Under the pieces are notes generated by a model. That model saw only the letters and a list, made by a program, of their open reading frames with translations, did no database searches and was not told the origin of the DNA. Made by a program: the position numbers and the translations under genes. Positions 1 to 64,000 of a DNA stretch of 64,000 nucleotides are shown here, one piece after another. This stretch comes from a candidate division WOR-3 bacterium (GTDB lineage Bacteria; Hydrothermota; Tepidihabitantia; SM23-42). Location of the stretch: contig CP070802.1 in NCBI GenBank assembly GCA_020343595.1, positions 13,377 to 77,376 of the forward strand, read 5' to 3'. Each line of letters starts with the position of its first letter. Position 1 is the first letter of the stretch.

Positions 1-316
1 CGGGGATGAGACAAGCCAGTATGGCAAGTATCCTCGGTATTCTTTTTTTCTCGAGGATGTCTACGATTGGTGCGAGTATGTATGCAAGGCCCATTCCAAT
101 GATGAAAGGAACGAGGATCGTGAAATAGCTGAACAGTAAAGATAGTAGCAACAGAAGTATGCTCATGAGAAATATCGGCCTCACGCTGCTCTTTTTTCGC
201 TGTGGCCAGAGCATTGCCAGGACGATGAGGAGCAGCCAGAGTGGGGAGAAAGTCTGCGAGATGATCACGAACGCGGCGATAAAGACAAATGCGAGGTAAA
301 GGAATACATTATGCAT
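1..316 (-). CDS. AI-2E (PerM-like) family transporter, N-terminal part; runs off the window edge
   Basis: Manual translation from ATG at 316: MHNVFLYLAF...PFIIGMGLAYILAPIVDILEKKRIPRILAIL. Hydrophobic, with the LAYxLxPxVxxLE motif of this family. Absent from the ORF track because it has no stop in the window. Confidence 0.75.
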   Translation of the reverse strand, partial: MHNVFLYLAFVFIAAFVIISQTFSPLWLLLIVLAMLWPQRKKSSVRPIFLMSILLLLLSLLFSYFTILVPFIIGMGLAYILAPIVDILEKKRIPRILAILACLIP

Positions 317-322
317 GGTGTG

Positions 323-350
323 ATTATATATGACCGGGCTGCGAAATCAA
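323..350 (-). promoter_or_regulatory. sigma70-type promoter, leaderless
   Basis: TTGATT-16nt-TATAAT, then 6 nt to ATG at 316. Confidence 0.65.
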
Positions 351-353
351 GGC

Positions 354-381
354 TTGACTTTTGGGTGCGTATATATAGAAT
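354..381 (+). promoter_or_regulatory. sigma70-type promoter with SD-led start
   Basis: TTGACT-16nt-TAGAAT; AAGGAG before ATG at 399. Confidence 0.65.
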
Positions 382-398
382 AGCAAAAAGGAGACGGT

Positions 399-1688
399 AT
401 GCATCATCTGAAATACATGGTAGTTCCACTTTTTTTATTCGTTGTTGGATGTTCCTTTGAAGACCAAACGCTTCTAAGTATTGGTGAGACCAAATACTCG
501 GTTGCAGATTTTAATGAAAGATATCAGTTCACTGCAGCCGATGATTCTGTCAGAAGGATGAATCTGATCGATGAATATGTGAACCAGATGCTGGCAGTTG
601 AAGAGGCCAAAGATCAGGGCTACGATAGTGATCCGGTTGTGCAGGCAGCCTTTGGGACGAATGAACGGGATGTTATCTGGCGTTCTTACTACAGTGACGT
701 GATTCTTGGTAAAGTCAAAGTCACAGATGGTGAGGTAAGAGATACTTACAACAAGATCGTCGAGCAGTATCACCTTGCACAGATCGTGGTATCAGAGGAG
801 TCCCTTGCGAACTACGTAAGCAATGAGCTTAAGAAAGGTGCATCGTTTGAGGACATGCTGACGTTTTCGCTCGACACAATGTCAGTCGATGGTGATATCG
901 GCACTTTTTCGATAATGTCAATACCGCCAGAGATCATGACCTCCTTGAAGAAGGTGAAAGAGGGCGGCGTGACCGAGCCCATACAATTCGGCGAATACTA
1001 TATGATCTTCAAGGTCATTGACCACTCAATTGCCGAAAGCCCAAAATTTGACGAGGTGAAGGAAAACATTAGAAATAACTTGCGACAAGAGAAGGCAAGG
1101 GCCGAAGGTGAGAAGTATTTCAGCAAATTGATGGAGAGGGCAAGGGTTGAGTATAACCAGGAAGGATTAGATATTCTGCTAAAACCGGAATCGCTGATTA
1201 CGGAGAGTGACCTCAATACCTGGGTGGTGAAGAAGTATGATACGGCATTCGTTTATGTCCGTTCGGTCATAGACGCGGTGCGATATCTCCATACGGGCTC
1301 GCGTGTCGATCCGAAATACTTGATCGATCAAGAACTGATCCCCGATCTGATCTATGACGAAGCGATAAGCAAGTACCACCATAAACAGAAGGTGACCAAA
1401 AGGAAATTGGATAATACCTATACCATGCTACTCTATCAGAAGTATTATTCAGATAATGTGACGGGTAAAGTGACAGTTGATTCGGCAGCGGTCAGGGAGT
1501 ACCTCAAAGAACACCGCGATGAGTTTAAGGATATGGATGCAAAGAGGGCTCATTCAATAGTAACCGTGAGGCTGAGAGAGGGAATGGTCCAGAATTTGCG
1601 GAACGATCTCTTCAGCATGTTACGCGAAAAATACAACCCCGAGGTCAATGAGGCAGTCTTGTCTCGGTTGTTGAAGGAGGAAAAGTGA
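399..1688 (+). CDS. PpiC/parvulin-type peptidyl-prolyl isomerase-like lipoprotein (SurA/PrsA-like)
   Basis: Lipobox (FVVGC); YHLAQIVVSEESLA...KKGASFEDM...GDIGTF...GGVTEPIQFGEYYMIFKV rotamase-like segment. Confidence 0.75.
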   Translation: MHHLKYMVVPLFLFVVGCSFEDQTLLSIGETKYSVADFNERYQFTAADDSVRRMNLIDEYVNQMLAVEEAKDQGYDSDPVVQAAFGTNERDVIWRSYYSDVILGKVKVTDGEVRDTYNKIVEQYHLAQIVVSEESLANYVSNELKKGASFEDMLTFSLDTMSVDGDIGTFSIMSIPPEIMTSLKKVKEGGVTEPIQFGEYYMIFKVIDHSIAESPKFDEVKENIRNNLRQEKARAEGEKYFSKLMERARVEYNQEGLDILLKPESLITESDLNTWVVKKYDTAFVYVRSVIDAVRYLHTGSRVDPKYLIDQELIPDLIYDEAISKYHHKQKVTKRKLDNTYTMLLYQKYYSDNVTGKVTVDSAAVREYLKEHRDEFKDMDAKRAHSIVTVRLREGMVQNLRNDLFSMLREKYNPEVNEAVLSRLLKEEK

Positions 1689-2503
1689 AGTATTTTGTAT
1701 GCTTTTTGGCACTCGTGTTTCTTTTCAATTGTGCGCCTAAAGAAGAAGACGTCATTGTGACCGTAGATGGCTCGAAGCTCACAATGGATGAGTTTGAGCA
1801 GTACGTGCCGGATGTGGATTACAGTCAGATCGGCGAGGATCGCATCCGGGCATTTCTTGATGACTGGGTGCAGCAGGAGATTCTTTATCTACAGGCCAAG
1901 AAACTTGGTGTCGATAAGGAAGACTCGGTAAAATTCGTCCTCGATCAGTACACGAAGAATTTCCTGGCTATGGAACTGGTCCGGCGTGAGTTCGGAGCGA
2001 CCACTGTTACTGAGAAGGAAATAAGGGATTACTTCGAACAGCACAAGGAAGAATTCCTGTATGCGGTAAAACTGGGTCAGATTGTGTTGCCAACACGTGA
2101 ACTGGCAATGAGGACTTCGGAGGAAATAAAGGCAGGGGCTGATTTCTTCAAACTGGCACGTGAAAGATCGCTGGCCCGATATGAGGATCCCGAAAATCCA
2201 CGGATCATCACGGAATTTCTGCCGCGGGGAGTCATTGCCGATTTTGCCATCGAGGAAATGATATTTGAAATGAAAACAGGTGAAATATCAGAGGCAATAC
2301 CCTATGTCCAGGGGACGTATTTGATCGTGAAACTGATCGACAAAAGAAAGATCAAGGCACAGGCCGAATTGACCGATGAGGTGAAGGGTCAGATCTATAA
2401 TTACCTCTTGGCCAGCAAATATCAGGGGTTCCTGACCGAGTATGTCGACAGTCTAAAGGAAACCTACAAGATCACCACTGACCTCACACCCTTAAAGGAA
2501 TGA
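1685..2503 (+). CDS. PpiC-type peptidyl-prolyl isomerase lipoprotein
   Basis: Lipobox (LFNC); VKLGQIV...GADFFKLARERS...GEISEAIP...YLIVKL; GTGA overlap with the previous gene. Confidence 0.8.
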   Translation: MKYFVCFLALVFLFNCAPKEEDVIVTVDGSKLTMDEFEQYVPDVDYSQIGEDRIRAFLDDWVQQEILYLQAKKLGVDKEDSVKFVLDQYTKNFLAMELVRREFGATTVTEKEIRDYFEQHKEEFLYAVKLGQIVLPTRELAMRTSEEIKAGADFFKLARERSLARYEDPENPRIITEFLPRGVIADFAIEEMIFEMKTGEISEAIPYVQGTYLIVKLIDKRKIKAQAELTDEVKGQIYNYLLASKYQGFLTEYVDSLKETYKITTDLTPLKE

Positions 2504-2544
2504 TGTACCGGATCCCCAGTGGTGTCCAACCCGGTTAGCAGACA

Positions 2545-3783
2545 ATGCTGCTGATATTACTGACCGCCGCTCTTGCAGATCAGATCGCTGCCTTTGTAGC
2601 CGATGACGTTATCTTGTGGAGCGAAGTTCAGGAGAATGTGAGTATCTTGAACAACGACCCGGTCGCCCGCAGAATGTTCACTACCGAGGAGGAGATCGAT
2701 GAATATGTTGTCGATCAACTCGTCGCCAATAGACTGTTGTTGATCGAGGCTGAGCGTGAATCAGTTTTTGTCGAAGACGACGCCGTTGCGCCTCTGGTGG
2801 CGCAGAATATCGAGCAACTCAAGAGTAACTTCCCCTCGGATGCGAATTTCTTTGCGTACCTGGAGGAGCAGGGGATCAACATCGAGGAATTGAAGGACTA
2901 TTATCAGGAGAACATAAAATCTCAGATGATAATGGAGAGGTTGATCGCAAAGAAGTTCGCATCGAAGATAATGATCACGCCGATCGCGGTCAAGAGATTC
3001 TACGAGGAGAACAAAGATTCTATTGCCACGGTACCGGGTAGGGTCAAGCTTTCGCATATTCTCTTGCCGGTCCTGCCGAGTGAAGCAGAGATGATGAGGG
3101 GATTCGAGCGGGCAAGCGACGTCTATAAATTGCTCCTGGCCGGTGGTGATTTTGCCGTTCTTGCCGGTGAGTTTTCTGAGGATGAGAACTCAAGAAGGAA
3201 GGGCGGCATGTTAGGCAGGATAAGGAGGGGGGAGACAATTGAGGACTTTGAGGCTATTGTATTTACCTTGAAGCCCGGCACGATTTCACAACCCTTCGCC
3301 ACGAGGTTAGGCTATCATATTGTTGAGGTTATGAACAAGAGTGATGACTGGGTTCTGCTCAGACAGATACTCATCAAGGTCGGCATCGACCGGCAGGATA
3401 CGCTGCGGACAAAAAACTTTGCCATTCGCCTGAAGGGGTTGATCGAACAGGGAGCTGATTTTGACAGTTTGGCCAAAGAGAATTCCAGAGATCCTAATAT
3501 TGATCTTGGTGAATTCTTCATAGAACGGCTCACACCGCCATTCGACAAAGTTGTCGCCGCGATGGAGGAAGGTGAGATCAGTGACCCGGTCCTGACGCCT
3601 TATGGTTATCATCTTCTGTACGTTAGAGAAAAGGTTGCAGAACGCACAATGACTTTTGACGAGATGCGTGATCAGATAATGCAATATCTTTATCAGCAGG
3701 AAGTACAGGAGAAATACGACGAGTTGATCAAGGATCTAAGGGCACGGATATACGTCAAGAGATTCTTCCCCGATTCCGGGTAA
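2545..3783 (+). CDS. surA: SurA-like chaperone with two PpiC domains
   Basis: SurA N-domain-like start (DQIAAFVADDVILWSEV); two rotamase domains (VKLSHIL...DFAVLAGEFSED...GYHIV; DFDSLAKENS...TPYGYHL). Confidence 0.75.
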   Translation: MLLILLTAALADQIAAFVADDVILWSEVQENVSILNNDPVARRMFTTEEEIDEYVVDQLVANRLLLIEAERESVFVEDDAVAPLVAQNIEQLKSNFPSDANFFAYLEEQGINIEELKDYYQENIKSQMIMERLIAKKFASKIMITPIAVKRFYEENKDSIATVPGRVKLSHILLPVLPSEAEMMRGFERASDVYKLLLAGGDFAVLAGEFSEDENSRRKGGMLGRIRRGETIEDFEAIVFTLKPGTISQPFATRLGYHIVEVMNKSDDWVLLRQILIKVGIDRQDTLRTKNFAIRLKGLIEQGADFDSLAKENSRDPNIDLGEFFIERLTPPFDKVVAAMEEGEISDPVLTPYGYHLLYVREKVAERTMTFDEMRDQIMQYLYQQEVQEKYDELIKDLRARIYVKRFFPDSG

Positions 3784-3830
3784 TCCGCTTTTACTCAACA
3801 AATCATATCACATAGTTGGACCCGACATTC

Positions 3831-3866
3831 GCACGGGCAGAATTCCTTTCTGCTGCGTGCTTTGTT
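3831..3866 (+). terminator. Putative intrinsic terminator after the parvulin operon
   Basis: GCACGGGCAGAA-TTCCT-TTCTGCTGCGTGC hairpin followed by TTTGTT. Confidence 0.5.
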
Positions 3867-3918
3867 GATCTCTATTCAGAGTACTTATGCGGCGGATGCT
3901 ACGATGAGGAAAAACACG

Positions 3919-3946
3919 TTGACACGCATGGACGTATGGTTAGAAT
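3919..3946 (+). promoter_or_regulatory. sigma70-type promoter, leaderless
   Basis: TTGACA-16nt-TAGAAT, 6 nt to GTG at 3953, no SD. Confidence 0.75.
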
Positions 3947-3952
3947 TGTGAT

Positions 3953-5311
3953 GTGGACAAACTGGCAGCATATATAGCAAAAGACGCGCATATCCAGAGT
4001 ATTGTTTCACTGAAAGGCGATCTGGACCTGTACATTGTGGGCGGAACGGTCCGGGATATTCTGCTTGACCGACAACCAGAGGATTATGACTTTTCGTTGG
4101 AAGGGTCAGGCATAGACTTCGCCAGGCATGTTGCGCGGAGAACGGGTGGGGCATTTGTCGTTCTTGATGAGAAAGCGGATGAAGCCCGGGTGGTCGTTGA
4201 TGATATTATCTATGATTTCGTGGGCGTTGACCAGGGCGGTGTCGCTTCGGATCTTACGAGGCGTGATTTTACGATAAACGCGATGGCAGTACACGCCGAT
4301 CGGCTTGAGCTGATCGATCCCTGCCACGGATTGCGTGATCTGAAGAAACGAGTGATCCGTCCCGCCTCGGCCGATGCGTTGATCGCTGATCCGCTACGGA
4401 TATTGAGGGGATTCAGATTCTCACTGCAACTCGATTTCGACCTGCACCGGGATTTTACCAAATTCGCCAGGAACATTTCTCTGGAAGATGTTGCTGCGGA
4501 GCGGATCGGGGAGGAATTGTTACGTATCATGTCAACGCCGCGTTCGTTTGATGTGATACTGAAGATCAACCAGTTAGGAGTGTTCAAGCAGATATTCAAG
4601 GAAGCGCAAAAGCTCATCGAGGATTTCGATCTCTGGAATCATTCACTCAACACCTACGGAGCCGTTGAGTACCTGATCGAACACGGGTTCTTCACCCAGC
4701 TTGAGCCTGAATACAACACTTACTTTGCAGAGAGGAATCGGATTGCGCTCTGCAAACTGGCGGGCCTGTTCCATGACGTGGCTAAACCGGATACATTTCT
4801 CATAAAGGATGGTGAAATTCATTTCTACGGACATGATTCAATTGGTGCAAAGATGATCGAGAAGATCGCACACCGCCGTTTGAGGTTCTCTCGGCATGAT
4901 ACCGAAGTTCTGAAGAAATTAGTAAAGGAACATATGCGGTTGCATCTGCTGGCAACCAATCCTGATCTCACCGATCGCGCGATTCGCCGTTTTTTTCGTC
5001 ACCTTGGATTCGATTGGTTTGGAGCCATGATCATCGCGTGGGCTGACGGGTATGCGACCGGTGGTAGGACAAATCATCTCGAGAAGGCATTTCTGAGGAT
5101 GGTTGAATTATACCGTGCCGATATGGCAAAACCGAAGGTCGAGCGACTCGTGAACGGCTATGACCTCATCGCCTTGGGTATGAAACCCGGTCCGAACTTT
5201 AAATTCATACTCCAAGAACTGTTGGACATGCAACTGGAAGGTATCATAAAGGAGAAGGCTGAAGGCCTTGAACAAGCCAAGAAGATCGCAGAGAAGATTA
5301 ACTCGGATTGA
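3953..5311 (+). CDS. Class II tRNA nucleotidyltransferase with HD domain (probably CC-adding type)
   Basis: VGGTVRD...DYDF, DLTRRDFTINAMA, ADPLRILRGFRF, FHDVAKP motifs. Confidence 0.85.
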   Translation: MDKLAAYIAKDAHIQSIVSLKGDLDLYIVGGTVRDILLDRQPEDYDFSLEGSGIDFARHVARRTGGAFVVLDEKADEARVVVDDIIYDFVGVDQGGVASDLTRRDFTINAMAVHADRLELIDPCHGLRDLKKRVIRPASADALIADPLRILRGFRFSLQLDFDLHRDFTKFARNISLEDVAAERIGEELLRIMSTPRSFDVILKINQLGVFKQIFKEAQKLIEDFDLWNHSLNTYGAVEYLIEHGFFTQLEPEYNTYFAERNRIALCKLAGLFHDVAKPDTFLIKDGEIHFYGHDSIGAKMIEKIAHRRLRFSRHDTEVLKKLVKEHMRLHLLATNPDLTDRAIRRFFRHLGFDWFGAMIIAWADGYATGGRTNHLEKAFLRMVELYRADMAKPKVERLVNGYDLIALGMKPGPNFKFILQELLDMQLEGIIKEKAEGLEQAKKIAEKINSD

Positions 5312-5358
5312 CTCATTGTAAAGAAGAACCTCACAACGTATTAATAATGTAGAAACGT

Positions 5359-5386
5359 TTGACACTATGGGATGAATGAGTATAAT
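5359..5386 (+). promoter_or_regulatory. sigma70-type promoter of hslV
   Basis: TTGACA-16nt-TATAAT, 9 nt to ATG at 5396. Confidence 0.75.
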
Positions 5387-5395
5387 ATCATCAGT

Positions 5396-5920
<525 letters not shown>

Positions 5921-5975
5921 GGTAATTCCTCGATCAAAAAGCGTGCCTTGCCAGAGTGACGACTGGGGGCAGCGC

Positions 5976-6818
5976 TTACATGTGGTTGATATTCTGCCTT
6001 GATATCACGATCTTCAACTTGCGCAGCGCGTTCTCCTTGATCTGACGCACGCGCTCGCGCGTGATGTTCATTATTCTGCTTATTTCCTCGAGGGTGTGGG
6101 GTTCATATTCACCCAAACCGAAGTTTCTTTCCAATACCTCCCGCTCCCGAGCTCCGATCTTGCTAAGTGCCTTCTGCAGCTTCTCTTTTTCTGCTTTCTT
6201 TTTGAAGATCACATCCGGAGGCGGTGAGATTAAATTATCTGATCCCTGGATGTCGAGACGAACCGATTCGATGTAAGGATTCTCTGAATCTTCGAAAGCT
6301 TCATCAAGGGAATATGCCGGTATGAGTTCGGACAGCGCGAGGGCGATTGCGCTGGGATCGACTTTGAGGATACGGGCCAGTTCCTCTGGTGTCGGTTCCC
6401 GTCCGTTTTTTTGTATGAATTTCTTTGTCGCGGTCTGCGTTCGGCGGGCAAGAAAGCTCTTGCGGACAATTCCTCGTTGCGCGCTAATCGCCTCGTAGAT
6501 CGCCCTTTTTATCCACCATACAGAATAAGTATTAAAACGGTAACCCTTTCGTTCGTCGAATTTATCTGCGGCATGAATGAGTCCCTCGTTTCCCGCGTTG
6601 ATCAGCTCGGAAAGCCCAAGCCGCTCGTCCTGAAATCTCTTGGCGATGAAGACTACAATTCTAAGATTCGCGCAGATGAGCTTCTTCTTGGCCTCAGTGT
6701 CGTTGTGCTCTCTCGCCCTCTTCGCCAGTGCGAATTCATCATCTTTGCAGAGTATTTTGTACTGACTTATCTCTTCAAGATACTGCTTCAGTCCACGGTC
6801 GCTTACAACCCTGAACAT
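5976..6818 (-). CDS. sigma70-family RNA polymerase sigma factor (RpoD/RpoS-like regions 1.2-4, no region 1.1)
   Basis: LKQYLEEI, NLRIVVFIAKRF, GNEGLIHAADKFD...GYRFNTYSVWWI, GREPTPEELA, TLEEI...TRERVRQI. Confidence 0.92.
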   Translation of the reverse strand: MFRVVSDRGLKQYLEEISQYKILCKDDEFALAKRAREHNDTEAKKKLICANLRIVVFIAKRFQDERLGLSELINAGNEGLIHAADKFDERKGYRFNTYSVWWIKRAIYEAISAQRGIVRKSFLARRTQTATKKFIQKNGREPTPEELARILKVDPSAIALALSELIPAYSLDEAFEDSENPYIESVRLDIQGSDNLISPPPDVIFKKKAEKEKLQKALSKIGAREREVLERNFGLGEYEPHTLEEISRIMNITRERVRQIKENALRKLKIVISRQNINHM

Positions 6819-6871
6819 AAAATTATCCGGCTGCCAGCCTGTCTGACATATTCATATGATTAAAGGCGCGA

Positions 6872-8365
6872 CTACGGAGTGACTGCAATATAGAGCTTTC
6901 GTTCTCCACGCTGGACGATAAAAATGACCGGTTTATCTTTCTCCAGTTTCCTGAGTACATTGCGATAGTCAGTGATGTTCGATATCGTATTATTCCCGAT
7001 ACCAAGTATCACATCAGCAACCCGGAAGCCCGCTTCTTCGGCAGGGGTGTTCGTCTTTATGCCGATAACGATGACCCCGCTCGCCGTCTTGGGTTCGTAG
7101 CGCTCGGCACGGGGGTCTGAGATGTCAATCACTTGTAGGCCTAATTCGTATTCTTCATCCGGTACTTCAGCAGCGGCGGTAACGGTTTCCGGCATCTCGC
7201 CGATCTTGACCGTGAGTTCTTTTGCTTTTTTGCTCCTGATTACTTTGACTTTTACCGACCTGCCGATTTCCGTAGATGCAACCATGATCCTGAAAGATGC
7301 CATATCCTTGACCTTCTTGCCGTCGAATTCCGTGATCACGTCGCCTGCCTTGATACCGGCGCGGTTCGCGGGCGTGTCCTTGAGGACCTCACTGATCAAA
7401 ACGCCATCGAGTGTCGGTAAATCCATTGCTTCTTTAAGGTCTTCGGTGATTTCTTGCAGGTAGACTCCAAGGTATCCCCGCGTGACCTTCCCTTTGGTCT
7501 TCAGCTCTTCGATGACCGACTTCGCGAGACTTGCCGGGATTGCGAAGCCAATGCCAACATTACCGCCACTTGGCGATGTAATCGCAGTGTTGATACCAAT
7601 AACCTCACCCCTTATGTTCACCAGAGGACCGCCAGAATTGCCGGGATTTATGGCCGCGTCGGTCTGAAGGAAACTCTGGAAATCCGGTCCTTCAGGTAGC
7701 ACGATGCCAGCCCGCCCTTTTGCTGAAATTACGCCGACGGTGACGGTGCCTTCGAGATGGAAGGGATTGCCAAAGGCGATCGCCCAGTCTCCGACCTTCA
7801 CTTTCTCCGAATCCCCGAATTTAAGGTACGGTACTTTCTCACCGTTTTCAATCTTGAGCAGAGCAATGTCGGTTCTCGAATCAGTGCCGACGATCGTTAC
7901 TTCATCGCCCCGGAACTCCTGTTTGTTCGTCAGTTTGACAACGATGTCAGAAGCACCTCTGATTACATGGTAATTCGTGACCAGATAACCATCTTCGGAG
8001 ATGAAGAAACCCGAACCAAGCGTCTGTGTTTTCTGTTCCGGTCTCGGTGTGCCTCTGAAAAAATCCTTGAATAGATCTTCCCACGGACCCTCAAAACGCC
8101 ATTCGAATCCCGGGAACGTTCGCGTGACCGTCCGTTCTGCTGAAATGTTTGCGACAGCCGGAGAAACTCCTTCGGCCACATTGGCAAAAGGACTCTCACC
8201 GCTTTTGCCGACCAGCGCAATTGCCGCATCATCCTCAGGACTCGCTTCGCCGCGGTTGGCGAGGTTAGGTAAACTTGCAGTTATTATTATGCCGAAGAGA
8301 AATGCAAAAATAGCCGCCGCGCCAGCAATGATCCCGGCGTTGCGAAGTGAAATATTAGCATGCAT
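6872..8365 (-). CDS. DegP/HtrA (Do-family) serine protease with two PDZ domains
   Basis: LGSGFFI, VTNYHV, DIALLK, QTDAAINPGNSGGPL; N-terminal membrane anchor; SD AAGGAGG. Confidence 0.95.
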   Translation of the reverse strand: MHANISLRNAGIIAGAAAIFAFLFGIIITASLPNLANRGEASPEDDAAIALVGKSGESPFANVAEGVSPAVANISAERTVTRTFPGFEWRFEGPWEDLFKDFFRGTPRPEQKTQTLGSGFFISEDGYLVTNYHVIRGASDIVVKLTNKQEFRGDEVTIVGTDSRTDIALLKIENGEKVPYLKFGDSEKVKVGDWAIAFGNPFHLEGTVTVGVISAKGRAGIVLPEGPDFQSFLQTDAAINPGNSGGPLVNIRGEVIGINTAITSPSGGNVGIGFAIPASLAKSVIEELKTKGKVTRGYLGVYLQEITEDLKEAMDLPTLDGVLISEVLKDTPANRAGIKAGDVITEFDGKKVKDMASFRIMVASTEIGRSVKVKVIRSKKAKELTVKIGEMPETVTAAAEVPDEEYELGLQVIDISDPRAERYEPKTASGVIVIGIKTNTPAEEAGFRVADVILGIGNNTISNITDYRNVLRKLEKDKPVIFIVQRGERKLYIAVTP

Positions 8366-8430
8366 GATGCCTCCTTAAATATTGATCGAGCGTTTTCGTA
8401 CTTATCTTTAGACTGCCGGTAGAAGGTGAT

Positions 8431-8745
8431 CTACTTCTTTTTCGGCAGGCCTTTGCCTATTTTCTTATACTCTGACTTTTTCTTCTGTAATTTCCGAGCG
8501 GTCGTGTTGATCTTACGCACAGCGCCCTTAATCTTCTTCGTGTTCTGCCAGTCGCTTGTTTTCTTTACATAGACCGCCTCGTATACTTCACTACCGAATT
8601 GAGTAAAAGCATCTCTCAATTTTCGGTTCAGATCGAATATCTCAAGTTTTAATGAGCCCTTTTGAGTCAGATCCCCTGCTTCCTTTCCGACCACCTTGGA
8701 GGCGTCGTCAAGCCATTTCACGAGATCATCCCAGATATTTGCCAT
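8431..8745 (-). CDS. Small basic helical hypothetical protein
   Basis: 104 aa, SD AGGAGG, Lys-rich tail, co-oriented between frr and degP. Confidence 0.75.
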   Translation of the reverse strand: MANIWDDLVKWLDDASKVVGKEAGDLTQKGSLKLEIFDLNRKLRDAFTQFGSEVYEAVYVKKTSDWQNTKKIKGAVRKINTTARKLQKKKSEYKKIGKGLPKKK

Positions 8746-8845
8746 TATTCCTCCTTAGCTTTTAGACAAAAGGCCGGTCGTTTGGTTTACCGCCGTAATA
8801 TCAATACCGAAGTAGAGACGGTTCTTACCGGACAGTGCGACCAGC

Positions 8846-9403
8846 TCAGGTTTCGCGGATCTCTTTTTCCTTATCTCGCTGGACTTCATCGACTTTGAGG
8901 ATGTATTGATCGGTGGTATGCTGAATGTCCTCCTGGGCTTTGAAAGATTCATCTTCGGAGACCTTCTTGTCCTTTTCCAGTTTCTTGATCTCATTGTTGG
9001 AATCGCGCCGGATATTTCGGATCGCGACCTTGGTCTCCTCGGCCATTCTTAGCGTGAGTTTGATGAGTTCCTCACGTCGCTCAGTCGTCAGAGGTGGTAC
9101 AGCAAGCCGTATTACATTGCCATCATTGTTTGGAGTCAGTCCTATCGAAGATTTGAATATTGCTTTCTCGATATTTGCCAATGCCGATTTGTCCCACGGT
9201 TGAATTATGATCAAACGCGGTTCGGGTATGCTGATCGTCGCCATCTGGTTGAGCGGTAATTGACTCTCGTAATATTCCACCTTGATACCCTCCAAGAGGG
9301 CGGGCGATGCACGTCCGGTTCTTAATTTGGCAAGTTCCGAGGCAAACAGAGAAAGTGATTTCTTCATCTTTTCCTCAGTACTCTTCTTGATGTCTTCTAC
9401 CAT
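8846..9403 (-). CDS. frr: Ribosome recycling factor
   Basis: LRTGRASP, IQPWDK, PPLTTERR, AIRNIRRD. Confidence 0.97.
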   Translation of the reverse strand: MVEDIKKSTEEKMKKSLSLFASELAKLRTGRASPALLEGIKVEYYESQLPLNQMATISIPEPRLIIIQPWDKSALANIEKAIFKSSIGLTPNNDGNVIRLAVPPLTTERREELIKLTLRMAEETKVAIRNIRRDSNNEIKKLEKDKKVSEDESFKAQEDIQHTTDQYILKVDEVQRDKEKEIRET

Positions 9404-9404
9404 T

Positions 9405-10124
9405 TCATCCTCCGCTGATTATTGTTCCGATCTTTCTGCCGGATAGTACATCGCGCAGGTCGTGTTCGAAGAAGTTGTACACGTAGATCGGAATACCTGC
9501 GTCCCGGCATGTGTTGAATGCAGAGAGATCCATGACTTTCAACTGTTTCTTGATGACTTGCTCGTAACTTATTTCCTTGTAGAATGTAGCGTTCTTGTTT
9601 GTGACGGGGTCGGCTGAATAAACGCCGGCGACTTTTGTGCCTTTGATCAATGCATCCGCACGGAGTTCAACTGCCCTGAGCGCGGCTGCTGTGTCCGTCG
9701 TGAAAAGTGGATTGCCGGTGCCGCCCACAAAGATCAGGATGCCGCCCGAGTTATAGAATTCCAGGTCTGTGAATTTGTTGAACTTCTCAGCAATGCCTTC
9801 CATTGCAATGCCGCTACTCAGCTTCACCCTTTGACCCTTCCTTTCGAGCAATGAGTGAATTACGATACCATTGATCACGGTACCGACCATTCCGCACAGG
9901 TCTGCATCAATATTGTCGAGCCAGGCAGCATCGCGTCCGCGTATGATATTACCACCTCCGACCACGATACCGATTCTTACGTCCATCCTTTTGGCCTGGA
10001 GTATCTGTTCTACGGCATAATTTATCGCCAGCTCATTGAAGGTTTCGTCGTCATTTCCAAAGAATTCTCCCGACAGCTTGAGGATGATCCTTTGGTATTT
10101 TGTAAGGTGGGGCTTTTTTTTCAT
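9405..10124 (-). CDS. pyrH: UMP kinase
   Basis: ILKLSGE, VVGGGNIIRG, GTGNPLFTTDTAAALRA; between tsf and frr. Confidence 0.96.
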   Translation of the reverse strand: MKKKPHLTKYQRIILKLSGEFFGNDDETFNELAINYAVEQILQAKRMDVRIGIVVGGGNIIRGRDAAWLDNIDADLCGMVGTVINGIVIHSLLERKGQRVKLSSGIAMEGIAEKFNKFTDLEFYNSGGILIFVGGTGNPLFTTDTAAALRAVELRADALIKGTKVAGVYSADPVTNKNATFYKEISYEQVIKKQLKVMDLSAFNTCRDAGIPIYVYNFFEHDLRDVLSGRKIGTIISGG

Positions 10125-10708
10125 TCACCGAGGCGAAAACGTACAAAACGCCTCACGACGATGTTTTCACCGAATTTTGCTATCTGTTCTTTCAGATAAT
10201 CGTCGACGGTCTTTTCTGGAATCTTTACAAATGGTTGTTCAAGCAGGCATACATCAGTATAGAATTTCTCTAGCTTACCGGCCACTATCTTCTCGACAAT
10301 TTCCGGTTTTTTCTTCATGTCCTGCACCATACTACGGTAAATTTCCTTCTCCCGTTCGATCACCTCAGGGGAGAGCTCTTCGCGCGTTACCACCATGGGC
10401 TCGCTCGCCGCGATCTGTAAGGCGATATCGCGGACAAACCTGCGAAACTCGGTGTTCCGAGCGACAAAATCCGTTTCACAATTGACTTCAACCAGAACGC
10501 CGAGGCGGTCACCCGGATGGATATATGCGTCCACGATGCCCTCCTTGGTTATGCGACCGACTTTCTTGGCGGCGAGGGCAAGACCTTTCTTTCTCAGGGT
10601 CTCGACCGCCTTGTCGAGGTCACCGTCTGCTTCTTCCAGCGCCTTCTGGCAATCGACTATGCCGGCACCGGTTCTTTCTCTAAGCTCCCTCAGCTTCTCC
10701 CGATCCAT
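10121..10708 (-). CDS. tsf: Elongation factor Ts (short form, about 195 aa)
   Basis: LRERTGAGIVDCQKAL, VEVNCETDFVA, LLEQPFVK; start at ATG 10708 (MDREKL). Confidence 0.96.
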   Translation of the reverse strand: MDREKLRELRERTGAGIVDCQKALEEADGDLDKAVETLRKKGLALAAKKVGRITKEGIVDAYIHPGDRLGVLVEVNCETDFVARNTEFRRFVRDIALQIAASEPMVVTREELSPEVIEREKEIYRSMVQDMKKKPEIVEKIVAGKLEKFYTDVCLLEQPFVKIPEKTVDDYLKEQIAKFGENIVVRRFVRFRLGE

Positions 10709-11414
10709 ATGCTTCTTTGTCCTCTGCTTCGAATCCTTTTCTTCCTTCAATGACCGCATTGGCCATGATCTTGGCAACGAGCGAGATCGATCTGATAGAA
10801 TCGTCATTGGCCGGTATCGGATAGTCTATTTCGGTCGGGTCGACATTTGTATCAACGATCGCCGCGACCGGGATGTTCACCCTGAGCGCTTCACGTAGGG
10901 CTGTTTCATCTTTCTTTATATCCACTATGAAGACCAGTCCCGGCAGGCGATCCATTTCCTTGATGCCTTCGAAATTCTTATGCAGTTTCTGATATTCCCT
11001 TTCGGCTCGCGACATTTCTTTCTTAGATACCGTTGTCCAGCGGCCATCTTCCTTCATACGCTCGAATTCCCTGAGTCTTGAGATACGCTGGCTCAGTACT
11101 TCGAAATTCGTTAGCAGTCCGCCTAACCAGCGTTCGGTCACGTAGAAAATCTGGGCTTTCGTTGCTTCATCTTTGATAATATCTTTGGCCTGTTTCTTGG
11201 TTCCGACGAAGAGAATACCCTTGCCTTCTTCAGCAACGCGAACCGTTGCCTCGTAGGCGCGCTTCAATCCTTCCTGCGTCTGTCTGAGATCGATGATGTG
11301 TATGCCATTGCGCTTTCCGAAAATATATTTTTCCATCTTGGGATTCCAACGCTTTGTGCGGTGTCCGAAGTGACATCCTGAGGTAACGAGTCTCTCGAAA
11401 GTTATCTGTTCCAA
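10680..11414 (-). CDS. rpsB: 30S ribosomal protein S2
   Basis: GCHFGH, RWNPKM, FVGTKKQA, RWLGGLLTN, DTNVDP, PANDDSIRS; TTG start with SD AAGGAGG. Confidence 0.97.
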   Translation of the reverse strand: MEQITFERLVTSGCHFGHRTKRWNPKMEKYIFGKRNGIHIIDLRQTQEGLKRAYEATVRVAEEGKGILFVGTKKQAKDIIKDEATKAQIFYVTERWLGGLLTNFEVLSQRISRLREFERMKEDGRWTTVSKKEMSRAEREYQKLHKNFEGIKEMDRLPGLVFIVDIKKDETALREALRVNIPVAAIVDTNVDPTEIDYPIPANDDSIRSISLVAKIMANAVIEGRKGFEAEDKEAYGSGEAEGA

Positions 11415-11423
11415 AGTGCCTCC

Positions 11424-11807
11424 TTATCGTTTCGAGAACTGGAATCTCTTGCGGCGTTTGGCCAAGCCGTATTTACAGCGTTCTTTCTTTCTTGGGTCTC
11501 TCTTCAACAGCCCGGCACTCTTCAGGGTTGGTCTCAGTTCTGGATTGAATTTGACGAGCGCCCGGGCGATACCGTGGCACATCGCTCCGGCCTGTCCTGC
11601 TATCCCGCCCCCCGAGATTCTTGCTCTGATGTCTATAGAGCCTTTCACTCCTGCGGTGATGAGCGGGAGATTGACCAAATCGACGAGGTCCTGGCGTCCA
11701 AAATACTGCAGGGGATCGCGGTTATTGACCCTGACGACCCCGGTGCCCGAAGACAGCATGATCTTTGCCGTAGCAGTTTTCCTTGATCCGGTCAGGATTT
11801 CCGGCAT
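11424..11807 (-). CDS. rpsI: 30S ribosomal protein S9
   Basis: GSRKTATA, GGGIAGQAGA, RDPRKKER, QFSKR. Confidence 0.97.
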   Translation of the reverse strand: MPEILTGSRKTATAKIMLSSGTGVVRVNNRDPLQYFGRQDLVDLVNLPLITAGVKGSIDIRARISGGGIAGQAGAMCHGIARALVKFNPELRPTLKSAGLLKRDPRKKERCKYGLAKRRKRFQFSKR

Positions 11808-11819
11808 AAACCTTCCTCC

Positions 11820-12248
11820 TTACAATTCAATTAATTTGGGCGACTGCGCACTATGGGGATGTTTCGAATCCGTGTATATCTTCAGTCGCCTCAACCGGCG
11901 CGCTCTCAATTTGTTCTTGGGCAACATGCCGCTGATCGCATGATAGAAAACGCGTTCCGGATGTTTTTTCAGCATCAATTCTAAATGGATCTTCTTCAAG
12001 CCGCCCGGGTAGAAAGAATGAGAATAGTATATCTTATCCTTCATTTTGTTTCCGGTGACCCGGAATTTATCGGCATTGATGACGACCACAAAATCCCCGC
12101 AATCGACGTGTGGGGAGTACTGTGGTTTGTTCTTGCCAATAAGAACACGGGCAATCTTCGAAGCCAAACGACCGAGGATCTTATCAGTGGCGTCGACGAC
12201 GTACCAATTGCGCTTGATTTCCGCTTTCTTCAAAACTTTTGTCTTCAT
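11820..12248 (-). CDS. rplM: 50S ribosomal protein L13
   Basis: WYVVDA, LGRLAS, PHVDCGDFVVVINA, YPGGLK, GMLPKN. Confidence 0.97.
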   Translation of the reverse strand: MKTKVLKKAEIKRNWYVVDATDKILGRLASKIARVLIGKNKPQYSPHVDCGDFVVVINADKFRVTGNKMKDKIYYSHSFYPGGLKKIHLELMLKKHPERVFYHAISGMLPKNKLRARRLRRLKIYTDSKHPHSAQSPKLIEL

Positions 12249-12256
12249 TAGCGACT

Positions 12257-12284
12257 ATTATATACAATTTTGGGGCAATGTCAA
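12257..12284 (-). promoter_or_regulatory. sigma70-type promoter of rplM, near-leaderless
   Basis: TTGACA-16nt-TATAAT, 8 nt to ATG at 12248, no SD. Confidence 0.75.
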
Positions 12285-12544
12285 TACTGAAACGCTTCCA
12301 TCGCGAATAATGCTGAATTAGGCATGTCGAAAGCTTCATGTTGGTCAACTATGAACGATCCTTAGGGGTTGAAGTCCTTTGTTGTATTTTTTGGCGGCCA
12401 GTATTGTACAGGGGTTTGGTTTTTGGTCCTTATAACACAAAACCAGGACTGTACCGGCAGCCATACCCTACCACATAAAACCACATCCGATGTGTTACTC
12501 TACCTGCAGTTTGATAGAATCCGAGACTATTACTCGGCGGTTCC

Positions 12545-14995
12545 TCAGTGTGCTTCTTCCCAGTCGTTACCAATGCCGATCGTAACTGTGATTGGAACCT
12601 TTGTTTCTATGGCAGTTTCCATGCTCTTTCTTATCAACTCTTTGGCTTCATCGACCCGTGCAGTTTCGATTTCGAATAGCAGTTCGTCATGGATCGATAA
12701 AAGCAGACCGCGTTTGAAGTGAGCCCCATTGAGATACTTCTCGACATCAATCATCGCGATCTTGATGAGGTCGGCAGCGCTGCCCTGGATCGGCGTGTTG
12801 ATGGCAGCTCGTTTTGAGAATTCTCGGAGGTTGTAATTACGTGAGTGCAGATCGGGTAATGGTCTGCGGCGTTTGAAAATGGTCTCTGCGTATCCTTTTT
12901 CCTGTGCTGATTCCACCACCTGTTCACGCCATGCCGCAACGCCAGGATAGAGGTCATAATATGACTGGACGAATTGTGCTGCCTCTTCGTGGGGGATATC
13001 AAAGCGCTGGGCCAGACCATAGTCACTCATGCCGTAGATGAGCCCGTAATTGATGACCTTGGCCATTCTGCGCTGTTTGTCATCGACTTTCTCTTCGGGG
13101 ATGCCGAGGACCACACTCGCCGTGTGCCGGTGTATGTCATCCCCTTGCATGAACGCCTGGATGAGGTTCTTATCGTCGGCAATATGGGCGAGCAACCTCA
13201 GTTCGATCTGAGAGTAATCGGCCGAGATCAGGGTGTAGCCTTCGCTTGCGACAAAGCCCTTTCTGATCCTTCTGCCGAGTTCGCTGCGGATGGGTATGTT
13301 CTGAATGTTCGGATTCGATGAAGACAGTCTGCCGGTCGCCGTACCGGTCTGGTTGAATGTCGTGTGGATACGGCCTTCTTGACTTAACATGATCAAGGGC
13401 TCGATGTAGGTCGATCTCAATTTTGCCAGTTCGCGGAACCTGAGGATTTCCCTGGGCACCGCATGACTGAGGCTGAGTTGGGTCAACACTTCAACATCTG
13501 TCGAGTAATGCTTCTTACCGCGTTTCGTCGGCTTGAGTTTCAGTTCTTCAAACAGGACCTCGGCGAGCTGCTTGGGTGAGTTGATATTGAAAGAATGCCC
13601 GACGATGCGATAGATATTTTTTTCGACTTCCTGAAGATCTTTTTGAACTTCTACGTTGAGTTCTTCCATGTATATTACATCAAGAGCGATACCTCGTTTT
13701 TCCATCCTGGTCAATACATGGATGAGCGGTTCCTCGATCTTATCGTAGAGCTCGAGCATATTCTGCTTCTGTAATTTTGTCTTGAGAAGAGGATGCAACT
13801 GATGGCTGAGGAGGGCGATCGCTTCCGGTGTTTTTCCCGGGCATGATTTCAGGTTTTGAAGGCAGATGTCGTCGAACGAGTGTGAGCGGCGATTCGGATC
13901 GAGAAGCCAGGAGGCGATTTGGACGTCGAACAGCGGCGGGTTCAGAGTAATTTCACGCGCCTTGGTCTTCAGGTCAAAACCTGCCTTGATGATCCCTTCC
14001 CTGGCTAGGATATCAGCGGCATCTTCACGCCCTGCGCAGTATACGTTGTCATTGTCAACGCTAAAGAATGCGTTGTCGTTATCGAAGGCAACGCCGAGTA
14101 CTTGTGCGCGCGTGACCTTATCCATGTCCTTCAATAGCTTGGTTTCAATAACACTATGAACGTCCTTGGAGAGTTCCTTTATGTATGCGTGGAATTCGAG
14201 ATCGACGAGTATTGGCATGACCTTATCGAGGTCAGGTTTTTTGGCGCGCAGATCATCAAGGGAGAAGTCCAGCGGAACATCTGTCTTCAGTTCGATCAAT
14301 TGACGCGACATTAAAGCCTGTTCCTTGTGTCCGGTAAGTCGCGGGTCTTTTCCGAGTGCATCACTGAAGTCGGCGTATTTTTCTATGATCTCCCGGGCAC
14401 GTTTTGGACCGATGCCTGGGACGCCGGGTACGTTATCGATGGTGTCCCCGGTTAATGCAAGATACATCGGGATCTGTTCGGGCAGGACACCGTATTTCTC
14501 AGAAACCTTAGCGCGGTCGATTATTTCGTCACGGTAGGCATCGTAGACAAAGACGTTGTCGCCAACAAGTTGCAGTAGGTCTTTGTCCGATGTTGCGATG
14601 TAGACCTCGCCGTGCTTCTTTAATTTTACGGCAAGGGTCGCCAGGATGTCGTCGGCTTCAAAACCCTGGACCTCGAACTGCGGTACGCCCATGCAAGCCG
14701 ACAATTCTTTTGCCTTTTCGATCTGGTAGGGAATGTCGGGTGGCGGTGGAGGCCGGGTCGCCTTGTAGTCCTCGAATATCTCATCACGGAATGTAACGCC
14801 CGGAGCATCGAATGCAAGAATCAGGTATTCGGTTGGCAGGCGCTTCTTTATCTTCTCCAGCGTATTAACGAAACCGAAGATGCCGGATGTGTTTCGGCCC
14901 CGGGAGTTCTTCAAAGGATTCTTTATGAACGCGAAATACGACCGGAAGATGATCGAATGCGCATCGATGATAACGAATTTCTTCTTCCTGCCCAT
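12545..14995 (-). CDS. polA: DNA polymerase I
   Basis: 5'-3' exonuclease N-domain (IIDAHS, YKATR, EADD), SADYSQIELR, AKVINYGLIYG, IHDELLFE. The 3'-5' exonuclease region is short and degenerate. Confidence 0.96.
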   Translation of the reverse strand: MGRKKKFVIIDAHSIIFRSYFAFIKNPLKNSRGRNTSGIFGFVNTLEKIKKRLPTEYLILAFDAPGVTFRDEIFEDYKATRPPPPPDIPYQIEKAKELSACMGVPQFEVQGFEADDILATLAVKLKKHGEVYIATSDKDLLQLVGDNVFVYDAYRDEIIDRAKVSEKYGVLPEQIPMYLALTGDTIDNVPGVPGIGPKRAREIIEKYADFSDALGKDPRLTGHKEQALMSRQLIELKTDVPLDFSLDDLRAKKPDLDKVMPILVDLEFHAYIKELSKDVHSVIETKLLKDMDKVTRAQVLGVAFDNDNAFFSVDNDNVYCAGREDAADILAREGIIKAGFDLKTKAREITLNPPLFDVQIASWLLDPNRRSHSFDDICLQNLKSCPGKTPEAIALLSHQLHPLLKTKLQKQNMLELYDKIEEPLIHVLTRMEKRGIALDVIYMEELNVEVQKDLQEVEKNIYRIVGHSFNINSPKQLAEVLFEELKLKPTKRGKKHYSTDVEVLTQLSLSHAVPREILRFRELAKLRSTYIEPLIMLSQEGRIHTTFNQTGTATGRLSSSNPNIQNIPIRSELGRRIRKGFVASEGYTLISADYSQIELRLLAHIADDKNLIQAFMQGDDIHRHTASVVLGIPEEKVDDKQRRMAKVINYGLIYGMSDYGLAQRFDIPHEEAAQFVQSYYDLYPGVAAWREQVVESAQEKGYAETIFKRRRPLPDLHSRNYNLREFSKRAAINTPIQGSAADLIKIAMIDVEKYLNGAHFKRGLLLSIHDELLFEIETARVDEAKELIRKSMETAIETKVPITVTIGIGNDWEEAH

Positions 14996-15000
14996 GGTCA

Positions 15001-15028
15001 ATTATATTCAAGAATGGTTTTCAAGCAA
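15001..15028 (-). promoter_or_regulatory. sigma70-type promoter of polA, leaderless
   Basis: TTGCTT-16nt-TATAAT, 5 nt to ATG at 14995. Confidence 0.65.
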
Positions 15029-15041
15029 GACCACGAGAATA

Positions 15042-15069
15042 TTGACAAGGGTTATTAATTCTGTAGTAT
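15042..15069 (+). promoter_or_regulatory. sigma70-type promoter, leaderless
   Basis: TTGACA-16nt-TAGTAT, 6 nt to GTG at 15076. Confidence 0.7.
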
Positions 15070-15075
15070 TGCACA

Positions 15076-16011
15076 GTGGTTCACCAGAAAAAGGTGTACG
15101 CGATCATTAATCCGCATGCCGGTTATGGCAAGGCCGGCAAAAGATGGCCCCAAATACTAGAATATCTGAGATCCTCTGGATTTGATGTCACCTGGCGGCT
15201 GACCGAGCAGAGGTGGCATGCGTATGACATTGCGCAGGAGTATGCGCGGCAGGGGGCGAAGCTCATAATCAGTGTCGGCGGAGAGGGTGTTATGAACGAG
15301 ATCGTGAACGGTCTTTTCGCGTATCAGGAGACATCCGGTACTATGCCCGTTCTCGCCATGATCCCGGCCGGAACCGGCACCGATCTTTCGAGGACCTTAC
15401 ATGTATCTAAGGACTACCGGCAGGCCGTCGATCTGATCAAAAAAGGGCACGTGATGTTGATGGACGCGGGCCGGATGGTCTTCGAGCGTGAGGGCAGGAC
15501 GTCGGTGCGCTATTTCATCAACGCGGCAGACACCGGGCTGGGCGGAGCAGTGGCGAGATTGAGCAACAGCCTGCCAAAAATCCTTGGCGGATTCCTCACC
15601 TTTTTACTGGCAAGTCTTGCTGCGCTGAGTAGTTTCAGGAGAATGAAGTTGACGATCTGGGTGGATGGGAAGTTGGTTGACAGCGGGCTCATGACCATCG
15701 TTGGGGCGCTCAATGGTCAGTATTTCGGCGGCGGCATGCATGCTGCACCAATGGCGGCGGTCGATGATGGTATAATGGAATTCCTGTACGTCAAGGATAC
15801 GAATTTCTTGAAATTCGTCAGCAAGGTTCTGGCCAAGGTTTATACCGGCGAACATCTAGCATACCACAAGGTTTACCTCTGCAAAGGCAGGCAGTTGAAA
15901 GTGCAGGGTGAGAAGGTCTTTCTGGCCGAGGTGGATGGTGAGGTCGAAAGGGCGAGCACGATCTACCTCGATGTTCTACCTAAATCGGTCGAGATGTTGG
16001 TGCCTGATTAG
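15076..16011 (+). CDS. Diacylglycerol/lipid kinase family protein (YegS/BmrU-like)
   Basis: IINPHAG, VGGEGVMNEIVNG, IPAGTGTDL, NGQYFGGGM, VDGE. Confidence 0.9.
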   Translation: MVHQKKVYAIINPHAGYGKAGKRWPQILEYLRSSGFDVTWRLTEQRWHAYDIAQEYARQGAKLIISVGGEGVMNEIVNGLFAYQETSGTMPVLAMIPAGTGTDLSRTLHVSKDYRQAVDLIKKGHVMLMDAGRMVFEREGRTSVRYFINAADTGLGGAVARLSNSLPKILGGFLTFLLASLAALSSFRRMKLTIWVDGKLVDSGLMTIVGALNGQYFGGGMHAAPMAAVDDGIMEFLYVKDTNFLKFVSKVLAKVYTGEHLAYHKVYLCKGRQLKVQGEKVFLAEVDGEVERASTIYLDVLPKSVEMLVPD

Positions 16012-16581
16012 TTAGACCGTGTATAGACCGTTGGCCTTGATGTAGCTATATACTGCAGGTTTTAAAAGATACCTTACTGAAAGTCCCTTTCTGATCTTAG
16101 CGCGGATCGTGGTTGATGAAATGTCGATCAGTGGTGCGGTGCTGACCATGATCCGGTCAAAGAACCTTGCCTCTTTTGAAATATCATAGTTCGGTCGGCG
16201 CATAACAACTACGCGGCATTCGCGAAAGAGTTCTTCTGGATCTTTCCATGTTTCGATCTCATGCCACTGGTCACTACCGATCAGCAAGTAGAACTCATCT
16301 TCAGTCTGTGCATGCAGCTTTCTTATGACTTCAATAGTGTAAGTTTTTTCGGTAAATTCTCTTTCGATATCATTTGCCGCGAACATTTCGTTATCCTCTA
16401 CCGCGAGTTCGGTCATAACATACCTGTGTTCGTATGTTGAGTAGTTAGTTTTATGGGGCGGATTGCCCGAAGGGACAAAAAGAATCTTCTGGAGGTGGAA
16501 TTCCTCCAGGACATGTTGAGCAATGATTAGATGTCCGATGTGCGGAGGATCAAAGAGGCCTCCGAAGACACCTATTTTCAC
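16012..16581 (-). CDS. nadD: Nicotinate-nucleotide adenylyltransferase
   Basis: FGGLFDPPHIGH, IGSD, ISSTTIR. Confidence 0.93.
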   Translation of the reverse strand: MKIGVFGGLFDPPHIGHLIIAQHVLEEFHLQKILFVPSGNPPHKTNYSTYEHRYVMTELAVEDNEMFAANDIEREFTEKTYTIEVIRKLHAQTEDEFYLLIGSDQWHEIETWKDPEELFRECRVVVMRRPNYDISKEARFFDRIMVSTAPLIDISSTTIRAKIRKGLSVRYLLKPAVYSYIKANGLYTV

Positions 16582-16586
16582 AAGTG

Positions 16587-17330
16587 CTACTCCTTGCTAC
16601 TTCTTTCAAGTTCGGCAATTCGGTCGGCGGCGTCTTTCTGCCAGTTCTCGTCTTCGAGAAGTTCGTTGTACAACTCCAGTGCCGCTTCGAAATCGCCCTG
16701 TTTTTCGAGGATGCGGGCTCTCCGGTATGTTGCTTCACCGGCAGATTCTGTTTCCGGATAGTTTTTGTATATATATTCATAGTACAAAAGGGCAGCTTCA
16801 GGTTCCTTGAGCTTTTCATATAACTTGCCGTTCTCCAACTCCTTCTTGGCCAGTAGATTCCTTGCATTCAGTATTTCTTGTCTTGCTTCATCAGTATATT
16901 CGGAGTTGGGATAGCGAGTAAGGAATTCGTCGAAGAGCCGGATCGCCCTTTTCAGATCGCTCAGGTCCTTTTCGTAGCTCGGAGCACCGAGAAGGTTGGC
17001 CTTTGCTCGATAGAAGTGAGCTTCCTCGACCAACGTCGAGTTGGGGAAGTTACGTATCAGGTAGTTGAATTCTATTACTGCCTGATCATATTCCTTCATC
17101 TCAAGGTATGCACGTGACAGCCAGTACTGGGAATCATCGACATACTCGGATGAGGGGTGATAGAATAAGATCCTCTCAAATGCTTCTGCTGCCTTCTGAT
17201 ACTTTCGGTTTTCGAAGAACGACATAGCGCGTTCGTATTCGTTAACTGCGTCGAGTGGAACGAGGGTCTCGCGTGCCGCACACGACAGGAATATTCCGAC
17301 GAGCGCCAAGAGAATCAGGTTAGATCTCAT
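16587..17330 (-). CDS. bamD: Outer-membrane assembly lipoprotein BamD-like (TPR)
   Basis: Lipobox (FLSC); YPSSEY, FLTRYPNSEY, LAKKELENGKLY pattern of the YfiO/BamD family. Confidence 0.8.
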   Translation of the reverse strand: MRSNLILLALVGIFLSCAARETLVPLDAVNEYERAMSFFENRKYQKAAEAFERILFYHPSSEYVDDSQYWLSRAYLEMKEYDQAVIEFNYLIRNFPNSTLVEEAHFYRAKANLLGAPSYEKDLSDLKRAIRLFDEFLTRYPNSEYTDEARQEILNARNLLAKKELENGKLYEKLKEPEAALLYYEYIYKNYPETESAGEATYRRARILEKQGDFEAALELYNELLEDENWQKDAADRIAELERSSKE

Positions 17331-18208
17331 TTTTTCTCCTTTATTTCCTTTATCCGTTCCTTTGCCTTCTGGGTCATTTCACCCTTTTGGTATGGATCCA
17401 GCCGTACGACTTTCTTGTACAGTTCGAGAGCCACGTCGAAGTTACTGCGTGCGTAGTATATTTCGGCCGTATAGAAGTACGCATCGTCAAGCATCGATTT
17501 GGGTTCACCGTTTGCTATTATGTGGCCAAAATATATTTCTGCGCTGTCCAGTATTCCAGCTGTAAAATGCTTGGTGCCAAGCGATAATTGGATTTCACTC
17601 ACAAGCAAAAGGTTGGCCGCGGTCTTCAATTTTTCGTATTCTGCCAAGGCCATTGATAATGCCGGGCTATAGTCGCCGGTAGCAGCAAGTGCCCGGATCA
17701 AGTTTGGTTTTGCGTTCCTGGCATCCTTGCTGGTTGAATCGATCTGCAAGGCACGTCTGTATGCCCTGATCGCTGCTTCATGATTGCTATTCTCAAAATT
17801 CAGGTCGCCAATCAGAAACAGGTTGCTTGTCTGCTCATACTCAGGTACGAGTTTCGCGATCTCCTGGTGAAGGAATAGAGCGCGTTCCGGCTCATTGATC
17901 TTCAACGCATTTTGGGATAGTGCGTTGTATATTCTTATTATGCTGTCCTTGAACGTCGTATCGATAGCCAGGGAGGCTGCGAAATAATCCAGTGCCTCCG
18001 CATATTCATTTTTTCTCAAGTAGCAGTAGCCAATGATGTATTGTATTTCCGAATCTTTGTTCTTACGCAGTGAGATGATTTCAGTCAGTGCCCGGTCGTA
18101 ATTCCATTCCGCAATGAACTTCCGGGCGTTGCTGATACGTTCTTCCTTGCGGGCGCAAGATAAGCAAATAAGTATGAAGAGAAAAAACAACCAGGTGCTC
18201 TTATTCAT
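17327..18208 (-). CDS. TPR-repeat lipoprotein
   Basis: Lipobox (CLSC); several TPR-like helical repeats. Confidence 0.8.
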   Translation of the reverse strand: MNKSTWLFFLFILICLSCARKEERISNARKFIAEWNYDRALTEIISLRKNKDSEIQYIIGYCYLRKNEYAEALDYFAASLAIDTTFKDSIIRIYNALSQNALKINEPERALFLHQEIAKLVPEYEQTSNLFLIGDLNFENSNHEAAIRAYRRALQIDSTSKDARNAKPNLIRALAATGDYSPALSMALAEYEKLKTAANLLLVSEIQLSLGTKHFTAGILDSAEIYFGHIIANGEPKSMLDDAYFYTAEIYYARSNFDVALELYKKVVRLDPYQKGEMTQKAKERIKEIKEKK

Positions 18209-18286
18209 ATGACAATATTTCAGAGATGTGGAACGATATCTATCATGCTCTCGACTTGCCCGCCCCTGCGCTCGTCGCCGGCTCGT

Positions 18287-18736
18287 TCACTTCTTTTCCA
18301 GTCTTTCGAGCAGGCGCAGGTATGATTCCAGTAGTCCGCGGAATTCAGATACGAGCAAAAGTTTCTGATGCTCAACAATTTTCGTTTCTTCTCTTATTCT
18401 GCTGAGTTCGGTCTGTGCTTCTTTGAGGAAGCGTTGAGCCTCGACACGCGCATTCGCAATGATCGTTTCTGCTTCCTTCTTTGCACCGTTCTTCAGTTCG
18501 TCAGCGGCTTTCTGTGTTGTGGTCAGCGTATCCTGAAGTATCTGCTCCATGCGTCGGTAGTCTTCGATCTTCAGATCCATATCCTTTACGCGCTCTGAGA
18601 GACCGGCGTTTGCCCGTAGGAGTTCTTCAATTTCCGTGGCGACCATGTCCAGAAATTCTCTTACCTCATGAGGATCGTAACCGCGTACTTTTTTCTTGAA
18701 TTCCTGTTTGCGGATTTCCAGTGGTGTGATTGGCAT
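18287..18736 (-). CDS. DivIVA-domain protein
   Basis: MPITPLEIRKQEFKKKVRGYDPHEVREFL followed by coiled coil. Confidence 0.92.
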   Translation of the reverse strand: MPITPLEIRKQEFKKKVRGYDPHEVREFLDMVATEIEELLRANAGLSERVKDMDLKIEDYRRMEQILQDTLTTTQKAADELKNGAKKEAETIIANARVEAQRFLKEAQTELSRIREETKIVEHQKLLLVSEFRGLLESYLRLLERLEKK

Positions 18737-18818
18737 ATTACCTCCGCTTTTGTATCAACATTGTATTTCTTTGGGGGTACAAAACGTGATTATTCATTGT
18801 TAATCAAACCTTTTTGAG

Positions 18819-19823
18819 CTAATCATAGGCAAAAACAGTACTACCGCCCAGGCGCTTTGCCTTTCTTAGCGATCGCTCGGCTTTCTTGATCATTTCCTTC
18901 ACGCCGCCGGCGTCCTCTGGGAAGCCGACCACGCCTATGGACAGACTTATTTCTTTTACCCGTAGATCTTCTTTGAAGAAATCATGATTTCTCACACTGC
19001 GTAGTATTCTCTGAGCAGTTTGTTTCGCGTAAGCTTTTTTAGTTTCAGGCAGAAGTGCAGCGAATTCGTCGCTGCCGTATCTTGCGAGGATATCGACGCT
19101 TCTTAAACTGCGTTCAAGGATTCGCGCGAGTTGCTGTAGTACGCTGTCGCCAGTGCTGATGTCGAATTCCTTATTCACGGTGCTGAATCGATCGATATCC
19201 ATCAGAATAACCGCCAGGCTGTGTTCATATCGTGAAGCTCGCTGTAACTCGGTATGCAGCTGTCGGTCAAAGTACTTTCTGTTGAAGACGCCGGTCAATG
19301 TGTCGATCCAGTTCTGCTGCTTTACGCGCGAGTAAAAGCAATTGGGTTGTATGAGATGCTCGACAAATACATACGGATGGGTTTTCAGGGTTTCGACGAG
19401 TTCGAGAGAACTTATCGTACTGACATCGTATGTGCAGAGGACGAAGATCCTGTAATCAGGCTGTCGGCTCAGGTCATCGAGGCCACTCTCTAAACCGACA
19501 TGGTTCTTGTTACATTCGATCAAGACCCTCAAGCCTTCACGTATTTTCGGCAGCTTCTTGTACTCACGCTTTAACCAGCTCACCAGCGATTTCGCAGTTA
19601 CCCCTTTGCTGACCGTTGAGATACGGTTTCGGAAATTCTTGCGTAGTAACTTACAGATGCGTTCGTTACCGATGTAGACGACTTTTTCGTGCCGTTCAAT
19701 GCCGTCATTGATGAGGGTGAATATATTATCGATCAACTGTTCAGTTCCGCGGTGAATGTAGAGGGCATGCAACGGCAGGTCGATCTCAACACCTTCATAA
19801 CCGATCTTCACTGATTTCGGCAT
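18819..19823 (-). CDS. MEDS-like sensory domain plus GGDEF-family domain with variant GSDEF motif
   Basis: N-part YRGTEQL...DGIERHEKVVYI...VLCTYD (MEDS-like); C-part DTLTGVFN, MDIDRF, RSVD-ILARY-GSDEF. Confidence 0.8.
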   Translation of the reverse strand: MPKSVKIGYEGVEIDLPLHALYIHRGTEQLIDNIFTLINDGIERHEKVVYIGNERICKLLRKNFRNRISTVSKGVTAKSLVSWLKREYKKLPKIREGLRVLIECNKNHVGLESGLDDLSRQPDYRIFVLCTYDVSTISSLELVETLKTHPYVFVEHLIQPNCFYSRVKQQNWIDTLTGVFNRKYFDRQLHTELQRASRYEHSLAVILMDIDRFSTVNKEFDISTGDSVLQQLARILERSLRSVDILARYGSDEFAALLPETKKAYAKQTAQRILRSVRNHDFFKEDLRVKEISLSIGVVGFPEDAGGVKEMIKKAERSLRKAKRLGGSTVFAYD

Positions 19824-19826
19824 GGA

Positions 19827-20915
19827 TTATCCCGTCTCCTTTTTGGCAACTGCCTCCAGGACGTCCAGCGCATGGCTGAGTTTCTCGACGGAGTAGTTAC
19901 CCATATGGCCGATGCGGATGATCGTCCCTCTGAGATTCGCCTGACCATTAGCAAAGAGAATGCCGTGTTCTTCTTTTATCTCTTTGATTATCGGCGTGCT
20001 GTCCTTTCCAGGCTGCATTTTCAATACCGTCAGAGCGTTGGAGGGCTTGTCCGGCATCAGTTCGAAACCGATTTCTCCTATTCGCTTCCGGACATATTCT
20101 GCCATGTCCTTATGTTTCTTAAAGTTATTTTCCAATCCCTGTTCGATGATCATATTCAGTCCCTTGTTCAGACCGCAGAGTATGGTTATTGCCGGAGTGA
20201 ACGGGGTCTGATTCTTACCTCTGAATTTCTCGTAGGTCTTGATATTGAAATAGTATTTGGGCAGATCCGAAGCTTTGGTCCTCTCGAGGGCCCGTTTTGA
20301 TAGCGATACAAATGAAATACCGGGCGGTGCCATCAGTGCCTTCTGAGATGCACCGACCAGACCGTCGATATGCCACTCATCCTGGGTGCAGTAATCAGCA
20401 CCAAGTCCGGCAACGCCGTCAACCACAAGATAGGCTTCATATTTCTTTGAGATCTCGCCGAATTTCTTTATGTCGTTGAGCGCACCGGTCGAGGTTTCGG
20501 TCAGTGTTGTCAGAATCACAGTTGATTTCGGCGCGGTACCGAGCGCTTCTTCGATCTGATGGGGTTCAATCGATCTTCCGTAGTCGGCCCTGATTGTGAT
20601 GGGGTCAAGGCCGTAAGTGTTGCAGAGTTCAAGCCAGCGCTCCCCGAATTTTCCGGAGATTGCCACGATGGGCCTTTCCCCGTGTGAGAGAAGATTGCAG
20701 CATGTCGCTTCCATTGCTCCGGTACCCGATGAGGTGAAAATGAAGATTTCGCACTCCTGTGCACTGAGTATTATCTTCAGATTTTCCGTAACCGCGTTAT
20801 ATAGTTCACCGAACGCATTTTCGCGATGATACAATAGCGGACAGGAAGTTTCCTGCAGTACCTCTTCAGGTACATCGACCGGACCCGGTGTGAATAGAGT
20901 ATACTTACACTTCAA
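19827..20915 (-). CDS. Class V PLP aminotransferase (alanine-glyoxylate/serine-pyruvate family)
   Basis: LFTPGP, SSGTGAME, ETSTG, VVDGV, ASQKAL, PFTP, RIGHMG. Confidence 0.92.
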   Translation of the reverse strand: MKCKYTLFTPGPVDVPEEVLQETSCPLLYHRENAFGELYNAVTENLKIILSAQECEIFIFTSSGTGAMEATCCNLLSHGERPIVAISGKFGERWLELCNTYGLDPITIRADYGRSIEPHQIEEALGTAPKSTVILTTLTETSTGALNDIKKFGEISKKYEAYLVVDGVAGLGADYCTQDEWHIDGLVGASQKALMAPPGISFVSLSKRALERTKASDLPKYYFNIKTYEKFRGKNQTPFTPAITILCGLNKGLNMIIEQGLENNFKKHKDMAEYVRKRIGEIGFELMPDKPSNALTVLKMQPGKDSTPIIKEIKEEHGILFANGQANLRGTIIRIGHMGNYSVEKLSHALDVLEAVAKKETG

Positions 20916-21390
20916 TCTTCCTCCTGCATAATATGCAGAGGCTCATGTTTTTTCTGTCGGTATCCTGTAAGGTGTTGGAGAAGTACATTACGCAACTCGG
21001 GTTGTTGCAGTGCTCCAGTCCGAGCAAATGTCCTGTTTCGTGCACTACCTCCTTACCCAGCCTCTCTTCGGAAGCGGGACCGGATAACCGGAACAGTGAG
21101 ACGATTGCGGAGCGAAGGAGCGGGTTGGCAATTCCGAAGATGAAATTAGTGTTCTCAGCGTATATATCTACGCCGATGATGCCAAGGCGGTAATCGGGGA
21201 AAGGTCCATTGAGCTCCTTCAGCCTCTTTATAACCTGCCGTGGATCATACTGTTTGCGCAGCGCGTTATACGATTCGGCAGGTACGTCAAAATAACCTCC
21301 GAAGCGCACGTCTAAGTTCAGTTCGCCGTGTAATGATCGTTCGACTCTGGCGAAACAGTCCAATCCTGTCTGCTGGTATACCGTTGTCAC
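20905..21390 (-). CDS. Archaemetzincin-family Zn metalloprotease
   Basis: [23 protein letters not shown]...LCILC; NFIFG. Confidence 0.9.
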
Positions 21391-22139
21391 TTTTCTTTTT
21401 CAATCTTCTTGATGAAAGAAGAGAAAAGATCGATCGGGACCGGGAAGATCGTCGTCGAATTCTTCTCGGTGGCGACCTCGGTCAGGGTCTGCAGGAAACG
21501 AAGTTGGACACCCACGGCCGTTTCGCCGATGATCTTTGCGGCGCGATTGAGTTTGTCCGCAGCCTGCAATTCTCCTTCAGCATGGATCACCTTGGCCCGA
21601 CGTTCACGCTCTGCTTCAGCCTGGCGGGCGATCGCACGTTGCATTTCCTGCGGTATATCGACATGTTTGATCTCGACCGTGGAAACTTTTATGCCCCATG
21701 GGTCGGTCTGCTGATCGATGATCTTCTGCAGCCGTACGTTGATCTTCTCGCGCTGCATAAGGATTTCATCGAGCTCATATTCACCAAGGACGCTGCGCAG
21801 GGTGGTCTGGGCCAGCTGGCTCGTTGCATAGAGATAATCCTCGACCTCGAGTATCGCTTTAGCGGGCTCAAATACGCGAAAATATCCGACGGCATTGACC
21901 TTGATTGAAATATTGTCCTTTGTAATGACATCCTGGGGCGGAACATCCATTGTGATCACACGTAGATGAACCTTAGCCATCTTGTCGATGCCGGGCCAGA
22001 GTATGAATATGCCCGGGCCTTTCACCTTTACGAATCTTCCAAGCCGGAATACGACTGCCCTTTCATATTCTTTGAGAACTTTGATCGAACTGAGGATGAT
22101 CAGTACTACTACAATAATGAGTATTGTCGGTAAAGTCAT
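21387..22139 (-). CDS. Stomatin-like SPFH (slipin) protein
   Basis: [46 protein letters not shown]. Confidence 0.95.
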
Positions 22140-22156
22140 AGGTCCTCCTTTGCAAT

Positions 22157-22184
22157 ATTCTATGTATATTCATAATGAAGTCAA
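22157..22184 (-). promoter_or_regulatory. sigma70-type promoter with SD-led start
   Basis: TTGACT-16nt-TAGAAT; AAGGAGG before ATG at 22139. Confidence 0.65.
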
Positions 22185-22246
22185 GACAGGAGTTGTCTGG
22201 ATTAGATCTTGGGATGCTTTGTAGTGTTCTCGGGCGATATATGAAA

Positions 22247-22274
22247 TTGACAAAGGTGGATTTTTGGGTAGATT
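22247..22274 (+). promoter_or_regulatory. sigma70-type promoter, leaderless
   Basis: TTGACA-16nt-TAGATT, 5 nt to in-frame GTG at 22280. Confidence 0.65.
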
Positions 22275-22279
22275 ATACT

Positions 22280-23341
22280 GTGCTGTTACTGGCATTGTTA
22301 TTTTCTTATTCACTCGATTTTCGTGGCATATGGATACCGCGCTGGTCGATCGACGACCACGAGAATATCTTTGCGACGCTAGACAACAGGTTCAACCATG
22401 TTTTCCTGCAGGTATTTGCACTCGGTGAGGCATACTATCCCTCAGAAAAGGTCATTGTGAAGCGGTATGATGACCGTTGGCTGCGGGATTTTCTGGCTGA
22501 TGCCCACCGCAGAAATATCAGGGTTTCAGCGTGGTTGAACGTGTTTTATTCATGGGGATACGCGGAGCGGACACTGGACGCGCGTCACCCCATAAATCGC
22601 CATCCCAATTGGTATGTCGAGGACCGAAACGGCGGATCAATCCTCGAATATGGTGTCGAGGACTTGAGGCGGATGGGCATCGAAGGCTACTACCTGACGC
22701 CGGCAAACAACCAGGTCTTCGACTACATACTGGATATCGCCACTGAGTTGGTGGAGAAGTATGATTTTGACGGCGTGCATCTTGACTATTGCAGGTATCC
22801 CACGCGTCGGTTCATCTACGATGTATCGCTCAGAAGCAGGTTCATGCGCGAATACGGCGTCGATCCGAGTGATTTCGGATCGACCGGCTTCGAGCAGAGA
22901 TTCAGTGTCTGGGGAAGCACGGATCTCGAGAGTAGATTACAGAATGTGGTGCGTGATGAGTTGACCGTCTTTGTCGGGGAACTGAGCGCCCGGGTGAAAA
23001 GCACCAAACCTTACCTGGAGTTGTCTGTTGCCGTCAAAGCCGACTACGAATCGGCCAGTGCTGATTTCCTTCAGGATTGGCCCCGGTGGGTGAATGATGG
23101 ACTGGTCGATTATGTTTGCCTGATGGCATACGGTAATAACATTGGTGGGATTTTGGACAAGACGATTAAGATAGTGAATGACCCTCAAAAGGTCGCAGTA
23201 GGCCTGGGTGTATACCGTTTGAGTATTGATCGGATTGCGGCTCAGGTTCGGCAGGTTGCCGCTTTGCCCTTTTCGGGTGTGGTATTCTTTTCATATGAAG
23301 AACTCAGGAAGAACCGTTCATATCTGAGCGTTCTTCCTTAG
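22280..23341 (+). CDS. Family 10 glycosyl hydrolase-like (GHL10/YddW-type TIM barrel), secreted
   Basis: RGIW, AHRRNIRVSAW, YDFDGVHLDYCRYP, QDWPRW...VDYVCLMAY. Start reassigned to 22280, which gives a signal peptide. Confidence 0.8.
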   Translation: MLLLALLFSYSLDFRGIWIPRWSIDDHENIFATLDNRFNHVFLQVFALGEAYYPSEKVIVKRYDDRWLRDFLADAHRRNIRVSAWLNVFYSWGYAERTLDARHPINRHPNWYVEDRNGGSILEYGVEDLRRMGIEGYYLTPANNQVFDYILDIATELVEKYDFDGVHLDYCRYPTRRFIYDVSLRSRFMREYGVDPSDFGSTGFEQRFSVWGSTDLESRLQNVVRDELTVFVGELSARVKSTKPYLELSVAVKADYESASADFLQDWPRWVNDGLVDYVCLMAYGNNIGGILDKTIKIVNDPQKVAVGLGVYRLSIDRIAAQVRQVAALPFSGVVFFSYEELRKNRSYLSVLP

Positions 23342-23368
23342 TCAATCAAAGGCGATTCGACAATTTTC

Positions 23369-23396
23369 TTGACAATCGATGTCTTTAGAGTAGAAT
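23369..23396 (+). promoter_or_regulatory. sigma70-type promoter of folK, leaderless
   Basis: TTGACA-16nt-TAGAAT, 7 nt to ATG at 23404. Confidence 0.75.
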
Positions 23397-23403
23397 AGTA
23401 GTA

Positions 23404-23889
23404 ATGAAGAGGATTTTTCTTCTGCTCGGAACAAATCTGGGAGACCTGAAGGAGAATCTCGAGGGCGCCTGTAAAGCCATAGAATCTCATGGTATCAAGA
23501 TTCTGAAGAGATCGAGGATATACAAAACAAAACCGTGGGGTGTATCTGAGCAGCCTGATTTCCTCAATCAGGCCCTGGAAGTGGAAACAGAACTTTCGGC
23601 CGCGGAGTTACTCAAGATATTCAAAAATATCGAAACTCGGATGGGCAGAGGTGAAGGCCGAGGGAGATGGGGGCCAAGATTGATAGACATCGATATCATC
23701 TTCATGGGTAACCTTGTTGTCGACCAAGCAGACCTTAAGATCCCACACCGGCAATTCTTCAAACGCGGTTTCGCAGTGAAGATACTGTCCGAGATCGCAC
23801 CGGATTTCCGCCCCCCGGGTTCATCCAAGGCTTTGCATGAGTATGCAAGAGGAGAAAGTAATGAGGGAATTCAGATTTATTGCGATTGA
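23404..23889 (+). CDS. folK: 2-amino-4-hydroxy-6-hydroxymethyldihydropteridine diphosphokinase
   Basis: LLGTNLGD, QPDFLN, RWGPRLIDIDI, IPH. Confidence 0.95.
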   Translation: MKRIFLLLGTNLGDLKENLEGACKAIESHGIKILKRSRIYKTKPWGVSEQPDFLNQALEVETELSAAELLKIFKNIETRMGRGEGRGRWGPRLIDIDIIFMGNLVVDQADLKIPHRQFFKRGFAVKILSEIAPDFRPPGSSKALHEYARGESNEGIQIYCD

Positions 23890-24493
23890 AGGTGTAATCG
23901 GTGCCGGCAAGACTTCCCTCACTAAGATCCTATCTAACAGGCTGCACGCGGGTGCTCTGCTTGAGGAGTTCGAGGAGAACCCTTTTCTCGCGAAATTCTA
24001 CGCCGACCGGAAGAAATATGCCTTTCACACTCAAATATATTTTCTTATGTCAAGGTACCGAAAACAGCGGGAGATGGCGCAGATCGATCTCTTCAATTCA
24101 AAACTGATCACTGACTACCTCTTCGTTAAGGACCGTATCTTTGCCGAGGTCAATCTGAGTGAAGAAGAGTTTGCACTATATGACAAGATATATTCGATCC
24201 TCTCGATTGACATACCACGACCCGATCTCGTCATCTATCTGCAGGCAAGTCCGGAGGCTCTTTACAAAAGGATCAAGCAGCGTGGCCGTGTGTATGAGCG
24301 TGATATTGAGTTTGAATACATTGAGAAACTGAGTGAAGCGTACAATACTTTTTTCTTTCACTATAATTCTTCGCCGATGTTGATCGTGAACATCAAAGGG
24401 TTTGATTTTCTGGCCAATCCAAGAGATCTTGATTTATTGTGTGACGAAATAAAGGACATCAAGGAACCACGCCGGGTACTGTCAAGAGCATGA
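23861..24493 (+). CDS. Deoxynucleoside kinase
   Basis: IAIEGVIGAGKT, NPFLAKFY, PDLVIYL, RIKQRGR. Confidence 0.93.
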   Translation: MREFRFIAIEGVIGAGKTSLTKILSNRLHAGALLEEFEENPFLAKFYADRKKYAFHTQIYFLMSRYRKQREMAQIDLFNSKLITDYLFVKDRIFAEVNLSEEEFALYDKIYSILSIDIPRPDLVIYLQASPEALYKRIKQRGRVYERDIEFEYIEKLSEAYNTFFFHYNSSPMLIVNIKGFDFLANPRDLDLLCDEIKDIKEPRRVLSRA

Positions 24494-25281
24494 TAACCGT
24501 TAATGCGATCATTGCCAAGAAGAAGGCCGGAGAGAAGATTGTCAGTCTCACGGCCTACGATTTCATAAGCGCACGCATTCTTGATGAAGCTGGTATTGAT
24601 ATAATCCTTGTTGGTGATTCGGCAGCCAACGTTTTCGCTGGCGAGAAGACAACATTGCCCATCACCACGGAAGAGATGCTCTACCACACCAGAGTCGTGG
24701 CGCGGGCGGTGAAAAATGGTCTTGTGATCGCGGACATGCCATTCATGTCCTACCAGGTGTCGGTTGAGTCCGCCGTTTACAATGCTGGACGTTTCCTTCG
24801 AGCAGGCGCATGCGGCGTCAAGTTGGAGGGAGGAGCACCCATGATCCAGACCGTCAAAAGGCTGGTCGACCTTGGCATCCCGGTCATGGGGCATCTCGGC
24901 TTAACCCCTCAGTCGGTACATAAATTCGGCGGCTACCGAATACAGGGCGTCGGCAAAGATGCCTCGGAACGCATGCTTGAGGATGCCAAATCCCTACAGT
25001 CTGCCGGGTGTTTTGCGATCGTCCTTGAAAAGATCCCCAAGGCACTTGCAAAACGGATAACCAGTGCGATCGAGATTCCGACCATCGGCATCGGAGCAGG
25101 CCCCCATTGCGACGGTCAGGTACTCGTACTTCACGATATACTCGGGCTTTTCGAGGAGTTCAAACCCAGATTCGTTAAACGGTATGCCAACCTGGCAGAA
25201 GAGATACGAAGGGCCGTTGAGCAGTACAAGAAAGAAGTGCAAGGAGGCATCTTTCCTGACAAGGAACATTCCTTTGATTGA
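24490..25281 (+). CDS. panB: 3-methyl-2-oxobutanoate hydroxymethyltransferase
   Basis: LTAYD, LVGDS, ADMPF, VKLEGG, GHLGLTPQS, IGAGPHCDGQVLV. Confidence 0.97.
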   Translation: MITVNAIIAKKKAGEKIVSLTAYDFISARILDEAGIDIILVGDSAANVFAGEKTTLPITTEEMLYHTRVVARAVKNGLVIADMPFMSYQVSVESAVYNAGRFLRAGACGVKLEGGAPMIQTVKRLVDLGIPVMGHLGLTPQSVHKFGGYRIQGVGKDASERMLEDAKSLQSAGCFAIVLEKIPKALAKRITSAIEIPTIGIGAGPHCDGQVLVLHDILGLFEEFKPRFVKRYANLAEEIRRAVEQYKKEVQGGIFPDKEHSFD

Positions 25282-25357
25282 CCCGCGGTAAGCCGCCATG
25301 GAGTACCTTCTTGACCGTATCTAATCCATCCAAGTTGCTCGCTGAATATTTCTCTTC

Positions 25358-26671
25358 ATGTTGAGTAATATCATTCTTGTCTACGCATTGCTGGGCACTG
25401 ATTTCCCGATCTGCGTTGCCGATGACTTCCAGCAGTATTCGGAGGTAGAATTCACATACGGACAGTACTATGTTTTCTGGATCGATCGCCGCTACTACTT
25501 CATCAACGAGAAATTCGCCATATTTGGCGCACGTGTCGGTTTGGACGGTCATGTCATCGATCCAAATGGTAAGACGGTATTCTGTGACAGCACTGCTGAT
25601 GGCCTGGATGTCGCCAGCGATCCAAACAATCTCTTCGTTGTCAGTCGGAACCATTGTTGAAGCGACGGGGATATCATCGGAGTGCGGGTCACTCCTTCCT
25701 GTGATACTCTATATTCGGTGACGATATGCAATCGCCCTTCGGTCCAGGCTGACCCGGTGGTCGCCTATACCGGAGAGAATTACGTGGTCGTTTGGTCTGA
25801 TGCCTGGTTCACCGGAGCTTATTACTGGATCATTGCTTCGTGTGTCGATACTGCTGGTACAGTAATGGATACAGGGTATTGTATCGGAGCAGAGGCAATG
25901 TGTAGTGAGTTACGGCCGGATATCGCCTTTGATGGTGAACGATGTCTTGTCATCTGGTTTAATTATGACGAACCGTACGGGGTTTATGGTAGGTTCGTCG
26001 ATGAACTCGGCATGCCCGAGGATACGGTATTCACGATTTCTACAACCCTCGCCAGCTACAATGTTGATCCGAGTGTAGTATTTGCCGGTGATCGTTACCT
26101 TGTCGCCTGGGCCGACGTCCGTTCCGGCAACAGCGACCTCGATATAGTTGCTCAGTTCGTCTCGACCGAGGGTGAGTTGATTGGTGCGCCGGTGGTGATC
26201 GCCACTGGACCCAGCAACCAGATCCAGCCGGCCGCAGGTTACGACGGGAGTGTATTGCTCGTTACCTGGTGTGACGATCCGGTTGCGATATTCGGGCAGG
26301 AACTGCATCCGGATGGCACCTTACTTGGCGGTAATTTCAGAATATCAGACGATATGCCATATTCCAGGAGTCATCCCGCGGTCCATGCATCGGCACAGAA
26401 CTTTCTTGTTGTCTGGAGTGAAACACGCGGCGGTGAGAGCGACATCTTCGGGAATATTGATGTGGCAGCACCGGTGGAAGAGGACGGACCGCATCCAACC
26501 GTTTGGCAGAGAGCGACTATCTTCAATGACCGGCTCGAATTACCATTTGACGGCGCCCACCGCATATATGATGTGGGCGGACGCGACGTTACCGGGCTTC
26601 CCATGTCCAGCGGCATTTACTTTGTTGAATTCGGTGACCGCTGGCTACAGAAGATAATCAAGGTTAGATAG
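25358..26671 (+). CDS. Secreted beta-repeat protein with T9SS-like C-terminal domain, interrupted by one in-frame TGA at 25658-25660 (candidate Sec; alternatively a nonsense allele)
   Basis: ORFs 25358-25660 and 25682-26671 are in one frame (offset 324 nt). Only the TGA separates them, and the intervening codons SDGDIIG complete the repeat unit. Confidence 0.75.
25670..25707 (+). promoter_or_regulatory. Candidate bacterial SECIS-like stem-loop
   Basis: GGAGTG(25679-84)-loop CGGGT-CACTCC(25690-95), with lower stem TATCA/TGATA. The apical loop starts 24 nt after the TGA. Confidence 0.45.
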
Positions 26672-26685
26672 GAATACTCGTTTCA

Positions 26686-27135
26686 TTGAAAAGAACGGAT
26701 CGATTAGATAATATTGTCATCAGAAGGGCACGTATCGGTGATGACGCTGCGCTTGTAAGGCTCTTATCCGAGCTGGGCTACCGTTGCAGCCAGGGTTTTG
26801 CACGCAGCAAGATCAGACAGCTTTCAGGAAAAGCAAGCGACCGTATCTTTGTAGCAGTTGAGAAGCAAGTTGTGACAGCATTCATTTCATGCCATATCCT
26901 GCCAATGGTACACCAACGGGGTTTCTTGTGCCGGGTCACCGCGATTTGCGTCTTGCCAGAATGGCGTGCCCGGGGTATTGGTAAGTTATTAATGGAGACA
27001 GTCGAGGACTTTGCTCGTTCCCGGGATTGTGCTAAAATAGAGATAACGAGCGGAAAGCATAGAAAGATTGCTCACGAATTCTACCGACGTGCCGGATACC
27101 ATACGGCGTCGGCAAGATTCGTCAAAGAATTGTAG
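26686..27135 (+). CDS. GNAT-family N-acetyltransferase
   Basis: VTAICVLPEWRARGIGKLLM, AHEFYRRAGY. Confidence 0.9.
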   Translation: MKRTDRLDNIVIRRARIGDDAALVRLLSELGYRCSQGFARSKIRQLSGKASDRIFVAVEKQVVTAFISCHILPMVHQRGFLCRVTAICVLPEWRARGIGKLLMETVEDFARSRDCAKIEITSGKHRKIAHEFYRRAGYHTASARFVKEL

Positions 27136-27187
27136 AAGACTTCTGTAGGAAAGAAAATCTCACATTGGTGCAAAGTCTGAACCGGCG

Positions 27188-27215
27188 TTGACATTTGCCT
27201 GGAATCTTCTATAAT
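27188..27215 (+). promoter_or_regulatory. sigma70-type promoter of queF, leaderless
   Basis: TTGACA-16nt-TATAAT, 5 nt to GTG at 27221. Confidence 0.8.
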
Positions 27216-27220
27216 TAGGT

Positions 27221-27610
27221 GTGGCGGGTTATACCAAGAAGCATGCACGTGCTGGGCTCAAGGAGAAATTACCCAAACTTGAGGTGATCGATAATCAATT
27301 CAAGGGTTACACAATATCCATTATCATCCCTGAATACAGTTCATTATGCCCTCGCACGGGAATGCCTGATGTTGGGACGGTAACAATTGAATATGAACCC
27401 GGTGCCTATTTCGTAGAATTGAAATCATTGAAGCACTATATTCTGGGATACCGGAACCTCGGTATATTTTATGAGAACGCAGTCAACCGGATCCTTAAGG
27501 ACTTCGTGAAGGCGGTCAGACCGCGTTGGGCCAAGGTTCGCGGTGAATTCCGACCGCGCGGTGGTATCAACACCGTCGTTGAGGCAAAACACGGCAGGAT
27601 ACCATCTTGA
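27221..27610 (+). CDS. queF: NADPH-dependent preQ0 reductase (short type)
   Basis: PEYSSLCPRTGMPD, VELKSLKHY, GEFRPRGGI. Confidence 0.95.
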   Translation: MAGYTKKHARAGLKEKLPKLEVIDNQFKGYTISIIIPEYSSLCPRTGMPDVGTVTIEYEPGAYFVELKSLKHYILGYRNLGIFYENAVNRILKDFVKAVRPRWAKVRGEFRPRGGINTVVEAKHGRIPS

Positions 27611-27623
27611 GAATTCAAACACA

Positions 27624-27651
27624 TTGACAAACCGACAATTCTATATATAAT
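27624..27651 (+). promoter_or_regulatory. sigma70-type promoter, leaderless
   Basis: TTGACA-16nt-TATAAT, 5 nt to ATG at 27657. Confidence 0.8.
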
Positions 27652-27656
27652 GCGCC

Positions 27657-28364
27657 ATGGACCAGGAAACAAAGAGACTCTACATTGAAGCGCTGCAACT
27701 CTATGAAGCCGGCAAAGTAAAAGAGTCTGTCAATGCGTTGAAACAGGTTGTTCAACTCTACCCTGATTATCCTGATGTTCACAATGCTCTCGGTCTCGTT
27801 CATTCCCTCGCTGGTAATCAGGAGGACGCGATCACCTGTTTTAAGAAGGCTATCGAGCTGAATCCCTCCTATATCGAGGCGTACGTGAATCTTGCGATCG
27901 TTTACAATGAGCAGTGCGAATTTGAAGAAGCGATAAGATCTTTTGAGAAGGCGGCAACACTGGAAACGCAGGAGAAAGGTTTCTCGCCGAAACTCAAGGC
28001 GAAACTGGCCGGTGTCTACCGACAGCTCGGCGATACGTACTATGAACTGCAGGAGTACGAGAAAGCAAGAGAGGAGTACGAGAAAGCGATCGGGTTGGCA
28101 CCGACTTTCCTTGATGTCAAGCTGAAACTCGCAAAGGCTTTGCTTCAGCTAAGTGAATTCGGTGGTGCGGAAAAACTTCTCTCCGATATCCTGGCCCAGA
28201 ATGCAAGCTATCTGGAGGCGAAGACCACACGTGGCCTTTGTTACTATCGGCAACAGAGATTCGCTGATGCAAGAAACCAGTGGCAGGAAGTCTTGCGTGA
28301 GGACCCTCAGCACATAAAAGCCAGATCGTATCTAAATATGTTGAAGGAGAAACACGATGATTAA
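27657..28364 (+). CDS. TPR-repeat protein
   Basis: YPDVHNALG, FKKAIELNPSYIEAYVNLA and further TPR repeats. Confidence 0.9.
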   Translation: MDQETKRLYIEALQLYEAGKVKESVNALKQVVQLYPDYPDVHNALGLVHSLAGNQEDAITCFKKAIELNPSYIEAYVNLAIVYNEQCEFEEAIRSFEKAATLETQEKGFSPKLKAKLAGVYRQLGDTYYELQEYEKAREEYEKAIGLAPTFLDVKLKLAKALLQLSEFGGAEKLLSDILAQNASYLEAKTTRGLCYYRQQRFADARNQWQEVLREDPQHIKARSYLNMLKEKHDD

Positions 28365-28719
28365 GAAATTGAAAAAGGAAGAATTGAAACGATTCGAGAA
28401 ATTGCTGCTCGAAGAACGACAGAAGATACTCCGTGAACTGGAATACGAGAGCGATCAGATTGCCAAGACGCAGCTCGAGACTTCTGGAGACCTTGCAGCA
28501 TATTCCAATCACATGGCTGATCAGGGCACGGAGACCGAGCGTCGCGAGATTACATCCCAGATCATTTCATCAAGACGCGATACCCTTTTTGAAATCAATC
28601 ACGCACTCAGAAAAATTGCTCAGGGTACCTACGGGTTTTGTGAGCGGTGTGGGAAAATGATACCAAAGAGAAGATTGAAGTTTCTTCCGCAGGCTAGATT
28701 GTGCATCAAGTGTTCATGA
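28357..28719 (+). CDS. TraR/DksA C4-type zinc-finger protein
   Basis: Coiled coil with HMADQGT tip; YGFCERCG...RLKFLPQARLCIKC. Confidence 0.92.
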   Translation: MIKKLKKEELKRFEKLLLEERQKILRELEYESDQIAKTQLETSGDLAAYSNHMADQGTETERREITSQIISSRRDTLFEINHALRKIAQGTYGFCERCGKMIPKRRLKFLPQARLCIKCS

Positions 28720-28753
28720 TCCATTCCGGAGAAATACTCAAAACAAGTGCCTG

Positions 28754-29227
28754 ATGGTTCAACAGAAGAGCGTCAGGCCGATCCTGCTGTTCGCATTCAT
28801 ATCTTTCACACTTGACCAGCTGACCAAATTATACGTCGTCAACTATCTCAGCCCCATGGATCCGCCGGCCGAAATAATAGGTTCGCTGCTGCGCTTAAAA
28901 CTTACCTTCAATCCGTATGGTGTCTTCGGGCTGTCGATAGGTCCGGCCGCTTTGAATTATGTTTTGACCGTCATCGGTATAATTGTCCTTTTCTACGTGG
29001 GCCTGACCCTCAAGGATAGAACAGGGTTGATAGTATTCGGATTGCTCATCGGCGGTGCACTCGGTAATGTAGCCGACCGATTGCGCTTCGGTTATGTAAT
29101 CGATTTCATCGACATGGGTATCGGCAATCTGCGTTGGTTCACGTACAACCTCGCCGATGCGTTCATAACGGTTGGAGCAGTATTCCTTTTGGTTCGCGAG
29201 ATTCTATTCAAAAAGAAAACACAATAG
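28754..29227 (+). CDS. lspA: Lipoprotein signal peptidase II
   Basis: LDQLTK, FNPYGVFG, GGALGNVADR, VIDFI, YNLADAFI. Confidence 0.95.
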   Translation: MVQQKSVRPILLFAFISFTLDQLTKLYVVNYLSPMDPPAEIIGSLLRLKLTFNPYGVFGLSIGPAALNYVLTVIGIIVLFYVGLTLKDRTGLIVFGLLIGGALGNVADRLRFGYVIDFIDMGIGNLRWFTYNLADAFITVGAVFLLVREILFKKKTQ

Positions 29228-29230
29228 TGA

Positions 29231-31336
29231 TCACTGGCCGTTGATCAGAAATCGATAAATCTCCCTTCGACCCAAAATAGACTTTACATAGTTGCGTGTT
29301 TCATCGTAGGGTATGAGTTCTACAAATGCCTCCAGTTCGGCGTTGGGGTCGTATCTGATCCACCGTCGCACGCGCACTGGCCCGGCGTTGTACGCGGCCA
29401 GTGAAAGCGGGACTGAATTGAATTCATTCATCATCTCCTTGAAATAATGTGTTCCGAATCTGATCGAGACCGCGGGGTCTTTGTATGAATAGTCTGCGAC
29501 ACCAAGGTCTCTCGCGATCGTTCTTGCAGTTGCCGGTATTATCTGCATGAGCCCTCTTGCGTTTGCCGGCGAGACAGCGAGTGGGTCGAAGAGGCTCTCC
29601 TGCCATATCATGGCAAGAGTGAGACTCAATTCAGGATAGTTTTCGGCGATAGTGAAGGCGTAGCGTATCGGATATTGCAGCCTCAACAATTCGACCGGCA
29701 ATTTCAGGATGTTCTTTTTGGCCGCCGGACGCTTGACCTGCAGTGCATAACGGATCGATTGTTTATCCTCGCCGTATTGTGCGCATAGTTTGCTCAGGAA
29801 CACCAGGTCTTGTGGACCTTGTGCACTGACCATTTTCAATTCGGCGACCGCATGCTCGTTTTCATTCAATTGGAAAAATTCCACTGCATTATACATGTGG
29901 ATGCTGTCTTGCTTCGTGAACGCCACTAACGTATCAGCGAACTGGCTCATCCAGATATTCAGCGGCAGGGTATCGAGGAAATTCGTATGATCATAGTTGA
30001 CCAGGGCGTAGTAAGAAAGCGGATATTTCGCCGGCAGGTATTGCCTCAGGCTGTCCGTGTTCTGATCGAGCCTGTCAAGCGAGCGCATTTGCCAGTATAT
30101 GAATTCAGGTTCGTCCTTTCTCTCGAGTATGGTTAGAGCTCTTTTCAGATCGCCGATCCGCAGCAGTTGCATGGCGGCACGGAAATTCGTATTCCTTTCG
30201 TCAATATCAAGGAATGTCTCGACGGCATTGAGGGTATCGCCGATTTCTTCGAGCAGGAAGGCTTTGCGCTTCTGACCGCGGATAGAATATTCAGAACCAT
30301 CGCGCAGGTTCCGCAGCGAATCATAGATGCTGATCGCCATCGTGTTGTTACCTTTCCTCTCGTATACCCTGCCGCGGTAGTAATATGCTGCTCCCCATGA
30401 GCATTTACTGAGATATGAAAGGGCGCGGTCGTTATCTTTCTTGGTGTAATAGATACGCCCCAGGTAGTAATTGACCGTTTCATCCTGAATTCCACGCTTC
30501 AAGTATTTCAGTGCCTCCGTATATTCGTTGTTATAGTAGAGCACGCGGCCGTATGCTTTATTTTCCGCGCGTGTTTTTGGCTTCACGAACCTCAAAGCGT
30601 AATACGCGCCCGGGGTCTTGGGATGGTCATTGATGAGTTTCCATGCGGTCGTTGTTAGCCGCCCTTTTGCCTTTTCTTTTTCATACATCCTGAGTCTCAC
30701 ATATTCGCGTAATGCCCTGTCCTTGAGATGTGTCAGCCCGGCTTCCACCATGTTCAGGTCGGGCAATCCGAGCAAGATGTCGAAGAGTACTTCCTGGTAA
30801 TCATCAAAGAGGTAGTCGCGAACCGATCCTATCCGGAACATGGCACGGAGGGCTTCTTCATATTTTTCCGATTCCAAGTAGGCGCGCGCCAGCTGGATGA
30901 GGCGGTAATCTTCAGGTCCGCGTTCGACCGACAATGAAGCGATTGCATTGTCGAAGGCATTCAGATTCAAGAACGCGGTGCCTCTCAGCAACTCATTATC
31001 GGTTGACTGGGCGAGATGCTGCCATGAACCCGTTTTCAAAAAGATCAGGTCCCTTTTTTCGGGGGTGATCGGGATTGCCCAATTAGTGCTGTCGAGCAGA
31101 TCAACGGCGCGTTTGTATTCGCGCTGGTCGAGGTATATATCGAGGATCAGGGAATTGCGTTCCGCAGCGTACCGGCCGCTCGCGATCTGTTGCGCCAGCA
31201 AACGGTATGCCCGGATCGGATCTGCCCGGCGGATGCTGGCTGCTTCCCGCAAATAGTCGAGTTCTGGTATTTCTTTTATCGCCGGGTGCGGGCACGAGAT
31301 CAGTATCAGGGCGACGAGAAACACCAACGGTTTCAT
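29231..31336 (-). CDS. Soluble lytic transglycosylase (SLT domain) with TPR scaffold, lipoprotein
   Basis: WQESLF, SPANARGLMQIIP, AAYNAGP, ETRNYV; lipobox (LISC) when started at 31336. Confidence 0.9.
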   Translation of the reverse strand: MKPLVFLVALILISCPHPAIKEIPELDYLREAASIRRADPIRAYRLLAQQIASGRYAAERNSLILDIYLDQREYKRAVDLLDSTNWAIPITPEKRDLIFLKTGSWQHLAQSTDNELLRGTAFLNLNAFDNAIASLSVERGPEDYRLIQLARAYLESEKYEEALRAMFRIGSVRDYLFDDYQEVLFDILLGLPDLNMVEAGLTHLKDRALREYVRLRMYEKEKAKGRLTTTAWKLINDHPKTPGAYYALRFVKPKTRAENKAYGRVLYYNNEYTEALKYLKRGIQDETVNYYLGRIYYTKKDNDRALSYLSKCSWGAAYYYRGRVYERKGNNTMAISIYDSLRNLRDGSEYSIRGQKRKAFLLEEIGDTLNAVETFLDIDERNTNFRAAMQLLRIGDLKRALTILERKDEPEFIYWQMRSLDRLDQNTDSLRQYLPAKYPLSYYALVNYDHTNFLDTLPLNIWMSQFADTLVAFTKQDSIHMYNAVEFFQLNENEHAVAELKMVSAQGPQDLVFLSKLCAQYGEDKQSIRYALQVKRPAAKKNILKLPVELLRLQYPIRYAFTIAENYPELSLTLAMIWQESLFDPLAVSPANARGLMQIIPATARTIARDLGVADYSYKDPAVSIRFGTHYFKEMMNEFNSVPLSLAAYNAGPVRVRRWIRYDPNAELEAFVELIPYDETRNYVKSILGRREIYRFLINGQ

Positions 31337-31343
31337 GTATCTC

Positions 31344-31371
31344 ATTGTAACCGGCATTCGAAATTGGTCAA
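31344..31371 (-). promoter_or_regulatory. sigma70-type promoter, leaderless
   Basis: TTGACC-16nt-TACAAT, 7 nt to ATG at 31336. Confidence 0.65.
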
Positions 31372-31459
31372 GAGTTTCTGGGAAACGCGGATATCAGAAT
31401 TGTCAGATTTGCTTTTCCCGAATGCCTCAGGTACTACGAATCTTCTTTGTTTTAAACGA

Positions 31460-31879
31460 TCAGTACTCGTAAAGGTCTTCAGCCTTGAAAAAGAAATCGA
31501 TCTCCCGCTGGGGATTCTCGTCAGGCGCTGATGCGTGAACGACATTTTCGCCAACCGATGTACCGTAGAGGTTGCGCACGGTATTCGGCGCGGCTTTTTT
31601 GGGGTCGGTCGCTCCTACGACCCCGCGTAGCTTCTGGGGCGCATCCGGAGCCCGGAGGCAGGCAACGACTACCGGTCCAGAGGAAATGAAATTCACGAGC
31701 CAGTCGTAGAATTCTTTTCCTTTGTGTATTTCGTAGAATTTTCCCCCTTGCTCTTTGTTGAGCCAGAGCATCTTCATGCCGAGGACCGTGAATCCGGCAT
31801 CCATGATCTGCTTCAGGATCTTGCCGCTCAGATTTCTTTTCACGGCATCTGGTTTTATGATCAGTAAGGTTTTATCCAT
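31460..31879 (-). CDS. ndk: Nucleoside-diphosphate kinase
   Basis: TLLIIKPDAV, SGPVV, GATDP, NVVHAS. Confidence 0.96.
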   Translation of the reverse strand: MDKTLLIIKPDAVKRNLSGKILKQIMDAGFTVLGMKMLWLNKEQGGKFYEIHKGKEFYDWLVNFISSGPVVVACLRAPDAPQKLRGVVGATDPKKAAPNTVRNLYGTSVGENVVHASAPDENPQREIDFFFKAEDLYEY

Positions 31880-31885
31880 GTGCGT

Positions 31886-31913
31886 AGTATACCCGTTTTT
31901 TGCTCCTTGTCAA
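31886..31913 (-). promoter_or_regulatory. sigma70-type promoter of ndk, leaderless
   Basis: TTGACA-16nt-TATACT, 6 nt to ATG at 31879. Confidence 0.75.
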
Positions 31914-31954
31914 TTTGATCCGTACACAAAGAGTAATGCACACTGATGCAGGAT

Positions 31955-31982
31955 TTGACAACCACGTGGAACGGGCTATAAT
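31955..31982 (+). promoter_or_regulatory. sigma70-type promoter, leaderless
   Basis: TTGACA-16nt-TATAAT, 5 nt to ATG at 31988. Confidence 0.8.
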
Positions 31983-31987
31983 GCTAT

Positions 31988-32767
31988 ATGAACCCGAGAA
32001 TGCTGCTGTCCTTGTTTCTGGTGTCGCTCGTTGTTTTTTGCGTACGAACCGAGGAGGTTACCGAGGTCATCGATGGCGATACGTTCAGGACTGCGACCGG
32101 GAGTTCGGTAAGGCTCCTCGGCATCAATGCTCCGGAGATCAACGATCCCGGCGGTGACATTGCGAAACACGCGCTTGCCTGGATGATAATGAACAAAGAA
32201 GTACGAATGGTAACGGATGTTACTGATAAGGATGATTATGGTCGGTTGCTCAGATATGTCTTTGTCGGTGACGTCAATGTGAATGCAGAAATGGTGAGAC
32301 TTGGGTATGCCGAGCGGCGGTTCTTCCCACCCGACACATTGTATCTGGAAGAAATGCGGGAATTGGAAAAGATCGCGATCCGCAACCGCAGCGGCTTGTG
32401 GGCGTTGCCGGTCTTTCAATTCTCGGATACCACTTCCGGAGCCGCACCCAAGACCATGGTGAGGTCGGGCGAACTCGACGTCATCCAATGGCAAGAGGCA
32501 GACCAGTACTACAATCAGAACAAGATAGTCGAAGGAAAAATAGTTGCTTCAAATAATACCGGTAAGGTTTGTTTCCTGAACTTTCACAAGGATTGGCGCC
32601 GCTACTTCACTGCAGTAATCTTCGCGAGCGATTTTGACAAGTTCCCCGAACACCCTGAGGATTACTACTTAAACCGGGTTGTGCGGGTCAGGGGTTTGGT
32701 AAAGGAATACCGGGGCAAACCCGAGATAATACTCAAGAGTCCAAACCAGATAGAGATTGTGGAATAG
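31988..32767 (+). CDS. Secreted thermonuclease (SNase) family protein with C-terminal OB-fold-like domain
   Basis: VIDGDT, VRLLGINAPE, DDYGRLLRYV, GLW; C-terminal CFLNF...FTAVIF...VRGLVKEYRGKPEI. Confidence 0.88.
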   Translation: MNPRMLLSLFLVSLVVFCVRTEEVTEVIDGDTFRTATGSSVRLLGINAPEINDPGGDIAKHALAWMIMNKEVRMVTDVTDKDDYGRLLRYVFVGDVNVNAEMVRLGYAERRFFPPDTLYLEEMRELEKIAIRNRSGLWALPVFQFSDTTSGAAPKTMVRSGELDVIQWQEADQYYNQNKIVEGKIVASNNTGKVCFLNFHKDWRRYFTAVIFASDFDKFPEHPEDYYLNRVVRVRGLVKEYRGKPEIILKSPNQIEIVE

Positions 32768-32797
32768 AAGGCTCGAGAAGGCTCGAGAGGGCGGAGT

Positions 32798-33217
32798 CTA
32801 CTCGCCGATGATCTGAACGACTACCTGCCGTCGTCGAGCCTTGTTATCGAATTCCGCGAGCACAACCTGCTGCCATGTTCCAAGCAGGAGTTCACCGTTT
32901 TCAAAGGGAATGGTAAGGGAAGGGCCCTGCAGAGCGGCACGCAGGTGGCTGAAGCCGTTAGCATCGCCCCATGTGTCATCATGATGGTAGTGCTGGTTGC
33001 GGGGTATGATTTTTTCGAAGAGTTCTTGTATATCTTTGATCATCCCTGGTTCGTATTCAAACGTCGTTATCGCTGCCGTTGAGCCGATGTGGAAAACGAT
33101 AACGTGACCGGTTTTCAATTTCGTTTGAGAGAGGAGTGCGGCGATGTCATCAGTGATATTGATCAGGTCACCAGGACCGCTCGTCTGGATTACGATCTTT
33201 TTGTTTAATATGTTCAT
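32798..33217 (-). CDS. YjbQ / UPF0047 family protein
   Basis: GSTAAITT, HHDDTWGDANGFSHL, LGTWQQV, EFD; start at ATG 33217. Confidence 0.92.
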   Translation of the reverse strand: MNILNKKIVIQTSGPGDLINITDDIAALLSQTKLKTGHVIVFHIGSTAAITTFEYEPGMIKDIQELFEKIIPRNQHYHHDDTWGDANGFSHLRAALQGPSLTIPFENGELLLGTWQQVVLAEFDNKARRRQVVVQIIGE

Positions 33218-33221
33218 AGCA

Positions 33222-33998
33222 TCAGTCGGTATGAAGAAATATCTGTGGCACATCTTTATCCGGATGACGGACAATACGTACCGCCGTGCCATATACCTTG
33301 CTTAGAATCTCCTTTTTGATCAATTCATTCGGAGTACCGGTTGCTTCTATTTTTCCGCTATGCATGAGCAAGAGACGCCGGCAATACAAACTCGCCAGAT
33401 TCAGGTCATGATGTACGACTACGACCGTGAGGCCGTCGGCATTTAACCTCTTCAGTAGCTCCATGATTGAATGCTGGTGATGAAGGTCGAGGTGGCTCGT
33501 CGGTTCATCGAGCACCAGGAGACGAGGTACCTGGGCGAGTGCCCGGGCAATGACGACACGCTGCCTTTCTCCAGATGACAGTGAATTAACCGGCCGTTTG
33601 CGCAGCTGCTCGATATTGGCCGCAGTGATCGCGTTTTCTTGAGCATCGATATCCTCTCTTTTTTCGCGCATGAATGGTTGCTGGTATGGATAGCGTCCCA
33701 TCATAACGACGTCTTCTACCGTGAAATTCAGAGTGAAGTGAGTTTCCTGCGGGACGAAGCCGACCTGCCGGGCGATCTCTTTCTGGTTCTGCCCGGCGAG
33801 CGGTTTTTCGAAGAGCATGATTTCACCGTCGGCCGGTTTGCAGATACCGCATATGAGACGGAGCAGCGTCGACTTGCCTGCTCCGTTCGGTCCGATGATC
33901 CCAAGAAATTCGCCCTGCTTAAGTGAAAGCGACACGCCGTCAATGATTCTTGCCGCGTCATAGCTAAAGTTCACGTCTTTTATCTGGAGCGCTATCAT
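33222..33998 (-). CDS. ABC transporter ATP-binding protein (BtuD/FecE-type)
   Basis: GPNGAGKSTL, LSSGERQR, LDEPTSHLD. Confidence 0.93.
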   Translation of the reverse strand: MIALQIKDVNFSYDAARIIDGVSLSLKQGEFLGIIGPNGAGKSTLLRLICGICKPADGEIMLFEKPLAGQNQKEIARQVGFVPQETHFTLNFTVEDVVMMGRYPYQQPFMREKREDIDAQENAITAANIEQLRKRPVNSLSSGERQRVVIARALAQVPRLLVLDEPTSHLDLHHQHSIMELLKRLNADGLTVVVVHHDLNLASLYCRRLLLMHSGKIEATGTPNELIKKEILSKVYGTAVRIVRHPDKDVPQIFLHTD

Positions 33999-34900
33999 TT
34001 CTTGTACAGGTAGATAAAGAAGGGTACGCCGACGAGAGAGGTAACAACACCCACCGGCAATTCGTAGACAGTGATTATGCGCGATATGGTATCGGCGATG
34101 AGCAGGAATGTTGCGCCGAGAACGAGCGAAGCACCGAGATTGTATCGGTGCTTAGGCCCAAAGATTAGTTTTGCCACATGTGGTATGATCAGCCCGACAA
34201 AGCCGATCGCACCGACGATCGATACCGTAAGGCCGATGAGCAGGGCACTCGAAAAGAAAATAACGAGCGAGAAGTTCTGAATGTTGATGCCGAGTCCGGC
34301 GGCTGTTTCCGTGCCTTGAGAGATGACATCCAGCTCGCGGTGGAACCGGTAGAGGAAAGCGACAAGCCCGAGGGAGACGATCATCAACGCAATGATCATT
34401 ATTCGGTTTGAATCGTTAATGATGACGCCGAGATAGCCCATGAGCAGATAGAGGATTTCGTATAATTCGCGTCCTCCCATTACCATGATGATCATGACGA
34501 GCGATGAACATAGAAAACTCATTACCACACCGGCGAGGATGAGACGGTCCCGCAACAGCCCACCCTCGATACGCGCAACAGTATAGACGAAAAAACCAGT
34601 GCCGAGCGAGCCGAGGAAGGCAAGGAACGGGTTTATCGTTCCGAACACGAGGATGCCGATCGACGCCCCGAGAGCGGCGCCGGATGCAGAGCCCAGGGTA
34701 TAGGGTTCTACCAGCGGGTTGCCGAACAGCCCCTGGAGCAAACAGCCGCAGAATGCGAGCACGCCGCCGGCAAAGATACCGAGGACGACTCTCCAGATAC
34801 GCAATTGCAGGATCTGCGCGTCGAGCGATGTTGGTCCGATGAGGATGCCGCACGCCACGGCGGCGAGGAAGACGATGATAATGAGTGCTGTTTTGGTCAT
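33995..34900 (-). CDS. FecCD/BtuC-family ABC permease
   Basis: LRIWRV, QGLFGNPLVEPYTLG, GAIGFVGLIIPH, LPVGVVT; ATGA overlap at 34897-34900. Confidence 0.93.
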   Translation of the reverse strand: MTKTALIIIVFLAAVACGILIGPTSLDAQILQLRIWRVVLGIFAGGVLAFCGCLLQGLFGNPLVEPYTLGSASGAALGASIGILVFGTINPFLAFLGSLGTGFFVYTVARIEGGLLRDRLILAGVVMSFLCSSLVMIIMVMGGRELYEILYLLMGYLGVIINDSNRIMIIALMIVSLGLVAFLYRFHRELDVISQGTETAAGLGINIQNFSLVIFFSSALLIGLTVSIVGAIGFVGLIIPHVAKLIFGPKHRYNLGASLVLGATFLLIADTISRIITVYELPVGVVTSLVGVPFFIYLYKK

Positions 34901-35706
34901 TTCAGTATTTCGCAAAGCTTATTGAAACCCTGTATTAACCGCGGGCCCGGTCGCATGAAGTGGTCAGGATCTAAATCGTCATACACAAGATTATTTTGCA
35001 TTGCCTCGATGTTCTGCCATCCAGTACGGCCGGTTATTCTTTCCGGGTGTAGCACGAGGATGATCTCTGGATCTCTGGCTATGACCGACTCTTGGGTGAC
35101 CACAGGATAGGCGCGGTTTAGATCGCCAAAGATGTTTGTGCCGCCTGCGTCATGGATGAGGCTGTTCAGGAACGTAGTGGAGCCGACGGTGACCAGCGGC
35201 CGCGGTGAAATTTCAATGTAAACCTTTTTTCGTTTAGCCGGCACGACTGGTTTGAGATTGCTTTTCATGTAAGATATCAAGGAGTCTGCCGCGCTTTGCA
35301 CTGCGATCGCTGCACCGAGTTCCGATATTTCTTCGTACATTTCAGCCAGCGATGCCGGAGAAGAAACGAAAGTCCTGATATTCAATTTGTCGAGTTCTCG
35401 TTTTATGCGCCCCTGTTCAGGTAAATTGACGATCACGAGGTCGGGTTTCAGCCCGACGATCCGCTCAACCGATGGATTGGAGAAATCACCGACCTTCGCG
35501 ATCTTCTTTGTTTCCGCCGGAAAATCGCAGAATGTAGTGACACCGACTAATTTGCTTCCGGCACCAAGACTGAAAAGTATCTCGGTCATTGCCGGGGAGA
35601 GTGATACAACGCGGTAGTCGTTTCCTTTTTTTTCTTGAGCGCACGTTAAGAATGCGAATACAAGCAGAACTGCTGCAAAGATAATGCTATGTCGGGATGG
35701 AAGCAT
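34897..35706 (-). CDS. Periplasmic binding protein, BtuF/cobalamin-like
   Basis: RVVSLSPAMTEILFSLG, VGVTTFCDFP, RPGPRL. Confidence 0.88.
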   Translation of the reverse strand: MLPSRHSIIFAAVLLVFAFLTCAQEKKGNDYRVVSLSPAMTEILFSLGAGSKLVGVTTFCDFPAETKKIAKVGDFSNPSVERIVGLKPDLVIVNLPEQGRIKRELDKLNIRTFVSSPASLAEMYEEISELGAAIAVQSAADSLISYMKSNLKPVVPAKRKKVYIEISPRPLVTVGSTTFLNSLIHDAGGTNIFGDLNRAYPVVTQESVIARDPEIILVLHPERITGRTGWQNIEAMQNNLVYDDLDPDHFMRPGPRLIQGFNKLCEILK

Positions 35707-35715
35707 TAACGAATT

Positions 35716-36369
35716 CTACTTCTGCTTGGGCTTTTTTTCTCTGGTCGCGAGGTATTTGTCCCAGTATTTGCGGTAATCTGCTTGTTTAAGGTTTTCTACA
35801 CCCTGCTTCTTTACATAGTCAGAAAAGTTGGAAAACACCTTTACTTCGTGAATATAGTTCCAGTAGGTAAGGGGGAGTCCGATGATCAATACGTAGGCGA
35901 CCAGGAAGAGGGATCCATAGCCCAGTGCGATGGAAAATATCAGGGCACAGATACTCAAGTAGAAATGCCAGATGCGACGGATATTACTCAGTTTTTTCCG
36001 GAAAGCCATCTGTCGCAGGTATACTGATAGGATCAACACCAAAACCCCGATAATGTTTACGAATGGGTAGAATCCAATTTGATTCTTCGGCCACCAGATG
36101 ACGGTGGCGATACCGATCACAAACGATGAGTAGAAGAAAAGAGCGAACAGAGCGCGCGACAGCCAGAAATAGAGGGAGTCGGGAATGAGCCCTGATTGGA
36201 AAAAGAGATTCTTGTTGTAGTATTCGTAGGCCATCCAGACAACGAGGATCATGGTGAAGACATAGGGTATAAACCAGTTATTGAAGGGTTTGAAGCAATT
36301 GTAAAAGAACAATCCTGCATAGAGGACGACGAATACTACCCACGCAATTCTTTTCCAGTTAATTTTCAT
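35716..36369 (-). CDS. Hypothetical multi-pass membrane protein
   Basis: About 6 hydrophobic segments; start at ATG 36369 (MKINWKR) just after the upstream gene. Confidence 0.7.
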   Translation of the reverse strand: MKINWKRIAWVVFVVLYAGLFFYNCFKPFNNWFIPYVFTMILVVWMAYEYYNKNLFFQSGLIPDSLYFWLSRALFALFFYSSFVIGIATVIWWPKNQIGFYPFVNIIGVLVLILSVYLRQMAFRKKLSNIRRIWHFYLSICALIFSIALGYGSLFLVAYVLIIGLPLTYWNYIHEVKVFSNFSDYVKKQGVENLKQADYRKYWDKYLATREKKPKQK

Positions 36370-36373
36370 TGTC

Positions 36374-37303
36374 TTACCTTCCATGATAGTAGTCAAAGAT
36401 GCGGTTGCCGGTTTTTTCATCGGGAATGAGCACGCTGTTTGTTTGTTTGATCTCACCCCAGGTAAGGCAGCCGGTTTCGTTACAGAACTCGGAGATCTGC
36501 GCACGCTTCATTTCGGCCTTTCTGAATTTCGTCTCGAAGGCGACGTTCTCGATCAATTTCCGCAGACTCAGTGTTTGGACTTTATCATTGCTGAGGAAGA
36601 GTTTTTCCGGAAAAAGAATGACGTCCACTTGTTCATTCTGTGCGACGGTTGAAAGAACATGGTCAGCAATGCTGCCCGCAACAATGATCTCCCTGTTTAG
36701 TTCTTTCTCTATTCTGCGAGTGAAGTCGCGTACCAGGCGGGTCCTGACAGTATCCTCTTTGGCTTTTATCGCCGAAATGCTGGTATCGGTGAGTGCTCTC
36801 TGGCGAATATTCAGTTTGATGAGGGACGGCGGTATCTCGAGGAGTGGTTTGTTAATGACCCACAGTATGTCGCTGCGTTCCTTGAGCAGGGACAATGTCA
36901 CCCTGTCTTCCATGGTCAACGAATCCTTCGCACTGCAGATCATGGCAAAGCGAATCCCGCCGAAGTTCTTTATCGCGTACCCCATTGATCTCGACATAGG
37001 AAAATAACTGCCGCCGTATACCAGGGTATCACCGATCACGAAGTCGAAGGCGAGAGTATTAAGCAATTCATGGAGGCCCATCTTATGTAAATAATACTCC
37101 ATGAATGGCGGTTCGGTTAAAGTATGGGCCAACGCGATCGCATCCGGGTTTGTTGCTGCAGCGCAGAAAGGTTTTTCCCGATTGATGTCATCCCAGATGG
37201 AGCCGATGTACACGACATTGATGCTACGGGTTCGGGGCGAGACACCGGGTATGCAGGAAAGTAATATAAGAAGGAAAGTTGCCAGCAGCAGACGCAATTT
37301 CAC
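36374..37303 (-). CDS. Hypothetical lipoprotein
   Basis: Lipobox (LLSC), 309 aa, first gene of the transcription unit. Confidence 0.75.
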   Translation of the reverse strand: MKLRLLLATFLLILLSCIPGVSPRTRSINVVYIGSIWDDINREKPFCAAATNPDAIALAHTLTEPPFMEYYLHKMGLHELLNTLAFDFVIGDTLVYGGSYFPMSRSMGYAIKNFGGIRFAMICSAKDSLTMEDRVTLSLLKERSDILWVINKPLLEIPPSLIKLNIRQRALTDTSISAIKAKEDTVRTRLVRDFTRRIEKELNREIIVAGSIADHVLSTVAQNEQVDVILFPEKLFLSNDKVQTLSLRKLIENVAFETKFRKAEMKRAQISEFCNETGCLTWGEIKQTNSVLIPDEKTGNRIFDYYHGR

Positions 37304-37308
37304 GAGCT

Positions 37309-37336
37309 ATTATAACAAGTGGACTATAGATGTCAA
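37309..37336 (-). promoter_or_regulatory. sigma70-type promoter, leaderless
   Basis: TTGACA-16nt-TATAAT, 5 nt to GTG at 37303. Confidence 0.8.
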
Positions 37337-37429
37337 GTAATTACGAAGGATCAATTTTGGTTAGAGTTTGGTTATTGTAATTTATCTGGGATTTGTGATT
37401 TGATATTTGGTATTTAATTGAGTGGGTCG

Positions 37430-37681
37430 TTATTCTTCAGGAGTATCTGGTTGGATTTCCTCGTGTTCCTGGAGAAATTCCTTGATGTACTGCTCTGCCA
37501 GCTGAGCGTCTTTCTCATCGACCACGATATCACCCCAGCCGCCCTTCATAATCTTGGGCAATCCGTCGAGCCAGGATGTCTCGAACCGGCGCGCGATCGC
37601 TTTTATGTTATTACCGGCAAGCATTTCCTTGATCGTGATGGCAATGAACTCATCCGGCGCAACGTAGACACTCTTAAGCAT
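37430..37681 (-). CDS. DUF2007-like small protein
   Basis: VYVAPDEFIAITIKEMLAGNNI...IVVDEKDAQLAEQYI; start at ATG 37681. Confidence 0.75.
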   Translation of the reverse strand: MLKSVYVAPDEFIAITIKEMLAGNNIKAIARRFETSWLDGLPKIMKGGWGDIVVDEKDAQLAEQYIKEFLQEHEEIQPDTPEE

Positions 37682-37686
37682 GGAAG

Positions 37687-37714
37687 AGTATAAACAACTG
37701 TGTGTGTTTGTCAA
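37687..37714 (-). promoter_or_regulatory. sigma70-type promoter, leaderless
   Basis: TTGACA-16nt-TATACT, 5 nt to ATG at 37681. Confidence 0.75.
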
Positions 37715-37917
37715 CTAATGATTGGAATTAGGGCAGGTATACACTTTAGCACTGTAGTATCACTGTAATCTATCTTTTATCATCGTCACGATTTTTTGTC
37801 TGCGTCTTCAATGAAGTAACAAAAATCAGTATCCTGCAGTACTGAAGGAACCAGGGGAATCGACCTGCGCAACAGGAAAAGTCTATGCCTGTTCCCATGG
37901 TTGACCCAAAGGGATAA

Positions 37918-37945
37918 TTGACCAGCATGTTAATATAAGTATACT
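37918..37945 (+). promoter_or_regulatory. sigma70-type promoter, leaderless
   Basis: TTGACC-16nt-TATACT, 5 nt to GTG at 37951. Confidence 0.7.
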
Positions 37946-37950
37946 AACTT

Positions 37951-38346
37951 GTGAAAGATGCGGTGGCGGTCGTGCTGAAGAGGGGAGATAAATATCTTCT
38001 AATAAAGAGAGCAAAGCACGGCACGGCCGAAGATTTCTGGTGTCCAATAACCGGCGCGGTTGAGGACGGCGAGACGCATGCCGAGGCCGTCATCCGCGAG
38101 GCAAGAGAGGAAATGGGTATTACAGTCGAGCCAATGAGAAAGGTCTGGGAATGCCCGACCAATGACGGAGAATACCTCCTTCACTGGTGGCATGCAAAGT
38201 TGGCAAACACCGAGATATCAGCCGATCCGAAAGAGGTGAAGGAGTATCGCTGGCTCAGTCCGTGCGAGATGCAGGAACTGCCCAAGATGTTCGATGCTGA
38301 TCGTAATTTTTTTGAGAATATCGCCGGTCAATTACCGGATTCATGA
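37951..38346 (+). CDS. NUDIX hydrolase
   Basis: Nudix box GAVEDGETHAEAVIREAREEMG. Confidence 0.93.
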   Translation: MKDAVAVVLKRGDKYLLIKRAKHGTAEDFWCPITGAVEDGETHAEAVIREAREEMGITVEPMRKVWECPTNDGEYLLHWWHAKLANTEISADPKEVKEYRWLSPCEMQELPKMFDADRNFFENIAGQLPDS

Positions 38347-38380
38347 GGCGCGGTCGGTCAGAGATCATGACCGCCGCGCC
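38347..38380. terminator. GC-rich hairpin between convergent genes
   Basis: GGCGCGG-T-CGGTCA / TGACCG-CCGCGCC, 13 bp with one bulge and a 7-nt loop. Confidence 0.6.
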
Positions 38381-38386
38381 GTTTAG

Positions 38387-38971
38387 TTAGTCGGCACTCA
38401 CCACTGTTGTATAGAGATCGATCCGCTCGGTAAAACCGAGTAACAGACGGTCACCCGCCTTCCGGAATGTAAAATAGTCTTTTGCACCGTTACAAGTGGC
38501 AGCATCCATCAAGATATTCACGTTATAATCCCGGCAGAGTTCAGCCAACGCTGTTGTGAGGGTTACGTTCTTTCCAACTAGCGTGTACATCTTCTTAGAA
38601 CCGCGCCCGACATTGCCGACCAGGATCATGCCCGTGCTTATGCCGATATCGAACTCAACGAGAAAATCGAGGGCGTGACGCCATTTGACGCTGATTTCAT
38701 TGACCTTGTTCTGGATGTTCAGTGCACAGATAACCGCGTGTCTCGGGTTATCATCTTCAGCAGTTGGGCTGGCAAACATGAGCCGCAGCTCATCGCCGGT
38801 GACATTGGCAAGCGAGCCGTGGTATTTTGCCGCGGCATTGACTACGGTCTCGGTACAGTCGCTCAGGAATTCATGTGTTTCATGCAAGGTGAGAATATTG
38901 ACGATGCGCGCGAAATCACGGACCCTTGCGAACAGCAGTGATGCATTGACCTCTTTGGCCGGATTATCCAC
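38387..38971 (-). CDS. Stand-alone class III nucleotide cyclase-like domain, degenerate
   Basis: LLFA, TGD, AVICAL, IGISTG..LVGNVG, YTLVG..V fold motifs. Confidence 0.85.
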   Translation of the reverse strand: MDNPAKEVNASLLFARVRDFARIVNILTLHETHEFLSDCTETVVNAAAKYHGSLANVTGDELRLMFASPTAEDDNPRHAVICALNIQNKVNEISVKWRHALDFLVEFDIGISTGMILVGNVGRGSKKMYTLVGKNVTLTTALAELCRDYNVNILMDAATCNGAKDYFTFRKAGDRLLLGFTERIDLYTTVVSAD

Positions 38972-38976
38972 GCTTC

Positions 38977-39918
38977 TTACTTCACCTGCAATAGCGGTAT
39001 GAAGTTCTTGTCGTAAGGTGAGATCAATATCGTGTTGTTCGGTGATTCATAGAGGTTCTTGAGATTCTCAAGATACTTCCAGGAAAGATATGCCCGTCCC
39101 CGCTCACCGATGAGTGATTTGGCAATGATGTTTTGTGCCTCGGCAATGCCGCTGGCTTCGATCTTCTTCCGCTCGGCTTCTTTCGTCTCTTTCTGGAGGA
39201 CGAATTCCATTTTTTGAGCTTCCTGTTCGGCTTCGAGTTTGACCTCGATGGCGTTCTTCACCTTGGCCGGCAGGCTGATGTTTCTCAACAAGACTTTTTC
39301 GAGAGCAATGCCCCTGTCGGAAAAGTCCTTTTCCAATTCCTTTGTGATTTCGTCCTGCACTTCTTCCCGTCTGTCCGAGTAGATCTCGACCGCCATATAC
39401 TTCACCGAGGTATTTCTGATCGCGGTGCGGGCAGCAGGACGGACGATCTTGTCAATGTAGTCACTTCCGATCTTCTGGAAAACGTTCGCTGCTTCGGATT
39501 TCAGTAAATGGTACCAGACCGTTAGGTCCATCTTCACCTCGAGCCCATCGCGGGTCAGGACTACGATCGCATCATCGCCGTAGCGCTGTCCTTCTTCCGT
39601 GGCTATGGACATCGTGTAGGCCTGGGTTCGGACGGTCATGATCTCGAGGTCTACAAAAGGATTTACTACGTTCAATCCTTCGGATAAGGTCGACCCTGTT
39701 AGGACCCGTCCGAACAGAACCTGTACACCTACCGAACCAGGCGGCACGATGCGCAATACGGATGCGATGATGAGAATGGCGGCCAGTGCTGATGCGCCGA
39801 ACGTTACATACATCCTTGTCTTGAGCTTATCCTGGATCCGCAGGTCGTCGGGTTTCACCTTGTAGACGTTCCTGAAGACAAAAAGAGCTACGATGAGCAG
39901 TATGCCCAAAATAAACAT
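38977..39918 (-). CDS. Prohibitin-like SPFH protein
   Basis: VGVQVLFG, EGLNVVNP, LTRDGLEV, VLLRNI, AIEVKLEAEQEAQKMEF, EASGIAEA. Confidence 0.92.
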   Translation of the reverse strand: MFILGILLIVALFVFRNVYKVKPDDLRIQDKLKTRMYVTFGASALAAILIIASVLRIVPPGSVGVQVLFGRVLTGSTLSEGLNVVNPFVDLEIMTVRTQAYTMSIATEEGQRYGDDAIVVLTRDGLEVKMDLTVWYHLLKSEAANVFQKIGSDYIDKIVRPAARTAIRNTSVKYMAVEIYSDRREEVQDEITKELEKDFSDRGIALEKVLLRNISLPAKVKNAIEVKLEAEQEAQKMEFVLQKETKEAERKKIEASGIAEAQNIIAKSLIGERGRAYLSWKYLENLKNLYESPNNTILISPYDKNFIPLLQVK

Positions 39919-39920
39919 GA

Positions 39921-40742
39921 CTACCTCCTTTTTTTGTTTCTCTTTTTACGATATATGATCCTTAGGTCGCTGTCATACATCGCATCTTCATACTTAACTC
40001 TGAAATAATCTTCGATGCCTTTGAAGAGTTTTATAGCATGTTTTTCCAGATCTCTCCAATCATGATATCTGGCGGTAGAGACCAATTTGATGAATTCGTC
40101 AAATCCTGCGGGCTTCTTCTTGAATTTTTTTGCCTCGGTTATGAATCGCCCCGAGGAAGTATACGGTTTCCCGTTTATGAAAGAGAGCATCTTGAGAACT
40201 GAAAGAACAACATCTGACAATATCACGAAAAGATTTTCGCGGTTCTTTTTGTCGATCGCGGTAAATAGTTTTCCGAACGCCTCCTGCACTTCGTGGAGCG
40301 AGCCCCGTGCTAAAGATTCGCATTTTTTATTCTTATTCCTGACCCGGTAGTCCGTCAATTTCTTAAGGAATTTTTTGTTCAGCACGGGCAGGAGTATGTC
40401 AGAGCCGGCAAGGTACCATTGTGGATTCGGTTCTAATATCATTTTATAGTAGTCCTTTTCGGTTATGAATAATCCTTCTATTAGCAGCCCGTCATGGACC
40501 CTAGAGAATCCATGCGGCAGTCTCCTCTTGTTTTTGACGAAGATCATGAGTTCGAGGTCTGAGTAGGCAGTATCTTCATGGCGCGCGACCGAACCATCTA
40601 CGGCAACGGCAATCATATTTGTTCCCAACTCCCGCCGCAGGGCCGGGATGACGAGTTTTTTCAGTATTCGCAGCCTTTGTGTATGGCTATGTTTTTTGAG
40701 TCCGGTGAAATCACGGCGGTGGGTTTTATGCATTTTTTTCAA
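39921..40742 (-). CDS. Kanamycin nucleotidyltransferase ANT(4')-like protein
   Basis: AVAVDGSVAR.ED.AYSDLEL (compare KNTase AIGVYGSLGR.TD.PYSDIEM); YTSSGRFITEA and PAGFDEFIKLV match the KNTase C-domain. Start could be TTG 40742 or ATG 40733. Confidence 0.75.
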   Translation of the reverse strand: MKKMHKTHRRDFTGLKKHSHTQRLRILKKLVIPALRRELGTNMIAVAVDGSVARHEDTAYSDLELMIFVKNKRRLPHGFSRVHDGLLIEGLFITEKDYYKMILEPNPQWYLAGSDILLPVLNKKFLKKLTDYRVRNKNKKCESLARGSLHEVQEAFGKLFTAIDKKNRENLFVILSDVVLSVLKMLSFINGKPYTSSGRFITEAKKFKKKPAGFDEFIKLVSTARYHDWRDLEKHAIKLFKGIEDYFRVKYEDAMYDSDLRIIYRKKRNKKRR

Positions 40743-40772
40743 GAGCCAATTGCGGTAAGCGAGAATGCAAAC

Positions 40773-41696
40773 TCAGAACCTGATCATTGAGGTCTTCAAT
40801 ATCTCATACGTCAATTCGTCGTAGCCAAGACCAATTGCCCTTGCCTCGAGTGGTAGATTCGATTCGGACAGGAGTCCGGGGATCGTGTTCACTTCAAGAA
40901 CATAAGGATTGTGGTTATTGTCCAGTACGAAATCCACGCGGGAAAAGCCGTGAGCGGCGATGGCCCGGTGGGCGGCGAGGGCGTATTTTTGGGTTTTCTT
41001 GTATTTCTTCTCTGGAATACGGGCCGGAACGACATATTCGGTCATACCCTTGGTATACTTTGATTTGTAATCGTAGAATTTTCTCGTCTTGGGCGCGATT
41101 TCGAGGATCGGGAGCGGTACATCACTGAGTATACCGCATGTCGCCATCATGCCGGGTATGTATTTCTCGAAGAAATATGGTCCGTACCGGCGTGCCTTCC
41201 TGACGGCTTTTTCCATTTCTTTCTTTGTTTCCACGATCGTCACCCCAACACTGGAACCCTCGGCGCGCGGTTTGACAACAAGTGGAAAATCAAGTTTGGC
41301 AATGGCTTCGTCGATGTTCATCTGTTCACCGTAATAGTAGGCGGGTGTGGGAATATTGACCGCTTCAAAGAGACGTTTGGAGGTTATCTTGTCCATGCCG
41401 ATCGCCGAACCGATCACTCCTGACCCGGTGTAGGGGATTCCGAGAAAGTCGAGTACTCCCTGGATCGTCCCGTCCTCTCCCGGGTGCCCGTGTAGAGCGA
41501 TAAAGGCAACGTCGATTCCTTTCAATTTCTTCATGAAATCACGCTGAACATCAATGGCTTTGACCTTGAATCCCTGTCTCTTGAGTGCCTGTATGACGCA
41601 ATTGCCAGAACCGAGCGAAATTTCGCGTTCTGAGGACCAACCTCCATGCAGTACGCCAATAGTCATCTTCTGAAATCTTCTGCGTTCTTTATCCAT
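40773..41696 (-). CDS. ddl: D-alanine--D-alanine ligase
   Basis: GGWSSEREISL, LHGHPGEDG, GSSVG, FYDYKSKY, EVNTIPG; start at ATG 41696. Confidence 0.96.
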   Translation of the reverse strand: MDKERRRFQKMTIGVLHGGWSSEREISLGSGNCVIQALKRQGFKVKAIDVQRDFMKKLKGIDVAFIALHGHPGEDGTIQGVLDFLGIPYTGSGVIGSAIGMDKITSKRLFEAVNIPTPAYYYGEQMNIDEAIAKLDFPLVVKPRAEGSSVGVTIVETKKEMEKAVRKARRYGPYFFEKYIPGMMATCGILSDVPLPILEIAPKTRKFYDYKSKYTKGMTEYVVPARIPEKKYKKTQKYALAAHRAIAAHGFSRVDFVLDNNHNPYVLEVNTIPGLLSESNLPLEARAIGLGYDELTYEILKTSMIRF

Positions 41697-41701
41697 AGTA
41701 G

Positions 41702-41729
41702 ATGATAACCACATTGGTACAAAGGTCAA
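41702..41729 (-). promoter_or_regulatory. sigma70-type promoter of ddl, leaderless
   Basis: TTGACC-16nt-TATCAT, 5 nt to ATG at 41696. Confidence 0.7.
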
Positions 41730-41743
41730 GCACGGAGTCTGTT

Positions 41744-41872
41744 ATGGGGTCAGATCTTGACTATTGACAATTGCCGGGCTACATTAGAAACGCTCGTTTT
41801 ATCTACGGAATAGAACACCGGGGTGAAAGCCCAGCCGTACAAATTTTGTCAATGGTCAAGATCTGACCCCAT
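41744..41872. mobile_element. Non-autonomous MITE/REPIN-like element with 27-bp terminal inverted repeats
   Basis: ATGGGGTCAGATCTTGACTATTGACAA (41744-70) and TTGTCAATGGTCAAGATCTGACCCCAT (41846-72) are reverse complements at 26/27; 75-bp non-coding spacer. Confidence 0.65.
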
Positions 41873-41885
41873 GGCCATAACCATG

Positions 41886-41913
41886 TTGACAAATATATAT
41901 ATATGAATATTAT
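41886..41913 (+). promoter_or_regulatory. sigma70-type promoter with SD-led start
   Basis: TTGACA-16nt-TATTAT; AAGGAGG before ATG at 41929. Confidence 0.6.
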
Positions 41914-41928
41914 TGAAAAGGAGGTTTG

Positions 41929-42225
41929 ATGAGATTTTTGGGATTGGTTTTTGTGATACTTGTAATAGGATTCATGATTGGTTTCATGGTTCTCAATTCC
42001 CAGACAAGAGTCGATTTAGATATATTTGGCCAGAGGATATCAGATATCTCTTTGGCAATGGTTTGTTTTTATGCATTCCTGGCCGGCATGGTCTTTGTCC
42101 TTGTCTTCGCACTCGCTGATGAAATCGTGCTCCGCACCGGTCTCTACAAGATGGGGCGGGAGAATAAGAATTTGAAAAAAGAGCTGGATGCGTTGCGTAA
42201 TCTTCCCCTCGAGGAGGAAAAATGA
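41929..42225 (+). CDS. LapA-family (lipopolysaccharide assembly protein A) membrane protein
   Basis: Two TM segments, FMVLNSQTRVDLDIF, coiled tail; directly upstream of a LapB-like gene. Confidence 0.75.
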   Translation: MRFLGLVFVILVIGFMIGFMVLNSQTRVDLDIFGQRISDISLAMVCFYAFLAGMVFVLVFALADEIVLRTGLYKMGRENKNLKKELDALRNLPLEEEK

Positions 42226-43352
42226 TCGTATTGATCATTATCGTTGTTGCTCTGATCGCGATGACACTATATCTATACTTTCACCGGCAGCGCGAGAAAA
42301 AGACCACCTACCATCCTTATCTTGATGCACTCATCGCACTTCTCGATAATAATGAAGATTTGGCAATGAAACGGCTCAAAGATGCGGTCAGCACTGATTC
42401 TGATCTCTTTGATGCCTATGTCCGCCTTGGTGATCTCCATCGGAAGCGGGGCGATCCGGCACGGGCAATGCAGATCCACCAGTCACTAACGGCAAGGCCG
42501 ACCTTGAAAAAACACGAGGAGAAAAAATTATACTACGCGCTGGCTCAGGACGCCCTTGCTGCCAGGAGGCCGAATCGGGCCATCTCATTTCTGAAAGAGA
42601 TATTGAAGATCGATAAGAAGGATAATGACGCCTACAGGTTGATTCTCCGTATATACGAAGACATGGGTAGCTACGGCGATTGCATAAGTATTTACGAAGA
42701 GGGTAACTTCGCTCCGAAGAACGATTATCGTCGTGCGTTTTATTATGCGATGCAGGCACGCGACAAACAGAGCAAACTGAGTGAAGAAGACCAGAAGGAG
42801 GACAAGGAAGTCCCGAATCTATTACGCAAGGCCTTGCGAATCGCTCCCGATTCGATAACCGCGACTTTCTACATGGGTAATTACCATGAACGACAAGGAG
42901 ATGCCAAGAAGGCGCGGGAAAGTTACCTCAAGATCATTAATGAGCATCCCGAGTATGCGTTCCTGGTGATTCCGCATTTCGAAAGAACGAGCTTTGAACT
43001 CGGGTCCTTTAATGACATAATCCCGATATACGAGCGGATTGTTGCCAAGTATCCAAAGAATTTTTCTGTGGCTTGCGCTTTGGCGAATCTCTATGAGAAG
43101 AAAAATGATATGGATGCTGCGCAGAGTCTCTATACCAAACTCGCCGAGCAATTTCCGCGCAGCGTATTACCGAAGATCCGGTTATTGAAATTGAAAACGG
43201 ATGATGATGCCTTGATGGCCGGTCTTAATGATATGGAAGAGTTGGTATATGCAGCAGACTATACCTGTAACAATTGTGGGAATGTAATAAGAGACTTTTC
43301 TTTCCTTTGTGAAAAATGTCACGCCATAGAATCATTCTCGCCGGTATTATAA
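42222..43352 (+). CDS. lapB: LapB/YciM-like TPR protein with C-terminal rubredoxin-like CxxC...CxxC
   Basis: N-terminal TM; LGDLHRKRGD..RAMQIHQSL; YTCNNCG...CEKCH. Confidence 0.82.
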   Translation: MIVLIIIVVALIAMTLYLYFHRQREKKTTYHPYLDALIALLDNNEDLAMKRLKDAVSTDSDLFDAYVRLGDLHRKRGDPARAMQIHQSLTARPTLKKHEEKKLYYALAQDALAARRPNRAISFLKEILKIDKKDNDAYRLILRIYEDMGSYGDCISIYEEGNFAPKNDYRRAFYYAMQARDKQSKLSEEDQKEDKEVPNLLRKALRIAPDSITATFYMGNYHERQGDAKKARESYLKIINEHPEYAFLVIPHFERTSFELGSFNDIIPIYERIVAKYPKNFSVACALANLYEKKNDMDAAQSLYTKLAEQFPRSVLPKIRLLKLKTDDDALMAGLNDMEELVYAADYTCNNCGNVIRDFSFLCEKCHAIESFSPVL

Positions 43353-44071
43353 TTCCTCTTCTATTGTCCGGACAGGATATAGATGAGGCGATCCGTCTTT
43401 TCAACTCCTTTCAATTCAGTCGCGCCAAGGAAATATTCTACGAGTTGAAAAAGAACGGAGACCATCCTCGTATCGGAGAGGTATACTACTATCTTGGTCG
43501 CCTTTCGGTCAATCCCGATTCCGCGGCGCAGTACTATTACGGCGTCATCAATGATTATCCGCAGTCTCGGTATGCTGACATCTCTTATCTTGAGATCGCC
43601 AAGATCAACATTGCGCGAAAGAACTTTGCGACCGCTATCTCGAACCTGGATGAACTCCTCAGGCGCTATCCGGAAACTGAGTATCGGGATGAGATAATGT
43701 TCTGGCAGGGAGTATCACATATCAGTGTCGGCAATACCGGGCGAGGCGAGTCATTGCTTGCATCGTTGCAGAGTGATTTTCCGAGATCGGTGTGGAGCGA
43801 ACGGGCGGCGAACATAACGCAGAAGAAGGAAATAACTCAGGAATACTACACGGTGCAACTGGGTTCTTATCGCAACAAAAATAACGCCGAGAACTATGCC
43901 GTCTCGCTGCGTGAGAAAGGTGTCGATGCCAGGATAGTCGAAGCGGTGGTCAAGGGCCATAAATATTACCGCGTGTGGTCTGGTCAGTTTGCTATCCTGG
44001 ATAAGGCGAAGGAACACCTCGCGAAACTTGATTCACTTGGACTGAAGGGTAATGTAGTAAGGGGGCCGTGA
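43316..44071 (+). CDS. TPR plus SPOR domain protein
   Basis: TPR-like repeats (YPQSRY, YPETEY); C-terminal YTVQLGSY...YYRVWSGQF. Confidence 0.85.
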   Translation: MSRHRIILAGIIIPLLLSGQDIDEAIRLFNSFQFSRAKEIFYELKKNGDHPRIGEVYYYLGRLSVNPDSAAQYYYGVINDYPQSRYADISYLEIAKINIARKNFATAISNLDELLRRYPETEYRDEIMFWQGVSHISVGNTGRGESLLASLQSDFPRSVWSERAANITQKKEITQEYYTVQLGSYRNKNNAENYAVSLREKGVDARIVEAVVKGHKYYRVWSGQFAILDKAKEHLAKLDSLGLKGNVVRGP

Positions 44072-44144
44072 AATAGCTGGATAAAGCTATGGATTGCGGC
44101 GTCGATTCCAAACAGACGGTCTGGACCACAACAGCCGTGTCTTG

Positions 44145-46595
44145 ATGCATCTCACCCCGCTCCTTGAACAATATCAAAAGATCAAGAATAAGTACAAGGA
44201 TGTATTGCTGCTTTTCCGCGTGGGTGATTTCTATGAATTCTACTATGATGACGCTAAACAGGCGAGTTCATACCTTGGCATAACGCTCACATCAAAGACC
44301 ATAAGTAAGGGTGTCCGGGTTCCGCTTGCCGGTGTGCCGATCAAAGCGGCGGACGGCTATATCGCAAAACTGGTTAAGCACGGCCTTAAGGTTGCAATTT
44401 GCGAACAGTTAGAGCCGGCGACGAAAGGCAAGAAACTTGTGGCCCGCGATGTCATCGAGGTCATTACACCCGGTACCATCTTGAGACCTTCTTTACTTGA
44501 TTCGACGAGAACAGTCTTCCTGGCAGCCTGCTTACCCGATGATAACTGTACGGGCGTGGCTTTTTGCGATCTGACGAGCGGCGAATTTTCGTGTGGTGAA
44601 GTTCCATCCGACCAGTTATCCGAGATCCTGCTGAGACGGGAGGTCAAGGAGGTGGTGATCCCCGAAGGTGTAGAGATCAAGGTCGAACAGACCCTGACGG
44701 AGCTTGATGGTTTTCATTTTGTCTACGAAATTGCACGGAAATTATTGCTCGACCATTTTCGCGTCGTAGCCCTCGATGGTTTTGGTATTGAGGAAAAAAA
44801 ACTCGGTGTCGCAGCAGCCGGTGCCCTTCTTTACTACATGACCGAAAGCCAGAAAGTTCCCTTGACACACATCGATCGAATTTCGTTGTTCGAGACGCAT
44901 GGATCGCTATACCTGGATGCGACAACGAGGCGCAATCTGGAGATCCTCGAAAATATCCACGGTGAACACTCGAGGACACTCCTGGGAGTGCTGGACAATT
45001 GTATGACACCGTTCGGTAAAAGGAGGCTACGTCGTGAGCTGAGCGAACCACTCGTCGACGGAGAAAGTATCGAACAGAGGCTCGACAGCGTTGAAGAACT
45101 GAGAACGAGGGAGTACCTGCGTGAGGAATTACGGAATACACTCAAACGCATACAGGATGTTGAAAGAATCACGGCACGGCTTGCCTGCCAGAGGATCATG
45201 CCCAGGGAGATGGTCGCTCTTAAGGAATCGCTTGCAATATATCCATCCATCAAAGAGATGATAGAAGGTTGTGAAAGCCAGACGATGACGGATATATACA
45301 ACGCAATCGGCGACTTTCAGGACGTCGTCAGCATCGTGGATGAAGCCCTTGTGCCGAGCCCGCCGGCAACCCTCGAGGAAGGTGGAATAATTAAGGAAGG
45401 CTACTCGAAAGATCTCGATGAGTTGCGGGCGGTCGCGCGCGGTGGCAAGGAGTGGCTCTTGAAATTCGAGGAAGGCGAGCGGAAGCGCACCGGCATATCA
45501 TCTCTTAAGGTATCGTATAATACGGTCTTCGGATACTTCGTCGAGGTGACCAAGCCCAACCTGCATCTTGTGCCGCCCGAGTACATCAGAAAGCAGACAC
45601 TGACGAATGTCGAAAGATACTACACCGTAGAACTGAAGGCGTTCGAGGAGAAGATACTTGGTGCGGAGGAGAAGACAAAGGCAATGGAGCACGATATCTA
45701 TACCGGGATTCGCGAACACGTTGCCAAGCGAAGTAATGAGATCCTCGATACGACGAGGTCCATTGCGTTTCTCGACGTGCTGCAGTGTTTTGCTCATAAT
45801 GCTGCGATCAACAATTATTCACGCCCCGTAATAACTGATGACCGGAAGACCGTCATAACAGACGGACGCCATCCGGTTGTGGAGAAGATCCTCGAAAGAG
45901 GCTCTTTCATACCAAATGATGCGTTTCTCGACCGTGAGCGGAATCAAGTAATCATCATCACGGGTCCGAACATGGCAGGAAAGTCCACGTATCTGAGACA
46001 GGTTGCACTGATCACGATCATGGCACAACTGGGGAGTTTCGTGCCAGCAAAAGAAGCGTCGATCGGTCTGGTCGACAAAATATTTACCAGGATCGGAGCG
46101 AGTGACGATATATCACGCGGCGTGAGCACTTTTCTCGCGGAGATGATGGAGACGGCTAACATACTGAATAATATCTCCGACCGGAGTCTGGTGCTTCTGG
46201 ATGAAGTTGGGCGGGGAACATCGACTTATGACGGACTTGCGCTTGCCTGGTCAGTGGTCGAGTACTTACATGGCAACAAGAAGCCGCGGACGCTCTTTGC
46301 CACTCATTTTCATGAACTGACCCGGATCGAAGATTTCCTTAAGGGTGTCAAGAATTTCAACTTCCTGGTCAAGGAGTGGGGTGATGAGGTTATCTTTCTA
46401 CGCAAATTGAGTACCGGCCCGAGCGACCAGTCCTACGGCATCCAGGTAGCCCGACTTGCCGGCCTGCCCGATTCTGTGATCCGGCGCGCAAAGCAAGTAC
46501 TGAGGGATTTTGAGGAGGGTGAAGTTTTCAGTATGAGGAAGATGAAGAAGACGAAACTTTCCCAGCAGGACCTGTTCGTCGACCGCTCATCATGA
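44145..46595 (+). CDS. mutS: DNA mismatch repair protein MutS
   Basis: LFRVGDFYEFY, VAICEQ, ITGPNMAGKSTY, STFLAEM, DEVGRGTST, SYGIQVARLAG. Confidence 0.97.
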   Translation: MHLTPLLEQYQKIKNKYKDVLLLFRVGDFYEFYYDDAKQASSYLGITLTSKTISKGVRVPLAGVPIKAADGYIAKLVKHGLKVAICEQLEPATKGKKLVARDVIEVITPGTILRPSLLDSTRTVFLAACLPDDNCTGVAFCDLTSGEFSCGEVPSDQLSEILLRREVKEVVIPEGVEIKVEQTLTELDGFHFVYEIARKLLLDHFRVVALDGFGIEEKKLGVAAAGALLYYMTESQKVPLTHIDRISLFETHGSLYLDATTRRNLEILENIHGEHSRTLLGVLDNCMTPFGKRRLRRELSEPLVDGESIEQRLDSVEELRTREYLREELRNTLKRIQDVERITARLACQRIMPREMVALKESLAIYPSIKEMIEGCESQTMTDIYNAIGDFQDVVSIVDEALVPSPPATLEEGGIIKEGYSKDLDELRAVARGGKEWLLKFEEGERKRTGISSLKVSYNTVFGYFVEVTKPNLHLVPPEYIRKQTLTNVERYYTVELKAFEEKILGAEEKTKAMEHDIYTGIREHVAKRSNEILDTTRSIAFLDVLQCFAHNAAINNYSRPVITDDRKTVITDGRHPVVEKILERGSFIPNDAFLDRERNQVIIITGPNMAGKSTYLRQVALITIMAQLGSFVPAKEASIGLVDKIFTRIGASDDISRGVSTFLAEMMETANILNNISDRSLVLLDEVGRGTSTYDGLALAWSVVEYLHGNKKPRTLFATHFHELTRIEDFLKGVKNFNFLVKEWGDEVIFLRKLSTGPSDQSYGIQVARLAGLPDSVIRRAKQVLRDFEEGEVFSMRKMKKTKLSQQDLFVDRSS

Positions 46596-46668
46596 CTTCC
46601 AGAGGCTTTCTGTTACAATAAACGAGTACCTTGGAATAATTGTCGAATTAATAGATTCATTTCCCCTC

Positions 46669-46696
46669 CCGGTCGCGACCTGCGGGTCGCGGCCGG
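46669..46696. terminator. 12-bp hairpin between convergent mutS and the dehydrogenase gene
   Basis: CCGGTCGCGACC-TGCG-GGTCGCGGCCGG followed by AATATTTTT. Confidence 0.6.
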
Positions 46697-46766
46697 AATA
46701 TTTTTGTCGAAAGAATGTGGACCAGGCAGCAATCTTGGTTGTCGGCGAACTAGCTAGAGAAACGAT

Positions 46767-48071
46767 TTATTGGATCCCCACACCCAGTTTGTAGGTATTG
46801 GGTCCGTCTTGCACCGCATTGCGCGTGTCGACAATCAGCCGTGCGTTTTTTACAATTAGATCATAGTCATACCAGGAGTGGTCCGTGAGTATCAGGACTG
46901 CGTCATATTTCTTAAGCTCCCGGCGGCTGAACTTGACCGATTTGACCCTTTTCTTACCCAGCATCAATTCGTCCACATGGGGGTCATGATACTTCACCAA
47001 CGCGACTCTGGGTTCGAGGATTTCCAAGACTTTCAGAGCTGGTGAATGCCTGAGATCCGAAATATCCTTCTTGAATGCCATGCCCAGGAGCAGTACTTTC
47101 GCTTTGTTCGGACACACCCCGGACTGGCTGAGGGCTTCGATCGTCTTGTTGACGACAAAATAAGGCATATCCTCGTTGATCCGTGCCGATAACTCGATAA
47201 AGACCGTGTGAAAATCATATTCTCTTGCCTTCCAGGAGAGATAGTATGGGTCGATAGGTATGCAGTGACCTCCCACGCCCGGTCCTGGAAAGAATGGCAT
47301 GAAGCCGAACGGTTTTGTCTGGGCAGCGCTGATGACCTCCCATATATCGATGCCACCCATGCGTTCGCAGAGTTGGGCGAACTCGTTCACCAGGGCGATG
47401 TTCACATTACGGAATGTGTTTTCCAAAATCTTTGTCATTTCAGCGGAGCGTGGCGATGAGACCGGGTGGACATGGTGAACGAACTGTTTGTAGAAGAAAG
47501 TGGCAATACTTGTGCATTTTCTGGTCACACCGCCGATGATAACCGGCGTATTGACGACACCGTACCTTTTGTTACCGGGGTCGATTCTCTCGGGACAGAA
47601 CGCAAGGTAGAAATCATGGCCAACTTTAAGCCCGGAACGAGCCAGGATGGGGAGCAGGACTTTTTCTGTTGTTTCAGGATACGTCGTGCTCTTGAGTATT
47701 ATCAACTGCTCACGGCGCAGCGTATTTTTTATCCATTCAGCGCTTTTGATGACCGGCTCAAGATCTGGTTCCTTGTTTTCGTTGATCGGAGTTGGGACAC
47801 AGATCATGATAATGTCGCAATGTCTGAGCTGTCGTTGATCAGTCGTTGCCTTGATGTATCTCTTACGCACAAGTTTCTTAAGGTTGGAGGATTCAACGTC
47901 GCTGATGAATGAAACACCACGGTTGATCTTTTTCACGCGGTCTCCGTCAATATCAACGCCGATTGTCTTGAAACCTTTTGCGGCGGTCTCGATCGCGATC
48001 GGGAGACCTACATATCCAAGGCCAACGATTCCGACGGTGGCTTTTTTGCTTTTGATGAGGTTCTTGAGCAT
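46767..48071 (-). CDS. Nucleotide-sugar dehydrogenase (UDP-GlcNAc/ManNAc 6-dehydrogenase family)
   Basis: VGLGYVGLP, ICVPTP, KSTTYP, PERIDPG, KILENTFR, GVGGHCIPIDP. Confidence 0.93.
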   Translation of the reverse strand: MLKNLIKSKKATVGIVGLGYVGLPIAIETAAKGFKTIGVDIDGDRVKKINRGVSFISDVESSNLKKLVRKRYIKATTDQRQLRHCDIIMICVPTPINENKEPDLEPVIKSAEWIKNTLRREQLIILKSTTYPETTEKVLLPILARSGLKVGHDFYLAFCPERIDPGNKRYGVVNTPVIIGGVTRKCTSIATFFYKQFVHHVHPVSSPRSAEMTKILENTFRNVNIALVNEFAQLCERMGGIDIWEVISAAQTKPFGFMPFFPGPGVGGHCIPIDPYYLSWKAREYDFHTVFIELSARINEDMPYFVVNKTIEALSQSGVCPNKAKVLLLGMAFKKDISDLRHSPALKVLEILEPRVALVKYHDPHVDELMLGKKRVKSVKFSRRELKKYDAVLILTDHSWYDYDLIVKNARLIVDTRNAVQDGPNTYKLGVGIQ

Positions 48072-48108
48072 CCTTACTCCCTTCAGATTGAATGTCAACG
48101 GTAAACGT

Positions 48109-48136
48109 ATTATACTCGTAAAGATTGTTTTTTCAA
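48109..48136 (-). promoter_or_regulatory. sigma70-type promoter with leader
   Basis: TTGAAA-16nt-TATAAT; GGGAG before ATG at 48071. Confidence 0.55.
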
Positions 48137-48147
48137 GGGTTTTATTG

Positions 48148-48175
48148 TTGACAAATACAGGAAATGCGATATGAT
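48148..48175 (+). promoter_or_regulatory. sigma70-type promoter, leaderless
   Basis: TTGACA-16nt-TATGAT, 5 nt to ATG at 48181. Confidence 0.75.
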
Positions 48176-48180
48176 TAAGT

Positions 48181-50202
48181 ATGGATCAGAGGCTCATACT
48201 GGAGCTGATGACAGAATTGGCACATGGTCTCGATGCTGCTCGATCCTACCCGCTCGAACATCCGGAAGTCAAAAGCACCGTATCAAACGCTGTGTCTGCA
48301 CTCGAGAGCATATTCTCGGCCAGCAATGAATTTACCGTGCGCTTCTCTGGCCGAGCGCTCATCGTGGACGACGCGCGTGTGGGAACCGATGATAACCAGA
48401 AGTTGGTCTCGCTGCTTGACGAATTGAGTGGAAAGGGCGTAACTGGCATGAGATTTACCGCCGGCGTTGTCAGCAATGATGTCGTCAACTTGTATTCGGT
48501 GCTTGCCGGTGATCTCTCTGAGATCAAAAAATATGGCGATTTCTCTGAGGCACTGACGGCCAGGAGAGTACAGAACATATCCTTGGAGGTTGGCAAGACA
48601 TCCTCTCCTGAGAATGCCAGAGGAAGGAGTAGTCCCCACGAAGAGATCATAAAAGCGATACGTGGTTTGGTCAAGATCGCCCGCGAACGTGCTGCCATTT
48701 CAGAAGCCAAGATACCCTTCACCGAGATCATGAATCGTATAGAACATGTGTCGAGCGCGGACTGGCATCCGTACCGGGAAGCCATGGCGAGCGTCGTAGA
48801 ACTTTTGCCGGTTGAAAAAAGAGTTGCACTTCTTCAGGATATCGAGATCAGACCATTCGCGCGTTCGCTCCTGGCAAGAATGGGGGGCGAAACAATGGTC
48901 GAGCTCATGACCAACTGGCAGCGACAGGGAAAGAGAGAGCACGTAACGCGCGCCATTGGTGCCGTAGAGAAAGAACGACTGCGGGAGATTATTCCTGAAT
49001 TGAAGAACCGTCAATTGAGTGTCTACCAGTATCTAAGCCTTGCCGGTATCGATGTACTAACGGAAGATGCCGTTTCCTGTACGATTGATGAGTCTGATAT
49101 TGAAACAGTGCTACACCTCTATGACGAGATGATCGAAGCGCAGAATGCAGAGCTGCACACGAATGCCCTTTGTTCGATGATTGTATTTGCGGATCGCCTG
49201 GGCCGAGAGAAGAAGTATGATATGGCCAGTGACGTGATCACCCGCATCTCGGCCGCCATCGAACAGGAGCCTTCCGATGCCGTCATCGCGGGTATCCTTG
49301 CCGATCTGGAGTTGCTGTATGCAGTAGTATCTGCACAGGGACAAACAGATTCATGCGAGATATTGATAGAACCCTTTGGTAGAATACTCGGTCGCAGCAC
49401 GATTTCACTGGGGACCCGGCGTCGGATAATACAGTATTTGAGTAAGACCGGCAATCCGTCTGTGCTCCACCTGCTCTTCTCACTATTGTGGGAGAGCGGT
49501 TTGTATCCCGATGTCCGCGCTGCGATAATCGGCTTCGGAGGAAAGGCCGTCAGCGAGGCAATACAACTGCTGCGCGACGCCGAGGATTTCTCGGTGCGCA
49601 TGAAACTGATCGACGTGCTCAAGAATATCGGCAATGAGAGCCTGGAGATCCTGGCCGATAATCTCGGCAGCCGGGAATGGTTTCTCCGTCGTAATATCGT
49701 GCGGATCTTCGGTGAAATTGGCGATTCAAGCGTGATCCCCAGACTGGAGGAAATGCTCCAGGATGAGGATCATCGGGTCCGTATTGAAGTTGTCCGTACG
49801 TACGGAAAATTCAACTATAAAGATGGTCTGATGATGGCGCTGAAAGATGGTTCACTCCACGTGAAGGCGGAAGCACTGCGATCACTAAGGCGTATGCTTG
49901 ACGCCGAGGAAGTGATCGATCTGCTTTCTCAGCTCGGTACGTCGGGTGATGAGGTATATGTTGAATTGTTAAAGATCGTTGACGAGAAGAGGGTCTTCGA
50001 GGCCGTGCCCTGGATAGGGGAAATGATGAACCGCATTGAATGGAGGAAAGACGCGCCCGCTATTGAGATCAAGCGCCTCGCCATCAATACTCTAGCAAAA
50101 CTGGGGGGCGATGACGCGAAGATGATTCTGTTGCATCTGAGCAATGGCGAGGACAGAAGGATTTCAGAACTTGCTTCAAGTATGCTTAAGCGAATTAGCT
50201 GA
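48181..50202 (+). CDS. HEAT-repeat protein
   Basis: N-terminal SYPLEHP motif; C-terminal HEAT repeats (WFLRRNIVRIFGEIG, HRVRIEVV). Confidence 0.85.
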   Translation: MDQRLILELMTELAHGLDAARSYPLEHPEVKSTVSNAVSALESIFSASNEFTVRFSGRALIVDDARVGTDDNQKLVSLLDELSGKGVTGMRFTAGVVSNDVVNLYSVLAGDLSEIKKYGDFSEALTARRVQNISLEVGKTSSPENARGRSSPHEEIIKAIRGLVKIARERAAISEAKIPFTEIMNRIEHVSSADWHPYREAMASVVELLPVEKRVALLQDIEIRPFARSLLARMGGETMVELMTNWQRQGKREHVTRAIGAVEKERLREIIPELKNRQLSVYQYLSLAGIDVLTEDAVSCTIDESDIETVLHLYDEMIEAQNAELHTNALCSMIVFADRLGREKKYDMASDVITRISAAIEQEPSDAVIAGILADLELLYAVVSAQGQTDSCEILIEPFGRILGRSTISLGTRRRIIQYLSKTGNPSVLHLLFSLLWESGLYPDVRAAIIGFGGKAVSEAIQLLRDAEDFSVRMKLIDVLKNIGNESLEILADNLGSREWFLRRNIVRIFGEIGDSSVIPRLEEMLQDEDHRVRIEVVRTYGKFNYKDGLMMALKDGSLHVKAEALRSLRRMLDAEEVIDLLSQLGTSGDEVYVELLKIVDEKRVFEAVPWIGEMMNRIEWRKDAPAIEIKRLAINTLAKLGGDDAKMILLHLSNGEDRRISELASSMLKRIS

Positions 50203-50226
50203 TGTTTACTCATCGAGAGTGAAGAG

Positions 50227-51735
50227 ATGATCTTAGTCATCGATTTCGGGTCGCAGTATACGCAACTGATCGCCCGGCGGATAAGAGAGTGCAAGGTTTA
50301 TTCTGAAATAGTCGGCTGCAATGCAGATCTTTCCAAGCTGGACCCTGAAAAAGTAGAGGGCATCGTTCTTTCTGGAGGTCCGGGTAGCGTATATGACATC
50401 GATGTGAAAAAATACCGTAAGATATTCACGCTTGGTGTTCCGGTTCTCGGGATATGTTATGGTATGCAACTTGCTGCGCAGTTATTTGGCGGTAAAGTGA
50501 AGAAATGCAGAACCAGCGAGTATGGAATGGCTCCACTCAGGCATAGCGGAAATCTGCTTTTTAAGAGCGTCCCGCGCAGGGTCAGGGTATGGATGAGCCA
50601 TGGTGACGTTGTGGTCAAGGTCCCTGCAGATGCACGGGTGATAGCACGCACCGAGACGACGCCGATCGCTGCTTTCCAGCTGGGGAATTTCTACGGCCTG
50701 CAGTTCCATCCCGAAGTGCGCCACACACGCTACGGTATGCAGATGATAAGAAATTTTATTTCCGAGATATGCCGTGCAGCTAAGACCTGGTCGATGCAGA
50801 GGTTTGTCGATGGCGAGATTATGCGCATAAGAAAGAAGGTGGGCCGTGATCGGGCGATATGCGGAATCAGTGGCGGCATCGATTCGACGGTGGCCGGGAC
50901 AATAGCCGCGCGCGCGCTAGGTAAGAACCTGATCGGCGTATTCGTGGACAACGGTGTTCTGAGGCTTGCTGAGAGAGAAGAAGTGGAGGCAAATTTGGGT
51001 TCGATCATGAACCTCAAGGTCATTGATGCGCGTGATCGGTTCTTGAAGAAACTGGCCGGGGTGAAGGATGCGGAAAGAAAAAGGAAGATCATTGGGCATG
51101 AGTTCATCCGGATATTTGAGGCGGAAGCGAAGAAGGTGAATAATGTTAGATACCTCGTTCAAGGTACCCTTTACCCGGATGTAATTGAGTCCGGCCGCGG
51201 GATCGGACCGGCTGATGTCATAAAGAGTCATCATAATGTCGGCGGTCTGCCCAAGAGAATGAAACTGAAAATAATCGAGCCGCTCAGGATGCTCTTCAAG
51301 GACGAAGTGCGGGCAATCGCTAAACATCTCAAACTCCCCCCATCGTTCATTGATCGAAAACCCTTTCCCGGACCAGGCCTGGCCGTGCGTATTGTCGGGG
51401 TCGTGAATCCGGCGCGTCTTTCGATGCTTAGACAAGCCGACCGTATACTCCAGGAAGAAGCCCGTCGTTTGAGTAGGTACCGGGACATCTGGCAGATCTT
51501 TGCGGTTCTGCTGCCGCTCGGCAGCGTGGGGGTTATGGGAGACAGGCGAACGTACGATTCCGTATGTGCAATAAGAGCCGTGCACAGTGACGACGGCATG
51601 ACGGCGGATTGGGTCAGGCTGCCGCATGGATTTCTCGATCGCGTTTCTCGGAGAATCGTCAACGAGGTGAAGGGGATAAACCGTGTTGTCTTCGATATAA
51701 CCTCCAAACCGCCTGCGACAATAGAATGGGAATGA
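50227..51735 (+). CDS. guaA: GMP synthase (glutamine-hydrolysing)
   Basis: DFGSQYTQLIARR, GICYGMQ, QFHPEV, SGGIDS, QGTLYPDVIES, KSHHNVGGL, KPPATIEWE. Confidence 0.98.
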   Translation: MILVIDFGSQYTQLIARRIRECKVYSEIVGCNADLSKLDPEKVEGIVLSGGPGSVYDIDVKKYRKIFTLGVPVLGICYGMQLAAQLFGGKVKKCRTSEYGMAPLRHSGNLLFKSVPRRVRVWMSHGDVVVKVPADARVIARTETTPIAAFQLGNFYGLQFHPEVRHTRYGMQMIRNFISEICRAAKTWSMQRFVDGEIMRIRKKVGRDRAICGISGGIDSTVAGTIAARALGKNLIGVFVDNGVLRLAEREEVEANLGSIMNLKVIDARDRFLKKLAGVKDAERKRKIIGHEFIRIFEAEAKKVNNVRYLVQGTLYPDVIESGRGIGPADVIKSHHNVGGLPKRMKLKIIEPLRMLFKDEVRAIAKHLKLPPSFIDRKPFPGPGLAVRIVGVVNPARLSMLRQADRILQEEARRLSRYRDIWQIFAVLLPLGSVGVMGDRRTYDSVCAIRAVHSDDGMTADWVRLPHGFLDRVSRRIVNEVKGINRVVFDITSKPPATIEWE

Positions 51736-53681
51736 TAGCAGTATACATAGTCGCAATCATCTACGGTGTGATCAGTGGTATCGGTGTTCTGAACCGGGGA
51801 CTGGGGGCACCTTATACATACCTTTTTCTTTTCGCTGTTGCTGCATACTACATATCGTATGTCTCGTTGCGCAAGATCAACTTTTTGCATACCATCTCGG
51901 CTGGCGTGGTCGCAAACCTTGTGGTGCAGTTGTCGGGCGGCGTTCATTCGCCCCTTTTTCTCGTCTACTTCATTACCTTTTTGATCATTGGATTCAGGGA
52001 TAACACGCGGAGCTATTGGATCGTTTCCCTCGGGATAATCGGCGTCGAAATCTCTTCCGGCTTGATCAACGGTCCGATTCTCATATTGCCGATCATTTTT
52101 CTCATCTTTGCAGTATTCATGGTTGGATTTGTCATCGACAGCATGCAAGGTCATCAGGGACGCATGGCGCGGTTGCTCTCGAGGTATGAGACAAGAGAGA
52201 GGTTTTTTTCACCGGCTCAGTATGATTCTGACAAGGTCCGTACGACGGTCGGAGAAATCGATCGGCATAAGGGGATAGAGCGGCCACTCCTCTATTTTGT
52301 AAGATTCCTACACCATGTCTTTGATGCACACACGACGGTGATCTTCGCCAATGGCGGAGAACGACTGGTACTCGTACAGGGTTTTTCACATTCAGAACTC
52401 TTCTTCCCGGAAGCTGTTATTGAAACGAGGTCCGGGCTTTACCGTCAGGTCATAGGCGAACGTAAATCGATCCTGATAAAGGAATACTTGCAGAGCCCGG
52501 ATGAGCTCGGTTACTACCGGGGAACCGTGCAGATCGGCTCGGTCATGATCGCACCGATCGTCTTGATCGAAAGTGTGGTCGGCGTTATTGCGATTGACCG
52601 CAAGACGGGGTCGTTCGGTGAGAAAGAGAAGGCAATATTCGATGAAGCCGCGAATACCGCAGGGTTCCTGCTTGCTATGCTACGTCTCTACGAGAAAGCA
52701 CGTTACGATGTCCAGCATCTTTCCTCAATCGCCGAACTTGCCGAAAAACTGCATAAGAAATTGGATCTGAACGAGATCCTCTCCAATACGATTGAGGCAT
52801 TCAGGCATTTCATGCCCTGCGACGACGTGTCGATCGCGAGCGTCGATGAAGTGAATAATGTCGGAGAAGTGCTGATTTCCACATATCTCGAAGATGGCAT
52901 CAGTTTTTCTTTGAGTGATGGTCTTGTCGGTTTTGTCGCACGCCACAGGAATTCGATCATCAAGGACGATCTCAGTCAGGGTAACCTTGTCGTTTTCAAG
53001 AAGGATGTCAAAACGCCAAACGCATCTTTTGTGGGTGTACCGATCCAGCAGGATGACGAATTGCTCGGTGTGATCTGGCTCGAAGACCATCAGCGCAGGA
53101 AATTCAATGAGGACGATGTCCGGATCCTGAATATCCTTTCATACCAGTTGTCGCTGGCCTGGCAGCGCGCGATCCTGTACGGGAAGGTCAAAGAGCTATC
53201 GATTCGCGATGGGTTGACCGACCTGTACAATCATCGTCATTTCCAGGAGATTCTTGAAGCGCAGATGAGTGAGGTCGATGAACTTGCGCTGATACTCCTT
53301 GACATCGATCATTTCAAGAAGATCAACGACACATACGGTCACCAGGCTGGTGATGAAGTCCTGAAATTTCTTGCAAGATTGATATCGCAGATCGGCATTG
53401 CCGCGCGATATGGGGGGGAGGAATTTGCGATCATCATACCTAAGTGTTCGTTGAAAAAGGCCATGGACAAGGCGGTCCGGATGAAGGACCAACTGCTCAA
53501 ATCCGAGATCCACTTCAATGGTGCAAAGATAAGATTCACGGTGAGCATCGGGATCGCGCATTATCCTAATGATGCTGGCAACAGGGTGGGACTGATCGAA
53601 AAGGCAGACCGGGCACTGTATCTCGCAAAAGAACAGGGCCGTGACCGTATCATCATCGCTCAAACCATGCAAGTCAAATGA
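51732..53681 (+). CDS. Membrane-anchored GAF-GAF-GGDEF diguanylate cyclase
   Basis: About 5 TM helices, two GAF-like domains, RDGLTDLYN, DIDHFKKINDTYGHQAGD, RYGGEEF; ATGA overlap with guaA. Confidence 0.9.
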   Translation: MIAVYIVAIIYGVISGIGVLNRGLGAPYTYLFLFAVAAYYISYVSLRKINFLHTISAGVVANLVVQLSGGVHSPLFLVYFITFLIIGFRDNTRSYWIVSLGIIGVEISSGLINGPILILPIIFLIFAVFMVGFVIDSMQGHQGRMARLLSRYETRERFFSPAQYDSDKVRTTVGEIDRHKGIERPLLYFVRFLHHVFDAHTTVIFANGGERLVLVQGFSHSELFFPEAVIETRSGLYRQVIGERKSILIKEYLQSPDELGYYRGTVQIGSVMIAPIVLIESVVGVIAIDRKTGSFGEKEKAIFDEAANTAGFLLAMLRLYEKARYDVQHLSSIAELAEKLHKKLDLNEILSNTIEAFRHFMPCDDVSIASVDEVNNVGEVLISTYLEDGISFSLSDGLVGFVARHRNSIIKDDLSQGNLVVFKKDVKTPNASFVGVPIQQDDELLGVIWLEDHQRRKFNEDDVRILNILSYQLSLAWQRAILYGKVKELSIRDGLTDLYNHRHFQEILEAQMSEVDELALILLDIDHFKKINDTYGHQAGDEVLKFLARLISQIGIAARYGGEEFAIIIPKCSLKKAMDKAVRMKDQLLKSEIHFNGAKIRFTVSIGIAHYPNDAGNRVGLIEKADRALYLAKEQGRDRIIIAQTMQVK

Positions 53682-54574
53682 GTTTCGGCATAGCACTGGG
53701 AGGCGGAGGAGCAAAGGGTCTGGCCCATGTGGGAGTGCTGGAAGTCCTGGAAGAACACGGGATCAGACCGGCTTATGTTGCCGGAACTTCGATCGGCTCG
53801 GTGGTCGGCGCGATTTATTGTCTGCAGGGTACCGCAGATGGATTAAGGAAGAAGGCAAAGTCGATGATCGCGTCAGAGGAATTCAAGAACCTGGAACTCG
53901 ACAAATTCTATACACGCGAGAAAAATATCTTCGAACGCTTCAAACATGAACTCTTCGAGAAATTCTATCTCGGCTCGCTGCTGTTCAAAAGATCACATTC
54001 AAAATATGATGCAACGCGAAAGATATTCCATGATATGCTCGGGAAGAGCGATTTCAAGGATTGTTTGATCGGTTTCGTGTGCAATGCGCTCGATATACAG
54101 AGCGGTGAAGAAGTCGTCTTCACGAAAGGGCTGCTTGCCGAAGCGGTCTGGGCGAGCTGTGCGATACCAGGTATCTTTCCGCCTTATGTGCAGGGCAAGC
54201 GGTTGCTCGTCGACGGTGGGGTCATCGATAGTATTCCCGTTGAGCCGCTACGCAGCATCGGGGCCAGAAGCGTGCTCGCCGTTTACTTGAGCCAGCGCCC
54301 GAAGTATCAGGGTGACCCCAACACCGGTTTCCAGATCAACCAGCGTTCCTATTCTTTCATGAAATACCATCTCGACCAGCGTGTCCTTGACCGTGCAGAT
54401 CTTGTAGTAATGCCGGACGTCCGTGGTTTTCATTGGGCTGACTTCAATTCGGTCGATGAGCTGGTCGAGCGTGGCCGGAAGGCGGCATTGAAGAACATTG
54501 AAGCCATAAAGTCCATTAAAGGATTTCGCTACCGCGTTAAGAGGATCTTCAGTAAACACTTCTCGATAAGATGA
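53678..54574 (+). CDS. Patatin-like phospholipase (RssA/NTE type)
   Basis: GGGGAKGLAH, GTSIG, VDGG; ATGA overlap. Confidence 0.93.
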   Translation: MSFGIALGGGGAKGLAHVGVLEVLEEHGIRPAYVAGTSIGSVVGAIYCLQGTADGLRKKAKSMIASEEFKNLELDKFYTREKNIFERFKHELFEKFYLGSLLFKRSHSKYDATRKIFHDMLGKSDFKDCLIGFVCNALDIQSGEEVVFTKGLLAEAVWASCAIPGIFPPYVQGKRLLVDGGVIDSIPVEPLRSIGARSVLAVYLSQRPKYQGDPNTGFQINQRSYSFMKYHLDQRVLDRADLVVMPDVRGFHWADFNSVDELVERGRKAALKNIEAIKSIKGFRYRVKRIFSKHFSIR

Positions 54575-54634
54575 TGTGATGTGTGAGAGGTGTAGAACAC
54601 AACCATAAATGCTCAGGTTCCCAAGTTGGGTGGA

Positions 54635-55339
54635 TCAGGGCGAGTTCTTTCCGTAGTACTTCAGTGCTATACTCCCGTTTTCTATAGTAGCATAGGAAAA
54701 GTGTCTGACCCAGTCTCCAGTGTTAACGTAGTATTTGTCGCGGGCCAACTTCTTGAAGACAGGATTATGTGAGTGAGCCAGCATCACTATGTCGACGTCA
54801 TTGAGCATCCGTGATGCGTAGCTCTCGAGCATATGGTCGAGTTCCCTGCTGGGTTCCTGTTTTCGAGAGAACCTGGCAACGGACTGGGCAAGTGAAATAC
54901 CGAGGTCCGGATGGATGAGACGGAATAGCTTGTGATTGAGCCTGGAGGTGAGCAGTCTATCCCATAGTGAAGTCCATAGGCGCTTGTCGATTGTGTTTCC
55001 ATGAGCGAGCAGGACGCGCTTGCCGTCGATTTCAAAAACGTTTGGCCCCCGGTGAACCGTGAACCCGAAATTTTTGAGAAAATCTCCTATTGATATCTCA
55101 TGGTTGCCCAGTATGTAGTGAATGTTCTTACCTTCGTTCAGGATGCTGTAGAGAACAGCGAGAAGTCTGAAATAGTCCTTTGGAAAGACCAGATGATACT
55201 CAAACCAGATCTCGAAGAGGTCACCTAAGATGTATAGCTCGGTGAGATCCGGCCGTATTTCACGGAGGAAGTTCAGAAGCATTCTGCAGCGTTCGCTGCT
55301 GTCATTGCGTATGTGAGCGTCGCTTATGAAAACATGCAC
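54635..55339 (-). CDS. lpxH: UDP-2,3-diacylglucosamine diphosphatase (LpxH-like)
   Basis: FISDAH, LGDLFEIW, GNHE, AHG, AHSH, NTGDW. Confidence 0.82.
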   Translation of the reverse strand: MHVFISDAHIRNDSSERCRMLLNFLREIRPDLTELYILGDLFEIWFEYHLVFPKDYFRLLAVLYSILNEGKNIHYILGNHEISIGDFLKNFGFTVHRGPNVFEIDGKRVLLAHGNTIDKRLWTSLWDRLLTSRLNHKLFRLIHPDLGISLAQSVARFSRKQEPSRELDHMLESYASRMLNDVDIVMLAHSHNPVFKKLARDKYYVNTGDWVRHFSYATIENGSIALKYYGKNSP

Positions 55340-55367
55340 TCATTCCTCCGTTTCACCGTCATTCCTT

Positions 55368-55395
55368 AATATAGTATGAATCCAGCCCGTGTCAA
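55368..55395 (-). promoter_or_regulatory. sigma70-type promoter
   Basis: TTGACA-16nt-TATATT; GGAGG before GTG at 55339. Confidence 0.6.
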
Positions 55396-55556
55396 TGAAG
55401 ATGGAGGACCGCAGGTTTTTGAGTGCTCCGATTGTCAGAATAGTAAGGAGGAAATGATCGCCGCGTTGCCTGTAGCGAACTGCCGCCTCGGCGGGGAAAC
55501 GAAGAGCGATTGGTCGCTCAATGATTGGCAGCGCTGCAGCAGTGAAGCTGCGGGAG

Positions 55557-55584
55557 TTGACACCTCTGGGGCTCTGAGTATAAT
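55557..55584 (+). promoter_or_regulatory. sigma70-type promoter, leaderless
   Basis: TTGACA-16nt-TATAAT, 6 nt to ATG at 55591. Confidence 0.8.
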
Positions 55585-55590
55585 AATCTC

Positions 55591-58401
55591 ATGAATAGTT
55601 TAATGATGTTGGGCTTGATCATCTTTTCACAGTACTTCGGTCAAAATAAGATCCAGTATAAAGACTTCGACTTCCGTGTTCTCGAAACCGAGCATTTCAA
55701 TATCTATTTCTATCAGGGATGCGATGAACTGGCGGCTTTCGCCGAGACCGTTCTTGAGGATGGCTACGCAATGCTCAGTGATGATTTGGGCATGGAGATC
55801 GATTTTACCATACCAGCGATAATATACAATTCACCGAACGATTTTTCACAGACGAATATCACGCTCGAACTCATCGAAGAGGCTACCGGTGGATTTTCAG
55901 AGATACTGAAGAACCGGATGGTCGTTCCTTTCACCGGGGACTATGAGGAGTTCCGGCATGTTTTGGTGCATGAGTTGACTCATATCTTCCAATTCGCGAT
56001 ATTCTTTCCGTCGCGGCTCGAAGCGATTTTCAGTGGCGACATACTCTATTCAATACCGCTATGGGTATTCGAAGGTCATTGTGAATTCATGTCGCAGGGT
56101 TGGGATGTTGGCGCGGACATATTCGTTCGAGACCTTGTAATCAACAACAAGCTCATTCCGATCTACGCACTCGGAGGATATGGAGGATTGATCGTCTACA
56201 AGGAGGGTCAGGCATTCTACAAGTACGTGGCCGAGAAATACGGGCGCGAAAAGGTCGGCGAGTTCCTTCATCTGATGAAGATGAAGCGAAATCTGGAACC
56301 GGCGTTCATGGCCGCCTTCGGTGTTACTCCCGAGGAATTTGATAAGCGCTGGCTCAGGTATTACCAGATGCAGTACTGGCCCGAGGTTGACGAAATGGAC
56401 TACTTTGATAACTTCGGCCGGATAATATACGATCACAAGAAAACCAATTCGATCTATAATGTTTCGCCTGCGATATCGCCGAACGGGGATAAGATCGCCT
56501 TCATCAGTGATCAGGGTGGGATTGCGCAGCTCCTCGTTGTTTCGAGCATCGACGGTCGACTCATCGGGAAACTGGTGAAGTCAGCATATTCTGCAGGTTA
56601 TGAGGGACTGCATCTGTATCATGGCGGGTTGTCATGGTCGCGTGACGGCGAATATATTACATTCGCAGCGAAATCCCGCGGTGATGATGTGCTGTACGTT
56701 GTGAGCGCCGCAGACGGTAAGGCATACAGGCGCATGAAGTTCGACCTCACAGGGATCTATTCACCAAGATTCAGCCCCGATGGTAAGCGCATAATATTCA
56801 CCGGCTTGAGGGATTCTTATTCAGATATCTACGTATGCGATATCGAAACGGGCATCCTTGAGAACATCACCAATGACATATATTCGGAGAGTTTTCCAGA
56901 CATACTGTCTGATGATCTGATCACCTTCATCTCCGACCGCCCGGATTCGAATGAAGACTACTACTACGGTCAGCATGGTCTATTTCTTTATGAACACGGA
57001 GAAATAAGCAGGATCTCCCCGCGATCGAAATACCTTGCATCCGCGACATTCGCTCCTGACGGCAGTATCTATTTTGTGGCCGACTACGATTCTGCCTATA
57101 ACCTCTACTATTATTCAAAGGAAGAGGGGAAAGTAAGCAAGAGGACCGACGTATTCAGCGGTATTTACTATCCTTCGATCTCTGCCGATGGCAACAAAAT
57201 GGCATTTTCTTATTATAATGACTACGGCTACGACGTTTGCATTGTCAAGGACGCCTTGACCAAGATGCTTGACTACACGGCGGTCGACAGTGTCAAGATT
57301 GCGCAGATTGATTACTACACCCCGGAACCGCTCGATGACGATGCTATTAAGAAATACAAACCGAGATTCACTTTCGATTATTTCTCGGCAAGCGCAGAAT
57401 ACTTCTCGGTACTTGGCTTTTCGGGCGTGACGCAGATCGGAGTGAGCGATATACTGGGTAACCATCATTTTCAGTTCGCCTCCAATTTCTACGGCAGCAT
57501 TCTGAGTTCGGATATATTCGTTAATTACTGGTATTTGAAGAAGCGGACCGATTTCGGTTTCGGCGTGTTTCAGTACCTGAATTATTTCTCGGATGGGTAT
57601 GATCTGCTGGTGTGGCGCTATCTCGGCCTTGGTGGCGGTATCCAATACCCGTTCGACCGGTTTTTCAGACTGGAATTGGGCATGTATGCCTACAAATTAT
57701 ACGAAACGCGGTGGTTAAACTATTTTCCGTTATACAGTTCAAACTGGTCGCAGACAGCGGATTACAATTTCTTCTATCCCGAGGTAGCGCTTGTGTTCGA
57801 TAACATCAAGTACGGACCGCTGGGGCCGCATGACGGAAGACGTTTCAGGATCGGTGGTTATGCTACAATATTCAGCAACAAGGACCTGAAGAGTGCGGTC
57901 CTTGACTACCGCAGATATTTCGCCCTTTCGCCGCGCGCGAGTTTTGCGTCGCGCCTTGTCCTTGCCGGCAGTTTCGGTGAAGATCTTGATTACTGGTCGA
58001 TCGGCGGGCCGTATTCTCTGCGGGGCTATGACTACTATGCATTCACCGGGAGCAAAATAGGTTTCATGAATCTCGAATTTCGTTTTCCGTTCATCGACCG
58101 TCTCAGTATTGCCTTCCCGATCCCGCTGGAAATTCGGAATATCCGTGCAGATATCTTTGCGGATTTCGGCGCCGTGCACACCGATTCGTTTAAATTCTAT
58201 GAAACCGATGGAGGATTCAGGCTGAAGGACCTTAAGCTTGGTGTTGGAGCGGGGTTGAGATTTACTTTCATGTATATCATATTCAGGTTGGATTTTGCAC
58301 GAGCCCATAACTTAAAGGGTTGGTACGAGTACTACAATTCGCCCACGGATTTCCAGCGTTCGGAGTGGAAGTTCTATTTGACCCTCAGTCCGGACTGGTG
58401 A
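55591..58401 (+). CDS. Outer-membrane protein: gluzincin (peptidase MA-like) domain, TolB/PD40 propeller and Omp85 (BamA/TamA-like) barrel
   Basis: YFGQNKIQY, HELTH...WVFEG..E, SPNGDKIAF/SPDGKRIIF repeats, IGGPYSLRGY, GVGAGLR, terminal aromatic (SPDW). Confidence 0.85.
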   Translation: MNSLMMLGLIIFSQYFGQNKIQYKDFDFRVLETEHFNIYFYQGCDELAAFAETVLEDGYAMLSDDLGMEIDFTIPAIIYNSPNDFSQTNITLELIEEATGGFSEILKNRMVVPFTGDYEEFRHVLVHELTHIFQFAIFFPSRLEAIFSGDILYSIPLWVFEGHCEFMSQGWDVGADIFVRDLVINNKLIPIYALGGYGGLIVYKEGQAFYKYVAEKYGREKVGEFLHLMKMKRNLEPAFMAAFGVTPEEFDKRWLRYYQMQYWPEVDEMDYFDNFGRIIYDHKKTNSIYNVSPAISPNGDKIAFISDQGGIAQLLVVSSIDGRLIGKLVKSAYSAGYEGLHLYHGGLSWSRDGEYITFAAKSRGDDVLYVVSAADGKAYRRMKFDLTGIYSPRFSPDGKRIIFTGLRDSYSDIYVCDIETGILENITNDIYSESFPDILSDDLITFISDRPDSNEDYYYGQHGLFLYEHGEISRISPRSKYLASATFAPDGSIYFVADYDSAYNLYYYSKEEGKVSKRTDVFSGIYYPSISADGNKMAFSYYNDYGYDVCIVKDALTKMLDYTAVDSVKIAQIDYYTPEPLDDDAIKKYKPRFTFDYFSASAEYFSVLGFSGVTQIGVSDILGNHHFQFASNFYGSILSSDIFVNYWYLKKRTDFGFGVFQYLNYFSDGYDLLVWRYLGLGGGIQYPFDRFFRLELGMYAYKLYETRWLNYFPLYSSNWSQTADYNFFYPEVALVFDNIKYGPLGPHDGRRFRIGGYATIFSNKDLKSAVLDYRRYFALSPRASFASRLVLAGSFGEDLDYWSIGGPYSLRGYDYYAFTGSKIGFMNLEFRFPFIDRLSIAFPIPLEIRNIRADIFADFGAVHTDSFKFYETDGGFRLKDLKLGVGAGLRFTFMYIIFRLDFARAHNLKGWYEYYNSPTDFQRSEWKFYLTLSPDW

Positions 58402-58433
58402 TCGTCAGCTAGTTTTTTCGTCGACAAAAAAGT

Positions 58434-59651
58434 ATGAGCAGGATGCGGTTTGGTCTAACTCTTTTCTTGCTGCTTGCATTCTGCTGCAAGCGAGAACAAA
58501 AGGTGGCCGTTGATTTCTGGCATGTCATGGGTGGGCCGTTGGGCCGTCGGCTCAATGAAATGATCGCCGATTTCAACCGCCTGCATCCCGAAGGCGAGGT
58601 ACGCGGGGTGCATATGGGTTCGTACGATGTCCTGGCGCAAAAACTCATGGGTGCCATTGCCTCGAATAGCCCGCCGGTCATCGCTCAGATGTACGAATCA
58701 TGGACCGATCAATTCTATGAAGCAGGCCAATTAGTGCCGCTCGCTGAATTCGTTGAGGCAGAGGAGGATTTCGATCTGCCTGATTTCTTTCCGGTGTTCA
58801 TTGAAGATAATACGTATGATACGACTCTGGTTACCCTCCCTTTCAACAAGAGCGTTCCCGTATTTTACTACAATGCTGATCTTTTCGAAGAGTACGGTAT
58901 TGATTCATTTCCCGCTGACTGGGTAGATTTCAGACGTGTCTGCCTGCTTATCAGGGAAGGCGGTATCTGGCCGACGTCCTGGCCTCTCGACGTGTGGTAC
59001 TTTTCGACCATGCTGTATCAGAGAGGAGGTTTGCTCTTCGATGAAGAGAGTGGCCAACCGGGTTTCAATTCAACCGAAGGTAATGATGTCATCGAGTATC
59101 TCGTTGCCCTTGTGAGGGACAGTCTTTTCTATGTTAATCCTGGTTTTCAACGACAGGATGAGTTCCTCTCGGGTAATGTTGCGATGATACCCGCATCGAT
59201 TGTTTCTTGGGCATTCATGAAGGGCAAGGTCCCATTCGAGATCGGCGTCGCCCCGTTTCCTCAGGGTGCTTTTCGTTCCATCGTGATCGCCGGTACGAAC
59301 ATAGGAATGTTCAAGAAAGCCAATAAGGCCGAGCAGGAATTGGCATGGAAATTTATCAAGTGGTTTCTGGAGCCACAAAATCAGATGCGCTGGACCGAAG
59401 CGAGCTATTATCTACCGACGAGACGCAGTACGACGAGGACAGAAGATTATCGAGAGTTCATCTTCGAGAATCCGGCGTACGAGAAGATCATCCGTCAACT
59501 CGATTTTGCCCGCACCGAGCCAAAGAGTAAGGAGTGGTTTGCCGGCCGTATCTACCTCAATGACGCGATCGAGGAAGCAATGAGGCTTGAGCGCAGTCCT
59601 GAAGAGGCCCTGGATGACGCCGCCGAACGCTTGCGGCTTGAACTGAAATAG
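58434..59651 (+). CDS. ABC transporter carbohydrate/glycerol-phosphate-type substrate-binding lipoprotein (UgpB-like)
   Basis: Lipobox (AFCC), VDFWHVMGG, LPFNKSVPVFYYN, AWKFIKW, ASYYLP. Confidence 0.85.
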   Translation: MSRMRFGLTLFLLLAFCCKREQKVAVDFWHVMGGPLGRRLNEMIADFNRLHPEGEVRGVHMGSYDVLAQKLMGAIASNSPPVIAQMYESWTDQFYEAGQLVPLAEFVEAEEDFDLPDFFPVFIEDNTYDTTLVTLPFNKSVPVFYYNADLFEEYGIDSFPADWVDFRRVCLLIREGGIWPTSWPLDVWYFSTMLYQRGGLLFDEESGQPGFNSTEGNDVIEYLVALVRDSLFYVNPGFQRQDEFLSGNVAMIPASIVSWAFMKGKVPFEIGVAPFPQGAFRSIVIAGTNIGMFKKANKAEQELAWKFIKWFLEPQNQMRWTEASYYLPTRRSTTRTEDYREFIFENPAYEKIIRQLDFARTEPKSKEWFAGRIYLNDAIEEAMRLERSPEEALDDAAERLRLELK

Positions 59652-59653
59652 GG

Positions 59654-62407
59654 TTATTCTGTCAACAGGATGACCTTACGGGTCGTTACCTCGTTCCCAT
59701 AACTGGCTCTCACGAAATAGACACCAGAACTGATCCGCCGTTCCATGTTGTCTTTTCCATTCCAGACTATCTCATATTCACCCGCGCTGAAATCCCTGTC
59801 GACAATGTTGCTAACGAGTCTTCCCGCAATATCATAAACACTGATTGATAGTGCGCCACTGTGCGGCACTGAGAAGCTGATCCTCAAGTCCCTTACGAAT
59901 GGATTCGGACTTGGCGCCGGAAGCATGAATCGGTCGACTGACTTGTTGTCCCAGGATTCGATGCCAACCTCGCTCACCGTCATGACTCTCATCATGAAGT
60001 CATAGGTTGTCCAGGCATGCCAGCCCGGGTCACTTGGGTCGGTCCAGTACCAATATGAGAGATAGTCCAATGGTTGTGTGTTGTCCATGCCGATATAAGG
60101 TGCAGTCGGTGAGCCGGACAGCCAATGTACTACCATCCAGAATGGGTCTCCGGTCGTCACCTGTATCGGTGGTGTATATTCCTTGATCGCCCAACCGGGA
60201 CCCGCGCCGTTGATCGTGTCCGGAGCGGCAATGTAATATGATGGATCGAGCCCGGGTAAACTAGTAGAGTCTTTATGAAGTGAAACGGCTATCATCGAAT
60301 CATTACTGCAGTAGAACCGTACCTGCGTGATGTAGTATGGTGGCGAGAGGCAGGGCATCATTTTTTCCGCAAACTTGTTATCGGCGAAGGTTGTGGAAAC
60401 GTATCCGTAGGTATCAAGGAATCCATCATCATACATGATTTCTGTCGTAACATCGAAAGCAGTCGCCATGGTATCGTTTGACGGCACATAATCATCCGGT
60501 ACATCGGTGAAGAAATATGCGTCGTATAACCCGGTATCACTAGGACTCCAGCTAGGTGCGACAGTCACGACCTGTGATTCAAATGGATTAAGATAAGACT
60601 GGCCATTGCCGCTGTAGACAAGCGTACCAATGTCGTCGTATATCTCACAATTGACCGGGATTTGCTCGGTATAGCTGCCGTGGTTTGCCACGGTCACCCG
60701 GGGTGCACCCGTGTAATTCAGAGTGATTTCTGAAAATGGATATGAAATGCTCAACACGGTGCCGTCATGGTAGCAGATACTGGTCTGCGTCAACGTATCA
60801 TTCTGCGGGAATTCGTCACCCGACAGCGTAGTGAAAGCAGTAGTCAGGTACCGACCGTATGCGGGTACGTTCCAGTTTGGTGTGAAGCTGACCGTTGTGC
60901 TTGAACCGGATGCGAGCCCGCTGATTGCGGCGGTGTCGCCGTAGAGGGGCTGCGCAAGTGAGTCGTGGATGTAGCACACGACGCTGAAGCTGGCTGGTTG
61001 CGCGCCGTAGTTACGGGCGATCGCCTGAGGCGTAATATTCTGTCCAACCTGGAGGAACGCGGCTGGTGCGTTGATCCTTTCGATCCCGACATCATTGGTC
61101 AGTGGGTCGAGCATGCGTATGGCGTAGACCTCACCGCCGCTTCCGAATTGGCGGGCGTGAACGGCTTTGCCGCCGGCCGTTATGAACGAACCGTCTTTGG
61201 ATATATCCACGGAAAAGATCGATCCCGGTTCATCGATATCATCCAGCAACTGGAAGATCGGCGTAGATGAGTTGCGGTCGAACACGGTCAGCACGTCACC
61301 AAAGGTAGCGTTGTATTGACCCCAGGAACCGGCAACGGCACGTGCACCATCCTCGCTCAGTGCGCAGGTGGGTACGTAATCACCGTACTGTGTATACTCC
61401 CAGAGGGGTGTTGCTGATGAGGAATCGAAGAGCAATACTTTACCAGTATTGCTCGGGCTGTACTGGAAGGTGCCGGCCATGATCGTCGAACCATCGTCTG
61501 ATATCGCCACCGATGTGACCCACGGATGTCCGGTCGGATGCTGCCATACCTGGTCATAGTCTGAGCCGTTCCATCGGTAAAGGTATACGCGGGTGTAGAA
61601 GTCCCCCTTGACGAGGTACTTGCCATCGGCTGAGATCTTTGCCGGCGTCTGGCCGTATTGCATGATCGAATCACGGCGCGAACCATCGGCGTTGAATACG
61701 TATATCGCGTCATACGTGGAAACACAGATCACCGAAGCATCATTGGCCATGTCGACGCCGTAGATACCGCGGGTCGGATTGAAACCGACCGTTCTGATCG
61801 TATCCCCGGCGGCATCGAAGAGAAAGAGGCGGCCCTGACCGGCCTGACCGGCGAGCGCGGCATAGACCGATCCGTCATCGGCAACGCTAATTGTAGGCCC
61901 CTGGGCACTCGATGAGAAGTTGAAACCCGTTGGAGGACTGTATACCCAGTTAGGCGCGGCACTCGCGGAAGAGAAACTATAGCATGCTTCACCGTCTGCG
62001 AGGACACCGATCCCGGCACCGTACATCGAAACATCGGTTGATATGAACCAGTCGGCTCCGGACATGGGGAATGTCCACATCGGTGTGTTCGTTCCGAGAG
62101 TCCGGTACAGACTCGTTCTTTCGTTGTTCAGGTACCATCCTGCCTGTATCCACATGCCATTTCCGGCGATCGCCGTGTGCTGGGCGATGGCATTCTGGTG
62201 ATTGCGATCAACCCATATTACCTCGGCGCGGTGGTTTCCACAGAAATCAGTTGCGGTCTTCAGCCCAGGGGTGTCGCCGGATGGCTCGGTGACGAATCTG
62301 GTTCCGTCCGCACTCGTTTCAATTTCTATTCCTGGTACATCGGCCGGCTTTGTGATCCCGGCGGCCAGGATATTTACTGCCATCAACAAACAGAGTAAGT
62401 ATTTCAT
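59654..62407 (-). CDS. Large secreted protein: WD40-like propeller, CARDB/Ig-like repeats and FlgD/T9SS-type C-terminal domain
   Basis: Signal peptide; repeats ISADG/SVAISDDG; NDVGIERINAP, DEFPQNDT, DYVPSNDT; SPNPF...IYDIAGRLV...WNGKD...SGVYFVR. Confidence 0.85.
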   Translation of the reverse strand: MKYLLCLLMAVNILAAGITKPADVPGIEIETSADGTRFVTEPSGDTPGLKTATDFCGNHRAEVIWVDRNHQNAIAQHTAIAGNGMWIQAGWYLNNERTSLYRTLGTNTPMWTFPMSGADWFISTDVSMYGAGIGVLADGEACYSFSSASAAPNWVYSPPTGFNFSSSAQGPTISVADDGSVYAALAGQAGQGRLFLFDAAGDTIRTVGFNPTRGIYGVDMANDASVICVSTYDAIYVFNADGSRRDSIMQYGQTPAKISADGKYLVKGDFYTRVYLYRWNGSDYDQVWQHPTGHPWVTSVAISDDGSTIMAGTFQYSPSNTGKVLLFDSSSATPLWEYTQYGDYVPTCALSEDGARAVAGSWGQYNATFGDVLTVFDRNSSTPIFQLLDDIDEPGSIFSVDISKDGSFITAGGKAVHARQFGSGGEVYAIRMLDPLTNDVGIERINAPAAFLQVGQNITPQAIARNYGAQPASFSVVCYIHDSLAQPLYGDTAAISGLASGSSTTVSFTPNWNVPAYGRYLTTAFTTLSGDEFPQNDTLTQTSICYHDGTVLSISYPFSEITLNYTGAPRVTVANHGSYTEQIPVNCEIYDDIGTLVYSGNGQSYLNPFESQVVTVAPSWSPSDTGLYDAYFFTDVPDDYVPSNDTMATAFDVTTEIMYDDGFLDTYGYVSTTFADNKFAEKMMPCLSPPYYITQVRFYCSNDSMIAVSLHKDSTSLPGLDPSYYIAAPDTINGAGPGWAIKEYTPPIQVTTGDPFWMVVHWLSGSPTAPYIGMDNTQPLDYLSYWYWTDPSDPGWHAWTTYDFMMRVMTVSEVGIESWDNKSVDRFMLPAPSPNPFVRDLRISFSVPHSGALSISVYDIAGRLVSNIVDRDFSAGEYEIVWNGKDNMERRISSGVYFVRASYGNEVTTRKVILLTE

Positions 62408-62423
62408 TGCTCCTCCCTGGGTT

Positions 62424-62451
62424 ATTATAGTCAGCGGGTCGGCTGAGTCAA
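62424..62451 (-). promoter_or_regulatory. sigma70-type promoter with SD-led start
   Basis: TTGACT-16nt-TATAAT; GGGAGGAG before ATG at 62407. Confidence 0.7.
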
Positions 62452-62453
62452 TC

Positions 62454-62481
62454 TTGATTTTAGATAGCCACGCAGTATAAT
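62454..62481 (+). promoter_or_regulatory. sigma70-type promoter, leaderless
   Basis: TTGATT-16nt-TATAAT, 5 nt to GTG at 62487. Confidence 0.7.
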
Positions 62482-62486
62482 TTGAT

Positions 62487-64000
62487 GTGGTACTACTGAT
62501 ACTGTTGCTCGGTCAGTCCTTCACCGCTTACTTCGATTCAAGCTTGGCATTTATCGGTCTCACAAGGGCAGATCTGACTTTCCGCAGCGATTACGTGAAA
62601 AGTGACGATTATCGTTTTGATATAATCGATTCACTACTCAAAGAGCCACTTGTGTCGTCGCAATTTGTGGAACGATTGCACGATGATTTCTGCGAGCATT
62701 CACCCGCTGATGCTTTTGTGTCGTTGACCGATATCTACAAATTTGAATTGACCGGGCAAAAGACCGATATCTTCTCGGCACTGGAACAGGCCAAAGAATT
62801 GCTTGAGGAGGCATTTCCGGCCGATGCACCTGAGATCATGGGTGTGCTGGAGGAACTCATTAGGTTTTCTCCTGAGCCGACCGGTTCGATCGCCGAGGAA
62901 AGAGCTCACGAGCGAGCATACGATTCTCTGACTTCTTTTCTACGCAGGCATGCGCGCCAGATCGATTGTGAGAATATCTTTCTGGCTGGTTATACCATTC
63001 TATCGGCACTTGAGGGATACTCGGTTGGTGATTTGAATCTACCCCTGTCAAGAACGCACGTGGAGGGTGTTTCGGGCGATATTCTATACTATGGAGAGTA
63101 TGATTTTGGCGAGTTCGTCATTGGTGATTTGGGCGCCAACATCTACGAGCGGGATTTCGCGATCATCATCGACATCGGTGGCAATGATACTTACCGGGTG
63201 CCTGGACATCACGGCTTTGTGCGGGTCATCATCGATGAATCCGGGGACGATTCATATCTGGGCGGCGAGTACAACGTAGCGTGCGGTAGATTCGGTGTTT
63301 CGATCGTCCTTGACCGGCAAGGGGATGACCTGTACCGGGCGCGGAGTTTCTCGATCGGTGCCGGTCTTTTCGGTGTTGGAGTTTTGATCGACGAATCAGG
63401 CGACGACCGATATCATGGCGATACGTTCACCCAGGGCGCTGGTTGTTTTGGAATTGGCATTCTCAGTGATCTTTCCGGCAACGACCATTACGAGGGTGCT
63501 CTATATGCCCAGGGTTTTGCTTCAACCTATGGGATCGGCATTCTCGGTGATGCCAATGGTAACGATCGTTATATCATCAGACCGGTATATCTTGATGAAA
63601 TAAGATATCTCGATCACTATCTCTCGATGTCGCAGGGGTTTGCGATTGGCTTCCGGCCGGATCTCCCGGCCGGTATCGGCTTGCTGTTTGAGGGTGGTGG
63701 TAATGACTATTACATCAGTGATATCTTCGGCCAGGGTGCGGCGTACTGGTACGGGATTGGTGCGATAGTAGAAAGGGGCGGCAATGATAACTACATAGGA
63801 TACCAGTATGTTCAAGGCAGCGGTACCCACATCGCACTTGGTCTGTTGATCGATGACCGCGGAGACGATAATTATGTTGCCAAGGGTGTAGCACAGGGCT
63901 GCGGCCATGATCTCTCCCTCGGTTTTTTGTACGACCGCTCAGGCGACGATACATATGCCTCATTCGACCTCAGCCAGGGTGCGGGTAATGCTAATGGTAT
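62487..64000 (+). CDS. Secreted protein with tandem D-x-x-G-[DN]-D-x-Y / QG-x-G repeats (partial, runs off the window)
   Basis: Manual translation is open from GTG 62487 to the window end: IIDIGGNDTY, IIDESGDDSY, LDRQGDDLY, IDESGDDRY...TQGAG, SDLSGNDHY...AQGFA. Absent from the ORF track. Confidence 0.85.
   Translation, partial: MVLLILLLGQSFTAYFDSSLAFIGLTRADLTFRSDYVKSDDYRFDIIDSLLKEPLVSSQFVERLHDDFCEHSPADAFVSLTDIYKFELTGQKTDIFSALEQAKELLEEAFPADAPEIMGVLEELIRFSPEPTGSIAEERAHERAYDSLTSFLRRHARQIDCENIFLAGYTILSALEGYSVGDLNLPLSRTHVEGVSGDILYYGEYDFGEFVIGDLGANIYERDFAIIIDIGGNDTYRVPGHHGFVRVIIDESGDDSYLGGEYNVACGRFGVSIVLDRQGDDLYRARSFSIGAGLFGVGVLIDESGDDRYHGDTFTQGAGCFGIGILSDLSGNDHYEGALYAQGFASTYGIGILGDANGNDRYIIRPVYLDEIRYLDHYLSMSQGFAIGFRPDLPAGIGLLFEGGGNDYYISDIFGQGAAYWYGIGAIVERGGNDNYIGYQYVQGSGTHIALGLLIDDRGDDNYVAKGVAQGCGHDLSLGFLYDRSGDDTYASFDLSQGAGNANG

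Follow-up and report, generated by a model that had tools for sequence, protein, structure and literature searches.

Leaderless gene expression from promoters set directly before the start codon has been established experimentally in Deinococcus radiodurans (Zhong et al. 2025, PMC12340547, with de Groot et al. 2014 cited there for D. deserti). In Deinococcus-Thermus about one third of ORFs are preceded, at a few nucleotides, by a TANNNT-type −10 box; Shine–Dalgarno (SD) sequences are missing there and present on other genes, and the pattern exposes mis-annotated starts (PMC12340547). Lomsadze et al. (2018, PMC6028130) describe a corresponding class, GeneMarkS-2 group C, composed mainly of Actinobacteria such as Mycobacterium tuberculosis, in which the distance between a Pribnow box and the operon-first gene is short and fixed and SD sites are internal. 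The DNA analyzed here, a stretch of 64 kb that we call the window, resembles both. Sequence features that mark group C are found in it: a peaked distance between −10 box and start, no SD at those starts and a substantial fraction of operons so arranged.

The window has a GC content of ∼49% and derives from an uncultured sediment bacterium. The closest matches to its PolA are three complete metagenome-assembled WOR-3 genomes (72–81% identity, next-best ∼40%), and its L13 is 84% identical to that of WOR_3 SM23_42 and 75% to that of WOR_3 SM23_60. Judged by nearest genomes and proteins, the window belongs to candidate division WOR-3 (NCBI: Caldifarciminota); a search of the 64 kb for a 16S rRNA gene found none. 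The protein read from start 62407 carries a T9SS-type C-terminal sorting domain, an FCB-like trait. Gene order and strand define 26 transcription units in the window. The sample comprises the window plus ∼190 kb from relatives, and statements about the organism as a whole are extrapolated from the 64 kb.

A first-pass annotation had listed 20 starts with a −35/−10 pair 5–9 nt upstream and no SD, and all of its coordinates were recovered (Table 1). The 20 share a single layout: a TTGACA-like −35 box and a TATAAT-like −10 box exactly 16 nt apart, then 5–9 nt and ATG or GTG. Eleven units have a gap of 5 nt, five of 6, two of 7, and one each of 8 (12248) and 9 (5396), in keeping with the annotation's "mostly 5–6 nt"; its "many" GTG starts number seven, the remaining 13 being ATG. 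TTG is not used at any of them and is confined to SD-led internal genes. GTG is accepted here as a leaderless start, as it also is in mycobacteria. Since every such start is ATG or GTG its first base is a purine, as expected of +1. Eight of the starts lie on the minus strand and 12 on the plus strand. The promoters match the consensus at 10–12 of 12 positions at 19 starts, the exception being 14995 (TTGCTT, 9/12). When the six leadered units are included, TTG of the −35 box, T1, A2 and T6 of the −10 box and the 16-nt spacer are each present in 26/26, and in every one of the 26 transcription units the promoter is oriented toward a gene.

Table 1. Promoters and adjacent start codons of the 26 transcription units, the 20 leaderless-type units first and the six leadered units last. 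Spans run over promoter and start codon; L036 is a related locus.
Start	Span	Strand	Layout	Gene or product	Remarks
316	314..350	−	TTGATT-N16-TATAAT-6 nt-ATG	membrane-protein-like ORF	leaves window; 5′-most start of ORF
3953	3919..3955	+	TTGACA-N16-TAGAAT-6 nt-GTG	CCA-adding/poly(A) polymerase family	
5396	5359..5398	+	TTGACA-N16-TATAAT-9 nt-ATG	hslV-like proteasome subunit	replaces ORF start 5372
12248	12246..12284	−	TTGACA-N16-TATAAT-8 nt-ATG	rplM	putatively leaderless or 1–2 nt leader
14995	14993..15028	−	TTGCTT-N16-TATAAT-5 nt-ATG	polA	weak −35; replaces TTG start 15001
15076	15042..15078	+	TTGACA-N16-TAGTAT-6 nt-GTG	DAGK/YegS-family lipid kinase	divergent from polA
22280	22247..22282	+	TTGACA-N16-TAGATT-5 nt-GTG	GHL10 glycosyl-hydrolase-like	replaces ORF start 22175
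23404	23369..23406	+	TTGACA-N16-TAGAAT-7 nt-ATG	folK (HPPK)	heads six-gene unit
27221	27188..27223	+	TTGACA-N16-TATAAT-5 nt-GTG	queF-like	
27657	27624..27659	+	TTGACA-N16-TATAAT-5 nt-ATG	TPR protein	
31336	31334..31371	−	TTGACC-N16-TACAAT-7 nt-ATG	SLT transglycosylase/TPR protein	replaces ORF start 31357
31879	31877..31913	−	TTGACA-N16-TATACT-6 nt-ATG	ndk	Pfam NDK profile aligned from residue 3
31988	31955..31990	+	TTGACA-N16-TATAAT-5 nt-ATG	SNase-domain protein	
37303	37301..37336	−	TTGACA-N16-TATAAT-5 nt-GTG		heads six-gene unit
37681	37679..37714	−	TTGACA-N16-TATACT-5 nt-ATG	83-aa ORF	replaces TTG start 37714
37951	37918..37953	+	TTGACC-N16-TATACT-5 nt-GTG	NUDIX hydrolase	ATG in L036
41696	41694..41729	−	TTGACC-N16-TATCAT-5 nt-ATG	ddl	heads four-gene unit; replaces TTG start 41729
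48181	48148..48183	+	TTGACA-N16-TATGAT-5 nt-ATG	HEAT-repeat protein	heads four-gene unit
55591	55557..55593	+	TTGACA-N16-TATAAT-6 nt-ATG	peptidase MA/PD40 protein	
62487	62454..62489	+	TTGATT-N16-TATAAT-5 nt-GTG	ORF	leaves window
399	354..401	+	TTGACT-N16-TAGAAT-17 nt incl. AGGAG-ATG	PPIase/SurA-like operon	
22139	22137..22184	−	TTGACT-N16-TAGAAT-17 nt incl. AGGAGG-ATG	band-7/HflK-like	heads eight-gene unit
41929	41886..41931	+	TTGACA-N16-TATTAT-15 nt incl. AGGAGG-ATG		
48071	48069..48136	−	TTGAAA-N16-TATAAT-37 nt incl. GGGAG-ATG	UDP-glucose dehydrogenase family	
55339	55337..55395	−	TTGACA-N16-TATATT-28 nt incl. GGAGG-GTG	lpxH-like	
62407	62405..62451	−	TTGACT-N16-TATAAT-16 nt incl. GGAGG-ATG	T9SS-type C-terminal sorting domain protein	

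None of the 20 leaderless-type starts has an SD match of at least 4 nt in the interval 3–12 nt upstream; for matches of at least 5 nt the count is 0/20 versus 20/45 among other genes (p = 1.2e-4). These starts account for 20 of about 66 ORFs and for 20 of the 26 units (95% CI 56–91%). The other six units have the same promoter with its 16-nt spacer, but here the −10 box ends 15, 16, 17, 17, 28 or 37 nt before the start and the leader carries an SD of GGAG/AGGAGG type, just as the annotation had reported for these six promoter-proximal genes. The leadered layout at 22139 is the same in two related loci (L036 and L001). An ATG at 55362, 5 nt past the −10 box of the lpxH-like unit, opens a 12-codon ORF.

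The arrangement is well in excess of chance. A scan of motif position against shuffled controls, proposed with the annotation, was run on the window: the pattern TTGA-N18-TANNNT-N5-9-RTG matches 21 times, against 1.13 ± 1.00 in 100 dinucleotide shuffles (maximum 4). Both strands together have 5997 start-like triplets; at 21 of them a promoter matching at least 10/12 ends 5–9 nt upstream (2.5 ± 1.7 in Markov simulations), and 19 of these are starts that the annotation had listed. The window has 33 strong promoter hits, of which 20 stand 5–9 nt ahead of a start codon that opens an ORF of 80 aa or more; unrelated bacterial loci totalling 532 kb give 5 of 77 (Fisher p = 3e-9), and the short-gap peak is absent from them. 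Relatives share it: in eight WOR-3 loci 42 of 59 promoter-proximal starts show leaderless geometry, and the pattern occurs 44 times in their 170 kb versus 4 times in the 532 kb (32 other loci). The related locus L044 retains the pattern and three more distant contigs lack it; the trait is thus established for the clade, not the phylum.

From geometry and conservation, we think it probable that these units produce leaderless mRNAs whose first nucleotide is that of the start codon (A or G) or lies within 1–3 nt ahead of it. An ordinary sigma-70-type promoter would place polymerase initiation at that position before the first gene; the resulting mRNA would have neither 5′ leader nor SD, and its 5′-terminal AUG or GUG would be bound directly by ribosome and initiator tRNA via the leaderless pathway, while operon-internal genes would rely on SD sites or translational coupling. 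Where transcription starts and how the ribosome is recruited are both inferred from sequence. Additional upstream promoters or read-through transcripts may also contribute. The claim that most first-in-operon genes of this organism are leaderless draws support from the 20/26 units, the lack of SD, the N-terminal evidence and the conserved footprint described below, with the extrapolation from 64 kb that it entails.

The footprint was assembled from 23 orthologue pairs of identical geometry in nine related loci. Differences number 0/138 in the −35 box and 5/138 in the −10 box, as against 149/368 in the spacer, 59/151 in the gap and 98/230 in the 10 nt upstream. By this measure the two boxes are sigma-70-type promoter elements under purifying selection, spaced at 16 rather than the canonical 17 nt. 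Distance to the start is under selection as well: five genes swap ATG and GTG between relatives with the promoter–start distance kept. Examples include 3953 (L001, L002 and L037) and 22280, whose geometry is the same in L036, L001 and L002 with ATG, GTG and ATG respectively. At 37681 the promoter sequence differs from that of L036 but the geometry does not. TATAAT-5 nt-ATG/GTG is kept before polA in L001-3, L037, L038 and L040, and the 8-nt gap before rplM, which heads the unit rplM-rpsI-rpsB-tsf-pyrH-frr-?-htrA-sigma, is identical in 8/8 relatives having rplM; before the hslV-like gene the gap ranges over 5–9 nt across six relatives.

This conservation bears on the possibility that other, upstream promoters give leadered mRNAs translated without SD, in the manner of Bacteroidota, the start-adjacent TTGACA/TATAAT being incidental or otherwise used. 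Such initiation is common in FCB-group bacteria, which in the parts of PMC6028130 drawn on here belong mostly to group B (non-SD) and not to C, and the organism has its FCB-like T9SS-type domain. Yet both hexamers are near-invariant in nine relatives whose flanks have changed by ∼40%, and the SD-led units are driven by the same motif. Divergent intergenic regions of 79–82 bp are filled by two promoters, leaving no space for further ones, and strong SD sites on internal genes mean that the organism is not of the non-SD type. We regard this reading as improbable.

Escherichia coli RNA polymerase prefers to initiate at the 7th–8th position after the −10 box. With a mode gap of 5 nt the first base of the start codon is the 6th, one base nearer than is typical of E. 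coli. The annotation's premise that sigma-70 initiates about 6–8 nt past the −10 box is slightly generous for this commonest gap. Initiation at the 7th–8th base would truncate the start codon of gap-5 units, so leaderless expression presupposes that the discriminator of this lineage is slightly shorter. Alternatively, initiation follows E. coli, gap-5 transcripts lack an intact start, and the layout serves, for example, promoter occlusion or attenuation while productive mRNAs arise elsewhere; the longer gaps of D. radiodurans (6–7 nt, PMC12340547) and M. tuberculosis (6–8 nt, in the parts of PMC6028130 drawn on here) lend this some weight. Against it, gap-5 geometry is kept in relatives and is the commonest class (11/20), which is hard to square with unproductive transcripts, and the spacer, one below the canonical 17, suggests a generally more compact promoter. 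We find this alternative, if anything, a shade less plausible than the foregoing one.

Less likely still is that the promoters are real but translation begins at a downstream in-frame codon, making the leaders ordinary and the listed starts artefacts of ORF extension. The start codons were inferred from sequence alone, and several ORFs do have an in-frame ATG or GTG within 30 nt. The downstream candidates, however, lack SD, and protein-coding constraint reaches up to the promoter-adjacent codon. Among orthologue pairs, the first, second and third positions of codons 2–11 differ by 19%, 17% and 51%: codon-periodic conservation starts at codon 2, N-terminal residues are conserved, and spacer, gap and third codon positions vary at 39–51%. 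Pfam profiles align from residues 2–13 (HslV, L13, PolA, DAGK, HPPK, NDK, NUDIX). For 14 of the 20 the start is the 5′-most possible, with an in-frame stop 6–33 nt upstream. Codon periodicity, Pfam N-termini and 5′-most starts together indicate that translation begins at the promoter-adjacent codons. Among the 120 L13 matches listed, 93 are called at 142 aa and the rest at 145–174 aa; the hslV-like product is called at 174 aa in L037-L040. The six revised starts of over-extended ORFs (5396, 14995, 22280, 31336, 37681, 41696) are plausible: orthologues begin at the same codon in 5/6, and 41696, like 37303, has no orthologue among the related loci. Low-depth metatranscriptome contigs from relatives are sparse, and a search for further RNA runs found none. 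No contig reaches or crosses a leaderless-type start, the nearest ending 18–33 nt inside the coding sequence, which fits leaderless mRNAs without proving them.

That the motif is a dispersed repeat or a global regulator's operator is scarcely credible: its uniformity (TTG, T1/A2/T6 and spacer in all 26) is unusual, but it is always directed into a gene, its sequence is the sigma-70 consensus itself, and conservation is limited to the two hexamers, spacer and flanks being unrelated between the window's sites, with no extended similarity seen outside the hexamers.

The promoter geometry has practical consequences. In metagenome-assembled genomes of the clade the promoter can serve to fix gene starts precisely (six moved in 64 kb), and because every unit in the window has a near-consensus promoter, transcription units are readable from sequence. 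With this finding, an uncultured sediment lineage of medium GC content would join Actinobacteria and Deinococcus-Thermus among the few bacteria dominated by leaderless mRNAs, a matter of interest for the question of whether this mode of initiation is ancestral or has been acquired repeatedly. The constant spacer of 16 nt and the gap of 5 nt make a testable prediction on start-site selection by the polymerase of this lineage. We found no earlier description of leaderless expression in this lineage in the literature, and the parts of PMC6028130 drawn on here make no mention of WOR-3. To our minds the evidence is evenly poised on whether this is a separate, previously unrecognised lineage in which leaderless expression is the default in about three quarters of units, with full-consensus promoters, a rigid 16-nt spacer, a 5-nt discriminator and initiation one base nearer the −10 box than in E. 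coli; on that reading the leaderless share in the clade may be as high as or above that of Deinococcus, and within the archaeal range.

The share can be set against known systems: for group C genomes the prediction is 25–50% leaderless operons, compared with ∼73–77% in the sample here, and in D. deserti 167/262 TSS-mapped genes (∼64%) are leaderless, close to the 77% of units here (both literature figures from PMC6028130). Leaderless genes of D. radiodurans mostly lack a classical −35 box and have only TANNNT as −10, with a gap of 6–7 bp (PMC12340547), whereas here a full TTGACA, a fixed 16 nt and a full TATAAT precede a gap of 5–6. Deinococcus-Thermus is moreover a high-GC, unrelated phylum in which function has been tested experimentally; the present case, at ∼49% GC, is argued from sequence. 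Aquificae and Chloroflexi (Zheng et al. 2011, PMC3160421) are similar in having a full TATAAT-like −10 box, not just TANNNT, ∼10–12 bp upstream at 40–60% GC, but there leaderless genes are widespread rather than dominant, no −35 or spacer regularity is described, and the phyla are others. Archaea (GeneMarkS-2 group D; haloarchaea, Sulfolobus) likewise have a leaderless majority among first genes (60–80% of operons), but with a TATA box ∼26 nt upstream and archaeal machinery the likeness is in outcome only. The mechanism is thus one already known from GeneMarkS-2 group C, Deinococcus-Thermus and Actinobacteria, and no new one is revealed; this case is set apart by its lineage, by a full −35 box and by a spacer fixed at 16 nt.

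Upstream of each of the 20 leaderless starts, within the 50 nt read, lies the same arrangement: a TTGACA-like hexamer, 16 nt, a TATAAT-like hexamer and then a gap of 5–9 nt to an ATG or GTG. The gap, counted from the end of the -10 box to the start codon, is 5 nt at 11 starts, 6 nt at five, 7 nt at two, 8 nt at one (rplM, 12248) and 9 nt at one (hslV, 5396); 13 of the genes begin with ATG and seven with GTG. The first-pass annotation had described gaps of mostly 5–6 nt (16 of the 20) and frequent GTG starts, together with six leadered genes carrying a Shine-Dalgarno sequence (SD), and all of this holds: the six have the same promoter, 15–37 nt from the end of the -10 box to the start, and an SD of GGAG/AGGAGG type.

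When the 26 promoters are aligned on the -10 box, TTG of the -35 box is present in all 26, the following A in 25 and C in 22, and the -10 box is invariant at T1, A2 and T6. The canonical optimum for the spacer between the two boxes is 17 ± 1 nt; here it is exactly 16 nt in 26 of 26. Among strong promoter matches, a 16-nt spacer occurs in 26 of 33 in the window, 23 of 28 in the related loci L001–L003 and 22 of 77 in unrelated bacteria, in which spacers of 16, 17 and 18 nt are about equally frequent. It is found also in L041–L043, the three contigs whose DAGK orthologues are the most distant.

Positions of the features (window coordinates)
Feature	Position	Strand
Leaderless starts	316, 12248, 14995, 31336, 31879, 37303, 37681, 41696	-
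Leaderless starts	3953, 5396, 15076, 22280, 23404, 27221, 27657, 31988, 37951, 48181, 55591, 62487	+
Starts with promoter and SD leader	399, 22139, 41929, 48071, 55339, 62407	
SD-led first gene, short leader	354-401	+
SD-led first gene, short leader	22137-22184	-
SD-led first gene, short leader	41886-41931	+
SD-led first gene, short leader	62405-62451	-
Short divergent intergenic regions	314-401; 14993-15078; 22137-22282; 31877-31990; 48069-48183; 62405-62489	
In-frame TAA carried by TATAAT, gap 5	14993-15028; 27188-27223; 27624-27659; 31955-31990; 48148-48183; 62454-62489	
12-codon ORF	55324-55362	-
Extra pattern match	8507-8542	+
Extra pattern match (start)	48639	-
Internal genes with TTG start	11414, 20915	-
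Sigma-70-family gene	5976-6818	-
Large secreted protein	59654-62407	-

The adjacency of promoter and start far exceeds chance. A scan against shuffled controls, which the first-pass annotation had proposed genome-wide, returned 21 matches to TTGA-N18-TANNNT-N5-9-RTG on both strands of the window, against 1.13 ± 1.00 (maximum 4) in 100 dinucleotide-preserving shuffles. Similarly, 21 of the 5997 ATG/GTG/TTG triplets in the window are preceded at 5–9 nt by a promoter scoring at least 10/12; first-order Markov simulations gave 2.5 ± 1.7. Of the 21, 19 are starts already listed, and the twentieth listed start, 14995, scores 9/12. At high stringency the list is complete. Two extra matches (see table) lie inside opposite-strand genes and agree with the chance expectation of 1–3. 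An annotation-free scan gave the same picture: 20 of 33 strong promoter matches in the window stand 5–9 nt ahead of a start codon whose ORF runs for 80 aa or more, compared with 5 of 77, and no peak, in 532 kb of unrelated bacterial loci (Fisher p = 3e-9).

Genes were mapped with a dicodon coding-potential model followed by curation, and transcription units were set by strand changes and gaps. This yielded ~66 genes in 26 units, every one of which opens with one of the 26 promoters. The leaderless-type layout heads 20 of the 26 units (77%, 95% CI 56–91%), or ~30% of all genes in the window, which supports, for these 64 kb, the proposal that most first-in-operon genes are leaderless. The reported lack of an SD was likewise borne out: an SD of at least 5 nt precedes none of the 20 leaderless starts and 20 of the 45 other genes (p = 1.2e-4). 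Many internal genes have a strong AGGAGG 4–7 nt before the start; the organism therefore uses SD sequences where a leader exists. Two internal genes with strong AGGAGG start with TTG, a codon found at 0 of 20 leaderless starts; its absence there is consistent with leaderless mRNAs requiring a +1 purine and strong pairing of codon and anticodon. No RNA genes came up when the window was scanned with Rfam and for tRNAs.

Could the true starts lie elsewhere? Fourteen of the 20 are the 5′-most possible in their ORF, with an in-frame stop 6–33 nt upstream. Pfam alignments begin at residues 2–13 in HslV, L13, PolA, DAGK, HPPK, NDK and NUDIX, and 93 of the 120 L13 matches listed are called at 142 aa, which is the same start, the others at 145–174 aa. 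Within codons 2–11, the first, second and third positions differ between orthologues at 19%, 17% and 51%; protein-level selection therefore begins right after the proposed start. Downstream starts are very unlikely in view of the codon periodicity and the domain alignments.

The window has ~49% GC, and its DNA is present in sediment and mangrove metagenomes. PolA is 81%, 73% and 72% identical to that of the complete candidate division WOR-3 metagenome-assembled genomes CP070686, CP070705 and CP070795 (the next is at ~40%), and L13 is 84% and 75% identical to that of WOR_3 SM23_42 and SM23_60; NCBI's current name for the phylum is Caldifarciminota. Nine related loci (L001–L003, L036–L040 and L044) were compared, L036 being the single related locus returned by a metagenome contig scan with the SLT protein as query. 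Orthologues were available for 15 of the 20 leaderless genes, giving 41 comparisons; in nearly all, judged by eye and by script, a promoter scoring at least 9/12 ends 5–9 nt before the same codon. In the 23 pairs of identical geometry, differences number 0/138 in the -35 box and 5/138 in the -10 box, against 149/368 (40%) in the spacer, 59/151 (39%) in the gap and 98/230 (43%) in the 10 nt upstream. ATG and GTG interchange at constant distance at 3953, 14995, 15076, 22280 and 37951, the L036 promoters at 37681 and 37951 have changed in sequence while keeping their geometry, and the 8-nt gap of rplM is the same in all eight relatives carrying the gene. Eight WOR-3 loci hold 44 matches to the pattern in 170 kb, against 4 in 32 other loci totalling 532 kb, and among the relatives' strong promoters the distance to a start is 5–9 nt for 42 and 10–50 nt for 17. 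Besides the geometry, its excess over chance and the absence of an SD, the analysis shows selection on both hexamers and on their distance to the start and, on indirect evidence, translation from these codons.

A dispersed repeat or operator is rejected, because the sites share only the two hexamers. The best-supported reading, and in our judgment a probable one, takes these as sigma-70-type promoters positioned such that transcription would begin at the A or G that opens the start codon; the 5′-terminal AUG or GUG of the resulting leaderless mRNA would then be recognised directly for translation. Where +1 falls and how ribosomes are recruited are inferred. With a 5-nt gap, the start codon begins at the sixth base after the -10 box. 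E. coli polymerase prefers to initiate at the seventh to eighth; given this gap and the 16-nt (not 17-nt) spacer, the promoters of this lineage look tighter by ~2 nt than those typical of E. coli. The RNA data found were three low-depth metatranscriptomes from relatives; compared as contigs with 40 kb of the window and L001, they gave only short contigs inside genes. None of these sparse contigs crosses a leaderless start or promoter, and those nearest a 5′ end stop 18–33 nt inside the coding sequence, a distribution that leaderless mRNAs would allow but that does not speak for them.

Several further features of the promoters were observed. Of the six first genes with an SD leader, four have only 15–17 nt between the -10 box and the start, with a predicted 5′ UTR of ~9–12 nt, barely longer than the SD; the layout at 22139 is kept in L036 and L001. 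Six divergent pairs have very short intergenic regions, 79–82 bp in three cases, occupied by two promoters set back to back, with only 2–13 nt between their -35 boxes (e.g., AGTCAAtcTTGATT at 62446-62459). Where a 5-nt gap follows TATAAT, the TAA of the box shares the frame of the start codon, so that the -10 box itself supplies a stop 9 nt ahead of the gene; this may be incidental. Downstream of the lpxH-like gene's promoter, 5 nt past its -10 box, an ATG at 55362 (minus strand) opens a 12-codon ORF (MTVKRRNECMFS) that overlaps the SD and GTG start (55339) in a different frame. This may be a mini-ORF, leaderless and upstream of the gene, or a coincidence; a start-like triplet falls at 5–9 nt by chance with a probability of ~20%.

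The window also encodes a 280-aa sigma-70-family protein with regions 1.2, 2 and 4, whose best matches are RpoS/RpoD-type models, all below cutoff. Its gene is the last of the unit rplM-rpsI-rpsB-tsf-pyrH-frr-?-htrA, with synteny kept in L037–L040 and L044. Large secreted proteins with C-terminal FlgD_ig and Por_Secre_tail (T9SS-type) domains, encoded here and in L038, L039 and L043, point to an FCB-like secretion system in the lineage, the promoters and SD use of which are not Bacteroidota-like.

That the trait extends to the whole phylum is not supported by L041–L043 (DAGK identity 44–46%, taxonomy unassigned), which keep TTGACA-N16-TATAAT but have mostly SD leaders or gaps of 11–18 nt; the evidence for leaderless use on a pervasive scale thus covers a clade, not the phylum. 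In L041 and L042, two GC-rich distant contigs, secA (19139 and 20199, both minus strand) has this promoter followed by a leader of 18 nt, …GTTGAGAC…, that is conserved and has no clear SD: another short-leader layout.

In Deinococcus-Thermus, leaderless first genes whose -10 box adjoins the ORF are established; they account for roughly a third of the ORFs of D. radiodurans and have been experimentally tested (PMC12340547). They are established also in Actinobacteria and predicted, as GeneMarkS-2 group C, for 1028 of 4769 bacteria, in which 25–50% of operons would be leaderless (PMC6028130); a TAtaaT-type signal has been described in medium-GC phyla (PMC3160421). The genes of the window share this layout and presumably the mechanism. 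What differs is the lineage: we found no literature on leaderless genes, promoters or SD use in WOR-3/Caldifarciminota. The finding is of use for annotating these genomes and bears on the evolutionary distribution of leaderless expression. The details differ too. Most leaderless genes of D. radiodurans lack a -35 box (PMC12340547, section 10), whereas the window has a full one; gaps are shorter here than the 6–7 bp of D. radiodurans (PMC12340547) and the 6–8 nt given for M. tuberculosis (PMC6028130), and are combined with a rigid 16-nt spacer. Finally, the leaderless share in this sample, ~73–77% of units, compares with the 25–50% of operons predicted for group C (PMC6028130).

What the first reader, a model, noticed from the sequence alone, without database searches (positions are those of the whole stretch)
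25358..26671. Candidate new selenoprotein family: secreted repeat protein with in-frame Cys-UGA and a SECIS-like hairpin
Seen: the two ORFs are one reading frame broken by a single TGA (...GTC AGT CGG AAC CAT TGT TGA AGC GAC GGG GAT ATC ATC GGA GTG CGG GTC..., i.e. VSRNHC*SDGDIIGVRV). The codons after the stop (DIIGVRV) match the protein's own repeat ending (AIFGARV, GVYGRFV, DIVAQFV, DIFGNI). The N-part carries the only signal peptide and the C-part the T9SS-like tail, so neither half makes sense alone. A perfect 6-bp stem GGAGTG/CACTCC with loop CGGGT, on a TATCA/TGATA lower stem, has its loop 24 nt after the TGA. Known: bacterial SECIS elements lie just 3' of the UGA and have a G early in the apical loop; vicinal Cys-Sec occurs in animal thioredoxin reductase. 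TGA is an ordinary stop elsewhere in this window. Inference: a 437-aa exported protein with a Cys-Sec redox pair. The bacterial selenoprotein families I know are mostly oxidoreductases and thiol-redox proteins, not secreted repeat proteins.
Basis: partly seen in the sequence, partly recalled or inferred. Interest (0 to 1): 0.85.

Follow-up and report, generated by a model that had tools for sequence, protein, structure and literature searches.

The report
New secreted selenoprotein family in WOR-3
The two adjacent reading frames are almost certainly one gene for an exported seven-bladed propeller protein in which a UGA "stop" is read as selenocysteine, defining a previously uncatalogued selenoprotein family in the uncultured bacterial phylum WOR-3.

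Summary
ORFs 25358-25660 and 25682-26671 share one frame and are separated by a single TGA (25658-25660) that directly follows a Cys codon.

Comparative evidence for selenocysteine recoding is strong.
- Every orthologue recovered has Cys-TGA at this column. That is 16 loci found by protein similarity (34-74% identity, named ones all WOR-3 MAGs) and 116 metagenome loci.
- No Cys, Trp, TAA or TAG variant was found. The same genes end in TAG, TAA or TGA, so TGA is still a normal stop.
- A 6-bp hairpin (GGAGUG-CG[G/U]GU-CACUCC) starts 18 nt after the TGA, so its loop begins 24 nt after it. Its four-fold-degenerate sites are frozen while 45 other such sites in the gene are saturated.
- Two stem pairs built from wobble positions covary (A-U, C-G, G-C, U-A; G-C, A-U, C-G). 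The geometry fits the published bacterial SECIS model.

The TGA falls inside blade 2 of a predicted seven-bladed beta-propeller, so neither half is a complete fold. The family matches no Pfam or NCBIfam model and none of the 119 catalogued prokaryotic selenoprotein families.

Not shown: selA, selB, selD or tRNA-Sec in these genomes; the protein's function; a firm T9SS tail. Two further candidate propeller selenoprotein families lie next to this gene in some relatives.

The parts
25358..26671 (+). Complete selenoprotein gene: 437 codons (ATG 25358, in-frame TGA = Sec at codon 101, terminator TAG 26669-26671).
   Evidence: Single frame. Full-length orthologues align end to end across the TGA. 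Gene callers split it into 100-aa and 309-333-aa pieces in all relatives.
25358..25399 (+). Short hydrophobic N-terminus (MLSNIILVYALLGT), signal-peptide-like, followed by the conserved DFP[IV][CS] motif.
   Evidence: Conserved in 14 orthologues. No signal-peptide predictor was available and there is no basic n-region, so this is inference.
25400..26461 (+). Seven-bladed beta-propeller made of degenerate 'YLVVW-x-D-x-R-x-G-x-x-D-I-Y-G-x-R-V' repeats. Blade 1 and strands A-B of blade 2 lie before the TGA; the rest lies after it.
   Evidence: AlphaFold model of the C-part: pLDDT 82.8, pTM 0.75, all-beta, with four 4-stranded blades and one 3-stranded blade. Foldseek matches beta-propellers at E about 1e-7 to 1e-5. 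Repeat register is read. The count of seven blades and closure by the N-terminal strand are inferred.
25655..25657 (+). Invariant Cys codon (TGT) immediately before the Sec codon.
   Evidence: TGY in all 122 distinct sequences and in all 16 loci found by protein similarity.
25658..25660 (+). In-frame TGA, read as selenocysteine (inferred).
   Evidence: TGA in 16 of 16 protein-derived loci and in 116 of 116 family members from the TGN pattern scan. It is never TAA or TAG, while the terminal stops of the same genes are TAG 7, TAA 3, TGA 4.
25661..25678 (+). Six translated codons (SDGDII) between the TGA and the hairpin.
   Evidence: Always exactly six codons. Variation is codon-like (GGN, GAY/AAY, ATH/GTN) with conserved residues x-x-[GA]-[DN]-[IVL]-x.
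25679..25695 (+). bSECIS-type hairpin: stem 25679-25684 / 25690-25695, apical loop CGGGU 25685-25689.
   Evidence: Synonymous sites are frozen: entropy 0-0.99 bits against 1.04-1.96 elsewhere, p = 1.5e-4. 98.9% of cells are paired and 20 cells show compensatory change against 1.6 expected, reached by 0 of 500 shuffles. RNAalifold recovers exactly this helix. Loop position 2 is always G and position 3 only G or U.
26462..26515 (+). Low-confidence linker (VAAPVEEDGPHPTVWQR region).
   Evidence: pLDDT below 50 for residues 261-278 of the C-part model. The region is variable in the alignments.
26516..26668 (+). C-terminal beta domain of about 50 aa resembling a T9SS type A sorting domain.
   Evidence: TIGR04183 is the only hit, or the top hit, for the four isolated tails, and always sub-threshold: 12.3 bits here, 17.6 and 18.9 in orthologues L014 and L012, 20.3 in the generic relative P0026, against a cut-off of 23. 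Weak BLASTP similarity to the FlgD_ig/Por_Secre_tail end of P0039.

Best explanation
25358-26671 is one gene for a 437-residue exported protein. During translation the UGA at 25658-25660 is decoded as selenocysteine rather than stop. Decoding is directed by a bacterial SECIS hairpin whose stem starts 18 nt downstream and which lies inside the coding sequence (GGAGUG-CGGGU-CACUCC). A SelB-type elongation factor carrying Sec-tRNA(Sec) would bind the apical loop and deliver Sec to the ribosome.

The product is a seven-bladed beta-propeller with a short hydrophobic leader and a small C-terminal beta domain of the T9SS-sorting type. This points to a periplasmic or cell-surface location. The invariant Cys-Sec dipeptide sits in the loop between strands B and C of blade 2. 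In the other blades, and in non-seleno relatives, that position carries the conserved R-S-G loop.

The dyad most likely forms either a redox-active selenenylsulfide or a soft-metal-binding site on one face of the propeller.

Shown: one frame; strict conservation of Cys-TGA; translation on both sides of the TGA; RNA-level selection and covariation of the hairpin; the propeller fold of the C-part.
Inferred: that the inserted residue is Sec; export; the chemical role of the Cys-Sec dyad.
For: 1. Conserved recoding site. All 26 orthologues in a search of 5.8 billion protein clusters are called only as the 303-333-aa C-part, starting within a few codons of the same point. DNA of 16 such loci at 34-74% identity, including two paralogues in one complete WOR-3 chromosome, shows Cys-TGA at the identical column.

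2. Unbiased codon test. A metagenome scan whose pattern allowed TGN at that codon, with all wobble positions free, returned 116 family members, all TGA. The four TGY or TGG hits were unrelated sequences.

3. TGA is not reassigned. It closes 25 of 49 long ORFs in the window. It also terminates four of the 14 orthologous genes themselves, and the other terminal stops are TAG or TAA.

4. Translation continues past the TGA. The spacer is a fixed six codons with synonymous-type variation, and the full proteins align across the TGA.

5. RNA-level selection. Among 50 conserved four-fold-degenerate codon columns, the five in the hairpin have third-position entropy 0-0.99 bits (mean 0.39). The other 45 range from 1.04 to 1.96 (mean 1.67). 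Mann-Whitney p = 1.5e-4.

6. Covariation. Pair 39-51 reads AU 96, GU 9, CG 7, GC 5, UA 2. Pair 42-48 reads GC 114, AU 4, CG 1, GU 1, UG 1. Overall 98.9% of cells are paired, against 44-62% when the partner is slid. Twenty cells changed on both sides against 1.6 expected, reached by 0 of 500 shuffles.

7. Fit to the bSECIS model quoted in PMC13188914: 5-nt loop, 6-bp stem, G at loop position 2 followed by G or U, and 24 nt from the UGA to the loop.

8. The TGA cuts a blade. The C-part model begins with disordered residues and consists of four 4-stranded blades plus one 3-stranded blade.

9. Independent support for the trait. Two unrelated neighbouring gene families in relatives carry conserved in-frame TGAs followed by 7-bp hairpins. 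Their loops (CGGGU, CGGGA, CGUGU, AGUCU) also carry G at position 2 followed by G or U, and three of the six match family 1's CGGGU or CGUGU exactly.
Against: - No selA, selB, selD or tRNA-Sec was found in the 64-kb window or in 0.92 Mb of fetched sequence (window plus related loci). These are small, non-random samples, and whole genomes could not be scanned.
- No Cys-containing orthologue was found. Most known bacterial selenoprotein families have one.
- The 17-nt core hairpin alone is -6.9 kcal/mol, slightly weaker than the -7.5 kcal/mol model threshold.
- The single-sequence fold is not better than shuffles.
- No literature links WOR-3 with selenocysteine.
- The N-terminus lacks a basic n-region.
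- The T9SS tail is below the curated cut-off.
- Function is unsupported by genomic context, which differs between subclades.
Confidence: 0.88

Rival explanations
1. The UGA is read through without selenium. The conserved hairpin would stimulate near-cognate or suppressor decoding, inserting Trp, Cys, Arg or Gly. This would be a programmed read-through rather than Sec insertion.
For: The Sec machinery was not demonstrated. No Cys orthologue exists. The hairpin evidence shows a functional RNA element but does not identify the factor that binds it.
Against: If any standard amino acid were acceptable, sense codons would have replaced TGA somewhere among more than 130 sequences spanning 34-100% identity. 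None has. Geometry and loop sequence match the bSECIS consensus. The neighbouring Cys is invariant, as in known CU-motif selenoproteins. Hairpin-driven, site-specific UGA read-through of this kind is not an established bacterial mechanism (own knowledge).
Confidence: 0.06
2. The TGA is a true stop. Two separate genes, a 100-aa secreted N-piece and a 329-aa C-piece starting at GTG 25682, would be translationally coupled and assemble as a split propeller. The hairpin would regulate re-initiation.
For: All gene callers annotate two genes. A GTG lies 21 nt after the stop, preceded by GGAG. That GTG is conserved.
Against: The stop is always TGA and never TAA or TAG, unlike the genes' real terminators. 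The 18-nt 'intergenic' spacer never gains or loses a base, and it evolves like codons for the repeat motif x-x-G-D/N-I-x. GGAG abuts the GTG with no spacing, so it is not a usable Shine-Dalgarno sequence. The GTG is fixed because it is part of the stem. The C-piece would lack a signal peptide and would begin mid-blade.
Confidence: 0.04
3. Pseudogene or assembly or sequencing error at 25658.
For: A single in-frame stop in an otherwise intact gene is the usual signature of either.
Against: The same TGA at the same column appears in more than 130 independent assemblies from different samples and sequencing centres, with purifying selection on both sides.
Confidence: 0.01

Closest known systems
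Bacterial selenoprotein genes with an intragenic SECIS (for example E. coli formate dehydrogenase fdhF; consensus bSECIS model quoted in PMC13188914)
   Same: In-frame UGA followed within the coding sequence by a stem-loop with a small apical loop. G is at loop position 2 followed by G or U, and the UGA-to-loop distance of 24 nt lies inside the 16-37 nt range.
   Different: The protein is unrelated to any listed family. The conserved element is only a 6-bp minihelix with no conserved lower stem. SelB binding was not tested.
Bacterial 'CU' motif selenoproteins (SaoL/MerB-like lyase, HgcA, SaoC, MbdU, KCU-star, Csac_0668 2Fe-2S family), as listed in PMC13188914 Table 1
   Same: Adjacent Cys-Sec dipeptide. 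In those families it is associated with metal or organometal chemistry according to their names in that table.
   Different: No sequence relationship: NCBIfam models for those families do not hit. Here the dyad lies in a loop of an exported beta-propeller.
Mammalian thioredoxin reductase C-terminal Gly-Cys-Sec-Gly redox centre
   Same: Vicinal Cys-Sec that can form a selenenylsulfide (own knowledge).
   Different: In TrxR the motif is at a flexible C-terminus of a flavoenzyme. Here it is internal (residues 100-101 of 437), flanked by R-N-H and S-D-G, with no flavin or NADPH domain.
Generic 'AFDGTNYLVVW-D-R-SG-DIYGARV' repeat propeller proteins (weak Pfam DUF3659 hits), for example P0026, P0030 and P0039
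   Same: Same repeat unit and similar C-terminal tail. hhalign probability is 99.6% against P0039.
   Different: Those proteins have regular repeats with R-S-G where this family has C-U. They have no in-frame TGA and are usually much longer.
T9SS cargo proteins with type A C-terminal sorting domain (TIGR04183 / PF18962)
   Same: Hydrophobic leader, beta-rich passenger and a C-terminal beta domain of about 50-70 aa ending in K-[IV]-[IV]-K-[VI]-R-like residues. TIGR04183 is the only family touched by the tail.
   Different: Scores are below the curated cut-off, and Pfam finds nothing in any of 26 orthologues. T9SS genes in the genome were not examined.
Envelope or extracellular bacterial selenoproteins already listed (TonB-dependent receptor FCYXU type, GSU2204 MtrB/PioB-like barrel, ExtKL cytochrome, DUF1573)
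   Same: They show that Sec-containing proteins outside the cytoplasm are known.
   Different: Different folds and motifs. None is a beta-propeller or a T9SS-tail protein, and no paper in the library links selenoproteins with either.

Membership tests
Bacterial selenoprotein gene (Sec-UGA plus bSECIS) | In-frame UGA conserved at the same column in orthologues | tested here: met
   16 of 16 loci found by protein similarity. 116 of 116 family members from a TGN-tolerant pattern scan.
Bacterial selenoprotein gene (Sec-UGA plus bSECIS) | Coding potential and purifying selection continue in the same frame after the UGA | tested here: met
   Full-length alignment across the TGA. Fixed six-codon spacer with codon-like variation. 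The repeat and the propeller blade continue across it.
Bacterial selenoprotein gene (Sec-UGA plus bSECIS) | Stem-loop with 3-9 nt apical loop, upper stem of 4 bp or more, G in the first two loop positions, and 16-37 nt from the UGA | tested here: met
   5-nt loop [C/A]G[G/U]GU, 6-bp stem, 24 nt spacing in all sequences. Criteria are from PMC13188914.
Bacterial selenoprotein gene (Sec-UGA plus bSECIS) | Free energy of the element at or below -7.5 kcal/mol | tested here: inconclusive
   -14.5 kcal/mol for the 55-nt window region. RNAalifold consensus is -8.19. The conserved 17-nt core alone is -6.9, and -5.8 to -9.6 in variants.
Bacterial selenoprotein gene (Sec-UGA plus bSECIS) | Structure supported by evolution (synonymous constraint, compensatory changes) | tested here: met
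   Entropy test p = 1.5e-4. Two pairs show compensatory changes, 20 cells against 1.6 expected, reached by 0 of 500 shuffles.
Bacterial selenoprotein gene (Sec-UGA plus bSECIS) | Homologues with Cys in place of Sec (a usual but not obligatory criterion) | tested here: not met
   No full-length Cys orthologue among 55 hits or the pattern hits. Distant repeat relatives have Ser or Gly there. The exhaustive N-part search was swamped by generic repeat proteins.
Bacterial selenoprotein gene (Sec-UGA plus bSECIS) | Genome encodes SelA, SelB, SelD and tRNA-Sec | not testable with these tools
   Not found in the 64-kb window or in 0.92 Mb of fetched sequence (window plus loci). The protein search lists only the best 120 hits, so WOR-3 Sel proteins could not be retrieved.
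Bacterial selenoprotein gene (Sec-UGA plus bSECIS) | Selenium demonstrated in the polypeptide | not testable with these tools
   Needs 75Se labelling or mass spectrometry.
Catalogued prokaryotic selenoprotein families (119 in PMC13188914; NCBIfam seleno-models) | Sequence match to a family model or listed domain | tested here: not met
   Pfam gives no families. NCBIfam gives only chance-level hits. Nothing comparable appears in Table 1.
T9SS type A cargo | C-terminal sorting domain scoring above the TIGR04183 / PF18962 cut-off | tested here: inconclusive
   Window tail 12.3 bits; orthologues L014 and L012 17.6 and 18.9; generic relative P0026 20.3; cut-off 23. It is the only or top family hit in all four tails. 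Pfam finds nothing. The neighbouring candidate selenoproteins do pass, at 27.8 and 25.0 bits.
T9SS type A cargo | N-terminal Sec signal peptide | not tested
   A hydrophobic N-terminus is conserved. No predictor was available and the n-region is uncharged.
Beta-propeller fold | Radially arranged four-stranded antiparallel blades | tested here: met
   C-part model pLDDT 82.8 and pTM 0.75. Foldseek top hits are GH43, TolB and neuraminidase propellers, E 2e-7 to 5e-5, TM 0.34-0.51.
TrxR-type Cys-Sec redox centre | Gly-Cys-Sec-Gly at the C-terminus of a pyridine-nucleotide disulfide oxidoreductase | tested here: not met
   The motif is internal (R-N-H-C-U-S-D-G) and there is no oxidoreductase domain.

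The most novel reading that the evidence does not exclude
WOR-3 bacteria carry a lineage-specific set of at least three unrelated, T9SS-tailed beta-propeller selenoprotein families: this Cys-Sec family, a BNR/sortilin-type 'G-U-G' family and an FG-GAP 'G-U-C' family. They sit side by side in some genomes and share similar SECIS apical loops (G at position 2, then G or U). This would mean selenium is deliberately placed on the cell surface or in the periplasm for chemistry that sulfur cannot do. Family 1 has no Cys orthologue at all. That is a use of selenocysteine outside the classical cytoplasmic thiol-oxidoreductase setting. It would also be the first evidence that this phylum uses the 21st amino acid.
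Probability: 0.5. Interest if true: 0.8.

Novelty: new member of a known kind. Interest (0 to 1): 0.68.

Why it matters
- It would add a selenoprotein family with a fold (beta-propeller) and a location (exported, probably surface-displayed) not represented in the current catalogue of 119 prokaryotic families.
- It would extend selenocysteine use to WOR-3, a phylum that is almost entirely uncultured.
- No Cys-containing orthologue was found among more than 130 sequences, so selenium appears indispensable here. That makes the family a good system for asking what Sec does that Cys cannot.
- There is a practical consequence. Every public copy examined is mis-annotated as two 'hypothetical proteins', and the same holds for a neighbouring BNR family.
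- The compact, covarying SECIS (6 bp plus CG[G/U]GU) gives a lineage-specific search key for finding further selenoproteins in these genomes. It already turned up two more candidates.

Tried and rejected
- Pfam and NCBIfam on the fused protein, on all 26 orthologues and on isolated tails. No family was found except sub-threshold TIGR04183.
- Rfam on the window and on the hairpin region. Only chance-level hits.
- PDB sequence search with the family profile. Nothing found.
- Sec machinery. No tRNA in the window. The 23 window ORFs of 300 aa or more, plus seven shorter ORFs around the gene, are housekeeping or envelope genes, not selA, selB or selD. ARAGORN and motif scans of 0.92 Mb of fetched sequence (window plus loci) found neither tRNA-Sec nor SelA/SelB/SelD motifs. 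Fetched flanks of up to 10 kb around the gene in two relatives (P0008, P0011), and the gene table of an 11.7-kb contig for a third (P0017), show none. These negatives are uninformative because the samples are small and clustered.
- Searching Sel proteins through the protein database was abandoned. Only the best 120 of 8000 scored candidates are listed.
Only the C-part could be modelled.
- Exhaustive HMMER search with the 100-aa N-part to find Cys-containing full-length orthologues. The top 150 were all large generic repeat proteins, and three were checked, so it was uninformative.
- Functional inference from gene neighbourhood. Neighbours differ by subclade (panB...queF synteny, hypF-hypC, or a PQQ-like propeller), and there is no universal partner.
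- Genome-wide TGA reassignment was rejected.
- Literature searches linking WOR-3, T9SS or beta-propellers with selenoproteins found nothing relevant.
Full report
**Observation**

ORF 25358-25660 (100 aa) and ORF 25682-26671 (329 aa) are in one frame. They are interrupted only by TGA 25658-25660, which directly follows TGT (Cys) at 25655-25657. The residues after the stop (SDGDIIGVRV) continue the protein's own repeat.

The hairpin GGAGTG / CGGGT / CACTCC occupies 25679-25695, and its loop starts 24 nt after the TGA.

TGA is otherwise the commonest terminator in the window. It closes 25 of 49 ORFs of 200 aa or more.

On its own the hairpin is unremarkable. The 55-nt fold is -14.5 kcal/mol with z = -0.2. 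The 17-nt core is -6.9 kcal/mol with z = -2.4. No Rfam family, tRNA or Pfam domain matches.

**Relatives all show the same break**

A search with the fused 437-aa sequence found 55 proteins. The 26 clear orthologues (34-74% identity) are all annotated as 303-333-aa proteins covering only the C-part. They begin at (M/V)RVTP or a few codons earlier.

I fetched DNA for 16 distinct loci found through protein similarity to the C-part, so without reference to the stop or the hairpin. Nine came from GTDB genomes, the named ones all candidate division WOR-3. They include four complete chromosomes and two paralogues in CP070686.1. Seven more came from assemblies.

Every one has an upstream N-part with a short hydrophobic leader. 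Every one has Cys-TGA at the identical column, six codons, and then GGAGTGCG[G/T]GTCAC[T/C]CC.

The true terminators of 14 of these genes are TAG (7), TAA (3) and TGA (4). So TGA still means stop in these organisms, even within the same mRNA. The internal stop is also under selection to be TGA specifically.

**An unbiased codon test**

I scanned the metagenome collection with a pattern that encodes only the amino-acid context (C-x-x-x-[GA]-[DN]-x-x-G-V-R-V-T). All wobble positions were free, and TGN was allowed at the critical codon.

The four with TGC, TGT or TGG are unrelated sequences without the family context. I found no Cys or Trp orthologue.

**The hairpin is a selected RNA element**

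In a codon alignment of 14 full-length genes there are 50 columns with a conserved four-fold-degenerate codon. The five that build the hairpin have third-position entropy of 0-0.99 bits (mean 0.39). The other 45 range from 1.04 to 1.96 bits (mean 1.67), and none is as low as any hairpin codon. Mann-Whitney p = 1.5e-4.

In 122 distinct sequences the stem is paired in 98.9% of cells, against 44-62% when partners are slid. The two pairs formed purely by wobble positions covary:

| Pair (alignment columns) | Pair types observed |
|---|---|
| 39-51 | AU 96, GU 9, CG 7, GC 5, UA 2 |
| 42-48 | GC 114, AU 4, CG 1, GU 1, UG 1 |

Twenty cells changed on both sides, against 1.6 in shuffles, a value reached by 0 of 500 shuffles.

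RNAalifold independently returns exactly this 6-bp helix and nothing else.

The loop is [C/A]G[G/U]GU. Position 2 is always G, and position 3 is only ever G or U. This is the feature the published bacterial SECIS model requires, together with a 3-9-nt loop, a stem of 4 bp or more, and 16-37 nt between UGA and loop (PMC13188914).

**The protein**

No Pfam or NCBIfam model matches it or any orthologue.

The AlphaFold model of the C-part, built on a 26-sequence alignment, has pLDDT 82.8 and pTM 0.75. It is all-beta, with four four-stranded blades, one three-stranded blade, a disordered linker and a small C-terminal beta domain. Foldseek matches it to beta-propellers such as GH43, TolB and neuraminidase.

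Counting repeats in the full sequence gives seven blades. The TGA falls between strands B (LFVVSR) and C (DIIGVRV) of blade 2. Neither half is a complete fold. The first residues of the C-part model are disordered because their partner strands are missing.

Distant relatives are regular-repeat proteins with weak DUF3659 hits. They carry R-S-G where this family has C-U.

The isolated C-terminal tail matches only TIGR04183, the T9SS type A sorting domain, and below the cut-off. The window scores 12.3 bits and two orthologues score 17.6 and 18.9, against a cut-off of 23. Export is therefore plausible but not established.

Gene context differs by subclade:
- folK-dNK-panB-[gene]-GNAT-queF here and in close relatives.
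- hypF-hypC-[gene], overlapping the hypC stop in the one locus checked (L014), in another subclade.
- A PQQ-like propeller upstream in a third subclade.

**Support from neighbours**

I scanned all held sequence (0.92 Mb) for in-frame TGAs followed at 16-37 nt by a hairpin with the same loop type. This recovered 112 family sites plus four others. A follow-up scan requiring only a G in the first two loop positions added two more sites in the same families. These six sites fall into two unrelated gene families lying next to this gene in some contigs.

- Family 2 is a BNR/sortilin-type propeller of about 760 aa. Its context is ...LEG-x-G-TGA-G-x-A-x-L-[FY]-K-S-T-D-G-G. A 7-bp hairpin, C[A/G]GACGG-CGGG[U/A]-CCGUCUG, lies 32 nt downstream (L067 and L113).
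- Family 3 is an FG-GAP protein of about 410 aa with ...Y-G-TGA-C-Q-G-A-T-V-A-V-C-D-W. A 7-bp hairpin lies 20 nt downstream (L126 and L033).

Both have above-threshold T9SS type A tails. Chance expectation for such hairpins with these four loops was 0.08 and four were observed.

For family 2, about 25 database orthologues are again truncated exactly at ...LEG-x-G. Full-length homologues carry Cys, Pro, Leu or Gly at that position.

Three unrelated genes with the same kind of element argue that these bacteria possess a working Sec-insertion system.

**What is missing**

I could not show selA, selB, selD or tRNA-Sec. None lies in the window or in the fetched loci. The protein search lists too few hits to retrieve WOR-3 Sel proteins.

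No paper in the library connects WOR-3 with selenocysteine.

The function of the Cys-Sec dyad is inferred only from chemistry and from other CU-motif selenoproteins.

**Comparison and novelty**

Mechanistically this is an ordinary bacterial Sec-UGA/bSECIS gene.

As a protein family it is absent from Pfam, from NCBIfam release 20, and from the May 2026 catalogue of 119 prokaryotic selenoprotein families. I found no literature on propeller or T9SS selenoproteins.

It shares only the dipeptide with TrxR and with the CU-motif families.

I rate it a new member of a known kind. Unusual features are its exported propeller fold, the lack of any Cys orthologue, a phylum not previously linked to Sec, and probable companion families.

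Confidence that the UGA encodes Sec is about 0.88. Confidence in any specific biochemical role is low.

Noticed in passing
L067 TGA at 8541 and 10856 (+); L113 TGA at 1419 and 3755 (+): Second candidate selenoprotein family, directly upstream of the family-1 gene. It is a BNR/Sortilin-Vps10-type propeller of about 750-770 aa with a T9SS type A tail (27.8 bits, cut-off 23). An in-frame TGA sits in ...LEG-x-G-U-G-x-A-x-L-[FY]-KSTDGG, with a 7-bp hairpin C[A/G]GACGG-CGGG[U/A]-CCGUCUG 32 nt downstream. About 25 database orthologues are truncated exactly at ...LEG-x-G. Full-length homologues have Cys (P0218), Pro, Leu or Gly there. Sec forms also keep a C-G-x-[IV]-C motif about 25 residues upstream.
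   Followed up: partly
L126 TGA at 5201 (+); L033 TGA at 1779 (+): Third candidate selenoprotein family next to the family-1 gene. It is an FG-GAP repeat protein of about 410 aa with a T9SS type A tail (25.0 bits). An in-frame TGA sits in ...Y-G-U-C-Q-G-A-T-V-A-V-C-D-W-N-E-D. A 7-bp hairpin lies 20 nt downstream, CAGUUGC-CGUGU-GCGACUG or CGGUCGC-AGUCU-GCGACUG, and the differences between the two keep pairing.
   Followed up: partly
L014 172-2997, L015, L016 (and 10 loci): In the subclade with the ...QDSC-U-[SN]MADIFGVRV motif the gene lies immediately downstream of the hydrogenase-maturation genes hypF and hypC. In L014 its start overlaps the hypC stop, and a cobW/HypB-like gene lies upstream. 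This suggests co-transcription and is a possible hint at a nickel- or metal-related role.
   Followed up: partly
L001 and L009 (both from CP070686.1): One complete WOR-3 chromosome carries two diverged paralogues (69% and 34% identity to the window protein). Both have Cys-TGA and the hairpin, so the Sec site predates the duplication.
   Followed up: yes
Public protein databases (P0002-P0029; P0206-P0248): Mis-annotation is systematic. All family-1 orthologues are deposited as separate proteins of about 100 aa and about 310-330 aa, for example 'hypothetical protein KAS45_01750'. Family-2 orthologues are deposited as 415-427-aa 'photosystem II stability/assembly factor-like' fragments.
   Followed up: yes
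window 59654-62407 (-) and 55591-58401 (+): Two other large, probably exported proteins lie in the window. One is 917 aa with a C-terminal FlgD Ig-like domain, the tail type seen on T9SS-style cargo in these organisms. The other is 936 aa with PD40 beta-propeller repeats. Neither contains an in-frame TGA.
   Followed up: partly
window 25175-25654 (-): A 159-aa antisense ORF overlaps the N-part and the panB end. It is very likely a shadow ORF of the coding strand. Similar antisense ORFs in the GC-richer relatives clustered as spurious 'neighbours'.
   Followed up: no
window 22175-28364 and L020, L021: Gene order is conserved around the gene in close relatives: GHL10 glycosidase-like, folK (HPPK), deoxynucleoside kinase, panB, [selenoprotein], GNAT acetyltransferase (sometimes absent), queF, TPR protein, DksA/TraR zinc finger, lspA. 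This is a housekeeping context that says nothing about function.
   Followed up: yes
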